Below, one piece after another: positions 1-40,132 of a stretch of DNA of 40,132 nt. The notes beneath the pieces are model-generated. The model was given only the letters and a program-made list of their open reading frames with translations, was not told the origin of the DNA and ran no database searches. The translations under genes and the position numbers were made by a program. Position 1 is the stretch's first letter. Each line of letters starts with the position of its first letter. The stretch is from Candidatus Nomurabacteria bacterium (GTDB lineage: Bacteria; Patescibacteriota; Minisyncoccia; Phycocordibacterales; UBA918): assembly GCA_020632075.1 (NCBI GenBank), contig JACKGH010000001.1, forward strand, positions 1 through 40,132. Reading direction: 5' to 3'.

Positions 1-84
1 GACAGACTCCTTATTTGCTGACAGAACTAATTACTTTATACCATATTTTACATAAAAAAGCAAGTAATCTGGGGATAACTCAGG

Positions 85-120
85 CACGAAAAAGCCGGGC
101 GGATGCCCGGCTTTTTCGTG
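85..120. terminator. bidirectional intrinsic terminator hairpin downstream of rpsA
   Basis: Perfect 16-bp inverted repeat CACGAAAAAGCCGGGC-ggat-GCCCGGCTTTTTCGTG, with an A-run and a T-run inside the arms. It lies 21 nt past the rpsA stop. Confidence 0.75.
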
Positions 121-140
121 CCCTTCATTCGCGAGAATGA

Positions 141-1256
141 TTAGCTATTAGCTTCCTTGTATGAAAGCGTCATCTTCTGTTCTGATGGTTCAAAGAGTGT
201 GATCTTGAACTTGTAGACAGAACCAAGTGAGAGAGCAGCCTTGAGTGCTTCTTCATTTTCAAACTCAGAAACGTGTACGAGACCTGCCACGCCTTCTTCG
301 ATAGAAGCCAGTGCTCCGTGCTTGTTGTACTTGATCACAACTGCATCTACTACCTGATCTTTCTTGTAGCTCTTACCTGCAGTTACCCATGGGTTTTCCT
401 TGAGCTGCTTGATCGAGAGTGAGATCTTGTCGTCCTTCACTTCGATAACCTTCACGCTTACCTTGTCACCTACCTTGTAGAGTGCTTTAGTGTCTTCAAC
501 GAGACCCCAGTCGAGTTCAGAAATGTGTACAAGACCTTCGAGTCCTGGTTCAAGCTTCACGAATACACCGAAGTCTACTGCGCCGGTTACTTCACCTTCG
601 ACAACGTTTCCGACTTCGTACTTGTTTACCTTTTCTTCCTTCTCCTGCTTTTCTTCAAGTCCCTTCTCAGAGAAGATGAGCTTGTGCTCCTTCGGATCAG
701 CAGTGATCATTACTACATTGAGGTGCTTACCAACGAGCTCGTTGAGGGCGGTAAGGATCTTGTCCTTGTCGCCGTCTGAGACGCGTGGGTAATTTTCAGC
801 TGAGAGCTGTGACGCTGGAAGGAATCCCTGGATACCCTGCCAGTCGATGATAAGTCCACCCTTGTTGGCTTCCTTTACTTCGAGGCTGAGGATAGTGCCG
901 TTCTTCACTGCAGCTTCCGCATCAGCCCAGATGAGTGCCTGACGAGCTTCCTTGAGTGAAAGTTCGATGTAGCCATCTTCGTTGTCGGTAGTTACTACCT
1001 TTGCGTCGATGCTGTCGCCAACATTGACTTTACGAAGAATATCGCGAGCATTCATGTACTCACGTCCAAAAATAAGACCAGTACCAAACGGTGCAATGTC
1101 GATGTAGACACGAGCCCGTCCGATCGCTGATACCACACCAGAAACGATCTCACCGTCCTGTGGTGCGGCTGGTGTTTCGGCCAAGTACTTGTCCATCACA
1201 CCGGTTGCAACAGCAGTATTAGAATCGCTGTCGCTAGATTTACCAAATCCAAACAT
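141..1256 (-). CDS. rpsA: 30S ribosomal protein S1 (short, about four S1 domains)
   Basis: 371-aa ORF with repeated S1/OB motifs (G.VV.G.V..I...GV.V.L..G..G..H.SE). No SD upstream. Confidence 0.9.
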   Translation of the reverse strand: MFGFGKSSDSDSNTAVATGVMDKYLAETPAAPQDGEIVSGVVSAIGRARVYIDIAPFGTGLIFGREYMNARDILRKVNVGDSIDAKVVTTDNEDGYIELSLKEARQALIWADAEAAVKNGTILSLEVKEANKGGLIIDWQGIQGFLPASQLSAENYPRVSDGDKDKILTALNELVGKHLNVVMITADPKEHKLIFSEKGLEEKQEKEEKVNKYEVGNVVEGEVTGAVDFGVFVKLEPGLEGLVHISELDWGLVEDTKALYKVGDKVSVKVIEVKDDKISLSIKQLKENPWVTAGKSYKKDQVVDAVVIKYNKHGALASIEEGVAGLVHVSEFENEEALKAALSLGSVYKFKITLFEPSEQKMTLSYKEANS

Positions 1257-1307
1257 TTTATTTTGTTGTTATTTCCGACGACACGCGTCTCTGCAACCTT
1301 GTCTCGA

Positions 1308-1336
1308 GGCGGGAAATTGCTTCGCAATTTCCCGCC
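1308..1336 (-). promoter_or_regulatory. strong hairpin in the rpsA 5' leader (no U-run, so not a classical terminator)
   Basis: GGCGGGAAATTGC-ttc-GCAATTTCCCGCC, 13-bp stem, about 50-80 nt upstream of the rpsA ATG. It shares a 21-nt core with the terminator hairpin at 18982-19010. Confidence 0.4.
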
Positions 1337-1444
1337 GGCCATACCCATATGCAGAGGGTTAAACGTGTGCCGCTAGAAGCTATTAATTACCTTACGGTCG
1401 GAGCAATATAATATAGAAAGTAAAAAATGTCGATAGTTTTGGCA

Positions 1445-1488
1445 TGAAAATGAAAAGCGGCATGTTTGCATCCAAGCAAACATGCCGC
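1445..1488 (-). terminator. intrinsic terminator of the 125-aa orphan gene
   Basis: Minus strand reads GCGGCATGTTTGC-ttggat-GCAAACATGCCGC followed by TTTTCATTTTC. Confidence 0.6.
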
Positions 1489-1525
1489 AGTAGGGGAGAG
1501 GGTTATTTTTTACGGACTGGCTATC

Positions 1526-1903
1526 CTAGCCGGTCCAGACGCCGGTCTGTTCGAAGATCTCTTCAGCCCGGCGGTTGCCGAGCGGCGCTTCGAACTGTTG
1601 GTCGTTCACGAACATGCGATAGCAGTCGTGACGGTAATCACGGTGACCGTGGTATACCGGCTCGTAGTCGGGCCAGTCGCCAAGGCTGTCTTCCGGCAGG
1701 CCCCTGACCTGGAAGCCTGGAAGCAGCATGTCATCGCTGATCTCATCGATCGGGATGAAGTCGCTGTCGAGCAGGTCCATTCCGGTCAGGGTGCCGTCGT
1801 CGAGCTCCTCCAGCAGGGTGGAGAAGTCAGTGATCCGGCCGGGGCCGAATCCAACTGCCGAGCCGATCTGGGTGCCGAAGGTGTTGATTGCCGTGTCACA
1901 CAT
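1526..1903 (-). CDS. hypothetical acidic protein, 125 aa (GC-rich orphan cassette 1)
   Basis: Start chosen at the internal ATG (1903), preceded by AAGGGAGA 8 nt upstream. Own promoter and terminator. The protein is rich in Asp and Glu. No family recognised. Confidence 0.55.
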   Translation of the reverse strand: MCDTAINTFGTQIGSAVGFGPGRITDFSTLLEELDDGTLTGMDLLDSDFIPIDEISDDMLLPGFQVRGLPEDSLGDWPDYEPVYHGHRDYRHDCYRMFVNDQQFEAPLGNRRAEEIFEQTGVWTG

Positions 1904-1956
1904 TGTTGTGTCTCCCTTTTGCTTGTGGTTGGAACTGAGTAACAATTACGTTTATT

Positions 1957-1985
1957 ATAATAGCACAAAAATATTAAAAAGTCAA
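1957..1985 (-). promoter_or_regulatory. sigma70-type promoter of cassette 1
   Basis: Minus strand reads TTGACT-17 nt-TATTAT with TGC immediately before the -10. Nearly the same layout as the promoter at 12833-12861. Confidence 0.5.
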
Positions 1986-2000
1986 TATATTTACGTATGA

Positions 2001-2032
2001 AAAGAGGGGCTGCCATAACGATGGTCAGCCCC
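2001..2032 (-). terminator. intrinsic terminator of cassette 2
   Basis: Minus strand reads GGGGCTG-13 nt loop-CAGCCCC followed by TCTTTTC. Confidence 0.55.
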
Positions 2033-2079
2033 TGTCCGGAGAGATTTATAGTGACCGTACCTACGGCCAGTTGTGTTGT

Positions 2080-2439
2080 TTACGCATTGCTGCATTTCGC
2101 ATTCTGCGTAATCTCCTTTGGTTTTCCCGGTGCACTATGCTCCGGGCGCCATTTGATGTCGCTGCGCTGGCGTTGGGCGCTCATTCGGAATCGAATGGTC
2201 TCATCGGGTAGCCCCCGCGGCGTGTTGTCGGTGAAGAACATGTCGCATGTCGCTTCGGACGTATCGGTACGTGCGAAGCTATACATGGACTCCTTTGTTG
2301 CTGCGTACGGCACCAGACTTCCGGCGCCGGCGAGCAGCGGTTGGGGAGAGTTAACGCGCTCTGGCGTTGACGACTGCTCCCTAGTTCGTTCTTCGACTCC
2401 AGCAAGCACCACCCACTTGGCGGTGTTAAAAATCTGCAT
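2080..2439 (-). CDS. hypothetical protein (GC-rich orphan cassette 2), start uncertain: 119 aa from ATG 2439 or 68 aa from ATG 2286
   Basis: The frame is open from 2487. The TTG at 2487 overlaps the -35 box, so it is rejected as a start. ATG 2286 has AAGGAG 3 nt upstream. ATG 2439 has no SD and sits inside a strong stem-loop. Confidence 0.35.
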   Translation of the reverse strand: MQIFNTAKWVVLAGVEERTREQSSTPERVNSPQPLLAGAGSLVPYAATKESMYSFARTDTSEATCDMFFTDNTPRGLPDETIRFRMSAQRQRSDIKWRPEHSAPGKPKEITQNAKCSNA

Positions 2440-2453
2440 GGAGTGGAACGAAC
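2287..2453 (-). promoter_or_regulatory. highly structured 5' leader or ncRNA portion of cassette 2
   Basis: Three stem-loops on the minus-strand RNA. The first is at 2384-2453 (about 14 bp, enclosing the inner hairpin 2407-2425). The second is GAGCAG/CTGCTC (2332-2337 with 2374-2379). The third is CGGCGCCGG-aagt-CTGGTGCCG (2308-2329), which has two G-U pairs that work only on the minus strand. Confidence 0.35.
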
Positions 2454-2459
2454 TGTAAT

Positions 2460-2487
2460 ATCCTAGCATATTTAAAATATTTGTCAA
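2460..2487 (-). promoter_or_regulatory. sigma70-type promoter of cassette 2
   Basis: Minus strand reads TTGACA-16 nt-TAGGAT (TGC before the -10). Confidence 0.45.
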
Positions 2488-2497
2488 GTATTTTAGG

Positions 2498-2598
2498 AAG
2501 CCAAGCTAACCGCCTTCCTCAGACACGGATCAAGTCCTATGCTCAGGCGTTTAGGATACGCCTTCCGCAATGTCTTCCGAAGGCGGTTCGCTTGGCTT
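2498..2598 (+). ncRNA. unclassified structured element, copy 1 of 3 (E1)
   Basis: 20-bp closing stem AAGCCAAGCTAACCGCCTTC / GAAGGCGGTTCGCTTGGCTT (1 mismatch). It encloses the conserved cores GACACGGATCAAGTCCTATGCTC and TCCGCAATGTCTTCC. Located 45 nt upstream of the hydrolase ATG. Confidence 0.4.
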
Positions 2599-2642
2599 TT
2601 AGGTGTGACACATCTTGTGCTTTACCGTATACTTACGCCACT

Positions 2643-3263
2643 ATGGTTATTACGTATCACGGCGGTCAGTGCTTCAAAGTATCCTTTGGTGACACGACCT
2701 TGGCATTCAATCCAATTTCTAAAAAATCTAAGCTTGATCAGGTCAAATTCGGCTCTGACGCAGCGTTTGTGACGCTGTGGCACCCAGATTTCAATGGTGT
2801 TGAGCAAGTCGCTCATGGCGCTAAGCAGCCATTTGTGGTTGATGGTCCTGGTGAGTACGAGATCGGTCAGGTGGTAGCACATGGTTTTGGAGTGAAAACC
2901 ACCTACGCCAAACAGGAAGCGTACAATACGATCTACCAGGTGAAGCTCGAAGATATCAATATGCTTTTCCTCGGCGCATTGAGTGATCCAGAGATCGACC
3001 CAAAGATCCTTGGTGAGATCGGTGACATCGATATTTTATTCTTGCCGATCGGCGGCGGCGATGTACTTGAGGCTCCGCAGGCGTCGAAACTGGCAGTGAA
3101 GCTTGAGGCGAAGCTCATTATACCAATGCACTATGACGCCGCCGCCCTCAAGGCTTTCCTTAAAGAAGAGAGTTGCGAGTCGCTCAAGCCAGTTGATAAG
3201 CTCACACTCAAAAAGAAAGATGTACATGCCATGTCAGGGGATGTGGCAGTGCTAAAGGTGTAA
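2643..3263 (+). CDS. metal-dependent hydrolase, MBL-fold (UPF0173-like), 206 aa
   Basis: The N-terminus MVITYHGGQCFKV is typical of this family. The upstream 54 codons of the tracked ORF overlap E1 and a divergent promoter, so they were trimmed. Confidence 0.7.
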   Translation: MVITYHGGQCFKVSFGDTTLAFNPISKKSKLDQVKFGSDAAFVTLWHPDFNGVEQVAHGAKQPFVVDGPGEYEIGQVVAHGFGVKTTYAKQEAYNTIYQVKLEDINMLFLGALSDPEIDPKILGEIGDIDILFLPIGGGDVLEAPQASKLAVKLEAKLIIPMHYDAAALKAFLKEESCESLKPVDKLTLKKKDVHAMSGDVAVLKV

Positions 3264-3268
3264 AGCAC

Positions 3269-3730
3269 ATGATCAAATCGTTCCTTAGATACTTACGACG
3301 TCAACCAAAATCAGCGAGAGATAACATCGCACTTGGTTTTGCTGGTTTGTTCACGGCAGCGATCTTCATGATCTGGCTGGCAAATGCCCCAGCACGATCA
3401 GCAGCGATCGCCGAACGAATGAATGGAGGGGATGATGGTCCTGGTTTTGGAAATCTATTCAGTCAGATCGGAGATCAAGTGTCGGGAGCGAAGGAGGCGG
3501 TCAAAGAGACAGTTGAGTCGTCAGATGAATCTGAGCCTGAGTCTGATTTTGTGTACTACCAGCGAAATGGAGCTGCTGCAGCCCCGACTGTTCCTAGCAG
3601 CACTTCTACCAGCACTGCCACTACTTCGACCTCAACCATTCCTGGTGCACAAACTGAAGAGCGAGTGGTGCGACTTGTTACCACCACCCCCACCACTTCG
3701 ACCAGTACATATAGCCAACAAACACAGTAG
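3269..3730 (+). CDS. hypothetical membrane-anchored protein with a Ser/Thr-rich C-terminus
   Basis: 153-aa ORF with one N-terminal hydrophobic helix and a low-complexity TSTS tail. Starts 6 nt after the preceding stop. Confidence 0.55.
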   Translation: MIKSFLRYLRRQPKSARDNIALGFAGLFTAAIFMIWLANAPARSAAIAERMNGGDDGPGFGNLFSQIGDQVSGAKEAVKETVESSDESEPESDFVYYQRNGAAAAPTVPSSTSTSTATTSTSTIPGAQTEERVVRLVTTTPTTSTSTYSQQTQ

Positions 3731-3779
3731 TTTTGTGCTATACTACAGCACATTTTATTGATTTCTGAACTAGTTTACT

Positions 3780-6251
3780 ATGCCGAAAAAGACCCAAGCT
3801 CCTGAGCCTGCAGAGGTGAATCATGGAAAGATCATCAGCCAGAGTATTACTGGTGAGATGGAAACAGCGTATCTCGACTATGCGATGTCGGTGATCACGC
3901 AGCGTGCGCTCCCAGATGTGCGTGATGGTCTGAAGCCAGTGCATCGACGTATCTTGTACTCAATGCGTCTCAATGGTCTGACTTCAACCGCAAAATTCCG
4001 TAAGTCTGCGACGGTAGTTGGAGACGTGCTTGGTAGTTTTCATCCGCACGGTGACACGGCAGTGTATGACTCAATGGTGAAGTTGGCACAGCCATTCACG
4101 ACACGCTACCCACTCGTGATCGGTCAAGGAAACTTTGGTTCGATCGATGGTGACTCGCCAGCTGCGTACCGATACACTGAGGCTAAGATGTCCAAGATGT
4201 CAGAAGAAATGCTTCGTGATCTTGAAAAAGACACAGTAGATTGGCGACCAAACTTTGACGGTACCAAGAAAGAGCCAACCGTGCTTCCAGCAGCAGTACC
4301 GAACCTACTCCTTAAAGGTGAGTTGGGTATCGCGGTGGGTATGGCGACCAACATCCCGCCACATAACCTCCGTGAAGTGGCTGATGCGACCGCACATCTT
4401 ATTGATAACCCTAAGGCCTCTACCGATGACCTGTTGAAGTTCATTCAGGGGCCAGATTTCCCGATGGGCGCGATCGCGTTTGATAAAAAGGCTATTGCAC
4501 AAGCGTACGCTAACGGCCGTGGTGGTGTGGTGGTACGTGGTGAAGCAGAGATCGTAGAAGACAAGCGTGGTGCATTTTCGATCGTGATCACTTCAATCCC
4601 ATTTCGCGTCAACAAGGCAGACATGCAGGAAAAGATCGCTAATCTCGTGCGTGAAAAGAAGATCGAAGGTATCAAGGAAATGCGCGACGAATCAACCGAC
4701 GATATCCGGGTGGTGATCGACCTCAAGACTGGTGCGCAGCCACAGACAGTCCTCAATAAGCTCTACAAGCACACACAGCTCGAAGAAACGTTCCACTACA
4801 ACATGGTGGCGCTCGTTGACGGTGTGCCACAGACGTTGTCACTCAAGGCGATTCTTGAAGAGTACATCAAGCACCGCGCTGAAGTGGTTCGCCGTCGCAC
4901 GCAGTATGATTTAAATAAAGCTAAAGACCGAGAGCATATCTTGCTTGGTCTGAAGAAAGCCCTCGACCACATTGATGCGATCATCAAACTGATCCGCGCG
5001 TCTGCAGATGTACCGACCGCTCATGCAGGACTCATGAAGAAGTTTAAGTTTTCAGCGATCCAGGCGCAGGCTATTCTCGATATGCGTCTCCAGAAGCTTG
5101 CTGGACTTGAGCGCAAGAAGATCGAAGATGAACTAAAGATGATCCAGAAGCTCATCAAGGAGCTTGAAGCGATTTTGGCAAGCAAGGCCAAAATGATGAA
5201 GATCGTAAAAACCGAACTGCTTGATATTGCTGAGAAGTTTGGTGATGATCGTCGCACCAAGATCGTGAAAGGTGGCGTAAAGCAGCTCTCACAGGAAGAT
5301 CTTGTGCCTGACGAGGAGTCGGTGCTTGTGCTCACTAAGGGAGGGTACGTAAAGCGTACTAATCCAACTGAATACAAAACACAAAAGCGTGGTGGTGTTG
5401 GTGTGGTTGATCTCAATACCAAGGAGGAGGATGTGGTAACCACACTGCTTACAACGTCTGCACATAGCGATCTCTTATTCTTTACTGACTTTGGTAAGGT
5501 GTATCAGTGCAAGATGTTTGAGATTCCAGAGGGGCGTCGTGCTACGAAGGGTAAGTCGATCATGAACTTCCTTTCGCTCACTGCTGATGAACGAGTAACT
5601 TCTGTGCTTGCAGTTCGTAAGGAAGACTGGGAAGGTGATTGGTCGCTTATGATGATTACTAAGAATGGTGTGGCTAAGAAGAGTGATGCTGCAGCCTTCA
5701 AGGACGTGCGTCGCTCTGGTCTCATTGCTATTACTCTTAAAGATGACGACTCTCTTATCGATGCAATGTTTGTGGGAGCGAAGGATGAAGTGTCGCTTAT
5801 CACTGAGAAGGGTCAGGCGATCCGCTTCAAGGAGTCTGATGTGCGTCAGATGGGTCGTACCGCGGCTGGTGTGGCTGCCATGAAGCTAAGTAAGGGCGAC
5901 AAGATCGTTTCGGCCGATGTGCTCACAGCTGGTGCAAAAGACCGCGAAGTGCTCGTGGTGACCGAACATGGATTTGGAAAGACGACTCCGGCCAAGGAAT
6001 ACAAGGTGCAAAATCGTGGTGGTTCTGGTATCAAAACTGCAAAGGTGACTGACAAGACTGGTGTGATCGTGCGCGGTCTGGTGTTGACGGGAGAAGAACG
6101 AGAAGAAGGTGAGCTTGTGATCATGAGTAAGAAGGGGCAGGTGATCAAGCTTCCTTTGAAGCAGGTACCGACACTCGGGCGCGATACACAGGGAGTGCGT
6201 GTGATGAAGATGCGAGCAGGAGATAGTATCGCGAGTGTGGTGTTTGTTTAA
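3780..6251 (+). CDS. gyrA: DNA gyrase subunit A
   Basis: 823 aa. Has the active-site motif [10 protein letters not shown] and the C-terminal beta-pinwheel repeats. Confidence 0.97.
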
Positions 6252-6263
6252 GGTGATATTTTC

Positions 6264-6394
6264 AGAAAGACGAAACTGTCTTTAGGCACGAATCAAGTTC
6301 TCCACTCGGCAGACGACGGTCGCGTGTCAAGAGCCCTGGCGGGTCGTTGACACGCAACCGGCCTCCGCGAGGTCTTCAGAAAGTTTGTCTTTCT
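6264..6394 (+). ncRNA. unclassified structured element, copy 2 of 3 (E2)
   Basis: Closing stem AGAAAGACGAAAC... / ...GTTTGTCTTTCT (includes a G-T pair valid only on the plus strand). Cores GGCACGAATCAAGTTCTCCACTC and TCCGCGAGGTCTTC. Inner 9-bp hairpin GCGTGTCAA/TTGACACGC. Sits between the gyrA stop and a terminator. Confidence 0.4.
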
Positions 6395-6420
6395 TCCACT
6401 GAGTTCGAATAATAGTTATG

Positions 6421-6453
6421 AAAAGCGGCGCGGGGCCCTTCGCGCCGCTTTTC
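6421..6453 (+). terminator. intrinsic terminator after gyrA and E2
   Basis: AGCGGCGCG-gggccctt-CGCGCCGCT followed by TTT. Confidence 0.7.
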
Positions 6454-6485
6454 ACATTCTCCGGTATTTACCTTTGTAACTAATG

Positions 6486-6498
6486 TATAATAAAACCA
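6486..6498 (+). promoter_or_regulatory. -10 box placed for a leaderless transcript of the methyltransferase gene
   Basis: TATAAT, then 7 nt, then ATG (6499). No SD. Confidence 0.4.
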
Positions 6499-7044
6499 AT
6501 GAATCTAATCGGTGGACAATTTGTGATACCTGAAGTGGTATCATCGCATTTTCATTTAAAAGAAGGTGATCTGGTGGCAGATTTTGGAGCGGGAAGCGGC
6601 TTCTTTCTTAGTCCGCTTTCAAAAGCAGTCGGTGATACCGGTCGAGTCTTTGCGTGCGAGATCCAAAAACAGTTGGTAGAGAAGTTGGGTGAAACCGCAC
6701 AGGCACAAGGATTGTCAAATATTCACCCACTTTGGTGTGATCTGGAGGAACCAAATGGTATTAAGATCAGTACCGGAGAACTTGATGCTGCAATACTGGT
6801 GAATACCCTCTTCATTCTCGAAGATAAAGCCGCCGCACTGACTGAAATGGCACGTACGATCCGGAGTGGGGGTAAATTCTTTATCATCGACTGGACTGAA
6901 TCATTTGCCGGTATGGGACCACAGCCAGGACAAGTAGTCACTGCAGCTGATGCAACTGCGTTACTTGAAAGTCATGGGTTTGTGTTTGAGCATGATTTCC
7001 CGACCGGTGACCATCATTATGGTTTAGCGTTCCGTAAGGTATGA
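6499..7044 (+). CDS. class I SAM-dependent methyltransferase
   Basis: 181 aa with the SAM motif I VADFGAGSGFF. Its stop overlaps the next start (ATGA). Confidence 0.8.
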   Translation: MNLIGGQFVIPEVVSSHFHLKEGDLVADFGAGSGFFLSPLSKAVGDTGRVFACEIQKQLVEKLGETAQAQGLSNIHPLWCDLEEPNGIKISTGELDAAILVNTLFILEDKAAALTEMARTIRSGGKFFIIDWTESFAGMGPQPGQVVTAADATALLESHGFVFEHDFPTGDHHYGLAFRKV

Positions 7045-8357
7045 AACTCCGACCATTTGAACTAGGCTTGGTCATCGTTTTCGCTGGTCTGGCGATCGGT
7101 GCTCTGATCTTGCTGACCTCGTACAAGGGTGATGGTGATGACCCAGATGGGCCGGTTGATGTAGGTACTGTTGAGATCTGGGGCACTTTGCCAGCAGAGG
7201 GCATCAATGCATTATTGGGTGAGCTGACTAGTGATATTGAGGAGTATCGGTATGTGTCGTATACACACTTCACTCCAGAAGCATTTGATCAAAAACTACT
7301 TACCGCATTGGCTGATGGGGTAGGTCCAGATCTTATTTTGGTTTCTCATGAGAAGTTGGCAGAAATGCGAGGTCGAATCCAGCCTATACCATATGAGGGA
7401 GAGGGGTTGATCTTCCCGCTGCGGGATATTCGTGACCAATACTTGGAGGGGGCACAGATCTTTGCTTTGTCAGACGGGCTGTACGGCTATCCGATCGCAG
7501 TTGACCCACTAATGATGTATTGGAATCGAGACATTCTGGCGACAGAAGGATTCCTGACACAGCCGCAAACGTGGGAAAACCTAGTCAATACAGTCTTACC
7601 TCGCTTAGTCAAACGAGACTTTGATCGTACGATTGAACGGAGTGTGGTGGCAATGGGCGAATACCAGAATATTAGAAACGCATTCGGTATCATATCTATG
7701 TTGTTGATTCAGGGTGGAACCTCTGGTGTGGTTGAAGATGGAGGTCGGTACAGCATCCAGTTACAAAATTCACCAGGCAGTTTGGTGAACCCTCTGGAAC
7801 AAACGGTCGACTTCTACACGCGTTTCAGTAAACCAAACAACAGTTGGTATTCATGGAATCGTTCTTTTGGTGAGGATCGTCAGCAGTTTGTCGCTGAAGA
7901 TCTGGTGTTGTACTTTGGGTATGGTAGCGAGGCTCCAGTTATCGGGCGTATTAATCCAAATCTCAACTTTGATATTGCTGAAGTGCCACAAGGGGAAGCT
8001 GCGACCGTGCGTCGAACCTACGGTAAGTTCTATGCTTTATCGCTACTGAAATCAACTGACAATTTGAGTGGTGCGTACCAGGTTTGGCAACATCTTGGAC
8101 AGCCTGATCTCTCAGCGCGGATAGCGTTGGCGAGTAATATGGTCCCGGCGTATCGCAGTCTTGTTGCAGCGGGCAGTAATGACACGTACGGTAGAGTTAC
8201 GTATCAGTCTGCTTCGATCGCATATGGCTGGTTGAACCCTGACCTCGATCAAGCAGATAAGATTCTTGAGACCATGGTGGAAGATGTGAATGAGAATCGG
8301 TACAGTTTCTCGTCGGCTGCATCTGACGCATCAGCCAGATTACAACAAGCGTTCTGA
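7041..8357 (+). CDS. membrane-anchored extracellular solute-binding-like protein (no ABC permease or ATPase nearby)
   Basis: 438 aa with an N-terminal TM helix. Overall resemblance to family-1 sugar-binding proteins, judged by eye only. Confidence 0.5.
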   Translation: MKLRPFELGLVIVFAGLAIGALILLTSYKGDGDDPDGPVDVGTVEIWGTLPAEGINALLGELTSDIEEYRYVSYTHFTPEAFDQKLLTALADGVGPDLILVSHEKLAEMRGRIQPIPYEGEGLIFPLRDIRDQYLEGAQIFALSDGLYGYPIAVDPLMMYWNRDILATEGFLTQPQTWENLVNTVLPRLVKRDFDRTIERSVVAMGEYQNIRNAFGIISMLLIQGGTSGVVEDGGRYSIQLQNSPGSLVNPLEQTVDFYTRFSKPNNSWYSWNRSFGEDRQQFVAEDLVLYFGYGSEAPVIGRINPNLNFDIAEVPQGEAATVRRTYGKFYALSLLKSTDNLSGAYQVWQHLGQPDLSARIALASNMVPAYRSLVAAGSNDTYGRVTYQSASIAYGWLNPDLDQADKILETMVEDVNENRYSFSSAASDASARLQQAF

Positions 8358-8375
8358 TATACTTAAAACAAACGT

Positions 8376-8735
8376 ATGAAAAAAGCCAACTCACTTTTCA
8401 CCAGTCTGTACACCTTTGCTCTAGTGTTCGGACTTCCAGTTGTTGCCGCAGCAGCTGATTTTTCTTGGACGGTCGAGAACCTTACTAAGTTCCCAGACCT
8501 TAAAACACTACTTCTCGGCATTCTCAACGTCTTCGTGGTGATCGCAACTCCGATCGTGGTGCTATTTATCATTTACTCTGGCTTTTTGTATGTGACAGCG
8601 CGTGGTAACCCGCAACAGCTCGAACAAGCGACACGTTCACTTACCTATTCGATCATTGGCGGGATACTCATTCTTGGTGCTGTTGCCTTCGCGGCAATTC
8701 TGCAGAATCTCATCAATGCCTTCGCGGCTCCGTAA
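8376..8735 (+). CDS. T4SS-type pilin (TrbC/VirB2-like), paralog 1, with signal peptide
   Basis: 119 aa. Signal peptide, then two hydrophobic helices joined by the loop ARGNPQQ. This is the typical two-helix pilin hairpin. Confidence 0.7.
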   Translation: MKKANSLFTSLYTFALVFGLPVVAAAADFSWTVENLTKFPDLKTLLLGILNVFVVIATPIVVLFIIYSGFLYVTARGNPQQLEQATRSLTYSIIGGILILGAVAFAAILQNLINAFAAP

Positions 8736-8746
8736 GCAATAATCGT

Positions 8747-9016
8747 ATGGGATCTAAAGAACTTACAAATCCACTCGCGTTTGCAAGTATTACTGATTTT
8801 CTTGCCGCAGTCTTGCAGGTGTTCATCATTATGGCGACCCCGATCGTTATCTTTTTCTTGATCTATGCTGGATTTTCATATGTCACTGCCCGTGGCAATC
8901 CAGCAAAGATCGAGCTGGCGAGTAAGTCGTTGCTCTACGGCGCAATTGGCGGAGTGGTAATACTTGGCTCAGTTGCGATTATGACCATTATTAAGAACCT
9001 GGTGGCTGCATTCTAG
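8747..9016 (+). CDS. T4SS-type pilin (TrbC/VirB2-like), paralog 2
   Basis: 89 aa. The segment ATPIVIFFLIYAGFSYVTARGNPAK closely parallels paralog 1. Confidence 0.7.
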   Translation: MGSKELTNPLAFASITDFLAAVLQVFIIMATPIVIFFLIYAGFSYVTARGNPAKIELASKSLLYGAIGGVVILGSVAIMTIIKNLVAAF

Positions 9017-9041
9017 TCAGTCGATCATTAACTAATACTTT

Positions 9042-9296
9042 ATGCCTCCAACAACGTACGCGGGTCTAGTAAATGAAGTAATAAATATCATCAACCTTGC
9101 TATACCGGCACTGTTTGGTTTTTTGTTTCTCTACTTCATGTGGAAAATGATCGACACGTGGATCCTACATGCTGGTGATCCAAATCAAATCGATGATGGG
9201 AAGAAGTATGCTATGGCTGCGGTGGTGGTCTTTGTGCTTGCGATCATCACCTACGGGCTTATCAGACTGATCAGAAATTCATTGTTTGGTGTGTAG
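9042..9296 (+). CDS. pilin-like two-helix membrane protein, paralog 3 (divergent)
   Basis: 84 aa, two TM helices with the loop HAGDPNQ. Confidence 0.55.
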   Translation: MPPTTYAGLVNEVINIINLAIPALFGFLFLYFMWKMIDTWILHAGDPNQIDDGKKYAMAAVVVFVLAIITYGLIRLIRNSLFGV

Positions 9297-9363
9297 TGAA
9301 AAGCACTTGTGCCGTGTATAACTACATTGTGTGCTTGTAATTATCAATTTATACTGTATCGTA

Positions 9364-9382
9364 AACGTTATAACGTTATAAT
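9364..9382 (+). promoter_or_regulatory. 14-bp perfect palindrome abutting a TATAAT box upstream of pilin paralog 4
   Basis: AACGTTATAACGTT (9364-9377) runs into TATAAT (9377-9382). Confidence 0.3.
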
Positions 9383-9400
9383 TTATTCATAAAAATACGT

Positions 9401-9781
9401 ATGAAAAAGATTGCATATCTAACCGGTTCGCTTGCGACATTGGCTCTGCCAATGGTAGCGGGTGCGCAGGGTATTACAAAAGCTGGTGGTAATCTTGGTG
9501 GTTTTGAGATCATCATCACCAACATCACCAATGCTATTACTACCTACCTATTGCCGTTTGTTCTTGCGTTGGCATTCATCGCATTTGCCTGGGGTATGTT
9601 CCAGTACTTCATCGCTGGCGGTGCTAACGAAGAAGCAAAAGAAAAGGGTAAGAGTTTGATGATCTACGGTGTACTTGGATTCGTTATGATCCTTATCTTG
9701 TGGGGTCTGGTGAACTTCCTGGTAAACTTCACAGGTTTAGGTGGTGATGTTGTTGTACCGCCAGTCGTGCCAAAGATCTAA
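9401..9781 (+). CDS. T4SS-type pilin-like protein, paralog 4, with signal peptide
   Basis: 126 aa. Signal peptide plus two TM helices with the loop AGGANEE. Confidence 0.6.
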   Translation: MKKIAYLTGSLATLALPMVAGAQGITKAGGNLGGFEIIITNITNAITTYLLPFVLALAFIAFAWGMFQYFIAGGANEEAKEKGKSLMIYGVLGFVMILILWGLVNFLVNFTGLGGDVVVPPVVPKI

Positions 9782-9810
9782 TCTTTCTAAAGCTTTTGGA
9801 ATTCCAAACA

Positions 9811-9833
9811 AAAGGCCGCGAAGCGGCCTTTTG
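9811..9833 (+). terminator. intrinsic terminator
   Basis: GGCCGC-gaa-GCGGCC followed by TTTTG. Confidence 0.7.
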
Positions 9834-9880
9834 TCTTGATAACTAGATTGCAGTATTGTCTGTTGTGTTAAAATTTTGCT

Positions 9881-10219
9881 ATGACACCACAAGAAAAGGC
9901 TGCAGCAGAAGCTGCTAGCTTTGTCGCGAAATTCAATAAGATCATTTTATTTCCAACCATCGCACTCCTGAGCGCGGTGGCATTCTTAGTGTTCCTTTGG
10001 GGTCTGGCTGAATACTTCATGAATGCAAATAATGAGCAGGCTAGACAGCAGGGAGTGAAACATATCACGTGGGGGATCATTGGTTTGGTGGTGATGATCT
10101 CGGCGTACGCGATTCTCACGGTTGCGGCTAACACCATTGGTATTGGTACGCAGCTGAAGTGTGCGACTGATCCAAGTCAACCTGGTTGTGGAGCTGCGTT
10201 TACTATTCCTGGTCCGTAG
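9881..10219 (+). CDS. pilin-like two-helix membrane protein, paralog 5
   Basis: 112 aa, two TM helices with the loop NANNEQ and a Cys-containing tail. Confidence 0.55.
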   Translation: MTPQEKAAAEAASFVAKFNKIILFPTIALLSAVAFLVFLWGLAEYFMNANNEQARQQGVKHITWGIIGLVVMISAYAILTVAANTIGIGTQLKCATDPSQPGCGAAFTIPGP

Positions 10220-10231
10220 GGAAGGGATCGA

Positions 10232-10276
10232 CAAAAGAAAAGGGCCGAAGCAGCAAGCTGCTTCGGCCCTATTTGG
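10232..10276. terminator. bidirectional terminator hairpin between convergent genes
   Basis: GGGCCGAAGCAGC-aa-GCTGCTTCGGCCC, with an A-rich run on one side and a T-rich run on the other. Confidence 0.65.
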
Positions 10277-10317
10277 TAGGACCCCTCAAACAAGAGGAGT
10301 TAAAGAACGTTGGAGAC

Positions 10318-11817
10318 TCAGCGTTGCTGTCGTATCAGAAAGCGTACGCCGGGTTGTCCCATAGCAAGCGCGACCGCTTCGATTGGACCTTCTTCGTCAG
10401 CTTTCTGTCTTGGCTTTGGTGTTAGTCGATGGATGTTCTGGGTTGAGCCCGGAACCTGCCACGGATACAGAAAGTTCACAAATTCCTCGGGATACTTGCC
10501 GGCAAGGTAATACTTCTCATCATCGGTATTTGTTACCAGACTGATGATCAGAGGCTTGCCGGCAACCTTCGGATACAACTGCAATTCCTCACCTCCTTGG
10601 CAGATGGTGAGCGTGCGTCCCCGTTCGTCAAACTTGTAATGCTCGACGCTTGCGGGGGTTGCGCAGCTGTCCGCCATTGCGACGGCTGTGCTAAACGAAA
10701 GGCCGTTCATAACTCCGGCCACGTTCAGTGCGATGACGGCAACAGCAGCCAGGAGGCTAGAGAAGCCCAAAGCAACGATGACTGCAGCCAGATTGATACC
10801 GTAGTCTTTGGATTCCTCTTTCGAGTCACTCCCAGACTTTTTCTTCCGAGGGATGATGCGCCACACAACGATGGTGCCGACCACGATCAGGCCGGCGACC
10901 CACCAGGGCATGTGAATCCTTTCCTCGACCCAGCTGATTGCCGGGTGTTTGGATATTGCACCATTTACGGTGCTGCCCCAGGTTTTGGCGTTCTGCCCCT
11001 GAACATCTTCGGTCGTGATGGGTACGAGCCGTACCCCATCCTTGGGATGGAAGCAGGTACCCTTGGTGGCGTAGTCGAACCCTTTTGCGGGGTATTCGAT
11101 GAGCACGCCTTCGATGTACTCTGAACGGCACATCTCCGGAGTGTAGTCACCAACCACCTCCCTCGTCACCGGATGAACCATGCGAATGGCTTCTCCGTTA
11201 GCGAAGTTTTTGCCAGGGTACTGGGGGAAGATGGCGATCCAGGCCGCGAAGATCGAAGCCAGGATTGCGTAGCCGAGGATGAATTTCCAGGCGACGCTGC
11301 CGTCGACATTGTAGTGTTGCAATGCCAGCAGGCCAAGCAAGACTGCCCAGAACATGATCCCGAACGAACCGATTGAGTGCTCAAACGGGAAGGTCATCAG
11401 CGTGAATCCAGCGACTACGGCGAGTAGCATGAAGGCGATGACAATCCGCATCCAGAGCAGAAGTCCTTGGAATACACCCTTGGACTTATCCTTGTCCTGT
11501 AGGAAGTGGGCGATAAGCCCGAAGACGCCAAATGCTAAAAGGTTGGTAACCTTGACGCCAGCCATCAGAATCATGAAGAACCCGATGAGCATGACGGCGG
11601 AGTTTACAAAGGGGTGGATGTAGACGTTTACGAGCAACATCACCACCACCAACCCGAGGACTGCCATAATGCTGAACAGTCCAGCCATGAAGATCTTGGT
11701 GAAGTTGTGAGTGATGAAGTTGCCCCAATCCTCAGTCGAGCTGTTGGAGTCTGGGACGACCACGTCGTCTTCGTCGGGGGCTCTGAAAGCCCAGGTCAGT
11801 TTTTTGAGCAGATTCAT
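10318..11817 (-). CDS. hypothetical polytopic membrane protein, 499 aa (about 8 TM, two soluble domains)
   Basis: SD is GGAGA 8 nt upstream and overlaps the stop of the upstream gene. Six N-terminal TM helices, a soluble domain of about 100 aa, two more TM helices, and a C-terminal domain of about 120 aa. No family recognised. Confidence 0.7.
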   Translation of the reverse strand: MNLLKKLTWAFRAPDEDDVVVPDSNSSTEDWGNFITHNFTKIFMAGLFSIMAVLGLVVVMLLVNVYIHPFVNSAVMLIGFFMILMAGVKVTNLLAFGVFGLIAHFLQDKDKSKGVFQGLLLWMRIVIAFMLLAVVAGFTLMTFPFEHSIGSFGIMFWAVLLGLLALQHYNVDGSVAWKFILGYAILASIFAAWIAIFPQYPGKNFANGEAIRMVHPVTREVVGDYTPEMCRSEYIEGVLIEYPAKGFDYATKGTCFHPKDGVRLVPITTEDVQGQNAKTWGSTVNGAISKHPAISWVEERIHMPWWVAGLIVVGTIVVWRIIPRKKKSGSDSKEESKDYGINLAAVIVALGFSSLLAAVAVIALNVAGVMNGLSFSTAVAMADSCATPASVEHYKFDERGRTLTICQGGEELQLYPKVAGKPLIISLVTNTDDEKYYLAGKYPEEFVNFLYPWQVPGSTQNIHRLTPKPRQKADEEGPIEAVALAMGQPGVRFLIRQQR

Positions 11818-11831
11818 CTATATTTCTCCTG

Positions 11832-12773
11832 TTAGCTGAGAAGTCTGTAGAAAAATCTGCGGATAGGTGACCATCTTGCCACTTCCGCACGATTTTTCGC
11901 TGCTTGTGTGCGGATGTGGTTGTTGATAGAAGCTCCGACGAGCTTCAGTTTATCGAAGCTGTCAGGAACGAACTCGTCGATCAGATCCAGAGTCTTTTTG
12001 TTGGGCATCAGCGGCACACCGAGTGCGTGCATGTATGCGACAGCGGCTTTGAAGCCGTCCTCGCGTTTACCTTTGACGCTTCTCTTGGTGCTTTCGCTTT
12101 CAGCCTTCTTGACGACCGAAACGATATGCTTGAGAAACCTTACGGTGTTTTTCGATTCCCCTTTGTACAGGTCCTCGCTTACCGTAGTCGTTTCCGTATC
12201 GAGCGGAACAGGCTTTTTATTCGCCTTCGGATCTTTTGGGTTCTGTGCCTTCGGATCTTTGCCGTTGGCCGCCTTCTGACCTTTGTTCTCGGTGGACTCA
12301 GGTTGTTTACCTGGTTCCTCATCTGCAACATTGGTTTCAAGCGGCCTGTCTTCTTCGGAAAAGCCCGGGAGTTTGACGGCGGTGACCACTTTCTTGGTGC
12401 CGACTTTCTTTGAAGCCGAATCCAGTCCGGTGACTGCCACTCGGAACTTATTCATCTGTGCAAAGGCAATTGCGGCCTTCACCCAGCTCCGGGGGTTTTC
12501 ACTGCTGCCGAAATGGTAGTGAATGAGGCCTACCAGAATCTCCTGGTCCTCCTCATCCAGTTCGAGAACAGCTCGAATGAACTTGATCTCGTCCCCATAA
12601 CCGGTAAGTCCAACGCGAAGTTTTTCTTCCGGCGGCAGGGAAGGGTCCACATCGGTCCGCTTTCCCACGACGCCCTTGAGGACATCGAAGACCGCATAGA
12701 TCTCGCCCCAATGGTCTTTAAGGAAGCTTACGACCTTTCGGGTCGCAGTTGTGTCAATGACTTTTGCTGCCAT
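11832..12773 (-). CDS. hypothetical protein, 313 aa, with a central Lys/Pro/Glu-rich disordered segment
   Basis: Start taken at ATG 12773, preceded by GGAGA 7 nt upstream. First gene of a two-gene operon. No family recognised. Confidence 0.65.
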   Translation of the reverse strand: MAAKVIDTTATRKVVSFLKDHWGEIYAVFDVLKGVVGKRTDVDPSLPPEEKLRVGLTGYGDEIKFIRAVLELDEEDQEILVGLIHYHFGSSENPRSWVKAAIAFAQMNKFRVAVTGLDSASKKVGTKKVVTAVKLPGFSEEDRPLETNVADEEPGKQPESTENKGQKAANGKDPKAQNPKDPKANKKPVPLDTETTTVSEDLYKGESKNTVRFLKHIVSVVKKAESESTKRSVKGKREDGFKAAVAYMHALGVPLMPNKKTLDLIDEFVPDSFDKLKLVGASINNHIRTQAAKNRAEVARWSPIRRFFYRLLS

Positions 12774-12832
12774 TTTTTGTCTCCAAATTGTCAAAAATTC
12801 ATTGAGAGGTAAGTCCTCTCTACCTGTTTTCT

Positions 12833-12861
12833 ATAATAGCATAAAATATAGTAAAAGTCAA
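12833..12861 (-). promoter_or_regulatory. sigma70-type promoter of the two-gene operon
   Basis: Minus strand reads TTGACT-17 nt-TATTAT with TGC before the -10. Confidence 0.5.
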
Positions 12862-12878
12862 GGATAGGGAAGGGTAAA

Positions 12879-13025
12879 ATGGCCTTATTTCTAGCCATAC
12901 TTTTGATATTTTGGTGGTTTTTGGTATGGGCCGCTTGCGCGACCAGATTTTTAGGGAGCGGTTTAGCGACCATAAAAATGGAAGTACTCTTTGTGGTGGA
13001 GCAAGCGTTTTGTAAAATGATTTGA
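12879..13025 (+). CDS. possible small hydrophobic protein, 48 aa (below the ORF-track cutoff)
   Basis: ATG preceded by GGGAAGGG. Translation is MALFLAILLIFWWFLVWAACATRFLGSGLATIKMEVLFVVEQAFCKMI, with one clear TM helix. Confidence 0.3.
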   Translation: MALFLAILLIFWWFLVWAACATRFLGSGLATIKMEVLFVVEQAFCKMI

Positions 13026-13065
13026 AGGCGTCACTGAGAAGTAGTTTTTCTTATGAGGTTTTGGT

Positions 13066-14121
13066 ATGATGGCGGCCATGAATACAGCGCAAAAAAGAGA
13101 TCTCCGTAGTCGCGAGCAAAAGCGTCACGATGCGGCGCTCGATACTCGGCCACGCACTACCGTGTCGTTCTATCGCTATGTGCGCTTGGCTGATCCTCAG
13201 GCATTCCGGGATAAGTTGTTTGCTAAGTGGTCTGAACTTGACTGTATGGGACGTATTTACGTCGCTTCTGAAGGTATTAATGCCCAGATGAACGTCCCAG
13301 ACATGTACTGGGATCAGTTTGATGCGTGGGTGCAGAATCAGCCTGAACTCAAGGGAATTCCATACAAAATTGCGGTTGAGGAAGGTGAAGCGCCGTCATT
13401 TTTCAAACTAACGATCAAAGTGCGACCGAAGATCGTGGCTGATGGTCTCGACGACAGCACGTTTGACGTGACCAACACTGGAGCGTATCTCACAGCAGCG
13501 CAAATGAATGAGTACGTCGATGATCCAGGCGCAGTGGTGTTTGATATGCGCAACAACTACGAAGCAGAAGTTGGACATTTTGCAGGTGCGATCACGCCAG
13601 ACGACTTCTCTACTTTTCGTGACGAACTTAAGAACACGCCAGAGCTTCTGAAGGAACACAAAGATAAGAAGGTGGCGATCTACTGCACGGGCGGCATTCG
13701 CTGCGAAAAAGCATCTGCTTGGCTAAAGCATAACGGCTTTAAAGATGTGAAGCACCTCAAAGGTGGAATCATTGACTACAAGCGCCAAGTAGAAGAGCAA
13801 GGTCTTGAGAATAAATTCCGGGGTAAGAATTTCGTGTTTGACGAGCGACTTGGTGAACGGATCAGTGATGAGGTCATCTCAACCTGTCATCTTTGCAAAA
13901 CAAACAAATGTGACACGCACCATCACTGCAAGAACCAGATCTGTCACCAGTTATTCATCGGGTGTGATGACTGTATCGAAAAGCGCAAAGGGTACTGTTC
14001 ATGGAAATGTGCGCAAGTAGACAAGATCCCGCAGAAATACAAGAAGCCGATCGCGCGTTGGTACAACCAACTCATTCGCAAACGACGACCGTTTCAGAAG
14101 ACAAGACTACAAGCCTCTTAA
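13066..14121 (+). CDS. trhO: rhodanese-domain protein of the UPF0176/TrhO (tRNA uridine-34 hydroxylase) type
   Basis: 351 aa. Rhodanese active-site loop YCTGGIRCEKA and the Cys/His-rich C-terminal extension typical of this family. Confidence 0.75.
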   Translation: MMAAMNTAQKRDLRSREQKRHDAALDTRPRTTVSFYRYVRLADPQAFRDKLFAKWSELDCMGRIYVASEGINAQMNVPDMYWDQFDAWVQNQPELKGIPYKIAVEEGEAPSFFKLTIKVRPKIVADGLDDSTFDVTNTGAYLTAAQMNEYVDDPGAVVFDMRNNYEAEVGHFAGAITPDDFSTFRDELKNTPELLKEHKDKKVAIYCTGGIRCEKASAWLKHNGFKDVKHLKGGIIDYKRQVEEQGLENKFRGKNFVFDERLGERISDEVISTCHLCKTNKCDTHHHCKNQICHQLFIGCDDCIEKRKGYCSWKCAQVDKIPQKYKKPIARWYNQLIRKRRPFQKTRLQAS

Positions 14122-14130
14122 TCCGCTGTT

Positions 14131-16218
14131 ATGGTTCGATCGCTGTTACTCACTGTTACGTTTCTCTCGGCTGCACTACTGTTCACTATCCAGCCTTTGT
14201 ACGCAAAATATCTGCTGCCGTCATTTGGTGGCACCTCATCAGTGTGGACGATCTCAGTCTTTTTCTATTCCACGACATTGCTCCTAGGATACATTTACGC
14301 GTCTCTACTTACTAGTATGCCTTCACGGCAAGCACTACTCCTCCATGCGAGTTTGCTTTCGTGTACTGGTCTCATGTTGCTGTCGCGCTGGATCGGCGCC
14401 GATTCACCGCTTTTGATCGATACTGTTTCGGGTGGTTGGCCAGCCCTTTCAGTGTTACTCACATTGCTTTATGCGCTCGGGTTGCCGGTGCTGTTGCTGG
14501 CCAGCACCTCAGTCTTGGTGCAGCATCTGTTTGCGCGACTCACTAAAGACGAGCCATATGCGTTGTATGGTCTATCTAATGCTGGTTCATTGCTTGGTCT
14601 CCTCCTGTACCCGTTTGTGCTTGAGCCGTTCACTGATCTTTCGGTGCAAGCGATCTGGTGGATGTGCGGATATCTGCTATTTTTACTCATTCTACTTTTT
14701 GCTTGGCACAAAACCGAAACCCAGGCTCCAGAGGGTAAGCCGGCAAAGTTCTTGATGACAAAGTTGCGGCACCGGCCACAGATCATTTTCATGGCTGCTA
14801 TCCCGACCTTTTTGCTTGCCTCCGGTACAGAATTTCTAAGTAAGGGAATCGCGTCGTTTCCGCTCTTGTGGGTCATTCCGCTCGTCTTGTATCTTCTCTC
14901 GTTTATTTTTGCCTTTAGAAACACCGAAGGTAAGGTGTCGCGCACAAAGCTTGGGTTTGGGTTGATACTGTTACTCTTATTGGTATTTTCTATACTGCCA
15001 GTCATCGACTCGGGAGTAGCGGTGTATTGGGTCGGCTTCGTGTGTTTTAGTGTCACTTTTTACTTCATTTGTCTCTACTTCCATAAAAGAATCTACGATC
15101 TTCGACCACGAGTGTCTGAATTAGGTAGTTTTTATGTGTTTTTGACCATTGGTGGAGCACTTGGTTCTGGTTTGGTGGGTTTTGTCATGCCCACACTTCT
15201 CAATGATCAGGTAGAACTGCATTATGTGTTGGCTGCTCTGATGTTGTACTTCGTCTCTCGGTATATGGAATGGTTGACCGGTACGGTTCAAGCTTTCTTT
15301 GTCCGGGCAACCCAAGCATTCTTGTTTTTTGCGACGTTTTTGTTCCTGACCTCAGTTACAATGGATGAGAGTCTGTATGCCAGCGAACGGAATTTCTATG
15401 GCACGTTAAAGGTACATGATCAAACGATCATGTTGGATGAGGAAGCAGTCACGCTCCGAACGATCTCAAATGGTGCAACTAATCACGGACACCAGCCTCA
15501 AGATGCACGGTACGAGCGAATTCCTGGTAGCTACTACGGACCAGGTTCAGGAATTGATGTTGCCATACAACACGCAGAATCAAAACAAGGAGCTCCGCGT
15601 GTCGCCGTGGTGGGGTTGGGAGCTGGAATGATGGGTGCGTACTGCGATCAGATGGCAGATCTTACGTTCGTTGAGATCAATCCTTTGGTGGTAGCCATGG
15701 CTAGGGATCACTTTACGTTCTTGGACATGTGTCCAGACAAGACCGAAGTCCTTATTGGTGACGGTCGACTTGTTTTGGAAGAATTGGCTGCAAGAGAAGA
15801 ACAGAAATTTGATGTGATCATGATCGATGCATTTACCGACGATGCGATCCCTTCACATCTTTTGACAGCTGAAGCATTTACTGGTGCGTATCAGCCATTG
15901 CTGGCTGATGGTGGGGTGTTGGTCGTGCATATTTCAAATAAATACTTGAATCTACATTTACCGATCGCTGCAATGGCGCGAGCAGGTAGATATGAGATCT
16001 TGACGGTCAATAATCGAGTTGACGGTTCAGATCCGTTGGCAATGAATAGTAGCTGGGTTTTAGTGGTTAAACCTGATGAAGTTGGAGAGTTTTTGGGTTA
16101 TGAGAATGTTGCAGAATACACTGGCAAGGAACTCCTTTGGACAGATCAGAAAAATAGTGTGATTGGTGCTTTGTCACTCAGCGGAAGTAGAATAAGCGTT
16201 GATACTTCATCAGAATAG
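14131..16218 (+). CDS. fused polytopic membrane / spermidine-synthase-like protein
   Basis: 695 aa. Many N-terminal TM helices, then a C-terminal methyltransferase-fold domain (VAVVGLGAGMM, VIMIDAFTDD). Confidence 0.8.
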   Translation: MVRSLLLTVTFLSAALLFTIQPLYAKYLLPSFGGTSSVWTISVFFYSTTLLLGYIYASLLTSMPSRQALLLHASLLSCTGLMLLSRWIGADSPLLIDTVSGGWPALSVLLTLLYALGLPVLLLASTSVLVQHLFARLTKDEPYALYGLSNAGSLLGLLLYPFVLEPFTDLSVQAIWWMCGYLLFLLILLFAWHKTETQAPEGKPAKFLMTKLRHRPQIIFMAAIPTFLLASGTEFLSKGIASFPLLWVIPLVLYLLSFIFAFRNTEGKVSRTKLGFGLILLLLLVFSILPVIDSGVAVYWVGFVCFSVTFYFICLYFHKRIYDLRPRVSELGSFYVFLTIGGALGSGLVGFVMPTLLNDQVELHYVLAALMLYFVSRYMEWLTGTVQAFFVRATQAFLFFATFLFLTSVTMDESLYASERNFYGTLKVHDQTIMLDEEAVTLRTISNGATNHGHQPQDARYERIPGSYYGPGSGIDVAIQHAESKQGAPRVAVVGLGAGMMGAYCDQMADLTFVEINPLVVAMARDHFTFLDMCPDKTEVLIGDGRLVLEELAAREEQKFDVIMIDAFTDDAIPSHLLTAEAFTGAYQPLLADGGVLVVHISNKYLNLHLPIAAMARAGRYEILTVNNRVDGSDPLAMNSSWVLVVKPDEVGEFLGYENVAEYTGKELLWTDQKNSVIGALSLSGSRISVDTSSE

Positions 16219-16224
16219 GTAAAA

Positions 16225-16267
16225 ACAAGATCCTGCCAGATTCTTCTGGCAGGATCTTGTTTCTTTG
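16225..16267 (+). terminator. intrinsic terminator
   Basis: 16-bp stem ACAAGATCCTGCCAGA-ttct-TCTGGCAGGATCTTGT followed by TTCTTTG. Confidence 0.75.
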
Positions 16268-16410
16268 TGCGCAGGAGAGGACTTGAAACTTACAGTTTCA
16301 GTACAGGTTGTCGATATTTTGTTCACAAGCTCCAAAATATCTGACTAACCTTTTCAACTCCTCACGAAAATGCTCCCAGCATTTTCTTCCAGCTTCTTCA
16401 CTTCGTTCAG
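16268..16410 (-). repeat. tRNA-linked element: conserved long hairpin plus a 20-nt duplicate of the tRNA-Leu(TAG) 3' end
   Basis: 16268-16287 is identical to 16411-16430 (T-loop through acceptor 3' strand). The hairpin at 16306-16350 has a GATATTTTG/CAAAATATC core and the loop GAGCTTGTGAA. About 67 nt aligns without gaps to 33291-33357. Confidence 0.5.
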
Positions 16411-16492
16411 TGCGCAGGAGAGGACTTGAACCTCCACGGATTGCTCCACTAGTGCCTAAAACTAGCGCGTATACCAATTTCGCCACCTGCGC
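16411..16492 (-). tRNA. tRNA-Leu (anticodon TAG), long variable arm
   Basis: Cloverleaf folded by hand. Acceptor GCGCAGG/CCTGCGC, anticodon stem CTAGT/ACTAG, loop TTTAGGC, T-loop TTCAAGT. CCA is not encoded. Confidence 0.9.
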
Positions 16493-16579
16493 GTCGGGTC
16501 GGAGTATAGCAAATATTGTTCGAGAGTGCGAGTTGAAGGGGTGTAACTGCGAGGTTTTGGCTTTGTTATAATCATTGCA

Positions 16580-17737
16580 TTGCAACGAGCTGTGTCTAAA
16601 ATTGAGTGGCTGAAAGATCGAGCAGCTACTTTGCCTATAGAATTGTCGATAGTGCTTCCGGTCAACTTGTGTGTGCTGTGGCTGTTGTTGTTTTTGGGTA
16701 GCTCAGAATATGCAACAGCTTCAGTTGACTCGCACCTGAGTTGGTATGCGTCATTAGCTGCTCTTCTGTCTCTTGTGTATGTGATGCTGTTCGTGTGTGG
16801 TTTACTCGTGCCGACATTGCAAACCAACACTAAGCGGCATGGATTCTTGTACAATACAGTGCGGTATTTTGCTTCGTGGAGTTCGTTTGCAGTACTGGTA
16901 GCTTCATATCTATTGCTTGTTGGTGTCGTGTATCTTTCTTCCAATATTGAGTACACCGGACTGATGACGCTGTGGCATCTTGAGCTTGATGTGTTCTTTC
17001 GAGTGCCAGAGTTATTACAGGCTATACTGACCTACTGCTCGTGGCCTCAGTTATTTGACTACATATCTCATGTGTATACCAACTTGGTGATTATCGTGCT
17101 CTTGTTCATATTGTTCTTTTCTTTTGTTTCGACACGGTTGGCGCGGCAATATGTGTTGTCGTTGTATCTTTCGGCACTCGTCTCAATACCACTTTGGTTG
17201 CTTTTCCCGACAATCGCTCCGCTTCAAGCGACTATCACTGATAGTTTCTCTGAGTTTTCTCGACATGAAGAGCTACTCATTGCAACTGCTCCATACACTG
17301 AAGTATTTAATTCTTTTACTGATACGGCATGGAATGAACACACCAATTTTTTCGTTAGTTCTTGGGATGGGTTAGTCCAAGATGGCTTTGGGTACACGAT
17401 CAGCAATAATCCAAGTATGCATGTTATTTGGTGTGTGTTGCTGTTTGTGTACCTTTCGCGGTTACATCGATTGTTGAGTGTGTACGCTACGTTTCTTCTT
17501 GCTGGTGGAGTGATCGGCACTGTGTATTTTATGCAGCACTACCTGATCGATCTGGTGACTGGAGCTCTCGTAGCATGGGGTACGGTCAAGCTTGTAGACA
17601 GACTATATGCTCGTGCAGAACAGAGTGGTCGAGTGGATATACAGTTTTGGTTTTCCACGATTCTGTTTCTAGAGCGACTAAGAGTAAGAGTGTCTGCTGG
17701 TCTGTGTCAGCTGGTGGAAAGGGCGGTTCGTAAATAG
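16580..17737 (+). CDS. PAP2-superfamily-like polytopic membrane protein (start uncertain, TTG)
   Basis: 385 aa. C-terminal motifs PSMH and HYLIDLVTG resemble the PAP2 motifs PSGH and SR..H...D. A TATAAT box lies 7 nt upstream of the TTG. Confidence 0.6.
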   Translation: MQRAVSKIEWLKDRAATLPIELSIVLPVNLCVLWLLLFLGSSEYATASVDSHLSWYASLAALLSLVYVMLFVCGLLVPTLQTNTKRHGFLYNTVRYFASWSSFAVLVASYLLLVGVVYLSSNIEYTGLMTLWHLELDVFFRVPELLQAILTYCSWPQLFDYISHVYTNLVIIVLLFILFFSFVSTRLARQYVLSLYLSALVSIPLWLLFPTIAPLQATITDSFSEFSRHEELLIATAPYTEVFNSFTDTAWNEHTNFFVSSWDGLVQDGFGYTISNNPSMHVIWCVLLFVYLSRLHRLLSVYATFLLAGGVIGTVYFMQHYLIDLVTGALVAWGTVKLVDRLYARAEQSGRVDIQFWFSTILFLERLRVRVSAGLCQLVERAVRK

Positions 17738-17788
17738 TATATGATGCTGTACTCTATAGGGTGAAGCATTGCTAGTGTAGTTTTTGGT

Positions 17789-18409
17789 ATGAAATTTTCA
17801 AATACGATCGGAAAGATGCGGTATAAGACATATGTCGTTGCGGCTGTGAGCTATGTGTTTGCGGGGTATTTCTTTTTGTATGGCAACTCCAATGAGTCAT
17901 GGGTGTTTCTCTTGATCTTCGGTACGTTTTGGTTACTGGTCTCGATGTACAACACGGTGATCGAAGTTGATGTACAGACAAAATTGGTCAAAAAACAGAA
18001 GCGGTTTGGTCCAGTAACCTTTGCAGCAACACAGGTGCCGGTTGAAACATATGGCGCAGTTATGTTGCGACCATGGGCAGAGGTCTATAGCAACAACATT
18101 AGTCGGCAAGCAACGGCGTATTGTTATTTAGTGACTAAAGATAAGTTGCCTACAATTCGAGAAGCATATGAAGCACAACAGGCTGCTCTCCATGGTCCGG
18201 ATCTGACTGCTCCACCAACAGTTGGTGATGTGGCTCATAAGATCATGGACACGATCCATAACGGCTCGACCCAGCCATCGAAGCTGACCATGAACGCTGG
18301 ATTGATAGTGACGGAAGCACCGGTCGAGCGTGTGCACGAGGTGAGAGGGGTGGCGGCACAGCTGGCTGAGCAACTTGGTTTACCAATGTATGATTTCTGT
18401 GTGCGGTAA
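17789..18409 (+). CDS. hypothetical membrane protein, 206 aa
   Basis: Two N-terminal TM helices. The start context is TTTTGGTATGAAATTTT. Confidence 0.6.
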   Translation: MKFSNTIGKMRYKTYVVAAVSYVFAGYFFLYGNSNESWVFLLIFGTFWLLVSMYNTVIEVDVQTKLVKKQKRFGPVTFAATQVPVETYGAVMLRPWAEVYSNNISRQATAYCYLVTKDKLPTIREAYEAQQAALHGPDLTAPPTVGDVAHKIMDTIHNGSTQPSKLTMNAGLIVTEAPVERVHEVRGVAAQLAEQLGLPMYDFCVR

Positions 18410-18427
18410 GGTTGATGTTGATGACAC

Positions 18428-18465
18428 AAAAGCGGCGCGCTTCCTAAAGGAAGCGCGCCGCTTTT
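18428..18465. terminator. bidirectional intrinsic terminator
   Basis: AAAAGCGGCGCGCTTCC-taaa-GGAAGCGCGCCGCTTTT. Confidence 0.75.
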
Positions 18466-18472
18466 GATCTTG

Positions 18473-18545
18473 TCCGCCCTCAAGGACTCGAACCTTGGAC
18501 CGTCTCGTTAAGAGCGAGCTGCTCTACCAACTGAGCTAAGGGCGG
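18473..18545 (-). tRNA. tRNA-Lys (anticodon CTT)
   Basis: Hand-folded cloverleaf. Acceptor CCGCCCT/AGGGCGG, D-arm GCTC/GAGC, anticodon loop CTCTTAA, T-loop TTCGAGT. Confidence 0.85.
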
Positions 18546-18695
18546 GTGTAAAGTTGGTGCGCCTGAGTTTACAATAAACTGTGATATAAAACAAGGGTAT
18601 TTATGCCGGAGAAACGCTGGCCTGATTGAAGAAATATGTTTATACTGAGCAACTGTAAAAGTCTCAGTCTAAAGGCAGTGAGCTTTTACAAAAAA

Positions 18696-18767
18696 GTCCT
18701 GGTGGCGAAGTGGTAACGCTTCGGTCTGCAAAACCGACATGCGCGGGTTCGATTCCCGCCCAGGACT
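18696..18767 (+). tRNA. tRNA-Cys (anticodon GCA)
   Basis: Acceptor GTCCTGG/CCAGGAC, anticodon stem TCGGT/ACCGA, loop CTGCAAA, T-loop TTCGATT. Confidence 0.9.
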
Positions 18768-18774
18768 CACTTTT

Positions 18775-18880
18775 GCTGGGATGGTGGGATTGGTAGGTGA
18801 GACAGTCTGGGTGATTGTCGAACAGGGACTTATGTAAGTCCCTCCTCTACCAATCCTACTGTCTGAGTGTAGGAATGATA
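18775..18880 (+). ncRNA. tRNA-like structured spacer or tRNA-Leu-derived pseudogene
   Basis: The 5' 22 nt, GCTGGGATGGTGGGATTGGTAG, resembles the 5' end of the adjacent tRNA-Leu(TAA). There is a 10-bp stem GGATTGGTAG/CTACCAATCC (18787-18796 with 18847-18856) and an inner palindrome AGGGACTTA-tg-TAAGTCCCT. There is no T-arm and no acceptor 3' strand. Confidence 0.35.
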
Positions 18881-18885
18881 TATTT

Positions 18886-18969
18886 GCCGGGATGGTGGAA
18901 TGGTAGACACGAGGGACTTAAACTCCCTTGCCCTCAAAAAGCGTGCGGGTTCAAGTCCCGCTCCCGGCA
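18886..18969 (+). tRNA. tRNA-Leu (anticodon TAA), long variable arm
   Basis: Acceptor GCCGGGA/TCCCGGC, anticodon stem AGGGA/TCCCT, loop CTTAAAC, T-loop TTCAAGT. Confidence 0.9.
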
Positions 18970-18978
18970 CAATGTGCA

Positions 18979-19015
18979 AAAAGCCGGAAATTGCGAAGCA
19001 ATTTCCGGCTTTTTG
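18979..19015 (+). terminator. intrinsic terminator after the tRNA cluster
   Basis: AGCCGGAAATTGC-gaa-GCAATTTCCGGCT followed by TTTTTG. Confidence 0.75.
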
Positions 19016-19032
19016 CTACTGTAATTACAAAT

Positions 19033-19536
19033 ATGCGGTATACTTTTAGTACTATGAACGAAGTAGCAAATTGGCGTCGAAGCAAAAAAGCGCGCCTATA
19101 TATCATTGGAGGTTTATTACTGGTAGTTGTTTTACTAGGAATCTTTGTCGAAAGTATCCGTTGGTGGATGGTTGGTGTGGGAACCGTGCTCTTGGTAGCA
19201 CTTGGGTTTGAAATGGCTAACACTGACATTGATCTTGGAACTGCGATTCAGGAACGTTCGGTCTCTGACGCGGTTATTGAGCGCGACGCTGAAGGAAATC
19301 TCGAAGCATCTGCAGAAGGAGGTTTTCTTACGAGTATCTTGCGAGACAAGCAGGGCAATGAAGTGGCGGAAGGAACACCAGGCGCAAAGCGTACTGATGA
19401 GTACAACTGTGATGATTTCGAGACCCAATCTGAAGCACAGGTATTCTTCGATAACGCAGGCGGAATCGAAGGTGATGTGAATCGTCTTGATGGAAACAAG
19501 GATGGTGTGCCGTGTCAGGCGTTGCCGGCTAGTTAG
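19033..19536 (+). CDS. membrane-anchored protein with a C-terminal Excalibur-type calcium-binding domain
   Basis: Start trimmed to ATG 19033, because the tracked ORF runs into tRNA-Leu. Has a TM helix. The C-terminus reads YNCDDFETQSEAQVFF...DGNKDGVPCQ. Confidence 0.7.
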   Translation: MRYTFSTMNEVANWRRSKKARLYIIGGLLLVVVLLGIFVESIRWWMVGVGTVLLVALGFEMANTDIDLGTAIQERSVSDAVIERDAEGNLEASAEGGFLTSILRDKQGNEVAEGTPGAKRTDEYNCDDFETQSEAQVFFDNAGGIEGDVNRLDGNKDGVPCQALPAS

Positions 19537-19545
19537 GAAGTGAGT

Positions 19546-19584
19546 AAAAATGCGCGGCGGCCGAAGGCCGCCGCGCATTTTTTA
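19546..19584 (+). terminator. intrinsic terminator
   Basis: ATGCGCGGCGGCC-gaa-GGCCGCCGCGCAT followed by TTTTTT. Confidence 0.75.
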
Positions 19585-19632
19585 TGCAGTTTGCTATACT
19601 ATCCTGACTTACTCGAGGTAATCATTTTGACT

Positions 19633-20040
19633 ATGTCTTACAAAATCGAAGAAGTAGAGGGAATTGGACCAGAATACGGACAGAAGCTCCGTGATGTTGA
19701 TATTCAGACTACCGAAGATCTTTTGCGTCGCTGTGGCGACAAGAAAGGTCGTGAGGGTGTCTCAACCGAAACTGGTATTTCTGAAAAGCATCTACTTGAG
19801 TGGGTGAATCTCTCAGATCTCATGCGCATCAATGGTGTGGGTGAAGAGTTCGCAGATCTGCTTGAAGAAGCAGGAGTAGATACTGTTAAGGAGCTCAAGA
19901 ATCGCAACGCTGAAAACCTCGCAGCAGCGATGGCCGAGGTGAATGAAAAGAAGAATCTTACCAATCGTGTGCCATCTGCTGAAACAGTCCAGAAGTGGAT
20001 TGATGAAGCGGCTGATATGGAACCAATGGTGAGTCACTAA
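19633..20040 (+). CDS. DUF4332-like helix-hairpin-helix protein, 135 aa
   Basis: Start trimmed to ATG 19633 (MSYKIEEVEGIGPEYGQKL). A second HhH-like segment reads INGVGEEFADLLEEAGV. Confidence 0.65.
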   Translation: MSYKIEEVEGIGPEYGQKLRDVDIQTTEDLLRRCGDKKGREGVSTETGISEKHLLEWVNLSDLMRINGVGEEFADLLEEAGVDTVKELKNRNAENLAAAMAEVNEKKNLTNRVPSAETVQKWIDEAADMEPMVSH

Positions 20041-20046
20041 TTTTGT

Positions 20047-20090
20047 AAAAAGAAACAGCCGGCGCCCGAAGGGCGCCGGCTGTTTCTTTG
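20047..20090. terminator. bidirectional terminator between convergent genes
   Basis: 17-bp stem AGAAACAGCCGGCGCCC-gaa-GGGCGCCGGCTGTTTCT. Confidence 0.75.
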
Positions 20091-20093
20091 TGT

Positions 20094-20438
20094 TTAGTCA
20101 GCCTTCTTTCCGGTCTCGATCTCTCGTACGAGTTCGTCCATGTGTTGACGATGTTTTTCTCCAGCATCTACCATGAATTCAAGATGTGGAATATGCTTGA
20201 TACGAGCTTTACGCTTGAGATAGTTACGTAGTTCAGTTGCATTTCGCTTCAAGAAAATCAACGCATCCTGCTCACGCCCGTCAGGAATGGTGGTAATGAA
20301 AATGATCGCACGACGAGCATCAGGTGAGAGGTCTACGTTGGTGACGGTAATGAGAGGGTCAGTATTAGCCTCTTGCTGAATAAAAGTCGCAGCAAGTTCT
20401 TTGATAAGTTCGGTGATCCTGATGTTGCGGTCAGACAT
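20094..20438 (-). CDS. rbfA: ribosome-binding factor A
   Basis: 114 aa. Typical RbfA sequence, and lies immediately downstream of infB. Confidence 0.9.
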   Translation of the reverse strand: MSDRNIRITELIKELAATFIQQEANTDPLITVTNVDLSPDARRAIIFITTIPDGREQDALIFLKRNATELRNYLKRKARIKHIPHLEFMVDAGEKHRQHMDELVREIETGKKAD

Positions 20439-20440
20439 GA

Positions 20441-21955
20441 TTAAGTAATGACGGTGTCGTATGGCTTAAGGTAATCGCCTGGAGCGATCTCGGCTTTGGT
20501 CTCAAGTTGCATACCGAACTCGCCTTCTTCCACCTGCTGGACGTCAGACTTTGCTTGTTGAAGGTTTTTGATCACGCCAGTACCGATCTCTATATCGCGA
20601 CGGAGGATCTTCACTGATTGGCCGAGTTTGATCGTTCCCTCATCAACACGGCCGCCCATGACATGAATATGTTTCTGCATGCTGAAGTGCTTAAGGATCT
20701 TTACGGTTCCAGTCTCGATCTTCTCCTCTTTCTTCGGGGTGCGGTTCTTAAGGGCTGTTTCAAGCCATTCAGAGAGTTCGTAGATGATGTCGAAGGTATC
20801 GATCTCTACACCGAGTCGTTCTGCCAGGTCTTGTGCTGGTCGCTCAACTTTCACACTGAAGCCAACAATGATCGCGTCTTCAGTTGCACTAACGTTCTGT
20901 ACGTCATTTACGCTCACGTCACCAACCCCCTTGTCGATCACTTTTACAGTAATACGATCTGACTCGAATTTATCGAGCTCGTGCTCAATTGCGTCGAGTG
21001 TGCCAAGCACGTCAGCTTTAATGAGAAGAGGAACGACAGGTAGATTGTTGCGCTTCTTGGTGGTCGATTGCTCTTTATTTGTTTTGTTTTCGTGGTGGGC
21101 AGCAATTGCTACTTCTGCTTCTTTCTTACTATTTACCACGGTAAATTCTGATCCTACTTCAGGAATATCGGTAAAGCCAACAATACGAATTGGTGCAGAG
21201 AGCCCAGCCTCCTTCACGCTCTTGCCTTGAAAATCTTCCATGATACGCACTGGAGAATAGGTCTCACCAGAGACAACAAACTGACCGCTCTTGAGTGTGC
21301 CGTTGGTCACAATGAGAGTGGCGGTGTTACCGCGTTTTGGATCCATCTTGCCTTCAATGATCTTTCCGGTGGCTGCTGCGTTGGTGTCGCCGGTTAGTTC
21401 GGCGAGGTCGGCTGACAAGACTACGAGATCAAGGAGGTCTTCAATGCCTGTCCCTTGCTTGGCTGAGATCGGTGCCCAAGGAACATCGCCACCCATGCCT
21501 TCGATATAGATCTCGTGTTCGATAAGAGTGTTTTTGGTGCGCTGGATATCGGCGCCCGGCTTATCGATCTTGTTGATCGCGACAACGTATGGGATGTCGG
21601 CAGCTTTGATCGATTCAAGTGCTTCGAGGGTCTGTGGCTTTACACCATCTTCGGCAGAGACCATGAGAATTGCTACGTCTGCCACGTCAGCCCCACGTAG
21701 GCGCATTTTCTGGAATGCTTCGTGGCCAGGTGTGTCAAGGAAGGTAATGGTCTCCTCAGCACCGTCCTTGGTCTTGTGCGGTACTACATACGCTGAAAGA
21801 TGCTGGGTGATACCGCCAGCTTCGCCATCGACGATGTTGCTCTTGCGGATAGTATCGAGCAAGGTCGACTTGCCGTGGTCAATATGACCCATAACCACCA
21901 CGACTGGTGGTCGCTTTACTACATTTGGAGCTGCTTGTTTTGATTTTTTAGCCAT
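20441..21955 (-). CDS. infB: translation initiation factor IF-2 (short form lacking the long N-terminal region)
   Basis: G-domain motifs [17 protein letters not shown] and NKID. Start set at ATG 21955 (MAKKSK...) rather than the upstream TTG. Confidence 0.93.
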
Positions 21956-22039
21956 AAGTATCCCGTACGTTAAAAACACCCAATGGGTGTGTAAATTAGC
22001 CAATAATTACGCCGGAGTATAGCAGAGAAAGGGGGTTGT

Positions 22040-22183
22040 GGCTAGGTGACTAGCCTGACGGAAACACCCGCCGCACTTTCTGTCGACACGGGTCAAGCCC
22101 TACGCTCGCGACGGCCTTTAGTAAAGAGGCTCTGCCTCTTGACAAAAAGCCTGCTCCGCGATGTCTCTCGAAAGTGCGGCTGG
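22040..22183 (+). ncRNA. unclassified structured element, copy 3 of 3 (E3), preceded by a GNRA-loop hairpin
   Basis: GGCTAG-gtga-CTAGCC lies at 22040-22055. The closing stem is CCGCACTTTC/GAAAGTGCGG. Cores are GACACGGGTCAAGCCCTACGCTC and CTCCGCGATGTCTCTC. An inner hairpin is AGAGGC-tct-GCCTCT. Confidence 0.4.
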
Positions 22184-22274
22184 AGTCTCTAGGTCGTGTA
22201 AACGTTACGGTTTTCTTGACATAATTTAGTTTTTATTTATAAATAGGTCACCAATTTCTTGGGAGGATAGTACC

Positions 22275-22697
22275 TTGTTTAAGTCTCTCTTGACGGTGCC
22301 TGTTATTGCAACTTGTTATGCGATCTGGCCAACAGCAATTGCCTACACCGGCATAAACTCAGCCTGGGGTGGCTTCATTGCGATGTTCACCACAACGGTG
22401 GCTGTTATGGTTTGGGGGGTCGTGAGCGGCAATGTCGCAATTACTCCAGACAGTAGGTCAGTCGTTTTCATGGTGGTCGCAGGTCTGATCAACGGGATCG
22501 GAATTGTGTACCACTCAAAAGCAATGAGCGATCCTGAGGTCGTAAAGGTGATCTTTCAGCCATCAATGGCTGTCGGCATGGTGATTTTCTCTGCTTTGAT
22601 CGCATGGTTCGTGCTCAAAGAGCCGGTTTCTCTCCGTCAGGGAGTCTGGCTTGCAGCAGCGGCGTTTTGCGTGGTTATGGCCACAACCCAAAAGTAA
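22275..22697 (+). CDS. small polytopic membrane protein (EamA/SMR-like half-transporter?)
   Basis: 140 aa, 4-5 TM helices. TTG start preceded by GGGAGGA 7 nt upstream. Confidence 0.5.
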   Translation: MFKSLLTVPVIATCYAIWPTAIAYTGINSAWGGFIAMFTTTVAVMVWGVVSGNVAITPDSRSVVFMVVAGLINGIGIVYHSKAMSDPEVVKVIFQPSMAVGMVIFSALIAWFVLKEPVSLRQGVWLAAAAFCVVMATTQK

Positions 22698-22778
22698 TAG
22701 ATGCGCTGCCTTTCACGGAAACCGAGTGGAGGGCGGTTTTCTTTTGTCTATTTGGGTGAGGTGTGGCATGATTTTGGT

Positions 22779-24030
22779 ATGAAATTTTGGGGGAGGAAAA
22801 GTGGGGGTGCGAGCGGAGCGAGCGCCCGAGGAAAGGAAAAGGATGTCGCTGGTGAGCGGGTGTATTTAGACTGGGCGGCTGCGACGCCGCTACTGCCTGC
22901 GGCAAAAGCGGCGATGCTGCCATTTCTTGAAAATGATTTTGGTAATGCCAGTGCGATTCATCAGGAGGGGCAGGTAGCGCGGAGCGTGGAGGGCGCGCGA
23001 CGGAGTCGCGCGCGCCCTCCAGGTGCGTCCAGAATTCGTCACCTTCACCTCTGGAGGCACCGAAGCGAATAATCTCTCGATCATGGGGGTAATCATGCAG
23101 CTACGACAGAATTGTCGTGAGTTCACCGACATGGAAGTGGTCACGACGCGCATCGAGCATCCCTCGGTTACGAACGCAATGGCTGCGCTTGAACGACGTG
23201 GAGTGGTGGTGAAGTATGTCGATGTGGATGAAGAAGGATTTGTGAAGCTTGACCACTTGCGAGAACTCCTTTCTGAAAAAACGGTGTTCTTCTCAGTGGC
23301 GTACGCCAACAGTGAGATTGGTGTGGTGCAGAAGTTGCATGGCATCAAGAAGGCGCTGCGAGAAGCTGAGGAGAAGTTTGGTACAAAGATCATGTTTCAT
23401 CTCGATGCTGCGCAGACACCGCTGTGGTTGAATTGCCAGCTCGATGCGACGCAAGCAGATCTTCTGTCTCTGGATGCGGGGAAGTTTTGTGGACCGAAGG
23501 GGGTTGGAATACTTGTGCGCAGCCGGCGAGTAGAGTTAACGGCCGCCGCCTACGGCGGCGGCCAAGAAGCAGGCCTTCGTCCTGGTACTGAAAATGTTGC
23601 TGGAATCGTGGGAGCTGCGGTAGCGCTTGAGACTACTCAAAGAGATTGGCACGGGCGAGCGGAGCGAGCCCGTCAGGTTCGCGATGAGGGAATCAAGCGG
23701 CTTTTAGAAACTGTTCCTGGTGCAATTCTCAATGGGCCAGAAGGAGAAGATCGTCTGGCGAACAACATCAATATTTCAATTCCTGGCCTGGACACTGAGT
23801 ACGCTGCCGTGTGGCTCGATAGCAAAGGTTTCGCGGTCAGTACCAAGTCTGCGTGTAGTGGCGCGGGCGGGGGAGAGAGCGTGGTGGTGAAAGCTATTTC
23901 AAACGACACTGCCCGCGCCGCCTCCACACTCCGGATCACTCTCGGTCCTGAAACAACCATCGAAGAATTAAAGAGACTTGCTGCTGAGATCGCTTCGCAT
24001 CGCAGTATGATGAGAACATTGACTCAATAG
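22779..24030 (+). pseudogene. cysteine desulfurase (NifS/IscS class V aminotransferase) interrupted by a frameshift near 22990-22998
   Basis: The N-terminal part (LDWAAATP...HQEGQVARSVEGAR) is in one frame. ARDGVARALQVRPEFVTFTSGGTEANN...GKFCGPKGVG...SACSG continues in the +1 frame. Removing one G from GAGGGCG restores ...SVEARDGVARALQV... Confidence 0.8.
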
Positions 24031-24143
24031 TTATTCTATTGCAATATACGAAGTAACGGTACGTACTATTGAATATCAGCTCTTGTTGCATAGCTACATC
24101 GACCGATTGACAGCTGGTGCCGTATAATGAACGTAATTGATAT

Positions 24144-26855
24144 ATGCCGAATTTTCACAATTTCACAACTAAGGCGAAGGAGGCAATTAGAAAAGCACAC
24201 GAATTAGCGATCGAGCGCGGACAGAATCATGTGAGTCCAGTGCATCTTTTGACTGCACTTTCAATGCAAGACGAGAGTGCGGTGATCGCGATTTTAGATC
24301 GTCTAGACGTTGATGTGATTGCGTTCACTGATCTGCTTCTTGAGGCGCTTGAAATGCCAGAATCGCAATCGACGATCTCTCAGTCGTATCAGTTGTACCT
24401 CACACCAGAACTTGCAAAGGCGTTGGAATTCTCTGGTGCCTTCGCCGAGCAACTTGGCGATTCATATGTCGGCGTAGAACACCTTTTTGTAGCAGCGCTT
24501 GAGCACCCTGGTCCAGCGATCGAGATCATGCAGCGCACCGGTGTTGACAAGAATCGTGTGATCGAAGCGATCAAGGAACTTCGTGATAGCAACGTGTCAG
24601 ACGCCCAGTCGCCGAAAAAGTACCGCACGCTCACCAAGTACACCCGTAATCTCACTAAACTTGCCCAAGAGAACAAACTCGATCCAGTCATTGGTCGCGA
24701 TGTCGAAGTGCAGCGTGTGATCCAGATCCTTTCACGACGCACTAAGAACAACCCGGTCCTCATTGGTGAAGCGGGAGTAGGGAAGACTGCTATTGCAGAA
24801 GGACTCGCACAGCAGATCGTGATGGGGCAGGTGCCAGAATCAGTCAAAGAAAAAGAGATCCTTTCACTCGATCTCGGCCTTTTGGTGGCGGGTACGAAGT
24901 TTCGTGGTGAATTTGAAGAACGTCTCAAGGCCGTTATGAAAGAAGTGGAGCAAGGTGCTGGCCGATTTATTTTGTTTATTGATGAACTACATACGATCGT
25001 GGGGGCAGGTCAGGCCGATGGCTCAATGGATGCTTCAAATATGCTCAAGCCAGCGCTGGCTCGTGGTGAGATCCGCGTGATCGGCGCTACTACGCTAAAG
25101 GAATACCAGAAGTATATTGAACGCGACCCGGCTCTCACTCGTCGTTTTCAGCCAGTCTATGTAAATGAACCAACCCAAGAAGATGCGATCGCGATCTTGC
25201 GAGGACTTGCGGAAAAGTATGAGCTTTACCACGGTGTTCGCATCACTGATGATGCGATCGTGGCAGCGGTGAATCTTTCTTCTCGCTACATCACCGATCG
25301 TTTTCTTCCAGACAAGGCAGTCGACCTGATCGACGAAGCAGCATCTGCACTCCGTATATCACTTGAGAACAAACCTGAAGAATTGATCGAGACCGACCGA
25401 CTGATCCGTCGCCTGGAGATCGAGCGTGAGGCGCTCCGAAAAGAAGTCGAGACGACTGAACACAAGAAGAAAGTGAAAGATCGTATCAAGGAGATCGAGA
25501 AGGAAATCGGGGAATACAAAGAAACTACCTCAAACCTTGAAACTAAGTGGAATAATGAAAAAGAGGCGCTTGGTGAGATCAGTAAGCTCAAGAAAGAGCT
25601 TGAAGAGTTGCGTATGGAAGCTGATACAGCTGAGGCGACCGCAGACTTGATTCGTGCTGCTGAGATTCGCTACGATACTATCCCGACCGTACAAAAGGAA
25701 CTCGACGTGAAGCTCCGTCGCTTGAAGAAGTTGCAGCGCACTCGCAGGCTTCTCAAGGAAGAAGTAACCGAGGAAGAGATTGCTGGCGTGGTCTCACGTT
25801 GGACGGGTATCCCGGTTTCTCGCATGCTCGAAGCAGAGGTACAGAAACTTGCCCGTATGGAAGAAGTGCTGCATGAGAAGGTGATTGGTCAGGATGAAGC
25901 AGTAAAGCTCGTGTCAGACGCGATCAAGCGTTCACGAGCGGGTATTGCTGATCCGAATCGTCCGATTGGCTCATTCCTCTTTCTTGGACCGACTGGAGTG
26001 GGTAAGACTGAACTTTCACGCGCCCTTGCTGAGTTTATGTTCAATGATCCAGATTCGCTCGTGCGGATCGATATGTCTGAATTTATGGAGAAGCACTCAG
26101 TTTCTAAGATCATTGGTTCGCCGCCTGGCTATGTGGGACACGATGAAGGAGGTTCGATCACCGAGAAAGTACGCCATCGTCCGTACGCGGTGATCTTGCT
26201 TGACGAGATCGAAAAGGCACATCCTGAAGTGTTTAACATCCTCTTGCAGGTACTTGACTCGGGTCATTTGACTGACGCAAAAGGTCGCAAGGTGAACTTC
26301 AAGAACACGGTCATTATTATGACCTCAAACATCGGCGCGGAGCATATCAATCGCATGTCGAACTTTGGCTTTGCTGACGATCACGGTGAGGAAGCTCAAT
26401 TCGTGCAGGCGAAGGACAAGGTGATGGATAGTCTCAAGGAATATTTCCGACCAGAATTCCTTAATCGTCTTGATGAGATCATTACCTTTGAGCTGCTTTC
26501 ACAAGATGATCTGGCTAAGATCGTTGAGATCCAGGTCAATGATGTGGTAGCACGACTGGCGAAGAAGGAGATCGTACTTACAGTGACGCAGGAAGTAAAA
26601 GATTACTTGGCCAAGGAAGGATATGATCCAAAGTACGGCGCTCGACCACTACGTCGTGTGATCCAGAATAAGATTCTTACTCCAGTCGCTAATATGATGG
26701 TAGGGGAGGGAATGCTTCAAGGTGGTACGGTCAAAGTATCGCTAAAGAAGGGCGAGTTAGACTTCGATATAAAGAAAAAGGGCCGCCGCAACGCGGCGGC
26801 CCCAAAGAAGGCTGCTAAGACCACCGCCAAGAAACGCGAGGCAGTCACAGCATAA
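24144..26855 (+). CDS. clpB: ATP-dependent chaperone ClpB
   Basis: 903 aa. Clp N-domain, two AAA+ modules (GEAGVGKTA and GPTGVGKTE), and a long coiled-coil middle domain. Confidence 0.97.
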
Positions 26856-26869
26856 AGATAGACAAAAGA

Positions 26870-26912
26870 ACCAAAAGAAAACCACCAAAAGGTGGCTTTC
26901 TTTTGGTGGCAG
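26870..26912. terminator. bidirectional terminator between clpB and the convergent membrane-protein gene
   Basis: CCACCAAAAG-8 nt-CTTTTGGTGG, or alternatively CCACC-aaaa-GGTGG followed by CTTTCTTTT. Confidence 0.65.
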
Positions 26913-26915
26913 GTT

Positions 26916-27284
26916 TCATTTTTGCGGTCGCTTCATCAAGAAATTCAAGAGAAGATCAAGTAGACGTCGCAGTGCAGCCAGAAGTATCACCACAGTCAGG
27001 CCAAGCGAGAGGAATGGAATTGTTTCTGATAGCACCCACTCAATTGCACCGCTGGTTTCCGAGGGTGCAACAGGCCAAAGGTGATGAGTTATGCGAACCC
27101 AAGCATATCCGGCTCCAAGGCCAATCGGTGTGGCGGTCAAGAGACCGAACAGTACTTGCTCTTTCGTTGATCCTTGGCCGATCAAAATGATCTTGAAGGC
27201 TACCCAGATCGCAAAGATAAATGCGAATTGTACGGTCGCGACTGAGATCGCTTCGGGACTAACAGAGTCCATGTTGTTCTCCAA
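26916..27284 (-). CDS. hypothetical small membrane protein, 122 aa
   Basis: GGAGA SD 6 nt upstream, own TTGACT-17-TATCCT promoter, 3-4 TM helices. Confidence 0.6.
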   Translation of the reverse strand: MENNMDSVSPEAISVATVQFAFIFAIWVAFKIILIGQGSTKEQVLFGLLTATPIGLGAGYAWVRITHHLWPVAPSETSGAIEWVLSETIPFLSLGLTVVILLAALRRLLDLLLNFLMKRPQK

Positions 27285-27375
27285 TGGCGGAAATGTACTT
27301 TTGTGTCAGGATATGCCCTCGGTTGATCAAAGTCAATTCTTTGCCAAGCTTTCTAAAAAGAGAAAGGGTGCTTAT

Positions 27376-27418
27376 GTAAACAGAAACCGCTCAAACAGAA
27401 CGGTCTCCGTTTGAGCGG
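27376..27418 (-). terminator. intrinsic terminator of the 85-aa orphan gene
   Basis: Minus strand reads CCGCTCAAAC-12 nt-GTTTGAGCGG followed by TTTCTGTTT. Confidence 0.6.
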
Positions 27419-27431
27419 TGTGTTGATGATC

Positions 27432-27689
27432 TCAACCGAGACTGGCGAGTCCATCAGGGAAGAGTACTGAGGCGATGAAATGCATGAACGTCGGCTCGAA
27501 GTTGGGTTTCGTGTTTGCCTTCTGGAAATCACGGAAGCGTACCCAGAGGGCTTCACCCTTCTCGGGAACAGCTTCGAGAAAATCTTGCAGATGTTCGTCC
27601 CCGAGGGAACTTCTGGCGGCCGTGAATGCTGCCACGAGCCCGAAGATTCCGTCGGTCTTCTCTTCGATCAGTGCTTGCAGGTTGGACAT
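27432..27689 (-). CDS. hypothetical protein, 85 aa (GC-rich orphan cassette)
   Basis: GGAGA SD 6 nt upstream, own promoter and terminator. No family recognised. Confidence 0.55.
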   Translation of the reverse strand: MSNLQALIEEKTDGIFGLVAAFTAARSSLGDEHLQDFLEAVPEKGEALWVRFRDFQKANTKPNFEPTFMHFIASVLFPDGLASLG

Positions 27690-27748
27690 TACTGTCTCCT
27701 CAGTCAGATGGATTTATAAGAGCGCCTAAAACATGATTAGGTAACAAA

Positions 27749-27777
27749 ACAATACACTAAAAATAGTGTATTGTCAA
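27749..27777 (-). promoter_or_regulatory. sigma70-type promoter with an inverted repeat filling the spacer
   Basis: Minus strand reads TTGACA-17 nt-TATTGT. The spacer holds TACACTA-tttt-TAGTGTA (27753-27770), a possible operator. Confidence 0.5.
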
Positions 27778-27892
27778 GATCTGTGCACTGAAATGATGAA
27801 GGTTAGAACCAGTGTCATTGAGTCCGACTATGTGTTTTTTGCCTAGTTTTGTAAAAGGGTAATCCAAATGTTTTTGTGCTACTCTTTAGAAA

Positions 27893-28600
27893 ATGAACGA
27901 TATATTCGCTGAAGAGAATAGTAAGGAAACAAAACAGCCTCCGAAGAGTCTTATTTTTACTGTCGTAGCCGTCGTTATTGGTTCTGTTGTGGGAGGATTT
28001 GTTTACGACGCAGTTTTAAAAGAGGCGATTTTTGGTCCAGAACAAAAGCCCTATAGGGAGATAACGTACGATGAGCCAGTTAGTGACGACGGGAAAATTG
28101 TTTCTTCTGACGATCCTGATGGTTGGGTTTTGTACAGAACTGAAGATAGAGGTTTTGAAGTGCTGTTTCCAACTAAACCAGAATATCAGATGGGTTCTCA
28201 ACTCGTAGCGGGTACTGATGTCACTGTGAGAGTTCACATTTATTCTTCTGAGGCGGATAAACTCTTCTACGTGGTGGGGGCTAATACTATTCCTGTAGAT
28301 GATAACGAACCAATAGAGTGGGGTCGTACTGATTTAGACAATATGGTTCAAGGGACGTTGAACAATATTCCGTATGCTCGGGTAACAGGTAAGGAATATG
28401 TTGATTTTAATGGCATTGAAGCCGTTGACTTGAAAACAGTAGACGATCAGTTGGGTTACCACCTTCGATATTTCATGTTTGGTTACGGTGACAAAACTTA
28501 TTCACTTGGGGTTGTTTCAGAGGAGGGCGCTATCCCAGAAAGGGACTTCAAAAAGTTCACTGAGTCATTCAACTTAATTCATCAAGATTTAACTGATTAA
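27893..28600 (+). CDS. hypothetical membrane-anchored secreted protein, 235 aa
   Basis: One N-terminal TM helix followed by a beta-rich domain. TGCTACTCT lies 7 nt upstream of the ATG, with no SD. Confidence 0.65.
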   Translation: MNDIFAEENSKETKQPPKSLIFTVVAVVIGSVVGGFVYDAVLKEAIFGPEQKPYREITYDEPVSDDGKIVSSDDPDGWVLYRTEDRGFEVLFPTKPEYQMGSQLVAGTDVTVRVHIYSSEADKLFYVVGANTIPVDDNEPIEWGRTDLDNMVQGTLNNIPYARVTGKEYVDFNGIEAVDLKTVDDQLGYHLRYFMFGYGDKTYSLGVVSEEGAIPERDFKKFTESFNLIHQDLTD

Positions 28601-28630
28601 GTTCTAACCTTCAATCCTCCCTAACAAAAT

Positions 28631-28655
28631 TACCCCTATTTCTAGGGGTAATTTT
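28631..28655 (+). terminator. intrinsic terminator
   Basis: TACCCCTA-tttc-TAGGGGTA followed by ATTTT. Confidence 0.65.
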
Positions 28656-28660
28656 GGATG

Positions 28661-28743
28661 TGCGCCGAGTTGGATTCGAACCAACGTAGACATAAGTCAA
28701 CGGATTTACAGTCCGTCGCGATTGACCACTCCGCCATCGACGC
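28661..28743 (-). tRNA. tRNA-Tyr (anticodon GTA), long variable arm
   Basis: Acceptor GCGTCGA/TCGGCGC (one G-U pair), anticodon stem ACGGA/TCCGT, loop CTGTAAA, T-loop TTCGAAT. Confidence 0.9.
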
Positions 28744-28836
28744 AGGTCTATGTAATTGTGACTTGCTTAAACAAGTTGCACTAAAATACCACAACTGATT
28801 GCTTTTTCAAAGCCTCTGCATGGTATTATTTTGGTA

Positions 28837-29871
28837 ATGAAAAAATATTACATCCCATTTTTTGTGTTTGCGTTGTTGGTGGTGCCAACCGCCGCGTCAG
28901 CTGCTGGATTCATTCCTTGTGGTGGTGATGGACAGCCAGAGTGTCAGGCCTGCCATTTTGTTGAGTTGGGCAACAAGCTTATCGTTTGGCTTATCGGAAT
29001 TTTGATGGTGGTGTTTGCTTTTATCATGGCAACTGCTGGCTGGGGTCTAGTGACTTCTGGCGGGAATCCTCAAGCAAAGACCGCCGCAAAGGATAAGTTC
29101 ACCAATGCGATCATTGGTCTCGTGATCGTACTGGCTGCATGGCTGTTGATCGATACGCTCATGAAAATGCTTCTTACTCCTGGCGCAAAGAGTCTTACAA
29201 CGCTTGGTCCGTGGAATCAGGTTGAGTGTACCAAGCAACCAGAGGTCAAGGCTGCGACGGTGGCGTGGGGTGGTGATCCTGGTAGTTTGTATGGTAATTC
29301 AGAAGTAGTATCGACAGCAGTGTGTTTGACGGCGAACTGTGTCGACGAGATCGCAGCCTGTGAAGATAAAGGTTTGATTGCTGAACGAGACATTCCGACC
29401 AACAAGGTTAATTGCTGGGACATCAAGGTGGGGGCACCCGCTCCGCTTACCGGTACTCCGCCGATTGCGTGTAGTGGTGGTGAGTGTACTGACTTGACTG
29501 GTTTGGTACCTTGTAAGGCTGGTTCAGGCTGTTCGATTTCTCCAGATATGGCACTGAAACTGGCCGATTTTCACGCTGACGCTGCAGTGGCAGGGGCGCG
29601 TATTACAGAGGCTATGCCCCCAACTCGCACACACCGATCATCATGCCACACCGAAGGGACCTGTATTGACTACAGTAAGGTTGGTGGTATGACCCCAGCA
29701 GAGGTGAACAGTGTGATTGCGTCAGCTGTCGCAAACGACCTTCGTCCGGTGTATGAGGTTGGCACACCTGCTGAGAAGCAAGCTTTGGTTGACGGTGGTG
29801 TACCGGCTGAGTATATCAAGACACTCGGAAGTCATATTTCAGCACCACACTTCTCGATCTACGGATATTAG
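28837..29871 (+). CDS. secreted fusion protein: Cys-motif T4SS-pilin-like two-helix module plus a C-terminal H-x6-D...H (LAS/M15-like) putative peptidoglycan peptidase
   Basis: Signal peptide. The pilin-type segment reads CGGDGQPECQACHF...VTSGGNPQAK...LAAWLLIDTLMKMLL. The C-terminus has CHTEGTCID (His codon 29647-29649, Asp codon 29668-29670) and GSHISAPHFSIYGY. It is a paralog of the C-terminal third of the next gene. Confidence 0.8.
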   Translation: MKKYYIPFFVFALLVVPTAASAAGFIPCGGDGQPECQACHFVELGNKLIVWLIGILMVVFAFIMATAGWGLVTSGGNPQAKTAAKDKFTNAIIGLVIVLAAWLLIDTLMKMLLTPGAKSLTTLGPWNQVECTKQPEVKAATVAWGGDPGSLYGNSEVVSTAVCLTANCVDEIAACEDKGLIAERDIPTNKVNCWDIKVGAPAPLTGTPPIACSGGECTDLTGLVPCKAGSGCSISPDMALKLADFHADAAVAGARITEAMPPTRTHRSSCHTEGTCIDYSKVGGMTPAEVNSVIASAVANDLRPVYEVGTPAEKQALVDGGVPAEYIKTLGSHISAPHFSIYGY

Positions 29872-29891
29872 GAAAGAGGGAAAAGAAATAC

Positions 29892-29923
29892 AAAGGGCCG
29901 GGCGCTTCGCGCCCGGCCTTTTG
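29892..29923 (+). terminator. intrinsic terminator (GGCCGGGCGC family)
   Basis: GGCCGGGCGC-ttc-GCGCCCGGCC followed by TTTTG. An identical hairpin occurs at 33236-33258. Confidence 0.75.
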
Positions 29924-30030
29924 CGTTTGTTATGCTCACTTACTCACAATTTACACAAAAGTAAGTGCTATTATTTACAGTATGTACTTGTCAGTTCTAC
30001 TCACCGTAGTGCTCTTTAAAGATAATAGTT

Positions 30031-33000
30031 ATGTTCAGTATTAAAAACCTCTCTCGTATTATTGGTTTGATGACGCTCGTGTTACTGCTGGTGCCGTTTG
30101 CTGATGTGCAAGCTGCTTGTTCGCGCGGTGTCATAAGCGCAAATCCACAGAGCATTAGTGAAGGCATTGATTCACGGCTCACCTGGCTCATTAATGATGC
30201 GTACATCGGCATGGTAACTGGTGTAAACGTCACAGGGTTTGGTAGTGTCGGCCCGGCTGGTGCCCCAACGGTGAATCCGGCAGTGACGACCACTTACACC
30301 ATGACAGCTAGTTTTAACGACGGTGTAGTCGAGAGTTGTTCAGCTACGGTGTACGTGGGAGAGGAAGCTCCTGACTTTGGTAGTATTGAGCTGCTCGATC
30401 AGCTTTTTACGCCTGACTCTGAAAATCAATGGTTTAAGCCTTGGGATAGTCCGTATACAGAGGCTGATCTTAAATCAGATGATAATGGCCGCTTGGTAAA
30501 TGTAACCGTGCAGAATAAAGTGGTCGGTGCTGGTGAAGGTAGTATATACCCGATCTTCGTATTGAGAGATAGTCAAGGGACATTGGTTGATCTGGTATAC
30601 GGTGACATGGAAAAAGCGACACAGAAATACGTTTTTTCTGATGATGTGAATACGTATCCAGCCGGAACCCCCGTAGTGCAAAATGATGATGGAACGGTTA
30701 CTTCAGAATATAAGATACTCAAGACAGGTGAAGCGTATGAATTTACTGGAATGGCGTTTGATAAAACCCAGGTCGATCTGCCGCAGGTTTTTAATGTGAT
30801 CAATGAGATCACAGGTACTGGTGAGATCCCTGAAGGTGCTGGCTTACCACCACAGAGCACAGTATTCACAATGGTGCTTTCAAATGGTGGTGTGATACAG
30901 CCAGACGGTTCCGTGTGTCCTGATCCTGCGTGTGCAGTCAATGACGCTGACGGCATTCCTGCTGGACCGGGTGCCCCCGCAACCCCGATCGACCTGGCAG
31001 ACCCAGCTGATCCAGTAAACCCAGTGCAGCCGGCTCCAGCTCCCAATGTAACTCCGATGCAACAGATGGTACCGATCGGTGCTCCAAAACCGTGTGTTGA
31101 CCCAGGCTTTAATGGTTGGATGTGTCTTAAGTTGCGATATGGTGCAACCCCATACACAGTAACTGCTCGCTACAATCTGACTGCTGGAGGGCAGACTGAT
31201 ACGGTGATCTGGTTCTCGGGCGGCGGGGGTACAACAATTAATAGGACCGTTTCTGGCGGAGCCGCTGTGCAGGATAGATTGGCAGCTGAAAATGTACGCT
31301 CTATCGATATTCAATTCACAAATACAGATCCAGATATCTGGAGTAGTGGTACTCTCAATCCGACGTTGGCTGGGCTGCCTGACAAGTCTGCCTTGGTTGC
31401 TTCCATTACAGATTACTTAGTTGATAATGGTTTCACGGCTGGAAAAAAAGCTAAAATTGCAGCCGGTAGCTTTGGTACATTGCTTACAAGTTATGCTCTT
31501 GCGTACCATGGTCTTGAGAGTAATGTCGACGAGGTCGTGCTGTCTTCAGGTCCGATGGGATTCAGTTTTTCTCAGGAATTGCATGATGTAAGTTCCCCAA
31601 TATATCTTGATCCTTCTGTTAAGCTGGGTCCAACTCCGGTGGTTGATATTGTTAAAGCAGCTAATGCCTGGAATGTGATACCTGCTTGTAATCCGGGAGT
31701 GACACCGTGTCCAGAGAACGACGCTGTCTCAATGTTTGATGCTACGGGAGTACCGTTTCCTGGCGTTGATGTTGTGTATCCGGGAGTGGAAGTCCATACA
31801 ATTTTGGGAGGGAAAGACGTGCCATGGTTTTTGGCTTCAAATGCATATTGGAATGTGCGTATAAGTGCAGCAGCACGAACAACAGATATATTTCCAAGTC
31901 TTGGTCACGATTTATACTTCAATAGTGACGTACAAGATTTGGTTGTAAATTATTTAGTGGCAATGAGCCCGAGCGATCCGATCAACCCCGCTAATCCAGC
32001 CAACCCCGCCAACCCCGCTAATCCAGCCAACCCCGCCAACCCCGCTAATCCAGCCAACCCAGGAGACTCTGCGAATCCTGCCAACCCTGGAGACCCTGCA
32101 AACCCAGTCAATCCTGGAGATCCAGCGCCAGTGCCGCTCGCGCCAGATCCTTCGATTGCGCTTAACAATAGCTCTTTTTCAAGTGTCTCTTCTTTGCCTC
32201 CTGCTCCACCGGTAGGGAGTGCGCCCGCTGATGGAGGATTAGTCCCTTGTGGTGGTCCAGGTGAGGAGCCGTGTAAAAGCTGTCATGTGGTACAGCTTGT
32301 GAACAATGTTTCTAAGTGGTTGGTCGGGATCATGATGATTGTCTTTGCGATCATGGTGGTTGTCTCTGGTATCTTGCTTACTTCGTCAACCGGTAATCCT
32401 GAAATGAAGGTTGCAACGAGGCGTCGTATTGCCAATGCTGCGGTGGGCCTCATTATTGTGCTGGCGGCTTGGATACTAATTGATACGGTCATGAAAATAT
32501 TGCTTAAGACCGGTCCAGGAAGCTTGGGTCCATGGAACGAGATCCAGTGTACAGTACAGCCGCTCGTGAATGATGCAATGTACGCTTGGGGCGGTGATCC
32601 AAGTAACCTGTATGGAAACTCTTCAGTGATCGATACTACACTTTGTGCTGCCGGTGCGGGTGGGAACACTGACTGTGAAGCTTTGATCAATAATTGTCAG
32701 CGTAGTGGCTATACACCGACAGTTGATAAGAGCAATCCGGCAAATTACGTTGTGAACTGTATTGAATTGCGTGTTGGTTCTCCAGCCCCTCTGCCAGGAG
32801 CAACGCCAGTTTCGTGTTCTGGTAGTGAGTGTACACCACTTGATCCAGCAATGTGTAAGGATCTGAATAGTTGCTCGATCTCACCTGACCTGCAACCGAA
32901 GCTCGATAGTATGCATACCGCAGTTGCTGCACTTGGTGGTCGTGTTTCTGAGGCTATGCCACCGACGTACAATCATATTTCAAAGTGTCACAACAATGGT

Positions 33001-33213
33001 ACTTGTATTGATTACAGTAAGGTTGGTGGTTTCGATGCTGGTGAAATCAATGCAGTGATTGCGGCAGCAGTAGCGAATGATCTTCGACCAGTGTATGAAG
33101 TGCATACTGAGGCTGATAAAAAAGTGCTCGTAGAAGCAGGTGTGCCAGCTGAGTACATTGTTTCGCTTGGCAGTCACATTTCTGCACCGCACTTCTCGAT
33201 CTACGGATATTAG
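30031..33213 (+). CDS. 1060-aa secreted mosaic surface protein (Ig-like, alpha/beta-hydrolase-like, PANPAN linker, internal pilin module, LAS/M15-like peptidase)
   Basis: Signal peptide ending VQA. The motif AGSFG (Ser codon 31468-31470) and GHDLYF (His codon 31906-31908) suggest a Ser/His hydrolase. The pilin module is at about 32233-32508 (CGGPGEEPCKSCH...STGNPEMK...). The C-terminus carries CHNNGTCID...GSHISAPHFSIYGY. Confidence 0.85.
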   Translation: MFSIKNLSRIIGLMTLVLLLVPFADVQAACSRGVISANPQSISEGIDSRLTWLINDAYIGMVTGVNVTGFGSVGPAGAPTVNPAVTTTYTMTASFNDGVVESCSATVYVGEEAPDFGSIELLDQLFTPDSENQWFKPWDSPYTEADLKSDDNGRLVNVTVQNKVVGAGEGSIYPIFVLRDSQGTLVDLVYGDMEKATQKYVFSDDVNTYPAGTPVVQNDDGTVTSEYKILKTGEAYEFTGMAFDKTQVDLPQVFNVINEITGTGEIPEGAGLPPQSTVFTMVLSNGGVIQPDGSVCPDPACAVNDADGIPAGPGAPATPIDLADPADPVNPVQPAPAPNVTPMQQMVPIGAPKPCVDPGFNGWMCLKLRYGATPYTVTARYNLTAGGQTDTVIWFSGGGGTTINRTVSGGAAVQDRLAAENVRSIDIQFTNTDPDIWSSGTLNPTLAGLPDKSALVASITDYLVDNGFTAGKKAKIAAGSFGTLLTSYALAYHGLESNVDEVVLSSGPMGFSFSQELHDVSSPIYLDPSVKLGPTPVVDIVKAANAWNVIPACNPGVTPCPENDAVSMFDATGVPFPGVDVVYPGVEVHTILGGKDVPWFLASNAYWNVRISAAARTTDIFPSLGHDLYFNSDVQDLVVNYLVAMSPSDPINPANPANPANPANPANPANPANPANPGDSANPANPGDPANPVNPGDPAPVPLAPDPSIALNNSSFSSVSSLPPAPPVGSAPADGGLVPCGGPGEEPCKSCHVVQLVNNVSKWLVGIMMIVFAIMVVVSGILLTSSTGNPEMKVATRRRIANAAVGLIIVLAAWILIDTVMKILLKTGPGSLGPWNEIQCTVQPLVNDAMYAWGGDPSNLYGNSSVIDTTLCAAGAGGNTDCEALINNCQRSGYTPTVDKSNPANYVVNCIELRVGSPAPLPGATPVSCSGSECTPLDPAMCKDLNSCSISPDLQPKLDSMHTAVAALGGRVSEAMPPTYNHISKCHNNGTCIDYSKVGGFDAGEINAVIAAAVANDLRPVYEVHTEADKKVLVEAGVPAEYIVSLGSHISAPHFSIYGY
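31975..32125 (+). repeat. in-frame tandem repeat encoding (PAN)n / PANPGD
   Basis: The 27-bp unit AACCCCGCTAATCCAGCCAACCCCGCC occurs at 31984-32010 and again at 32011-32037. A third partial copy follows, then degenerate PANPGD units. Confidence 0.9.
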
Positions 33214-33231
33214 AGACAAAAGCTGAAACAC

Positions 33232-33263
33232 AAAAGGCCGGGCGCTTCGCGCCCGGCCTTTTG
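33232..33263 (+). terminator. intrinsic terminator (GGCCGGGCGC family)
   Basis: GGCCGGGCGC-ttc-GCGCCCGGCC followed by TTTTG. Confidence 0.75.
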
Positions 33264-33267
33264 TGTT

Positions 33268-33416
33268 TGCGGGTCCACGAGGACTCGAATCTTACAGATT
33301 CTGTGCAGCGTTTGGATATTTTGTTCGCAAGCTCCAAAATATCTCAAACCGCTTTTCGAGCCCTCGGGCAGTCATTTGAAAAAACCAACCACAAGGGTTG
33401 ATTCTTTCAAATAATG
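33268..33416 (-). repeat. tRNA-linked element: conserved long hairpin plus a 22-nt duplicate of the tRNA-Trp 3' end
   Basis: 33268-33289 is identical to 33415-33436. The hairpin at 33308-33352 has the same GATATTTTG/CAAAATATC core and the loop GAGCTTGCGAA as the tRNA-Leu copy. The outer stem base pairs covary between the two copies. A separate small terminator (CAACC-cttgt-GGTTG plus a T-run, 33378-33400) lies between the tRNA and the element. Confidence 0.5.
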
Positions 33417-33487
33417 CGGGTCCACGAGGACTCGAACCTCGGCCGACGGTTTTGGAGACCGTTGTTCTACCACTAAACTATAGACCC
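33417..33487 (-). tRNA. tRNA-Trp (anticodon CCA)
   Basis: Acceptor GGGTCTA/TGGACCC, discriminator G73, anticodon stem ACGGT/ACCGT, loop CTCCAAA, T-loop TTCGAGT. Confidence 0.9.
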
Positions 33488-33539
33488 AAATTTGTTGTGC
33501 GAGTAATACTAGCCAAACTGAGCTTAAAACGCAACTGTG

Positions 33540-34436
33540 CTATTCGGCGAGAAATTCCGCTACGCGCCGAAAGATCGCTTCGCGATCTTTCGGCGCGTAC
33601 CATTCAATTTCATCATCGCGTTTTAGCCAGGTCATCTGTCGCTTGGCAAACTGGCGGATCTTCGTTTCGAGTTCGGTCACCATTTCATCTTCTGGTAGTT
33701 CACCTTTGAGAAGTTTAGCGAGATAGCGATACTCGAGACCAAGATCATTCATACGCTCGAATGACACACCCTCAGCATGGAGCCGTTTCGCTTCATCAAC
33801 CATACCGTCCTTCATGCGCTCAATGAGACGAATATGAATATTGCTGTGGAGTGTTTCTTTGGAAAGGTCGACACCGAGCACGAGCCAGTCATATGGAGAC
33901 TCAGGGCTGGTTTCAGTCGGGACTGATCCAAGCGCGTCGACGATCTCTAGGGCGCGTATGATACGGCGCTTGTTGTGCGCGTCGATCGTCTCGGCACGGG
34001 CTGGGTCTGCAATTTGTAATTTCTCAAAGAGTGCTTCGGCCGGAAGAAGTTCGAGTTCGCCGCGCAACTGTTCGTTTGGCTCGACTGGAGCGGTGCTCGA
34101 CTTGCCTCGGAGCTGATCGAGGTAAAAGAAGCTACCGCCGGCAATGACCGGGCACAAGCCGCGCTTCTGGATATCCAGAAGCGCGGCTTGTGCATCTCGC
34201 TGCCAATCTGCAGCAGTGTACACATTAGTCGGTGCTGTCACATCAAGCAGATGATGCGGCACACCGTCCATTTCTTCCGTCGTGACCTTTCCAGATCCAA
34301 TATTGAGTCCAGTGTATACCTGGCGTGAGTCAGCCGAAATCACTTCGCCATTGAATTTCTTGGCGATATCTATAGAGAGTGAGGTTTTGCCTGAGGCAGT
34401 TGGTCCCACAATAGCAATGACTTTTGGCTTCTGCAT
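33540..34436 (-). CDS. miaA: tRNA dimethylallyltransferase
   Basis: 298 aa. P-loop GPTASGKTS and typical MiaA sequence throughout. Confidence 0.93.
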   Translation of the reverse strand: MQKPKVIAIVGPTASGKTSLSIDIAKKFNGEVISADSRQVYTGLNIGSGKVTTEEMDGVPHHLLDVTAPTNVYTAADWQRDAQAALLDIQKRGLCPVIAGGSFFYLDQLRGKSSTAPVEPNEQLRGELELLPAEALFEKLQIADPARAETIDAHNKRRIIRALEIVDALGSVPTETSPESPYDWLVLGVDLSKETLHSNIHIRLIERMKDGMVDEAKRLHAEGVSFERMNDLGLEYRYLAKLLKGELPEDEMVTELETKIRQFAKRQMTWLKRDDEIEWYAPKDREAIFRRVAEFLAE

Positions 34437-34512
34437 AGAGCTGAGTGTAGCAAAAACAGCTTGTAATACAATGGTGTGGTATGATGTCTGCGATTAATTC
34501 GTAATTCTATCT

Positions 34513-35127
34513 ATGAACATGGAACATGCATGTAAATGTGGGGAAGCTGTTGTATACGCACCGTTGACGGTCGGTGACGCTGTACCTGAGGAACTCGATT
34601 TCCCGGTACTGCACAATGACGAAGAAAAGCAGATGAGTTTTAAGGAGCTTCGCGGGAAGTGGGCTGTGCTGGTTTTCTATCCAAAAGACTTTACCTTTAT
34701 TTGTCCTACTGAGCTCGAAGATATGCAGAAGCATTATGAAGCGTTTACCGCAGAAGGTGCAGAAGTGATCTCAGTTTCAACTGACACGATCGAAGTGCAT
34801 AAAGCATGGCACGACAACTCACCAGCAATCAAGACACTCACGTACCCGATGGCAGCCGATCCAGCACATGTACTGTCTGAAGTATTTGGTGTACTGATCC
34901 CTGAAGCAGGAGTAACACACCGTGCGACGTTTATCATTGATCCGGAAGGAGTGATTCGCTGTATTGAGATCAATCACGATGCAATTGGTCGCAGTGCGAA
35001 GGAAACGCTCCGCAAGATGAAGGCAGCAAAGCATGTAAACGAACATCCGGGAAATGTCTGTCCAGCCAGCTGGGAAGAAGGAGATGAGACTTTGAAGCCA
35101 GGTCTTGATCTGGTTGGGAAGATCTAG
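34513..35127 (+). CDS. typical 2-Cys peroxiredoxin (AhpC/Prx1 type)
   Basis: Peroxidatic motif FTFICPTE and resolving-Cys motif VCPASW. The true start may be the ATG 6 nt downstream. Confidence 0.9.
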   Translation: MNMEHACKCGEAVVYAPLTVGDAVPEELDFPVLHNDEEKQMSFKELRGKWAVLVFYPKDFTFICPTELEDMQKHYEAFTAEGAEVISVSTDTIEVHKAWHDNSPAIKTLTYPMAADPAHVLSEVFGVLIPEAGVTHRATFIIDPEGVIRCIEINHDAIGRSAKETLRKMKAAKHVNEHPGNVCPASWEEGDETLKPGLDLVGKI

Positions 35128-35135
35128 GAACTAGA

Positions 35136-35176
35136 AAGTATAAAGGCCGGGGCGCTTCGCGCCCCGGCCTTTATAC
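35136..35176 (+). terminator. intrinsic terminator (GGCCGGGGCGC family, 19-bp extended palindrome)
   Basis: AGTATAAAGGCCGGGGCGC-ttc-GCGCCCCGGCCTTTATACT. Confidence 0.75.
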
Positions 35177-35180
35177 TTTG

Positions 35181-35262
35181 TGCCTCGGGAGGGAGTCGAA
35201 CCCTCAAGCCTTACGGCATACGATTTTGAGTCGTACGTGTATACCAATTCCACCACCGAGGC
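35181..35262 (-). tRNA. tRNA-Leu (anticodon CAA), long variable arm
   Basis: Acceptor GCCTCGG/CCGAGGC, anticodon stem TACGA/TCGTA, loop CTCAAAA, T-loop TTCGACT. Confidence 0.9.
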
Positions 35263-35323
35263 GGGTGATAGGTGACAGTGAGTGTACCAGAAAAAACATG
35301 GAATGAGAACAACTCTTTCTTAA

Positions 35324-35356
35324 CATCAAAATAGCCCACCGTATCAACAGGGGCTA
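35324..35356 (-). terminator. weak intrinsic terminator of the 123-aa orphan gene
   Basis: Minus strand reads TAGCCC-13 nt-GGGCTA followed by TTTTGATG. Confidence 0.4.
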
Positions 35357-35370
35357 AGTGTTCGGTCGTT

Positions 35371-35742
35371 TCAAGCTCTCTCGAGAGGAATCTCTGTATC
35401 CCAAGCCCCATCCCGCTTTTCAATGAACAACATGACCGGCCTTGTGAGCTCGAGGCGTATCTGCCCCAATTCAATGAACCACTCCTTCGTTGTTGTAAAA
35501 AGCTCATCAGGAACGGTCATGTGGACATGTCCTACCGGGGGATTCTTGAAACTCACTACGTTTTTAGCTTCATCGTCAAAGCCAAATTCTCCACCAGAAC
35601 AAAACAGGTTGTCGGCAAAGGAGTCGCAGAAGAGTTCTGCCTGTTTGTCGTTCTCCAGTGCAGTCAGTTTGAATCCAATGCACTCGTCACCTTTGATGAG
35701 TAGGTGGCAAGTAACGCTAAGTTCGTTGTCATTTGTTGACAT
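35371..35742 (-). CDS. hypothetical protein, 123 aa (GC-rich orphan cassette next to tRNA-Leu(CAA))
   Basis: GGAGGTG SD 4 nt upstream of the ATG, own promoter and terminator. No family recognised. Confidence 0.55.
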   Translation of the reverse strand: MSTNDNELSVTCHLLIKGDECIGFKLTALENDKQAELFCDSFADNLFCSGGEFGFDDEAKNVVSFKNPPVGHVHMTVPDELFTTTKEWFIELGQIRLELTRPVMLFIEKRDGAWDTEIPLERA

Positions 35743-35778
35743 TTATCACCTCCAGTGGTTCCCGTACATCTGGTTTGC

Positions 35779-35807
35779 ATAGTACAGATATCAGGTATTT
35801 AACGCAA
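35779..35807 (-). promoter_or_regulatory. candidate promoter of the 123-aa gene
   Basis: Minus strand reads TTGCGT-17 nt-TACTAT. Confidence 0.4.
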
Positions 35808-35890
35808 GAATAGTAAGAAACTGATTGATCAAACAAGTATGTTAGAATACAGGCATATCGAGTATGTAGAGCTCGGAGGTAATATTTGTT

Positions 35891-37126
35891 ATGGCATTTC
35901 AAGGTGATTCAATATACTGGGTGGAAGTAGAGAAGGTTGTTCCTAATCCGTTTCAGCCAAGACGAGAATTTGATCAGAACAAGCTGCAAGAACTGGCAGA
36001 TTCTATTCGCATGTACGGCGTGCTACAGCCACTCACAGTGACGCGCAAGGAGATCCAACGTGAAGATGGAACGTTTTACTCAGAATACGAACTGATTGCA
36101 GGAGAGCGTCGTATGCGCGCAAGTAAATTGGCCGGTGTCGCACAGGTGCCAGTGATTATTCGTGAAGGGGAGCAGAGCGAACAAGAAAAGCTCGAACTTG
36201 CGATCATTGAGAACTTGCAGCGTGAGGATCTCAATGCGGTTGATCGTGCTCTCGCATTTCGCCAGCTCGCAGATGCGTTTGGGCTGTCACATGCACAGGT
36301 AGCGCAGAAAGTCGGTCGCAGTCGTGAGTATGTTTCGAATTCCATTCGTCTTCTTGGTTTGCCTGATCATATGCTGGATTCGCTCAAGATCGCTGACATG
36401 ATGGAAGGGCATGCCCGCACGCTTCTCATGCTCACTGATCGCCCTGAAGAGCAAGAAGTGGTCTATAAAGAGATCTTGCTAAAAAAGCTCTCAGTACGCG
36501 AAGTAGAGCGTATTGTGCGCAAGATCGCGACTGATAAAGTACGTAAAAAGAACCCGCTTGAATTTGATGAGAGTCTCATCGAATTTGAAAAGAAATTTAC
36601 CGAGACGCTCGGTACTCGGGTACAGATCCAAAAGACTGACTTCGGTGGCAAGCTCACTATTGACTACTTTTCAGAGGAAGACTTGGAAGCCATTTTGCAG
36701 CGCATGGCAGCTGAAGTTGCCGCGTCTCAGCCAGTTGAGTCAACAACATATGAAATGGTCAATCGACTTACAGAGCACACCCCACTTTCTGTAGATGAAG
36801 AAAGCGTTGAGTCTGCAAGCTACGAGCAGTCGCGGTCAGTGCAAGAGATGTCCGTACGAGAGCCGCAGTTTATTGTGACTCGAGCGGTGACCTATCTAAC
36901 TACGCCAGTACCTGAACCAGTGCAAGAAGAGGCCGTAGATGATTCAGGATCGCTTGCAAGTTACATCCAACGCCCACCTGAGCCATCGTTTACGCCTCGG
37001 CGTGAGCCTTCATTTGTGGCGCAGAGTTTTGATGAGCCTGTGTCTGAGCCAGCTCCAGAAAAACAGCCTGAGTCACCTCAGTCAGACGACAGTGGTCTCT
37101 ACTCAATTCGAAACTTTACTGTTTAG
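35891..37126 (+). CDS. parB: ParB/Spo0J partition protein with a long disordered C-terminal extension
   Basis: ParB-box motif ELIAGERRMRAS and an HTH segment (SHAQVAQKVGRSREYVSN). GGAGGT lies upstream. Confidence 0.9.
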   Translation: MAFQGDSIYWVEVEKVVPNPFQPRREFDQNKLQELADSIRMYGVLQPLTVTRKEIQREDGTFYSEYELIAGERRMRASKLAGVAQVPVIIREGEQSEQEKLELAIIENLQREDLNAVDRALAFRQLADAFGLSHAQVAQKVGRSREYVSNSIRLLGLPDHMLDSLKIADMMEGHARTLLMLTDRPEEQEVVYKEILLKKLSVREVERIVRKIATDKVRKKNPLEFDESLIEFEKKFTETLGTRVQIQKTDFGGKLTIDYFSEEDLEAILQRMAAEVAASQPVESTTYEMVNRLTEHTPLSVDEESVESASYEQSRSVQEMSVREPQFIVTRAVTYLTTPVPEPVQEEAVDDSGSLASYIQRPPEPSFTPRREPSFVAQSFDEPVSEPAPEKQPESPQSDDSGLYSIRNFTV

Positions 37127-38669
37127 GGTGTTCACCATGATCAAGTGCGGTCTTGATCTTGCGTCTCGCAAGTGATGTTTTTGCAAAGTCGAGCCACTTT
37201 TGGCTTGGTTGCGCTGATTTTCGTGTTTCGATCTCAACGATATCTCCATTACGGAGTTCAGTGCTGAGTGAGACTAGCTTGCGGTTTACTTTCGCGCCAA
37301 AGGTGTGTTCACCAACTTCTGAGTGAATTGCATAGGCAAAATCGATCGGAGTTGCGCCAACGGGGAGGTCAACCACGTCACCGGTCGGAGTGAAGACAAA
37401 GATGCGGTTTGAGAAAAAGTCTGACTGTGCGTCTTCAACGAACTCTCGTGTGGAATTTTTTGAATCAGGATTATAGGTTTGACCAATTTGCGATATCCAG
37501 CGAGGAATTTTCTGAAAGTGAGGAGTGGTTGCTTGCTCTGCGAGATTCTCTTCAAAATCTGCATCACGTCGAGCGAAGGGTTTGAAGAGTCCTGGAACGA
37601 GTGCTGAGAACATAGAGGGTTTACGGTTGTCGCTTACCGATGGTTGTTTGTAGAAAATGTGTGATGCTACACCAAACTCAGCCTCTTGGTGCATTTGTCT
37701 GGTGCGGATCTGGATCTCTAAGATCACACCGTTTTGAGTGGTGACTGTGGTGTGGAGTGATTGGTAGCCATTTGGCTTCGGGAATGCGATGTAGTCTTTG
37801 ACACGCTGGGGAAGTGGACGCCAGAGTTCGTGCACGATACCGAGGGTGCGGTAACAATCTTCGACAGAATTTACGACCACACGCATGGCCATAAGGTCGT
37901 AGATCGAGTCGATGCTCCACTCTTTTCGTTTCAGCTTATTGTAGAGGCTGTATTTTCCTTTGACACGGTATGAGGTGTGAAAATCAGTGAAACCAACGTC
38001 GGCGAGTTTCTTTTGGAGCACCTTTCGTTCGCGTTCCAATATCTCGTTCGCGTTTCCAAAGCGGCTCTTGAGTGATTCAGCGACACGCTTGGCTTCTTCG
38101 GGGTAGACAAATGGAAACGCCAGGTCTTCGAGTTCTTTGCGAAGCTTACCCATTCCAAGTCGATGCGCTACTGGCACGTAGATCTCGAGCGTCTCCCGTG
38201 CGATACGCTGCTGCTTTTCTTCAGGTACGTGGTGGAGTGTCTCCATATTATGAAGACGGTCAACGAGTTTGATGATGAGGACACGGATGTCTTGGCTCGT
38301 TGCTACAAACAGCTTGCGCAGACTTTCGTTGTGACGATCAGTGCCATAGTAACGAACCGAAGAGAGCTTGGTGACTCCTTCCACTAAGAAGAGAACTTCT
38401 TCACCGAATTCTTTCTTGATATCTTCTGAAGTAACCGGAGTATCTTCGATCGTGTCATGGAGGAGTCCAGCGCAAATGGTGCGTGGACCCATACCCATCT
38501 CGGCTAGCTTGTGGCCAACCGCAGCAACATGAATCATATACGGGTCACCAGAGTAGCGCTTGTGTCCTTCGTGGGCTTTGGCGGCGTAGTCATACGCTTT
38601 TGTTACTAACGCTCGATCAGCGTCGCTTGGTTCATTGAGTTGCGCAATGATATCTTCTGCAGAGTGCAT
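37116..38669 (-). CDS. rel: bifunctional (p)ppGpp synthetase/hydrolase, RelA/SpoT family
   Basis: 517 aa. HD domain (HDTIEDT), synthetase domain (DYIAFPKPNGYQSLHTTV) and a TGS region. The 3' end overlaps the parB 3' end by 11 nt. Confidence 0.93.
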   Translation of the reverse strand: MHSAEDIIAQLNEPSDADRALVTKAYDYAAKAHEGHKRYSGDPYMIHVAAVGHKLAEMGMGPRTICAGLLHDTIEDTPVTSEDIKKEFGEEVLFLVEGVTKLSSVRYYGTDRHNESLRKLFVATSQDIRVLIIKLVDRLHNMETLHHVPEEKQQRIARETLEIYVPVAHRLGMGKLRKELEDLAFPFVYPEEAKRVAESLKSRFGNANEILERERKVLQKKLADVGFTDFHTSYRVKGKYSLYNKLKRKEWSIDSIYDLMAMRVVVNSVEDCYRTLGIVHELWRPLPQRVKDYIAFPKPNGYQSLHTTVTTQNGVILEIQIRTRQMHQEAEFGVASHIFYKQPSVSDNRKPSMFSALVPGLFKPFARRDADFEENLAEQATTPHFQKIPRWISQIGQTYNPDSKNSTREFVEDAQSDFFSNRIFVFTPTGDVVDLPVGATPIDFAYAIHSEVGEHTFGAKVNRKLVSLSTELRNGDIVEIETRKSAQPSQKWLDFAKTSLARRKIKTALDHGEHPKQ

Positions 38670-38675
38670 CGTTTG

Positions 38676-38704
38676 ATTGTAGGACGTGATGTGAGTCTTG
38701 GCAA
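38676..38704 (-). promoter_or_regulatory. promoter positioned for a leaderless rel transcript
   Basis: Minus strand reads TTGCCA-17 nt-TACAAT, then 6 nt (caaacg), then ATG. Confidence 0.45.
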
Positions 38705-38723
38705 GATTTTGGATACAAATAGG

Positions 38724-38764
38724 AAAAAGACGGCGGGCCCCTTCGGGGCCCGCCGCCTTTTTAT
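38724..38764. terminator. bidirectional terminator hairpin immediately after the topA stop
   Basis: GGCGGGCCCC-ttc-GGGGCCCGCC flanked by AAAAAGA and CTTTTTAT. Confidence 0.75.
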
Positions 38765-40132
38765 CTACCGCTGCTTTAACAGTTCTACTGCCAGCTCAAG
38801 GGTGATATCTTCGGTCTTTACGTTGTCTGGAATACCAATTCGCTTAAAGCCTTTCTTGAGGTAACGGCCAGACTTACTTTCAAACACATTGACGAGCTTG
38901 CGAGTAGTTGGGTGGACGCCGAGTTCCTTAAGGAGTGTTTCACCCTTACGGAGTGTCTTTGGTTCGGCGAGAATCTCAAGTGCACGCTCGTAGGTGATGG
39001 TGTATGGGTCATCTTTCTTTGGATCTTTGAGGCTGCGGAAGTCACCGGCGTGGCCGATGTATGGTCCGTATTGGCCAGTATTAGCGATGATCGGCTCGCC
39101 GGTCTTGGGGTGATTACCAAGCTCGCGTGGAAGAAGGAGGTATTTTACCGCATCATTGAGTGAGACATCTTCTGGCTTGGTGCCAGCAGGTAGGGAAGCA
39201 CGGCGAGGCGCTGGACCTCGTTTCTTCACTGGAATAGTTTTACCGTCCTCGTCTTTTGTCGCTGGTGCTTCACCGAGCTGTACATATGGGCCGAAGCGGC
39301 CATTGAGTACAAAGATCGGCTCGCCCGTTTCCGGATGCTTACCAATTGGTGCATCCGGCTTTACTTCAGAGCCGTCGATCAGTCGTGCACCATCACAGTC
39401 AGGGAATTTGCTACACGAGAGGAAAGTACCGTTGCGACCAAGCTTGCGATCCATTGTTGCGCCACACTTTGGGCACGGGAACTCCTTTGGTCCCGGACCA
39501 AGCGTTGTGAGCTTTTCGATGTCTTCTTTTGCTGCGACAGCCTTGGTAAATGGTTTATAAAAATCACTAAGAGTTTTTACGTACTCTCGCTCACCTGAGG
39601 CGATCTCGTCGAGTTCGTCTTCCATTTCACTGGTGAAGTCGTCGCTGATGTAGTCAGTGAAGTGTTCTTCGAGGAAGGTTGAAACCACATCACCGGTGTC
39701 GGTTGGGATGAGCGTGCGGCCGTCTTTCTCAACATACCCGCGCTGTACGATGGTGTTCATAATACTCGCGTAGGTAGATGGTCGACCAATGCCGCGTTTC
39801 TCAAGTTCTTTGATCAGGCCAGCTTCTGAGTAGCGGCCAGGTGGCTGGGTTTGCTTAGCTTCAATAGCAACCTCCTTGCATGAAAGCGTGTCGCCCTTCT
39901 GAAGCTTTGGTACTTCGGTGTCTTCGCCACGAGCTCGTGTGTCGACTTTGAGCCAGCCGTCGAAGATGACGCGTGAACCGTTGACTGCGAAGTCTGGAAT
40001 AGTTTCTGCGCTATCAGTGACGTTGGTGATAAGTTTAGTGCGCTTCAGGGTTGCATCGGCCATCTGAGAAGCAACGGCTCGTTCGAAGATCAGTTCGTAG
40101 AGGGCTTTTTGATCGCCGGTAGAGCCAGCAGA
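38765..40132 (-). CDS. topA: DNA topoisomerase I, C-terminal part (the gene continues beyond the window edge)
   Basis: The frame stays open to position 40132. It has a Zn-ribbon (CPKCGATMDRKLGRNGTFLSCSKFPDC) and repeated GRFGPY-type C-terminal motifs. Confidence 0.93.
   Translation of the reverse strand, partial: SAGSTGDQKALYELIFERAVASQMADATLKRTKLITNVTDSAETIPDFAVNGSRVIFDGWLKVDTRARGEDTEVPKLQKGDTLSCKEVAIEAKQTQPPGRYSEAGLIKELEKRGIGRPSTYASIMNTIVQRGYVEKDGRTLIPTDTGDVVSTFLEEHFTDYISDDFTSEMEDELDEIASGEREYVKTLSDFYKPFTKAVAAKEDIEKLTTLGPGPKEFPCPKCGATMDRKLGRNGTFLSCSKFPDCDGARLIDGSEVKPDAPIGKHPETGEPIFVLNGRFGPYVQLGEAPATKDEDGKTIPVKKRGPAPRRASLPAGTKPEDVSLNDAVKYLLLPRELGNHPKTGEPIIANTGQYGPYIGHAGDFRSLKDPKKDDPYTITYERALEILAEPKTLRKGETLLKELGVHPTTRKLVNVFESKSGRYLKKGFKRIGIPDNVKTEDITLELAVELLKQR

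Follow-up and report, generated by a model that had tools for sequence, protein, structure and literature searches.

A 40,132-nucleotide stretch of the genome of a Candidatus Nomurabacteria bacterium (the window in what follows) raises the question of why a handful of orphan genes begin with canonical Shine-Dalgarno (SD) sites when most of the native genes around them have none. The sequence-only reading of this DNA had proposed two translation-initiation regimes and an origin of the orphans in an SD-dependent donor. The donor origin finds partial support. The two regimes are real and extend genome-wide: SD-led and SD-free genes form two classes, the former is linked to GC-rich third codon positions (GC3) and to accessory status, the 16S rRNA tail is degenerate, and retention of the motif is observed. 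The account that we favor, giving it about even weight, is that the SD-led class makes up the flexible and rapidly changing portion of a Kaiserbacteria-type Paceibacteria genome whose core is SD-free, and that the SD is kept there by selection.

The GGAG-type motif ascribed to six minus-strand orphans, 3-8 nt 5' of the ATG, is present in six of six by the printed upstream sequence (Table 1). That all of them lie on one strand is a coincidence; the plus-strand accessory ORF 22275-22697 also has GGAGG at 8 nt. This ORF is a further SD-led case that was absent from the earlier list, and its slot (22004-23022) measures 101 bp in the genome of a sister species (G006). The description of the orphans as GC-rich holds for four of them (GC3 0.78, 0.68, 0.60 and 0.64) and not for 35371-35742, at only 0.53. 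Five of the six are called as genes by a crude coding score; the exception, the 68-aa ORF, is the least secure gene among them. Pfam searches matched none of the six, and PHROG searches none of seven proteins (0/6 for the orphans). The orphan 1526-1903 is without a homolog in five same-genus genomes, in two of which its slot is empty, and the slot of orphan 35371-35742 (34437-35890) measures 455 bp and is gene-free in the sister genome.

The native genes, named by Pfam, are SD-free as had been stated: no SD core is found at -14 to -5 in rpsA, gyrA, infB, rbfA, clpB, miaA, the five small pilin genes and one pilin fusion. The exceptions are two conserved genes with a weak or odd match, GAGG at 7 nt from the start at 13066 and GGAGG at 11 nt from that at 35891. 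Identity to relatives is 78-88% for rpsA and 83-89% for gyrA.

Table 1. Features of the window, with initiation signals and promoters
Feature	Positions	Strand	Remarks
rpsA (ribosomal protein S1)	141-1256	-	Pfam S1 domains; no SD
Orphan gene, 125 aa, GC3 0.78	1526-1903	-	SD GGAG at 1912-1915, 8 nt from ATG
Sigma-70-type promoter of orphan 1526-1903	1957-1985	-	TTGACT, 15-nt spacer, TGCTATTAT; -10 ends 53 nt from ATG at 1903
Orphan ORF, 68 aa	2080-2286	-	AGGAG at 2290-2294, only 3 nt from ATG
gyrA	3780-6251	+	TGCTATACT promoter ~35 nt upstream; leader without SD
Five small T4SS-type (TrbC/VirB2-like) pilin genes	8376-10219	+	PF18895 on two of five; SD in none
Cassette gene 2 (orphan), 499 aa, ~9 hydrophobic segments, GC3 0.68	10318-11817	-	AGGAG at 11826-11830, 8 nt from ATG
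Cassette gene 1 (orphan), 313 aa, soluble, GC3 0.60	11832-12773	-	GGAG at 12781-12784, 7 nt from ATG
Cassette promoter	12833-12861	-	TTGACT, 15-nt spacer, TGCTATTAT; -10 ends 59 nt from ATG at 12773
infB + rbfA	20094-22003	-	Native, no SD
SD-led accessory ORF, 140 aa, GC3 0.58	22262-22697 (with SD)	+	GGAGG at 22262-22266, 8 nt from TTG at 22275
clpB	24144-26855	+	TATAAT ~16 nt 5' of ATG; no SD
Orphan gene, 85 aa, GC3 0.64	27432-27689	-	GAGGAG at 27696-27701, 6 nt from ATG
Candidate promoter of orphan 27432-27689	27749-27777		
miaA	33540-34436	-	TGCTACACT ends 7 nt from ATG; leaderless-type layout
tRNA-Leu(CAA)	35180-35262	-	Directly downstream of orphan 35371-35742, which abuts it
Orphan gene, 123 aa, GC3 0.53	35371-35742	-	GGAGG at 35749-35753, 6 nt from ATG
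Candidate promoter of orphan 35371-35742	35807-35832		

Genome-wide, an SD core at -14 to -5 precedes 139 of 1063 genes, as called crudely in this analysis with longest ORFs as starts, compared to 39-54 in control windows. The SD share rises with GC3 through successive bins of 5, 8, 9, 13.5, 38, 56 and 53% (controls 0-8%), that is from 5% at GC3 of 0.45 or less to 53-56% above 0.65, and AGGAG is found in 40 of the 159 highest-GC3 genes vs 2 in the control window. The motif is sharply placed: GGAG starts at positions -12 to -9 in 14, 35, 25 and 8 genes (positions from -60 to -25 average 3.0 each), the spacer mode is 6-7 nt with 82 tallied spacers within 5-8 nt, and a correctly placed GGAGG is found in 76 genes. 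Over 98 GGAG-led genes the consensus is (A)GGAG(G/A), with A at -1 of the motif in 60% and G, A, T and C at its +4 position in 46, 38, 13 and 3%. The SD tracks GC3, as well as a lower native-codon score, across the genome, and the lack of correlation with composition that would have spoken against the sequence-only reading is not seen. The same pipeline applied to 50 kb of E. coli K-12 finds 22 SD cores among 52 genes (control windows 1 and 3) and no dependence on GC3. The class recurs in the sister genome (78 vs 48 and 32 in controls; top GC3 decile 30% vs 2%), in genome G021 (26 vs 7 and 12) and in G283 (top GC3 decile 58% vs 16%). As part of the evenly weighted account given above, the orphans of the window would be members of a class that spans the genome and numbers some 80-140 genes, or 8-13% of those called.

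The SD-led genes are accessory and mostly orphans. A reciprocal best match in the sister genome is found for 25 of 139 SD-led genes vs 559 of 925 others (Fisher p 1.3e-21), leaving 114 of the 139 without one, and a 5-mer SD precedes 9 of 553 core low-GC3 genes (14 in the control window) vs 46 of 99 accessory high-GC3 genes. The sister genome has nothing in 29 of the 66 syntenic slots with an SD-led gene and is without whole islands of 16-20 kb, and 16 of 20 island proteins are without a Pfam family. The composition of the class is atypical, with GC3 above 0.6 vs a genome median of 0.50. When the 25 SD-flagged genes that do have an ortholog in the sister genome are followed, the SD core is kept in only 7 of the orthologs, some of which have an AT-rich, leaderless-type upstream region; its absence from the other 18 fits SD loss with residence time.

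The two classes differ also in the layout of their promoters. Good -10 hexamers are densest 4-9 nt from the start where there is no SD and 30-60 nt from it in SD-led genes, and TANNNT ending 5-10 nt from the start is found in 288 of 959 non-SD vs 3 of 105 SD-led genes; taken over all genes this motif is found 291 times vs 101 in the control window, an excess that is statistical and does not assign individual genes. A -10 box ending 4-9 nt from the ATG would place the transcript start at or next to the start codon, and many non-SD genes therefore look leaderless by sequence. T occupies position -1 in 539 of 1064 genes. The promoter style itself is common to both classes, as had been suggested: the TGn extended -10 is found in 15 of 75 SD-led and 126 of 563 native genes. 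The proposal that the promoters at 1957-1985 and 12833-12861 are near-copies from a common source fares less well; 22 of 29 positions are identical, but 10 of these positions belong to the promoter consensus, the spacers are 78% A+T, and 3.8% of pairs among 13 promoters of the same architecture are equally alike. The segment 12823-12862 shows 88% identity to the syntenic place in the sister genome.

The single 16S gene of this 1.18-Mb, two-contig genome ends in the 3' tail GGAUUAAUUCCAAU and is without CCUCC, nor does CCTCC occur within 5 kb downstream of it except within other sequence. Of the genomes of the order with a recovered 3' end, 16 of 16 have a tail without CCUCC, nine of these genomes belonging to the genus. 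That the 16S of the organism is without a canonical anti-SD is a point missed in the earlier reading. Ribosomal protein uL1 was also sought and gave no match in this genome, with 14 of 14 control genomes matched. Presence of the SD class does not follow the sequence of the tail: G028 has a tail with CUUCC and no SD class, whereas G021 has a tail with UUUC and no CC, and an SD class with the motif GAAAGG. Nor do the GGAG flanks match the complement of the lineage's tail, with T at +4 in only 13%, and GGAA, the perfect complement of UUCC, is hardly enriched (~15 vs 82 for GGAG at -12 to -9). The SD might be read by way of a 4-bp pairing still available between GGAR and the UUCC of the tail, or by another factor.

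Retention of the motif is best followed in the two-gene cassette at 10318-12773. A search of 5.8 billion proteins gives the 499-aa protein just two relatives, which both bear the name Kaiserbacteria. Its gene was sought without success in 150 other genomes of the order; within the genus 8 of 80 genomes contain it, at 25-31% identity, and the SD core precedes it in eight of eight. The 313-aa protein has 28 cluster representatives among 1.84 billion, two weak matches in 400 genomes of the class, and family members in 20 of 127 genus genomes. By these searches the cassette is genus-restricted. An SD core is found at the gene-1 start in 17 of 20 cassette loci, as GGAG, AGGAG, AAAGGA or GAGGA, and an SD-led operon of two genes occupies slot 2 in six of six species (12/12 genes), counts that are inflated because the start codon was picked among 1-8 candidates partly by presence of the SD core; with a false-positive rate of 34% the binomial p for retention is still 4e-6. 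Immediately 5' of the SD of gene 1 there is a conserved TTGACA motif. The slot-2 cassette proteins have diverged past BLAST detection in most species pairs, and cassette GC3 there tracks the GC of each host with an offset, which suggests long residence. Occupation of the same slot in six species with the SD kept likewise argues for long residence and not recent transfer. Since the motif sequence varies between species while its position is constant, it appears to be kept by selection, and retention in 17 of 20 genomes of a genus-restricted cassette suggests that the SD is selected in a lineage without a canonical anti-SD.

A recent import of the SD-led genes remains the chief competitor to this conclusion, although we consider it distinctly less probable. 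In the form closest to the sequence-only reading, SD and codon style would have arrived together with DNA from SD-dependent donors, e.g. other Patescibacteria whose 16S tail is canonical, or mobile elements of such bacteria, and the SD would be functionless here and decaying, with translation by the SD-independent route of native leadered genes. The accessory status, the empty slots and large species-specific islands, and the tRNA-Leu(CAA) gene adjoining orphan 35371-35742 all agree with such a donor signature, as do the SD losses among orthologs, the drop of SD frequency with GC3 among accessory genes (46/99 vs 45/381) and the lack of an SD class in the two sampled genomes that are most streamlined. 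The match of some SDs to the canonical tail extends over 9-12 nt, e.g. GGAGGTGAT 5' of 35742, and the family of an SD-led ADP-ribosylglycohydrolase gene is SD-led in six of seven other Patescibacteria MAGs too, where its GC3 equals that of its surroundings. However, no phage, plasmid or host donor was found for the orphans of the window: the relatives of the 499-aa protein bear only the name Kaiserbacteria, the 313-aa protein is found in 0 of 400 phylum genomes, viral contigs hold no relative of either of two island proteins in a search that reaches close relatives only, and Pfam searches for VirB4, VirD4 and relaxase return nothing genome-wide. The nearest relatives of the SD-led ADP-ribosylglycohydrolase gene lie in Patescibacteria. 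Furthermore, the cassette is limited to a genus in which nine of nine recovered tails are without CCUCC, yet its spacing is constant while the motif variant changes, and its GC3 speaks for long residence.

Two other explanations bear on the motif and on the tail. The purine motif might be the target of a trans-acting regulator, either a protein that binds GGA or a small RNA whose seed resembles CCUCC, controlling the accessory genes as a group instead of binding ribosomes. Such a regulator would account for a motif kept in a lineage without a canonical anti-SD and for GGA as the core common to all cassette variants, and one intergenic element does contain a 12-nt copy of the canonical tail sequence beside a terminator-like hairpin. 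But a search of 60 other genus genomes did not find this element, its fold is no better than that of shuffles (z -1.5) and its Rfam match is non-significant (E 0.99); the base after GG varies in G021, so that GGA is not invariant there, and ribosome binding has exactly this spacing of 6-7 nt and this AGGAGG-type consensus, all of which make a regulator improbable. If instead a second rRNA operon with a canonical tail had escaped assembly, the SD-led subset would be ordinary, and the gap between two contigs could hide such a repeat. A single 16S at 99.7% completeness, the same degenerate tail in nine of nine genus genomes with similar ones in seven other families and none canonical, and the recovery of a canonical tail from G951 by the same method leave very little room for this artefact.

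According to the favored explanation of a flexible SD-led class within an SD-free genome, conserved core genes would be translated without an SD site, many of them as leaderless transcripts, which fits a 16S tail that has lost CCUCC. The flexible genes would be transcribed from a sigma-70-type promoter with a 30-60 nt leader and would carry (A)GGAG(G/A) or AAAGGA 6-7 nt from the start; with their GC-rich third codon positions they would fill islands and variable slots flanked by conserved genes, with turnover from one species to another, and most would be orphans. The SD-like element would not be a decaying remnant but one under selection, most likely still for ribosome binding. A more speculative extension, which we think rather unlikely, is that Paceibacteria without a canonical anti-SD possess a second, SD-dependent channel that something other than CCUCC reads, such as residual UUCC, a different stretch of rRNA or a protein, so that core and flexible genes would use two separable routes. 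If true, the lost anti-SD may itself serve as a filter, at the level of translation, on incoming SD-dependent genes.

In practice, SD and high GC3 together provide a simple sequence marker that splits the flexible from the core genome in uncultured reduced bacteria, and a gene finder that is trained with a single ribosome-binding model for each genome will put the starts of one class or the other in the wrong place. The question raised is why a canonical SD should be selected where the 16S rRNA cannot pair with it as usual, and the answer bears on the evolution of initiation after anti-SD loss as well as on a possible limiting or shaping effect of that loss on gene transfer. A full-text literature search over main article texts returned no paper in which some genes of anti-SD-less candidate-phyla bacteria form an SD-led subset.

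Genomic islands and flexible gene pools are recognised by atypical composition, and the SD-led genes resemble them in deviant GC3, absence from a sister genome, mostly orphan content and, in one case, a position beside a tRNA gene. Unlike typical islands they are GC-richer and not AT-richer than the host, have an initiation signal of their own, and are in part positionally conserved across species. Leaderless and SD-led genes coexist in Actinobacteria, Deinococcus and haloarchaea, where CCUCC is retained in the 16S and the SD class is not known to be limited to accessory, compositionally odd genes. The genome analysed here shares with these groups a -10-type box a few nt from the start of many genes and a leadered SD class; it differs in that its 16S is without CCUCC and its SD class is accessory and of odd composition. 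A Parcubacteria subgroup without the anti-SD motif and uL1, in which SD helices are thought not to form, has been described by Tsurumaki et al. (2022, PMC9297842), and this genome is like it in the absence of CCUCCU at the 16S 3' end, the lack of a uL1 match and a Parcubacteria/Kaiserbacteria affiliation taken from homolog names. The sections of that paper on the subgroup report motif loss and no SD-led subset, whereas about a tenth of the genes here have a canonical SD. In the survey of Amin et al. (2018, PMC6107228), which treats Bacteroidetes, Mycoplasma and Carsonella and no candidate phyla, organisms without a recognisable anti-SD are generally without a recognisable SD too. The conserved genes here conform to that rule, with neither an SD nor a motif complementary to the variant tail; the departure from it is a sharp SD peak, limited to accessory genes rich in GC3.

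The GGAG-type motif that the sequence-only reading had placed before six GC-rich orphan genes on the minus strand is present in all six upstream sequences, and none of the six genes finds a match in Pfam or PHROG. The named native genes that it had described as lacking a Shine-Dalgarno (SD) site indeed show none at SD distance from their starts, and two conserved genes, at 13066 and 35891, have matches that are weak or wrongly spaced. The apparent restriction of SD-led ORFs to the minus strand is attributable to chance, a seventh lying on the plus strand at 22275. The window makes up the opening 40,132 bases of contig 1 of G000, the genome under study (1.18 Mb in two contigs, 48.6% GC). Genome-wide counts were made on both contigs, with 1064 genes from our own simple codon-score caller covering 87.7% of it; calls and starts are crude, the start being the first start codon of the ORF with the SD not consulted. 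GGAG beginning at -12, -11, -10 and -9 is found in 14, 35, 25 and 8 genes, respectively, versus 3.0 per position farther upstream, and an SD core (GGAG, GAGG or AGGA within -14 to -5) in 139 of 1063 genes versus 39-54 in six control windows. The motif is textbook-like: position -1 is A in 60% of cases, GGAG is followed by G or A, and the modal spacer is 6-7 nt. As had been proposed, its presence tracks GC3: the SD-core share is 5% at GC3 up to 0.45, 8% at 0.45-0.50, 9% at 0.50-0.55, 13.5% at 0.55-0.60, 38% at 0.60-0.65, 56% at 0.65-0.70 and 53% above 0.70, with 0-8% in the control window across all bins. SD-led genes also have a lower native codon score than other genes and are shorter. With the same script 50 kb of E. 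coli gave the core in 22 of 52 genes versus 1 and 3 in controls, and no link to GC3.

Features of the window, with SD motif and spacer for the orphan genes
Feature	Position	Strand	Motif + spacer	Basis
Orphan gene	start 1903	minus	GGAG + 8 nt	
Orphan gene	start 2286	minus	AGGAG + 3 nt	
Orphan gene	start 11817	minus	AGGAG + 8 nt	
Orphan gene	start 12773	minus	GGAG + 7 nt	
Orphan gene	start 27689	minus	GAGGAG + 6 nt	
Orphan gene	start 35742	minus	GGAGG + 6 nt	
rpsA	141-1256			Pfam
gyrA	3780-6251			Pfam
Small pilin genes	8376-10219			Pfam
infB + rbfA	20094-22003			Pfam
clpB	24144-26855			Pfam
Pilin fusion	30031-33213			Pfam
miaA	33540-34436			Pfam

Comparison with the whole genome of a sister species (G006; 0.90 Mb, identical 16S tail) places the SD-led genes in the accessory genome. 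A reciprocal best hit exists for 25 of 139 SD-led genes and for 559 of the 925 remaining genes (Fisher p 1.3e-21). A stricter 5-mer SD precedes 9 of 553 genes of the conserved low-GC3 core, which is the chance level (control 14), and 46 of 99 accessory genes at high GC3 and 45 of 381 at low GC3. Sixty-six syntenic variable slots hold an SD-led gene in G000; in G006 29 of them are empty, 34 contain some gene and 14 an SD-led gene. Two islands of 16-20 kb on contig 1 (920-941 kb and 973-989 kb), with 10 and 9 SD-led genes, are nearly missing from G006; among 20 proteins from them, 16 have no Pfam family, and four could be named: ADP-ribosylglycohydrolase, PP2C phosphatase, AI-2E-type transporter and MscS-type channel. 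SD-led proteins are enriched in W, C, R and H; a bias toward secreted or membrane proteins was rejected, a TM-like segment being present in 45% versus 42% of core proteins. In the window, two of five relatives have nothing in the slot of the orphans at 1903 and 2286, and the remaining three have different SD-led ORFs there; the orphan at 35371-35742 adjoins tRNA-Leu(CAA) in a slot that is empty in G006. The few reciprocal best hits, the variable or empty slots and the islands support the earlier view that the orphans are not core genes. The two-regime observation and its link to GC3 and the accessory genome are solid. As to origin, the class is mixed: some members are species-specific insertions, in keeping with transfer, and others are fast-evolving loci of conserved position, in keeping with long residence.

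The cassette at 10318-12773, a 313-aa gene followed by a 499-aa gene, lies between the pilin cluster and the rhodanese-family gene at 13066, and a two-gene minus-strand operon occupies this place in all six genus genomes compared. Across these genomes the flanking genes share 43-76% protein identity; the cassette proteins share at most 27-29%, and most are beyond BLAST recognition. All 12 cassette genes have GGAG or AGGA 6-7 nt upstream of a start codon, the leader of the first gene (…TTGACAAYT…GGAG…) is recognizable in all six genomes, and the promoter is 88% identical to its G006 counterpart. Among genus genomes carrying the cassette family, 17 of 20 have an SD core at the first gene (p = 4e-6 at a chance rate of 34%), and at 15 loci an ORF of 150 aa or more downstream carries one as well. 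These cassette counts are inflated, since the motif helped to decide which of 1-8 candidate starts was taken and was itself the criterion for the second gene. The motif varies (GGAG, AGGAG, AAAGGA, GAGGA) at a constant distance to the start. Since its sequence changes while its position is kept, and since the family is restricted to a genus without CCUCC in its 16S tail, the motif is most simply explained as being under selection within the genus, and inheritance from a donor is insufficient by itself. In most genus genomes TTGACA stands 1-8 nt upstream of the first-gene SD (window 12785-12800; loci L229-L248), too near the start to be the -35 of that gene; it could act as an operator or belong to a leader structure. 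Directly before it in the window is a GAGAGG...CCTCTC hairpin.

SD-led genes have good -10 hexamers 30-60 nt upstream of the start; hexamers 4-9 nt upstream occur in 3 of 105 SD-led versus 288 of 959 other genes. At four of the six window orphans a TTGAC-type -35 is paired with a TANNNT -10 whose end lies 53-64 nt upstream of the ATG. TG precedes the -10 box equally often in SD-led and other genes (15 of 75 and 126 of 563), and the promoters are thus native in style, as had been noted. Two of them had been called near-copies from a common source; 22 of 29 bases are identical, but the promoter pattern dictates ten of the 22, A+T makes up 78% of the spacers, and 3.8% of pairs among 13 promoters of the same architecture are as alike or more, so that a common source is only faintly suggested.

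Upstream of native genes no purine enrichment was found. Of 1064 genes, 539 have T at -1 and only 85 have G, and TANNNT ends 5-10 nt upstream of the start codon in 291 genes versus 101 in the control window. A -10 box so placed implies transcription starting at or beside the ATG, and transcription start sites usually favor a pyrimidine at -1 and a purine at +1. On these sequence signals, one fifth or more of the genes would be leaderless, and the remaining native genes are probably leadered or operon-internal without an SD, gyrA being an example of a native SD-less leader. G951, a Paceibacteria genome of another order of the same class, was picked as a positive control with a canonical tail; its SD core is in only 17 of 182 genes versus 13 and 8 in controls, and because of this little use E. 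coli was substituted. Since a genome with a canonical tail can be nearly SD-free, core genes seem to be initiated independently of an SD throughout the class, the loss of the anti-SD being a later step.

The SD-dependent donor that had been proposed was not found outside the lineage in searches of the order, phylum, class, PHROGs and viral contigs. No copy of the 499-aa orphan is present in 150 further genomes of the order; its relatives, at only 25-31% identity, are in 8 of 80 genus genomes, and among 5.8 billion proteins there are only two, both named Candidatus Kaiserbacteria, which is why G000 is referred to that group. The 313-aa orphan is absent from 400 genomes across the phylum, and its family profile matched 20 of 127 genus genomes, gave just 2 weak hits in 400 class genomes and recovered 28 of 1.84 billion cluster representatives. 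The nearest named relatives of the SD-led ADP-ribosylglycohydrolase are in Patescibacteria (49-62% identity), followed by Actinobacteria (26-33%), in a pattern-seeded search whose rank order past the close hits is unreliable. In four other Patescibacteria MAGs the motif upstream of this gene is AAAGGA, complementary to UCCUUU of the canonical long tail of G951. Phage origin was rejected with no PHROG match and two empty viral-contig scans, as was export of the SD-led genes into a host cell via the nearby T4SS-type pilus genes, VirB4, VirD4 and relaxase Pfams not being found in the genome. The pilins of the window match PF18895, the T4SS pilin family (TrbC/VirB2-like), rather than type IV pili.

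Other genomes were sampled as 200 kb each, G006 being used whole, and their relatedness is that of the search tool's labels. In G006 the SD core is in 78 of 818 genes used versus 48 and 32 in controls, and in its top GC3 decile 30% versus 2%. G021, of another family and with a tail without any CC, has 26 versus 7 and 12 in its 200-kb sample, with GAAAGG or AAAGG at 16 of the 30 highest-GC3 genes; the top GC3 decile of G283, whose 3' tail was not recovered, has 58% versus 16%; and the signal of G029 is weak (14 versus 10 and 6). No SD class was seen in the 0.6-Mb genomes G025 and G028. The SD class therefore grows with genome size, independent of tail type, because G028 has CUUCC in its tail and yet no such class. 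G283, which belongs to another family of the class and has 45% GC, carries six small same-strand genes with GC3 of 0.54-0.73 (C1:2194-6007, locus L262), each with a strong SD (GGAGG, GAGGAGGAG, AAAGGAGG, AGGAGGAGGTGATCC), a run that looks like a compact mobile or phage-like module.

We see roughly an even chance that the SD-led genes constitute a functional, SD-led flexible genome. It is also conceivable, though we hold it doubtful, that the motifs are passive signatures, inherited from donors and decaying in this genome. In its favor SD frequency among accessory genes drops with GC3, and the SD is lost in 18 of 25 G006 orthologs, although many of the 25 are chance matches in well-conserved genes; the cassette, however, argues that the SD is selected. 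Regulatory sites, artefact and unlisted possibilities share what remains.

In the window segment 16492-18470 the genes at 16580-17737 and 17789-18409, flanked by tRNA-Leu and tRNA-Lys, are without homolog in five relatives, and in contigs of two runs 16492 is followed at once by 18470/18471 (weak evidence, as the sides span 29-32 nt); the segment may be an insertion between tRNA genes. Short stretches at 12936-13001 and 16260-16390 match several unlinked sites in relatives and, in G199, three tandem copies ~153 nt apart (C1:611371-611732) and ~182 nt apart (C2:51288-51776), and are repeated intergenic elements. Four DNA runs, each of a different study, have contigs with the orphan regions, and several pieces match at 0 differences. 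This establishes no more than that the species recurs in wastewater and activated sludge; one run may be the source sample, and no RNA run is among the listed holders.

The single 16S gene found in G000 reads GGAUUAAUUCCAAU after helix 45, the equivalent E. coli stretch being given as GAUCACCUCCUUA (PMC6107228); CCUCC is thus replaced by AUUCC. This tail is common to all nine same-genus genomes with a recovered 3' end, the tails of seven other families of the order are more degenerate still (mostly ..UUCA..), and CCUCC occurs in none of 16 genomes of the order with a recovered 3' end; the same method recovered the canonical tail GGAUCACCUCCUUUCU from G951. The motif may be read through four base pairs between GGAG or GGAA and the residual UUCC, and the cassette uses the two about equally often. 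Such pairing is opposed by the genome-wide GGAG:GGAA ratio of ~82:15, by unfitting motif flanks and by the comparison across families, where the tail as reader was not supported (CUUCC without an SD class in G028, UUUC with one in G021). A co-evolved SD fitting the lineage tail was rejected: TAATC is enriched (30 versus 7) without a sharp position, as part of the AT-rich -10 signal. GGAA, GAAT and AATTAA show no positional peak near starts, and duplex energies with the lineage tail or the canonical tail do not separate start regions from controls. Extended pairing with the canonical tail was dropped, TG following GGAGG in 13 of 76 genes versus 12% genome-wide, which is uninformative.

At 131468-131660 of contig 2 (L096 1468-1660), inside an 880-bp gene-free stretch, lies GAGGAGGTGATC, followed ~120 nt on by the inverted copy GATCACCTCCTT, which is the canonical 16S tail missing from G000's own 16S (12-mers at C2:131509 and C2:131641); next on the minus strand comes a hairpin that resembles a terminator and has a U run. 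A free-standing anti-SD RNA at these sites was rejected (0 of 60 genus genomes, fold z -1.5), and the Rfam match of the element to a toxic small RNA family is non-significant (E 0.99).

Ribosomal protein uL1 (PF00687) had no match in G000, which is rated 99.7% complete, and a match in all 14 control genomes. A Parcubacteria subgroup without the anti-SD motif and without uL1 is on record, as outlined in PMC9297842, and G000, with neither CCUCC nor a uL1 match, fits this subgroup.

Follow-up and report, generated by a model that had tools for sequence, protein, structure and literature searches.

A fixed, hypervariable two-gene slot beside a VirB2-like pilin array in Patescibacteria, probably exchanged by homologous recombination

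Operons that couple an SPFH/Band-7 gene to one for a membrane partner are typified by qmcA-ybbJ and stomatin-NfeD. On the population-genomic side, the replacement flexible genomic islands are exchanged by homologous recombination, which leaves peaks of mostly synonymous substitutions at their boundaries (Lopez-Perez, Martin-Cuadrado and Rodriguez-Valera 2014, PMC4033161). The type IV pili of Pseudomonas aeruginosa come with pilin-accessory cassettes, namely TfpO, TfpW and TfpX/Y/Z (PMC11841053). In Patescibacteria, the sections of PMC12102498 drawn on here describe arrays of VirB2-like pilin genes and T4SS components near virB4, and point to a study reporting that such arrays are essential for the epibiotic growth of a related CPR bacterium.

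Against this backdrop, we analyzed a window of 40,132 nucleotides (contig JACKGH010000001.1 of a Candidatus Nomurabacteria bacterium) in which an array of VirB2/TrbC-like pilin genes is followed by two minus-strand genes, termed geneB and geneA, and by a trhO-like rhodanese gene (Table 1). An earlier note had interpreted the interior of this locus as a foreign islet of 2.6 kb that entered an ancestral junction of the fifth pilin gene (pilin 5), a Shine-Dalgarno motif and a small ORF, thereby duplicating the 10-bp target TAGGGAAGGG. We instead consider it probable that the segment 10220-13065 is a native minus-strand operon, complete in itself and lodged in a fixed, hypervariable slot after the pilin array, whose alleles, or even unrelated gene pairs, are swapped by homologous recombination.

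Table 1. Features in and around the two-gene slot (positions in the window)
Feature	Position	Strand	Remarks
Five VirB2/TrbC-like pilin genes (8376-8735, 8747-9016, 9042-9296, 9401-9781, 9881-10219)	8376..10219	+	Pfam T4SS_pilin PF18895, E 1e-3 to 3e-10
Left repeat copy, TAGGGAAGGG	10217..10226	+	overlaps the stop codon of pilin 5, which is the TAG of the repeat
G+C-rich hairpin, intrinsic-terminator-like	10238..10273		13-pair stem with 9 G-C pairs; minus-strand T-run, tail TTTCTTTTGT
geneB, 499 aa	10318..11817	-	AGGAG motif 8 nt before the ATG
Strain-variable block	10948..12775		all of geneA and geneB codons 1 to about 290
geneA, 313 aa (ATG start, 12773) or 320 aa (TTG start, 12794)	11832..12773	-	first gene of the putative operon; GGAG 8 nt before the ATG
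Small hairpin in the geneA 5' leader, GAGAGG-N5-CCTCTC	12804..12820	-	stem retained in L014
Sigma-70-like promoter of the geneA-geneB operon (predicted), TTGACT, 17 nt, TG-n-TATTAT	12833..12861	-	10/12 matches, extended -10
Right repeat copy	12865..12874	+	4 nt from the start codon of the 48-aa ORF; lies 3 nt upstream of the cassette's -35 box
48-aa hydrophobic ORF	12879..13025	+	no homologues in other species
trhO-like rhodanese gene (UPF0176)	13066..14121	+	Pfam UPF0176_N, Rhodanese, Rhodanese_C; right neighbor in 38 species

Judged by its predicted signals, the segment reads as a self-contained minus-strand operon, running from its promoter through geneA and geneB to the terminator-like hairpin that sits between the convergent pilin-5 and geneB genes. 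Both promoter hexamers are conserved, despite the replaced downstream genes, in L014, a contig from the same metagenome bin as the window that represents a co-occurring strain. In this 93%-identical relative, the first 20 codons of the 48-aa ORF are identical, the equivalent of 12940-13062 is missing and the ORF runs in frame into trhO. Rather than an independent conserved gene, the ORF probably represents an N-terminal membrane anchor that has been split off from TrhO. Elsewhere in the window, Rfam recovered only tRNAs, and virB4 was not found within its 40 kb. The pilin array is itself the conserved left neighbor of the slot, with 4-7 genes in those loci of related species that extend past the anchor gene.

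Neither geneA nor geneB matched any entry of Pfam, NCBIfam, PADLOC or PHROGs; their AlphaFold2 models had no significant match in the PDB (Foldseek), and sequence profile searches of the PDB with both returned nothing. In geneB, about aa 27-196 are predicted to form a bundle of six membrane helices, which bears the invariant motif LQDKDKS; after it come a beta-rich domain at aa 200-290, predicted to be extracytoplasmic and to hold conserved Cys residues (aa 230 and 255), then two membrane helices and a C-terminal domain. Going by this model, with pLDDT above 90 for about aa 50-270, the Cys-bearing domain would lie outside the membrane. geneA has no membrane segment; its helical ends enclose a disordered Lys/Pro-rich middle, and its AlphaFold2 model is poor (mean pLDDT 54). 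Word-index searches with geneB were swamped by hydrophobic words and returned two proteins; the exhaustive search used in their place recovered just 47 relatives among 1.84 billion representative proteins. Because pilin genes adjoin geneB, a VirB6/TrbL identity was weighed for it; this was rejected because it had no sequence or fold support, neither geneB nor 43 of its relatives having a Pfam match and no PDB fold or profile match being found. A phage or mobile-element origin was likewise considered and is unsupported, with no relatives on IMG/VR contigs.

The slot is a permanent fixture beside the pilin array in all the related Kaiserbacteria-like (CPR) species examined but one. The two genes occupy the same position in nine close contigs out of ten, the remaining one stopping too soon to be informative, and three contigs from more distant relatives carry the pair with geneA homologues that are 36-40% identical; in these it adjoins trhO and, wherever the contig reaches that far, the pilin genes. 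In all 38 species with both flanks on one contig, the last VirB2-like pilin gene and trhO are separated by a gap of 2.0-3.2 kb that consists of two minus-strand genes. Four more species have the pair after the pilins without trhO. In the single outlier, pilin 5, the cassette and trhO are all missing; the gene pair is therefore not indispensable.

The content of the slot differs even between strains of one population. Between the window and L014, the flanks are 93-94.5% identical, as against a complete lack of DNA similarity across 11222-12775. There is not a single difference in 10622-10947 and there are 64 mismatches in 10948-11213; over geneB codons 200-299, dS reaches 0.6-1.2 and dN 0.13-0.16, compared with a dS of 0.40 for trhO. 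At the protein level, identity between the two versions of geneB rises from about 40% before aa 200 to about 97% after aa 225, and that between the versions of geneA is only 26% in a multiple alignment, with BLASTP giving just E=0.11. The variable block starts 720 nt inside the left repeat and ends 90 nt inside the right one, and short-read contigs break exactly at its internal edges (10947, 11107, 11136 and 11221). Three hallmarks of replacement islands are present: a genomic position shared by all strains and species, a peak of mostly synonymous substitutions at a boundary beside near-identical sequence, and unalignable genes at that position in close relatives. Further, another contig, L008, is a recombinant, in which a window-like pilin 5 (0.2% different) is joined to an L014-type geneB; haplotypes are mosaic, and at the strain level no co-variation is seen between pilin 5 and the cassette allele. 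These patterns indicate exchange through homologous recombination in the conserved flanks, rather than insertion with target-site duplication. Briefly, we advance the following as the probable mechanism. Recombination would begin in the conserved flanks, which on the left comprise the pilin side together with the 3' third of geneB and on the right the promoter/trhO intergenic region, and would swap alleles or even unrelated gene pairs. The slot is always filled while its content is hypervariable, and it acts as a small replacement-type genomic islet, with deeply diverged alleles living side by side in one population.

The claim that the interior is compositionally distinct is borne out: its G+C content in 500-nt windows is 0.50-0.56, compared with 0.486 for the whole window, and the GC3 of geneB, at 0.680, exceeds that of every other ORF among the 36 examined (mean 0.498, sd 0.065), that of geneA being 0.596. 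A tetranucleotide-deviation scan, which had been proposed as a check, does peak on 10201-12800, but only at z=1.7 and rank 10 of 188. Strand bias was discarded as a cause of the high GC3, as the window's six remaining minus-strand genes have values of 0.45-0.53. The signature extends across the family: the GC3 of the cassette exceeds that of the flank in 34 of 37 species (mean +0.14, p=8e-10), and Shine-Dalgarno motifs precede 34 of 70 cassette genes (49%) as against 21 of 404 neighboring ORFs (5%; p=2e-18). Within geneB, GC3 is at its highest in the hypervariable part. Both the raised GC3 and the Shine-Dalgarno use fit a replacement-type genomic islet. The former might stem from frequent recombination via biased gene conversion, from a shared gene pool, or from both; the correlation between cassette and flank GC3 is only moderate (r=0.43, slope 0.53) and does not separate in situ processes from a shared pool.

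These features also bear on the insertion model of the earlier note, for which one could cite the exact 10-mer, present as claimed at both ends, the raised GC and GC3 inside, and a unit that owns its promoter and terminator. However, the left copy reads TAGAGAAGGAGAT in five contigs (L008 among them) whose overall identity to the window is 95-99% and which have retained the genes; the right copy is retained in L014 and two other contigs (L011 and L012), and neither copy is present in the distant carriers (L015-L017). The odds of about one in a hundred that had been attached to such a match hold for two 100-nt flanks (0.0091 empirically) but not for the real flanks of 101 and 292 nt, where the chance probability is 0.035. 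Moreover, the window contains 273 direct repeats of at least 10 nt spaced 0.5-6 kb apart, and a shared 10-mer occurs in 6 of its 66 pairs of intergenic regions flanking 1-3 genes. The repeat is no more than is expected by chance once this search space is counted, and we take it to be a chance match with no role. The limits of the variable block, 10948 and 12775, lie away from the repeats, and the 48-aa ORF at the supposed target is not a conserved gene. Nor does the cluster show the Shine-Dalgarno motif and tight spacing on which the reconstruction of the junction drew: none of the five pilin genes has such a motif, and their spacings range over 11-104 nt.

Under the insertion model, an empty junction would have pilin 5 fused directly to the 48-aa ORF/trhO (...CCGTAGGGAAGGGTAAAATGGCC...). 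No such site is seen in the nine informative close contigs, in which pilin 5 runs into geneB, or in any of the 38 species with both flanks. Two scans of JGI metagenomes were uninformative, the first being without matches and the second, with a pilin-5-junction pattern, yielding four that were unrelated chance contigs. As the earlier note had said, there are no terminal inverted repeats at the ends of the segment, and no integrase or transposase is recognized, because neither interior protein matches a Pfam, NCBIfam or PHROGs family. It had itself named two observations that would count against it, and both were largely made: relatives do carry the two genes at the same position, although their cassette composition is also raised and therefore not native-like, and the left copy of the repeat is missing from close carriers of the insert. 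Thus, the locus resembles an insertion with target-site duplication, be it of an IS, a MITE or an integrative islet, in having a short direct repeat close to either end of a segment that differs in composition; it differs in having no empty site, mobility gene or terminal inverted repeats, a repeat that is not conserved among carriers, and a variable block that stops elsewhere. Insertion as first described is not real, and we give the model almost no credence. What survives of the foreign-looking islet is a segment set apart from its surroundings and forming an exchangeable part of the genome; the mechanism and boundaries assigned to it do not.

A different objection would be that the pair is inherited purely vertically and evolves very fast in place under relaxed or diversifying selection, with the apparent families being a single diverged one and no exchange occurring between lineages. 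This would accommodate the constant position and two-gene minus-strand layout, the fact that cassette proteins are nearly always less similar than the flanks (median identities of 25-31% versus 48-61%), and the still alignable versions of geneA in the window and L014. Yet window geneA is nearer its distant homologues (36-40% by BLASTP; 47-49% in the alignment) than the L014 allele, despite the 93% identity of the flanks in the latter case; inside geneB an identical tract abuts a saturated one, and the recombinant L008 is hard to place on such an account. Further, the slot proteins comprise families B, P4 and P5, together with A and four SPFH clusters, which are combined in mosaic fashion and scattered over the tree of the conserved upstream 438-aa gene (7041-8357), and the first gene occurs with or without an SPFH domain. 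An exception to the low identities is the SPFH gene shared by L043 and L047: its protein identity is 95% and its DNA identity 86% over 1445 nt, in contrast to 57% for the conserved upstream protein, and this one gene was clearly exchanged between species. We accordingly regard the purely vertical account as unlikely. Profile-profile comparisons with hhalign gave weak links among the SPFH clusters only and none between B and P4/P5; because hhalign is weak on small alignments, certain of the slot families may still be homologous to one another, only extremely diverged, in which case they would not be genuine replacements. A third reading, which we consider slightly less likely still, is that the slot is a defense or conflict hot spot whose anti-phage, exclusion or toxin-immunity cassettes merely adjoin the pilin array. 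Variable two-gene cassettes at a fixed site between core genes, the membrane and SPFH nature of their products, and the strong diversity kept within one population would all be in keeping with it. Against it stand the lack of PADLOC matches for geneA and geneB, the lack of any detected nuclease, NTPase or other effector domain, the persistence of the cassette beside the pilin array even where it does not adjoin trhO, and the absence of relatives from viral contigs.

Returning to the operon in a fixed, recombining slot, we infer that the pair represents an envelope module, in which a polytopic membrane protein with exposed Cys domains is joined by a cytoplasmic or SPFH-type partner. The module may work with or alongside the pilin array; the link between them is positional, the operon being convergent with the array and not co-transcribed with it. 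Phages, hosts or competitors might maintain the diversity of the module through frequency-dependent selection. More tentatively, one may envisage the pilin array as being coupled, across the family, to a two-gene specificity module that is repeatedly replaced from a shared pool of high-GC3, Shine-Dalgarno-led genes in otherwise Shine-Dalgarno-poor genomes; such a module would set interactions with partners, hosts or phages, and its alleles would be under negative frequency-dependent selection. We offer this as a possibility that we hold to be doubtful at present. In more general terms, the locus provides a compact and very clean example of replacement-type hypervariability in an uncultivated lineage with reduced genomes. 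The slot defines two uncharacterized protein families and offers a way of marking both strain-level diversity and assembly breaks among these MAGs, and the contrast of its cassettes in Shine-Dalgarno use and GC3 could bear on translation initiation in Shine-Dalgarno-poor genomes or on the origin of the genes. The refutation of an insertion with target-site duplication is itself worth recording.

Elsewhere in the family, the slot often encodes an SPFH/Band-7 protein together with a membrane protein; the first slot gene has a clear SPFH domain in two relatives (E about 4e-11 for L023 and L031) and a weaker match to it in two others (L018 and L024). In at least four tested relatives, the arrangement is like that of the SPFH/Band-7 operons, the SPFH gene being followed by one for a small polytopic membrane protein. 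Unlike these operons, the window has a geneA without an SPFH domain (by Pfam) and without a membrane segment; the tested partners in the SPFH-type cassettes yielded no NfeD domain. With the Patescibacterial arrays the locus shares its left neighbor, five tandem and strongly inter-diverged PF18895 genes; the parts of that account drawn on here describe no attached hypervariable two-gene operon (PMC12102498). Likewise, as in the Tfp cassettes, for which horizontal acquisition is presumed, genes for variable, allele-specific membrane proteins directly adjoin a pilin gene, from which a terminator hairpin separates them (PMC11841053). However, the pilins here are VirB2/TrbC-like and not type IV, and the slot proteins have no sequence or fold similarity to the Tfp proteins. 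Nor does the locus behave as a Tfp-like pilin-accessory cassette: the operon is convergent and has its own promoter, and the slot allele is not tied to the adjacent pilin at the strain level, as seen from the L014-type geneB beside a nearly unchanged pilin 5.

The closest parallel is with the replacement flexible genomic islands (PMC4033161). The slot differs from these in being tiny (about 1.8-3 kb, two genes) rather than a multi-gene glycan cluster, in belonging to a reduced CPR genome, in the raised GC3 and frequent Shine-Dalgarno motifs that mark it throughout the family, and in a boundary that falls inside a gene, so that geneB is itself mosaic. As in those islands, the same locus holds different genes in different strains and species, versions co-exist in one population, and a synonymous-rich peak at the boundary lies by near-identical sequence. 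The products of such islands belong to the envelope, and geneB, as a predicted polytopic membrane protein, may be of this kind too.

The segment beside the pilin array is a small hypervariable operon of the replacement type. Judged by its predicted signals, it is a minus-strand transcription unit complete in itself, whose components, together with the comparison to L014, a contig of a co-occurring strain, are collected in the table. As the earlier note had remarked, terminal inverted repeats are absent and no integrase or transposase is recognised, both interior proteins being without a match in any known family. The leader of geneA contains a hairpin whose stem is kept in L014. A T-rich stretch follows this hairpin on each strand, and the hairpin may serve as an attenuator or mRNA-stability element.

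Features of the operon and its flanks, and window positions compared with L014
Feature	Position	Strand	Remarks
Five PF18895 (VirB2/TrbC-like) pilin genes			left flank
13-bp G+C-rich hairpin, then T-run	10270-10241	-	between geneB and convergent pilin 5
geneB, 499 aa	10318-11817	-	AGGAG before ATG
geneA-geneB spacer			14 nt
geneA, 313 aa	11832-12773	-	GGAG before ATG
Leader hairpin	12804-12820	-	GAGAGG-N5-CCTCTC, upstream of geneA
Sigma-70-like promoter	12861-12833	-	TTGACT, 17 nt, TG-n-TATTAT
trhO-like rhodanese gene			right flank
Window vs L014	10622-10947		identical
Window vs L014	10948-11213		64 mismatches
Window vs L014	11222-12775		no DNA similarity
Promoter region vs L014	12776-12939		94.5% identical
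trhO vs L014			93% identical

The earlier note had read this segment as a foreign islet inserted between 10-bp direct repeats. TAGGGAAGGG is indeed exact at both sites: the left copy (10217-10226) includes the stop codon of pilin 5 (9881-10219), and the right copy (12865-12874) ends 4 nt upstream of the start codon (ATG) of a hydrophobic 48-aa ORF (12879-13025). The note's estimate that two 100-nt flanks share such a word about once in a hundred trials is likewise accurate: among all pairs of 100-nt segments lying 2648 nt from each other in the window, 0.9% have a 10-mer in common. Dinucleotide shuffles of the actual intergenic flanks (101 and 292 nt) give P=0.035. The look-elsewhere effect weighs heavily, however, and the repeat is unremarkable because the window holds 273 exact direct repeats of at least 10 nt at distances of 0.5-6 kb, and 6 of its 66 pairs of intergenic regions flanking one to three genes have a 10-mer in common. 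Further, the left site reads TAGAGAAGGAGAT in five public contigs with the window's pilin 5 protein (L003, L004, L008, L009 and L010; 95-99% identical to the window overall) that keep the genes; the repeat is therefore absent although the genes are present, an outcome that by the note's own terms refutes the insertion. The junction that excision would restore had been likened to the rest of the pilin cluster, but a Shine-Dalgarno motif precedes none of the five pilin genes.

The position itself is conserved across close and distant relatives. Protein matches place the window's organism in a Candidatus Kaiserbacteria (Patescibacteria/CPR) population, to which MAG GCA_020428695.1 and a ~1.0-Mb contig also belong. 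Pilin 5 is encoded identically by 15 public contigs; among the ten listed, nine continue into geneB and the tenth stops in the terminator. Homologues of geneA with only 36-40% identity adjoin trhO in the same orientation, and also pilin genes wherever the contig extends to them. Searching the GTDB species-representative genomes with the conserved 438-aa anchor gene upstream of the array (7041-8357), we recovered 57 loci, two of them on one contig, with a kept gene order: methyltransferase, anchor gene, 4-7 pilin genes, a gap, trhO and a fused MFS/spermidine-synthase-like gene. The gap measures 2.0-3.2 kb in 38/38 species with both sides on the contig, and in nearly all of them contains two minus-strand genes, a polytopic membrane protein gene adjoining the pilins, with the other gene located upstream of this one; four further species carry the pair after the pilins with trhO not its neighbour. 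No locus examined shows an empty pilin-to-trhO junction, and a scan of JGI metagenomes for the pilin-5 junction pattern returned unrelated chance matches only. The sole species that has none of pilin 5, the pair and trhO is L029, where the array stops at the fourth pilin and the MFS/spermidine-synthase-like gene follows directly (L029 12351-15062).

Within this fixed slot the content varies. By BLASTP clustering, 18 species have a geneB-family protein adjacent to the pilins, and the others have members of different clusters, or singletons, in that place; the upstream gene falls into the geneA family or into one of four clusters, tested members of which have an SPFH/Band-7 domain (PF01145, with E values as low as 4e-11). 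These families occur in mosaic combinations scattered over the anchor-gene tree, with median identities of 25-31% for cassette proteins against 48-61% for the anchor. The one clear exception is a pair of related-species loci, L043 and L047, whose SPFH genes are 95% identical as protein and 86% as DNA (1445 nt), with anchors only 57% and neighbouring membrane proteins 31% identical. The segment with the SPFH-type gene lies at L043 5209-6631 and L047 3869-5301, between flanks of 63-72% identity. The alignments thus show that a single cassette gene was exchanged between species, and point to a recent transfer.

A comparable replacement is seen between strains. L014 is a second contig of the same MAG bin; the comparison with it places the variable block at 10948-12775, bounded by homologous sequence on both sides, rather than at the islet limits of 10217-12874. 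The two geneA products match with a BLASTP E of only 0.11 (26% identity in the multiple alignment), and the geneB products are ~40% identical before residue 200 and ~97% after residue 225. Beside the identical tract, geneB codons 200-299 show dS 0.6-1.2 and dN 0.13-0.16, as compared with 0.40 and 0.009 for trhO. In L008 an L014-type geneB is joined to a pilin 5 that is window-like, with a difference of 0.2%. The intergenic spacer on the left (98 nt, 10220-10317) occurs as two alleles 11% apart (compare L003, L004, L008, L009 and L010), between genes differing by 0-0.2%; this spacer, with the left 'repeat' in it, is a very short recombination patch. Short-read contigs end exactly at the allele junctions 10947, 11107, 11136 and 11221, as expected from co-existing alleles in de Bruijn graph assemblies. 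Hence, of the original observation, the repeat positions and the composition stand; insertion with target duplication is refuted by the absence of the left repeat in five carriers, the lack of an empty junction and the location of the variable block.

The distinct composition is real, the interior having a G+C of 0.50-0.56 against 0.486 for the window. The GC3 of geneB (0.680) is the highest of 36 ORFs (mean 0.498, sd 0.065), that of geneA is 0.596, and the maximum within the cassette falls on the hypervariable part of geneB (0.68-0.84). The tetranucleotide scan that had been proposed does have a peak at 10201-12800, though no higher than z=1.7 (rank 10/188); clpB and the pilin-fusion gene at 30-33 kb deviate more strongly. 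Rather than marking a recent arrival, this foreign look is a constant property of the slot: cassette GC3 exceeds that of flanking genes in 34/37 species (mean +0.14; Wilcoxon p=8e-10), and the two correlate only moderately (r=0.43, slope 0.53). Likewise, GGAG or GAGG at -17 to -5 precedes 34/70 cassette genes as against 21/404 neighbouring ORFs of at least 150 aa (Fisher p=2e-18), such motifs being rare in these genomes (5% of the 404). The exceptions in the window are geneA, geneB, the 48-aa ORF, an ORF at 22275 and parB at 35891; the window contains no 16S rRNA gene. The signature may derive from a shared gene pool, from special expression demands, or from GC-biased gene conversion at a hot spot of recombination, in which case the G+C-richer mRNAs would need Shine-Dalgarno motifs.

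Several observations concern the neighbourhood. The first 20 codons of the 48-aa ORF are identical in L014 (12879-13065 vs L014 1135-1228), which lacks window 12940-13062, and the ORF continues there in frame into trhO. TrhO ORFs are 15-40 aa longer at the N-terminus in several other species, and the 48-aa ORF has the look of a membrane anchor split off from the N-terminus of TrhO. Two words, GTTTTTGGTATG and GAGGTTTTGG, are repeated at 12917-12928, 13055-13068, 16551-16560 and 17780-17791. They lie at the start codon, or directly before it, of several genes on the plus strand (trhO, 16580, 17789), and could represent a leader or initiation-region motif common to these genes. The 695-aa fusion of MFS-like membrane and spermidine-synthase-like domains (14131-16218; NCBIfam NF037959, E 1e-15) has a weak PADLOC 'mad2' match (E 3e-9), probably via its methyltransferase-like fold. 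Further T4SS_pilin (PF18895) proteins are encoded at 28831-29871 (346 aa) and 30031-33213 (a giant protein, 1060 aa long, carrying the domain at aa 753-819). The strongest tetranucleotide deviation of the window (z=2.5) falls on the 30-33 kb region.

As to function, geneB is confidently predicted (pLDDT >90 for ~aa 50-270) to form a six-helix membrane bundle in which LQDKDKS is an invariant loop motif. After the bundle come a beta-rich domain, which contains conserved cysteines and which we take to be extracytoplasmic, a further two membrane helices, and a C-terminal domain whose model is poor. At E <=1e-3 it has only 47 relatives among 1.84 billion representative proteins, with a conserved core at aa 45-230. 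GeneA is predicted to be helical, without membrane segments and with a disordered, Lys/Pro-rich central part. Position, topology and population genetics lead us to favour an envelope module accompanying the pilin array, the diversity of which is kept by frequency-dependent selection. The main rival is a role in defence or exclusion. Neither protein has a match in Pfam, NCBIfam, PADLOC or PHROGs, or among the sequences and folds of the PDB, and neither has relatives on viral contigs.

VirB2-like pilin arrays have already been described in Patescibacteria, and we found no hypervariable operon attached to them in the literature, including the accessible part of that account (PMC12102498). The interest of the segment lies mainly in its unexplained Shine-Dalgarno/GC3 contrast and its link to CPR pilin arrays. 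In position and variability the slot is like the pilin-accessory gene cassettes known from the type IV pili of Pseudomonas, but it lacks their co-transcription and co-variation with the pilin (PMC11841053). Its behaviour matches that of replacement flexible genomic islands, which are exchanged by homologous recombination and which likewise show a boundary peak of mostly synonymous change (PMC4033161).

Follow-up and report, generated by a model that had tools for sequence, protein, structure and literature searches.

The open reading frame at 30031..33213 on the forward strand of the analysed window, a stretch of 40,132 nucleotides from a Candidatus Nomurabacteria bacterium, an ultrasmall organism of Patescibacteria type, was confirmed to encode an exported protein of 1060 aa in which a whole pilin hairpin of the conjugation type lies between a domain of esterase/lipase fold and a domain of zinc cell-wall-peptidase fold. 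Domain identities at the fold level, residue conservation, a tandem duplication, synteny and the recurrence of the architecture in relatives were each observed. The protein is probably a modular pilin of VirB2 type that serves as a tether for envelope hydrolases, exported by the Sec pathway and with the hairpin as its only membrane-embedded part. The interpretation offered in a first-pass annotation of this DNA was partly supported.

Domain architecture of the 1060-aa protein

The reading frame begins with ATG, is uninterrupted and has the GC content of its surroundings, and all annotated motifs were found at the claimed positions. An identical protein is encoded on the independent NCBI contig JAGQMK010000010.1 (GCA_020428695.1). 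The following features were delimited (a dot stands for the strand of the hairpins).

30031..30114, +, Sec-type signal peptide, aa 1-28 (hydrophobic core aa 6-25, ...VQA before AC)
30115..30360, +, Ig-like domain, aa 29-110 (conserved Cys30 and Cys103; BLASTP and PHROG matches)
30361..30933, +, beta-rich domain, aa 111-301 (common to homologues P0087 and P0104)
30934..31080, +, Pro-rich linker, aa 302-350 (junction of P0087-like and P0086-like parts, from alignment breakpoints)
31081..31965, +, alpha/beta-hydrolase domain, aa 351-645 (AF2 and Foldseek; SGGGG oxyanion-type at aa 396-400)
31468-31470, 31816-31818 and 31906-31908, +, putative triad S480, D596 and H626 (model and conservation)
31966..32235, +, (PAN)n / Pro-rich stalk linker, aa 646-735 (29% Pro)
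32236..32550, +, complete VirB2-type pilin module, aa 736-840 (four-Cys frame, two TM helices, basic loop TSSTGNPEMKVATRRR)
32551..32805, +, Cys-rich N-subdomain of the C-terminal ectodomain, aa 841-925 (small beta/alpha unit, high-confidence model)
32806..33213, +, LAS-fold zinc-peptidase-like core, aa 926-1060, with stop codon (Foldseek and invariant columns)
32989-32991, 33010-33012 and 33190-33192, +, putative ligands H987, D994 and H1054 (invariant columns)
33226..33268,., terminator-like hairpin 3' of the 1060-aa gene (core GGCCGGGCGCTTCGCGCCCGGCC)
28831..29871, +, tandem paralogue, pilin and LAS-like, 346 aa (344 aa when started at the ATG two codons further on; 53% identity with aa 730-1060)
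29891..29923,., terminator-like hairpin 3' of the paralogue (sequence shared with 33226-33268)
8376..10219, +, tandem array, five small pilin genes (PF18895 hairpin; without the four-Cys frame)

The annotated signal peptide and Ig-like domain were both borne out, the former by its hydrophobic core and the latter by BLASTP matches of aa 34-109 to the PKD/I-set-like repeats of P0081-P0084 and by a match to the Ig-like segment of a phage virion protein (PHROG, E 1.2e-7). The mature start A-C-(S/K)-R is common to P0087 (875 aa) and P0104 (909 aa), to which the beta-rich domain is 35-42% identical over the same region; searches of Pfam, PDB and PHROG with this domain gave no match. The PAN-rich linker is encoded by a tandem DNA repeat (9/27-bp) at 31983-32120.

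The AF2 model of the middle domain (pLDDT 88.4, pTM 0.90) gave 1103 PDB matches by Foldseek at E<=1e-3, all of them to alpha/beta hydrolases, and its annotation as alpha/beta-hydrolase-like was upheld at the fold level; at the sequence level, no Pfam or curated-family membership was found. S480, in AGSFG (aa 478-482), lies at the turn between strand 474-478 and helix 480-492, a nucleophile elbow, and D596 and H626 (in GHD, aa 625-627) lie in loops after strands 582-593 and 612-621, so that the modelled triad is canonical in geometry and order (Ser-Asp-His). The best matches were feruloyl esterases, monoacylglycerol lipases and CE7 esterases, and fold, nucleophile elbow and triad order are those of feruloyl/cinnamoyl esterases, monoacylglycerol lipases and CE7 acetyl-xylan esterases; however, identity to the known enzymes is only 11-18%, a Pfam match is lacking, and the family is small, mostly pilin-fused and has one sub-clade with Asp at the nucleophile position. 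The annotated resemblance to lipases holds for the esterase/lipase fold, but the specific label of lipase goes beyond the evidence, as a fold cannot give the substrate class and carbohydrate or phenolic esterases stand among the top matches no less than lipases. Among 10 relatives, H626 is conserved in all, D596 in eight and G-S-x-G/S in six; S480 is kept in six, the closest relative included, whereas the four of the sub-clade have Asp in its place and a changed oxyanion region, and catalysis is therefore neither universal nor uniform in the family. At least about 10 representatives of the family were among the best 150 matches listed in a search of 1.84 billion representatives, and among the matches listed it is nearly always fused to the pilin module.

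Assignment of the following segment to the VirB2-type pilins was confirmed by Pfam T4SS_pilin (PF18895), which matches aa 753-819 (E 8.8e-11, 42.2 bits, above the cut-off of 26.6 bits), and a match to the NCBIfam pilin-like conjugal transfer protein was also obtained (E 1.3e-6); TrbC/VirB2 is also matched by 25 of 76 relatives. After LVPCGG...C..CH (aa 737-752) come two hydrophobic helices (aa ~756-783 and ~798-822), between which lies STGNPEMK (aa 786-793), and the predicted model of this part has helices at 750-785 and 790-824. The module is framed by C740, C748, C751 and W835-x4-C840, the four Cys being invariant in A1 and A4, and stand-alone pilins of 129-143 aa have the same C-x7-C-x2-C...W-x4-C frame. 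The two-helix hairpin with its short basic loop is like that of the VirB2/TrbC-type pilins of Patescibacteria (PF18895/PF04956), but here it is internal, with ~735 aa before and ~220 aa after it, and belongs to a sub-type with four invariant framing Cys. The five small pilins, annotated as having the same architecture, share the hairpin but not the Cys motif: four are without any Cys, and in the fifth (9881-10219) the only Cys are a C-terminal pair lying outside the motif. Arrays of VirB2-like pilins have been described in Patescibacteria, where they are essential (PMC12102498, PMC12857230), in papers that make no mention of enzyme-bearing pilins; the tandem array in the window is of the same kind, and its products are possible partner (major) pilins.

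The C-terminal domain, predicted to be LAS-fold and zinc-peptidase-like, is supported at the fold level. With its AF2 model (pLDDT 88.5), Foldseek ranked MepA 1-3 in the PDB (E 6.7e-4 to 3.6e-3; best match, probability 1.0), LdcB/VanY-like structures 5, 6 and 8 and the Streptomyces Zn DD-peptidase 9. MepA was the sole significant fold match (E <= 0.001), the sub-threshold matches with real overlap were also LAS peptidases, and TM-scores to LAS structures were modest (0.37-0.40, normalised by target). The predicted fold is that of MepA (M74), VanY/LdcB (M15B) and the Streptomyces enzyme (M15A), but HMM-level similarity is absent: none of the 76 family members matched Pfam M15, VanY or M74, the domain was placed in no curated family by its sequence, and hhalign of the family profile was not significant against MepA and reached only E~0.01 against Pfam-verified M15_3 pilin fusions. 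The LAS part of the annotation is therefore retained, while M15 (VanY/VanX-type) membership is not established. In 76 homologues (39-55% identity), H987, D994, H1054, H982 and E974 are invariant and R971 nearly so. The proposed H-x6-D...H ligands are conserved as H987 and D994, in CHNNGTCID (aa 986-994), and as H1054, but of the two His in SHISAPHF (aa 1048-1055) H1049 is not conserved, the family consensus having Trp at that position. The H-x2-G-x3-D string follows the very pattern of MepA H113-QTG-LDV-D120, the GGR upstream of it in MepA is also present, and the last strand bears an invariant His near the C-terminus, as in LAS zinc peptidases. These enzymes differ in that the second motif, HxH or ExxH, is replaced here by a single His, and in lacking the invariant H982 and E974, the richness in Cys and the added N-subdomain, which in roughly half the pilin-LAS homologues is itself absent or of another kind (they cover only 56-62% of the query). 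A distant relative ends in a canonical HxH motif.

The first-pass annotation had let its reading depend on fold matches of the two enzyme-like domains and on conservation of their proposed catalytic residues; fold matches were found for both, and H626, H987 and D994 proved invariant, with S480 the exception described above.

Tandem duplication at a conserved locus

The upstream gene also carries the pilin hairpin (PF18895, E 3e-10), and its product is closest, of the 76 homologues, to the C-terminal module of the 1060-aa protein, with which it pairs as sister in the NJ tree. The core GGCCGGGCGCTTCGCGCCCGGCC of the terminator-like hairpin is identical after both genes and occurs only these two times in the window. 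As the paralogues are sisters and share an identical terminator, the 1060-aa gene was recognised as a tandem copy of the resident pilin-LAS gene upstream of it. P0087 is collinear with aa 27-298 and P0086 with aa 340-848, and these two are adjacent pilin-fusion genes in a relative, in the same slot upstream of miaA. From this collinearity it appears that the copy then gained ectodomains of the kind carried by the two neighbouring genes. The slot is conserved among housekeeping genes (clpB ... miaA, ahpC, parB, relA, topA) in several relatives, and in several a pilin-SLT gene stands there beside a pilin-LAS gene. VirB4, VirB6 and other T4SS genes were all absent from the 40-kb window and from the 10 kb around the syntenic loci, and the link to a T4SS or pilus therefore runs only through homology of the hairpin.

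Candidate roles of the tethered domains

As a tether for hydrolases, the hairpin would hold the Ig-like, beta-rich and Ser-Asp-His hydrolase domains and the ~90-residue Pro-rich stalk outside the cytoplasmic membrane, and the C-terminal zinc LAS-type domain likewise, with the KVATRRR loop on the cytoplasmic side or, were the protein polymerised, turned to the pilus lumen. Three features lead us to infer this topology, namely the signal peptide, the basic loop between the helices and the presence of 22 cysteines; catalysis, substrates and residence in membrane or pilus are likewise predictions. A few residues from the hairpin, the LAS domain would cut peptidoglycan peptides near the membrane or pilus surface, and the esterase and binding domains on the stalk would reach an ester-linked envelope component further off, in the cell's own outer layers or in a host. 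The annotated role in host attack or envelope remodelling is a plausible candidate.

It is conceivable, if doubtful, that the protein is a weapon displayed on a pilus, a minor or tip subunit polymerised into a VirB2-like pilus of the small pilins (8.4-10.2 kb) whose enzymes breach the host envelope and scavenge lipid or wall material. The two ends of the pilin subunit point outwards from the filament in known pilus structures of the F and VirB2 types. The module is complete here and matches stand-alone pilins in type, a five-gene pilin array lies in the same window, a long stalk linker and an Ig-like domain are present, and domain content at the locus varies strongly between relatives, as expected of host-interaction genes; modular T4P pilins provide a precedent (PMC8179133). 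However, the lineage is not known to bear a pilus, genes for T4SS machinery are absent nearby, some 735 aa and 220 aa on the two termini would be hard to fit sterically into a helical filament, and the target may be the cell's own wall rather than that of a host.

Such a target is assumed in a second, equally tentative account, in which the hairpin is a mere membrane anchor and the protein a housekeeping autolysin: the LAS domain and neighbouring pilin-fused hydrolases would open up the peptidoglycan of the cell itself, so that it can grow, divide or let pili and secretion machines through, in the manner of VirB1/PrgK, and the esterase would strip an ester modification from that wall. This would agree with the pilin-SLT and pilin-LAS pair in a conserved housekeeping slot of several relatives, and with the very short linker after the hairpin, which would place the LAS domain beside the cell's own membrane. 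Furthermore, most Patescibacteria with VirB2 homologues have no recognisable VirB1, and the wall hydrolases of monoderm T4SSs are membrane-anchored and multi-domain (PMC12102498). It leaves unexplained, however, the retention of a full pilin fold, its four-Cys frame invariant, where one TM helix would suffice, as well as the Ig-like and beta-rich domains, the long stalk, and the high turnover at the locus of the domains fused to pilins.

That one or both enzyme folds are pseudo-enzymes of a non-catalytic adhesin, binding wall peptides or lipids of a host, is improbable. Hedgehog-type LAS domains function without peptidase activity, the usual HxH or ExxH is absent, and four of the 10 relatives have Asp for the nucleophile Ser; the 1060-aa protein itself, however, keeps the full triad and the SGGGG loop, and the five invariant LAS-domain residues form the pattern of a working metal site. 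An assembly chimera or frameshift fusion of two genes is very unlikely: a 205-aa protein identical to aa 1-202 diverges thereafter and the full architecture is found in no other protein among the matches listed (1.84 billion representatives), but the reading frame is intact and recurs on a different contig, P0086 is collinear across the junction of hydrolase, linker and pilin, two-sided proteins exist elsewhere, and the gene has its own terminator.

A class of enzyme-bearing pilins

Beyond the favoured reading as a modular pilin with tethered hydrolases, the protein belongs to a large, barely described Paceibacteria class in which a Cys-framed pilin carries peptidoglycan hydrolases of SLT, lysozyme-like, M15/VanY, NlpC/P60 and LAS-like types, fusions to SLT, M15, VanY and NlpC/P60 being common. 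The 54 other pilin fusions included nine with SLT, seven with SLT_3, four with Peptidase_M15_3 and two with NlpC/P60, while VanY, M15_4, M15_2 and CHAP occurred once each; an alpha/beta-hydrolase-pilin gene was also found adjoining a pilin-VanY gene. The architecture had been described as unusual, and it is indeed not a textbook one, but it recurs in the lineage, domains on both sides of the pilin being present also in P0086, P0087, P0169 and P0203.

Modular T4P pilins such as PilB/PilC of Streptococcus sanguinis, widespread and of very diverse architectures, candidate phyla included, have functional modules grafted onto pilins, probably at the filament tip (PMC8179133). They belong to an unrelated superfamily with a class III signal peptide, and their modules are C-terminal only and mostly adhesive, whereas here a VirB2-type hairpin bears predicted hydrolases on both termini. 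PrgK (pCF10), TraG (pIP501) and CwlT (ICEBs1) are, as here, extracytoplasmic, membrane-tethered wall hydrolases, and they join glycan- and peptide-cutting activities much as relatives pair pilin-SLT with pilin-LAS. Their anchor, however, is a single N-terminal TM helix in place of a pilin, they lie inside T4SS operons, and none has an alpha/beta-hydrolase domain. In function, the class may stand in for the membrane-anchored VirB1/PrgK-type hydrolases of monoderm T4SSs.

Gene, domain order and pilin module

The gene was recovered as a single uninterrupted ORF on the forward strand (30031..33213, ATG start, 1060 aa), as the first-pass annotation had it, and the sequence motifs named there were all located in the protein at the positions assigned to them. 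Together with its upstream neighbour (28831-29871, + strand), it lies between two tRNA genes. The features concerned were as follows.

Window 28660-28743, - strand: tRNA-Tyr, bracketing the two-gene pilin-fusion locus on one side
Window 33416-33487, - strand: tRNA-Trp, bracketing the locus on the other side
Protein aa 1-28: hydrophobic signal sequence, ending VQA/A
Protein aa 478-482: AGSFG
Protein aa 625-627: GHD
Protein aa 646-735: PAN-rich linker
Protein aa 737-752: LVPCGGPGEEPCKSCH
Protein aa 786-793: STGNPEMK, between two strongly hydrophobic segments
Protein aa 986-994: CHNNGTCID
Protein aa 1048-1055: SHISAPHF

The GC content of the gene equals that of the rest of the window. As an identical 1060-aa protein was called on a separate 12.4-kb NCBI contig (GCA_020428695.1), the ORF is unlikely to be an assembly artefact. 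A 205-aa protein from the collection (P0085, equivalent to window 30031-30636) matches aa 1-202 at 100% identity before finishing in 'LMM'. It may represent, in another data set, a copy that is truncated or frameshifted, or a call made at the end of a contig. The window itself looks like the chromosome of a Patescibacteria/Paceibacteria-type organism, with gyrA, clpB, infB, miaA, ahpC, parB, relA/spoT, topA and seven tRNAs among its housekeeping genes, and the closest homologues of the locus are found in Candidatus Nomurabacteria, Parcubacteria and Paceibacterota records. Antisense ORFs within the gene were without support, an Rfam scan returned the two flanking tRNAs only, and a promoter scan remained at background level. 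Near the locus or the array of small pilins in the same window, three sizeable ORFs (10318-11817, - strand; 11832-12794, - strand; 27893-28600, + strand) had no Pfam or NCBIfam match; one of them encodes a 235-aa protein with one TM helix at its N-terminus.

Searches of the whole protein and of its segments against Pfam, NCBIfam, PHROGs and PDB sequences, whether single or as profiles, identified no enzyme family. The Ig-like domain proposed for the N-terminal region was borne out by matches of aa 34-109 to PKD/I-set-type repeats and to a phage virion Ig-like segment. Cys30 was rejected as a lipoprotein cysteine: the -3 position is occupied by Gln, and conservation of Cys30 goes together with that of Cys103, both in the Ig-like domain. 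The beta-rich region at aa 111-301 is shared only with two of the fetched homologues (P0087 and P0104) and matched nothing known in Pfam, PDB sequences or PHROGs.

Identity of the internal hairpin as a T4SS pilin of the VirB2/TrbC type was established by profile search, in which Pfam T4SS_pilin (PF18895) matched aa 753-819 with an E value of 8.8e-11 and 42.2 bits, the curated gathering cut-off being 26.6 bits. PF04956 (TrbC) was also matched by 25 of 76 relatives, and NCBIfam gave a weaker match of the segment to the Mbov_0395 pilin-like conjugal transfer family. Like VirB2/TrbC-type pilins, the protein has two hydrophobic helices and a short polar, basic loop, as seen from hydropathy peaks at aa 756-790 and 798-827, two long helices in the AF2 model (aa 750-785 and 790-824) and an inter-helix loop, TSSTGNPEMKVATRRRI, with four basic residues and one acidic. 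It is not a small protein as pilins are, with ~705 mature residues ahead of the hairpin, and no hydrophobic signal adjoins the latter; in the upstream paralogue and in stand-alone pilins the mature start falls right after the signal peptide. The hairpin is set in a four-Cys frame (C740, C748 and C751 on its N-terminal side, C840 after W835) which was invariant across the 76 close relatives and a further 54 that are more distant. Exactly the same frame is present in complete pilins that stand alone (129-143 aa), and the module inside the 1060-aa protein is therefore a whole mature pilin of a Cys-framed sub-type. Given the signal peptide and the positive-inside rule, the loop would be cytoplasmic and both flanks of the hairpin extracytoplasmic, a location with which the 22 cysteines of the protein agree.

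The module had also been credited with the same architecture as five small PF18895 pilins at window 8376-10219 (+), which form a tandem array of divergent genes (84-126 aa) with a GNP-type loop. This likeness holds for the hairpin only: the Cys frame is absent from the array, four of the five being without any cysteine and the fifth (9881-10219) having only two C-terminal cysteines outside the frame. The gene just upstream of the array (7041-8357) is TM-anchored and has a weak MalE-like match (E 7.6e-6). No T4SS component, VirB4, VirB6 and VirB3 included, was found in the 40-kb window or within 10 kb at syntenic loci.

A pilin flanked by two enzyme-fold domains

On either side of the complete VirB2-type pilin is an enzyme-fold domain, one an alpha/beta hydrolase whose Ser-Asp-His triad looks intact, the other a LAS-fold domain in which an H/D/H set is invariant. 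A search with aa 825-1060 retrieved 80 proteins, nearly all of them 290-400 aa in length and composed of a signal peptide, a pilin and the LAS-like domain, and local HMMs detected the pilin and LAS-like combination in 133 of the 225 fetched proteins. The H-x6-D...H zinc-ligand spacing noted in the first pass stood as regards H987-x6-D994 and H1054, which were invariant in a 76-sequence alignment, as were H982 and E974 (R971 nearly so). It did not extend to H1049, which is not conserved, the family consensus being W-I-S-A-P-H-F-S. At the sequence level, the putative ligands H987, D994 and H1054 conform to the zinc-ligand pattern H-x(3-6)-D plus a distal His.

An AF2 model of aa 730-1060 had a mean pLDDT of 88.5, and in a Foldseek comparison with the PDB seven of the nine top-ranked matches were LAS zinc peptidases, in agreement with a LAS fold. 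MepA occupied ranks 1-3 (E 6.7e-4 to 3.6e-3, probability 1.0), LdcB/VanY-like structures ranks 5, 6 and 8 (probability 0.47-0.69) and the Streptomyces Zn DD-peptidase 1lbu rank 9 (probability 0.44), while ranks 4 and 7 were unrelated matches with an RMSD of >=18 A. TM-scores to the LAS structures were modest (0.37-0.40), and Foldseek against viral structures (BFVD) gave nothing useful. The first motif of the protein, GGR971...H982-I-S-K-C-H987-N-N-G-T-C-I-D994, follows the same pattern as that of E. coli MepA, GGR...H110-A-S-H113-Q-T-G-L-D-V-D120. The second motif, which is HxH in M23, M74 and M15A or ExxH in M15B-D and provides the catalytic residue, is absent from this LAS-like family.

The canonical HxH motif was found in a distant homologue (ORF 9287-10390 of locus L002), which ends in GDHLHIR; L002 was the one distant locus returned by a scan of genome contigs. 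In the 367-aa product a Cys-rich N-domain precedes the internal pilin-like hairpin, and the tail is LAS-like (KCHNNGTCVD ... GDHLHIR); the product is encoded on a MAG contig labelled 'uncultured Gammaproteobacteria'. Either this contig is mis-binned or the pilin-LAS family extends beyond Patescibacteria.

The more specific claim of M15 (VanY/VanX-type) membership was not upheld, as none of the 76 family members matched Pfam M15, VanY or M74 at E<=10. NCBIfam and PHROGs likewise gave the domain no M15, VanY or M74 match, the family profile found nothing among PDB sequences, and its hhalign alignment to E. coli MepA was not significant (E 0.75). Alignment to the tails of Pfam-verified M15_3 pilin fusions was marginal (E ~0.01), in the correct register. 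We read the C-terminal domain as a LAS-fold, zinc peptidase-like domain in a family of its own, not as a proven representative of M15. These LAS-like peptidases, whose second motif has a single His, are the first of two enzyme-fold families defined here that Pfam lacks.

The middle domain matched nothing in Pfam, NCBIfam or PHROGs. Word-indexed homologue searches with the N-terminal 660 aa, or with an alignment of the domain, returned almost nothing, and two scans of metagenome contigs did not find it; relatives of this domain and of the N-terminal region were recovered only by exhaustive HMMER search, which gave about ten alpha/beta-hydrolase relatives among the matches listed. These comprised forms with the hydrolase at the N-terminus and the pilin near the C-terminus (P0086, P0088-P0091), forms with the pilin at the N-terminus followed by Ig repeats and a C-terminal hydrolase (P0101, P0109) and the hydrolase alone (P0177, P0225), PF18895 being present in all of the fused forms. 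An AF2 model built on a nine-sequence alignment (pLDDT 88.4, pTM 0.90) had 1103 PDB matches at E<=1e-3 in Foldseek, all of them alpha/beta hydrolases (best E 4.7e-10; TM 0.6-0.69 normalised by target), and the fold is thereby corroborated. The term 'lipase' proved too specific, since the leading folds mix feruloyl/cinnamoyl esterases, monoacylglycerol lipases and CE7 acetyl-xylan esterases and there was no family-level match.

In the model, S480 (A-G-S480-F-G) occupies the nucleophile elbow, exactly where strand 474-478 turns into helix 480-492, with D596 in the loop after strand 582-593 and H626 in the loop after strand 612-621, so that the putative triad has the canonical positions and sequence order of the fold. 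H626 is kept in all ten homologues and D596 in eight, the other two having one Glu and one Ser. G-S-x-G/S with an x-G-G-x-G oxyanion-type loop is present in six of the ten, the closest relative included. Ser480 is replaced by Asp in the remaining four (P0088-P0091), in the context Y-D-Y-S and with a changed oxyanion loop, G-S-Y-F, which could mean Asp-nucleophile chemistry or lost activity. With its triad and oxyanion-type loop, the domain encoded in the window is predicted to have every hallmark of an active serine hydrolase. This pilin-associated alpha/beta hydrolase is the second enzyme-fold family absent from Pfam. Taken as a whole, the first-pass interpretation of a pilin between two enzymes held for domain identities at the fold level, less its M15 and lipase assignments.

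Duplication and domain shuffling at the miaA-proximal slot

The 1060-aa gene is the product of duplication and domain shuffling. Its upstream paralogue encodes a stand-alone pilin-LAS protein of 346 aa, 53% identical to aa 730-1060, and the two copies were mutual nearest neighbours and NJ sisters among the 76 homologues. The same GC-rich, terminator-like hairpin, with the core GGCCGGGCGCTTCGCGCCCGGCC, follows both genes (29891-29923 and 33226-33268) and was found nowhere else in the window, and the last ~40 coding bases of the paralogues are almost identical, far above their protein identity. The shared hairpin and near-identical 3' coding ends point to a tandem duplication that took in the terminator, or to gene conversion. 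A mobile-element origin of the pilin-LAS module was unsupported, as no match was obtained by tblastn in collections of phages and plasmids.

Directly upstream of miaA(-), ahpC, parB, relA and topA is a slot which different genomes fill with different gene pairs, as listed below.

Syntenic relatives: pilin-SLT gene, then pilin-LAS gene
Relative L008: P0087 (Ig + beta-rich + FN3... + pilin + M15-like tail), then P0086 (alpha/beta hydrolase + pilin + other LAS-like tail)
This window: pilin-LAS gene, then the 1060-aa gene

In L008 (186-4733), P0087 (875 aa) and P0086 (629 aa) are adjacent and directly upstream of miaA/ahpC; both have ectodomains on either side of the pilin hairpin and tails with LAS-type motifs (SHEEGFKLD...DHVDV in one, SCHYGRG...AVDF...NHTHIS in the other). 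Over aa 27-298 the 1060-aa protein aligns collinearly with P0087, and over aa 340-848 with P0086; the junction falls in the Pro-rich linker, where mature P0086 starts. From this collinearity the gene looks like a three-part mosaic, in which the N-terminal modules of one neighbour type would have been joined to the hydrolase, linker and pilin of the other and to the LAS tail of the resident paralogue. The protein is a lineage-specific mosaic, and its full four-part architecture was seen in no other protein among the best 150 matches listed from 1.84 billion representatives searched.

Further arrangements were found in locus L010 (456-3712), with an Asp-type hydrolase-FN3-pilin gene followed by a pilin-VanY (PF02557) gene, and in locus L009 (224-5485), with three pilin-domain genes in a row, the last encoding a 1142-aa protein of pilin, seven Ig-like repeats and hydrolase. 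P0109 is found in such a row of pilin-domain genes. The miaA-proximal slot appears to behave as a variable cassette locus for pilin-borne envelope enzymes, with domain sets reshuffled at one conserved chromosomal position.

The wider class of pilin fusions and its possible roles

The modules fused to this pilin family are overwhelmingly peptidoglycan hydrolases. Among 54 pilin fusions without the LAS-like domain, Pfam identified SLT in nine, SLT_3 in seven, Peptidase_M15_3 in four, and NlpC/P60 and Destabilase in two each, with VanY, M15_4, M15_2, CHAP, Transglycosylas and Extensin-like_C occurring once each. Domains on both sides of the pilin were also present in P0086, P0087, P0169, P0203 and the L002 ORF. 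T4SS_pilin (PF18895) and SLT_3 (PF18896) carry consecutive Pfam accessions, which suggests that pilin-lysozyme proteins were already familiar to curators; among the open-access papers retrieved, none was found to mention VirB2 pilins that bear enzymes.

In the 1060-aa protein, both enzyme domains would be extracytoplasmic. The LAS domain, ~15 residues from the second helix, would act on peptidoglycan peptides next to the membrane or filament surface, and the esterase and binding modules, carried on a ~90-residue proline-rich stalk, would act further out. At the DNA level this PAN linker is a 9/27-bp tandem repeat (31983-32120); its first three 27-bp copies show 100% identity, and slippage could therefore alter the stalk length.

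In the one genetically tractable patescibacterium, both the T4SS and arrays of VirB2-like pilins are essential, and most Patescibacteria genomes seem to be without VirB1, the wall hydrolase which such machines need (PMC12102498, PMC12857230). Monoderm T4SSs have membrane-anchored multi-domain wall hydrolases (PMC12102498), and for type IV pili 'modular pilins' are an established design principle (PMC8179133). Against this background, display of the protein on a pilus for attack on a host is a tentative reading, and a VirB1-like role on the cell's own wall is rated about equally, as possible but short of probable; the two are not mutually exclusive. A broader proposal, which we regard as rather unlikely, is that the VirB2-type pilus of Patescibacteria is an enzyme-display filament, whose modular pilins, incorporated in it or attached to it, bear peptidoglycan hydrolases (SLT, LAS/M15, NlpC/P60), with an esterase added in the present case, and drill the host envelope. 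If true, it would help to account for the requirement for the T4SS and its pilin arrays in epibiotic growth and for the usual lack of a VirB1 homologue, and the miaA-proximal slot would be a fast-evolving cassette locus matching enzyme sets to host envelopes.

The value of the protein is that it brings to light a large class of conjugation-type pilins which bear hydrolases and have gone essentially undescribed; >130 pilin-LAS proteins were found, besides pilin-SLT, pilin-M15 and pilin-NlpC/P60 fusions. The principle of modular pilins, known from type IV pili, is thereby extended to conjugation-type pilins. The missing wall hydrolases of Paceibacteria may be fused to the pilins themselves, which offers a testable answer to the question of the missing VirB1 in Patescibacteria and provides concrete candidates, open to testing, for the means by which ultrasmall epibionts open a cell wall, be it their own or that of the host.
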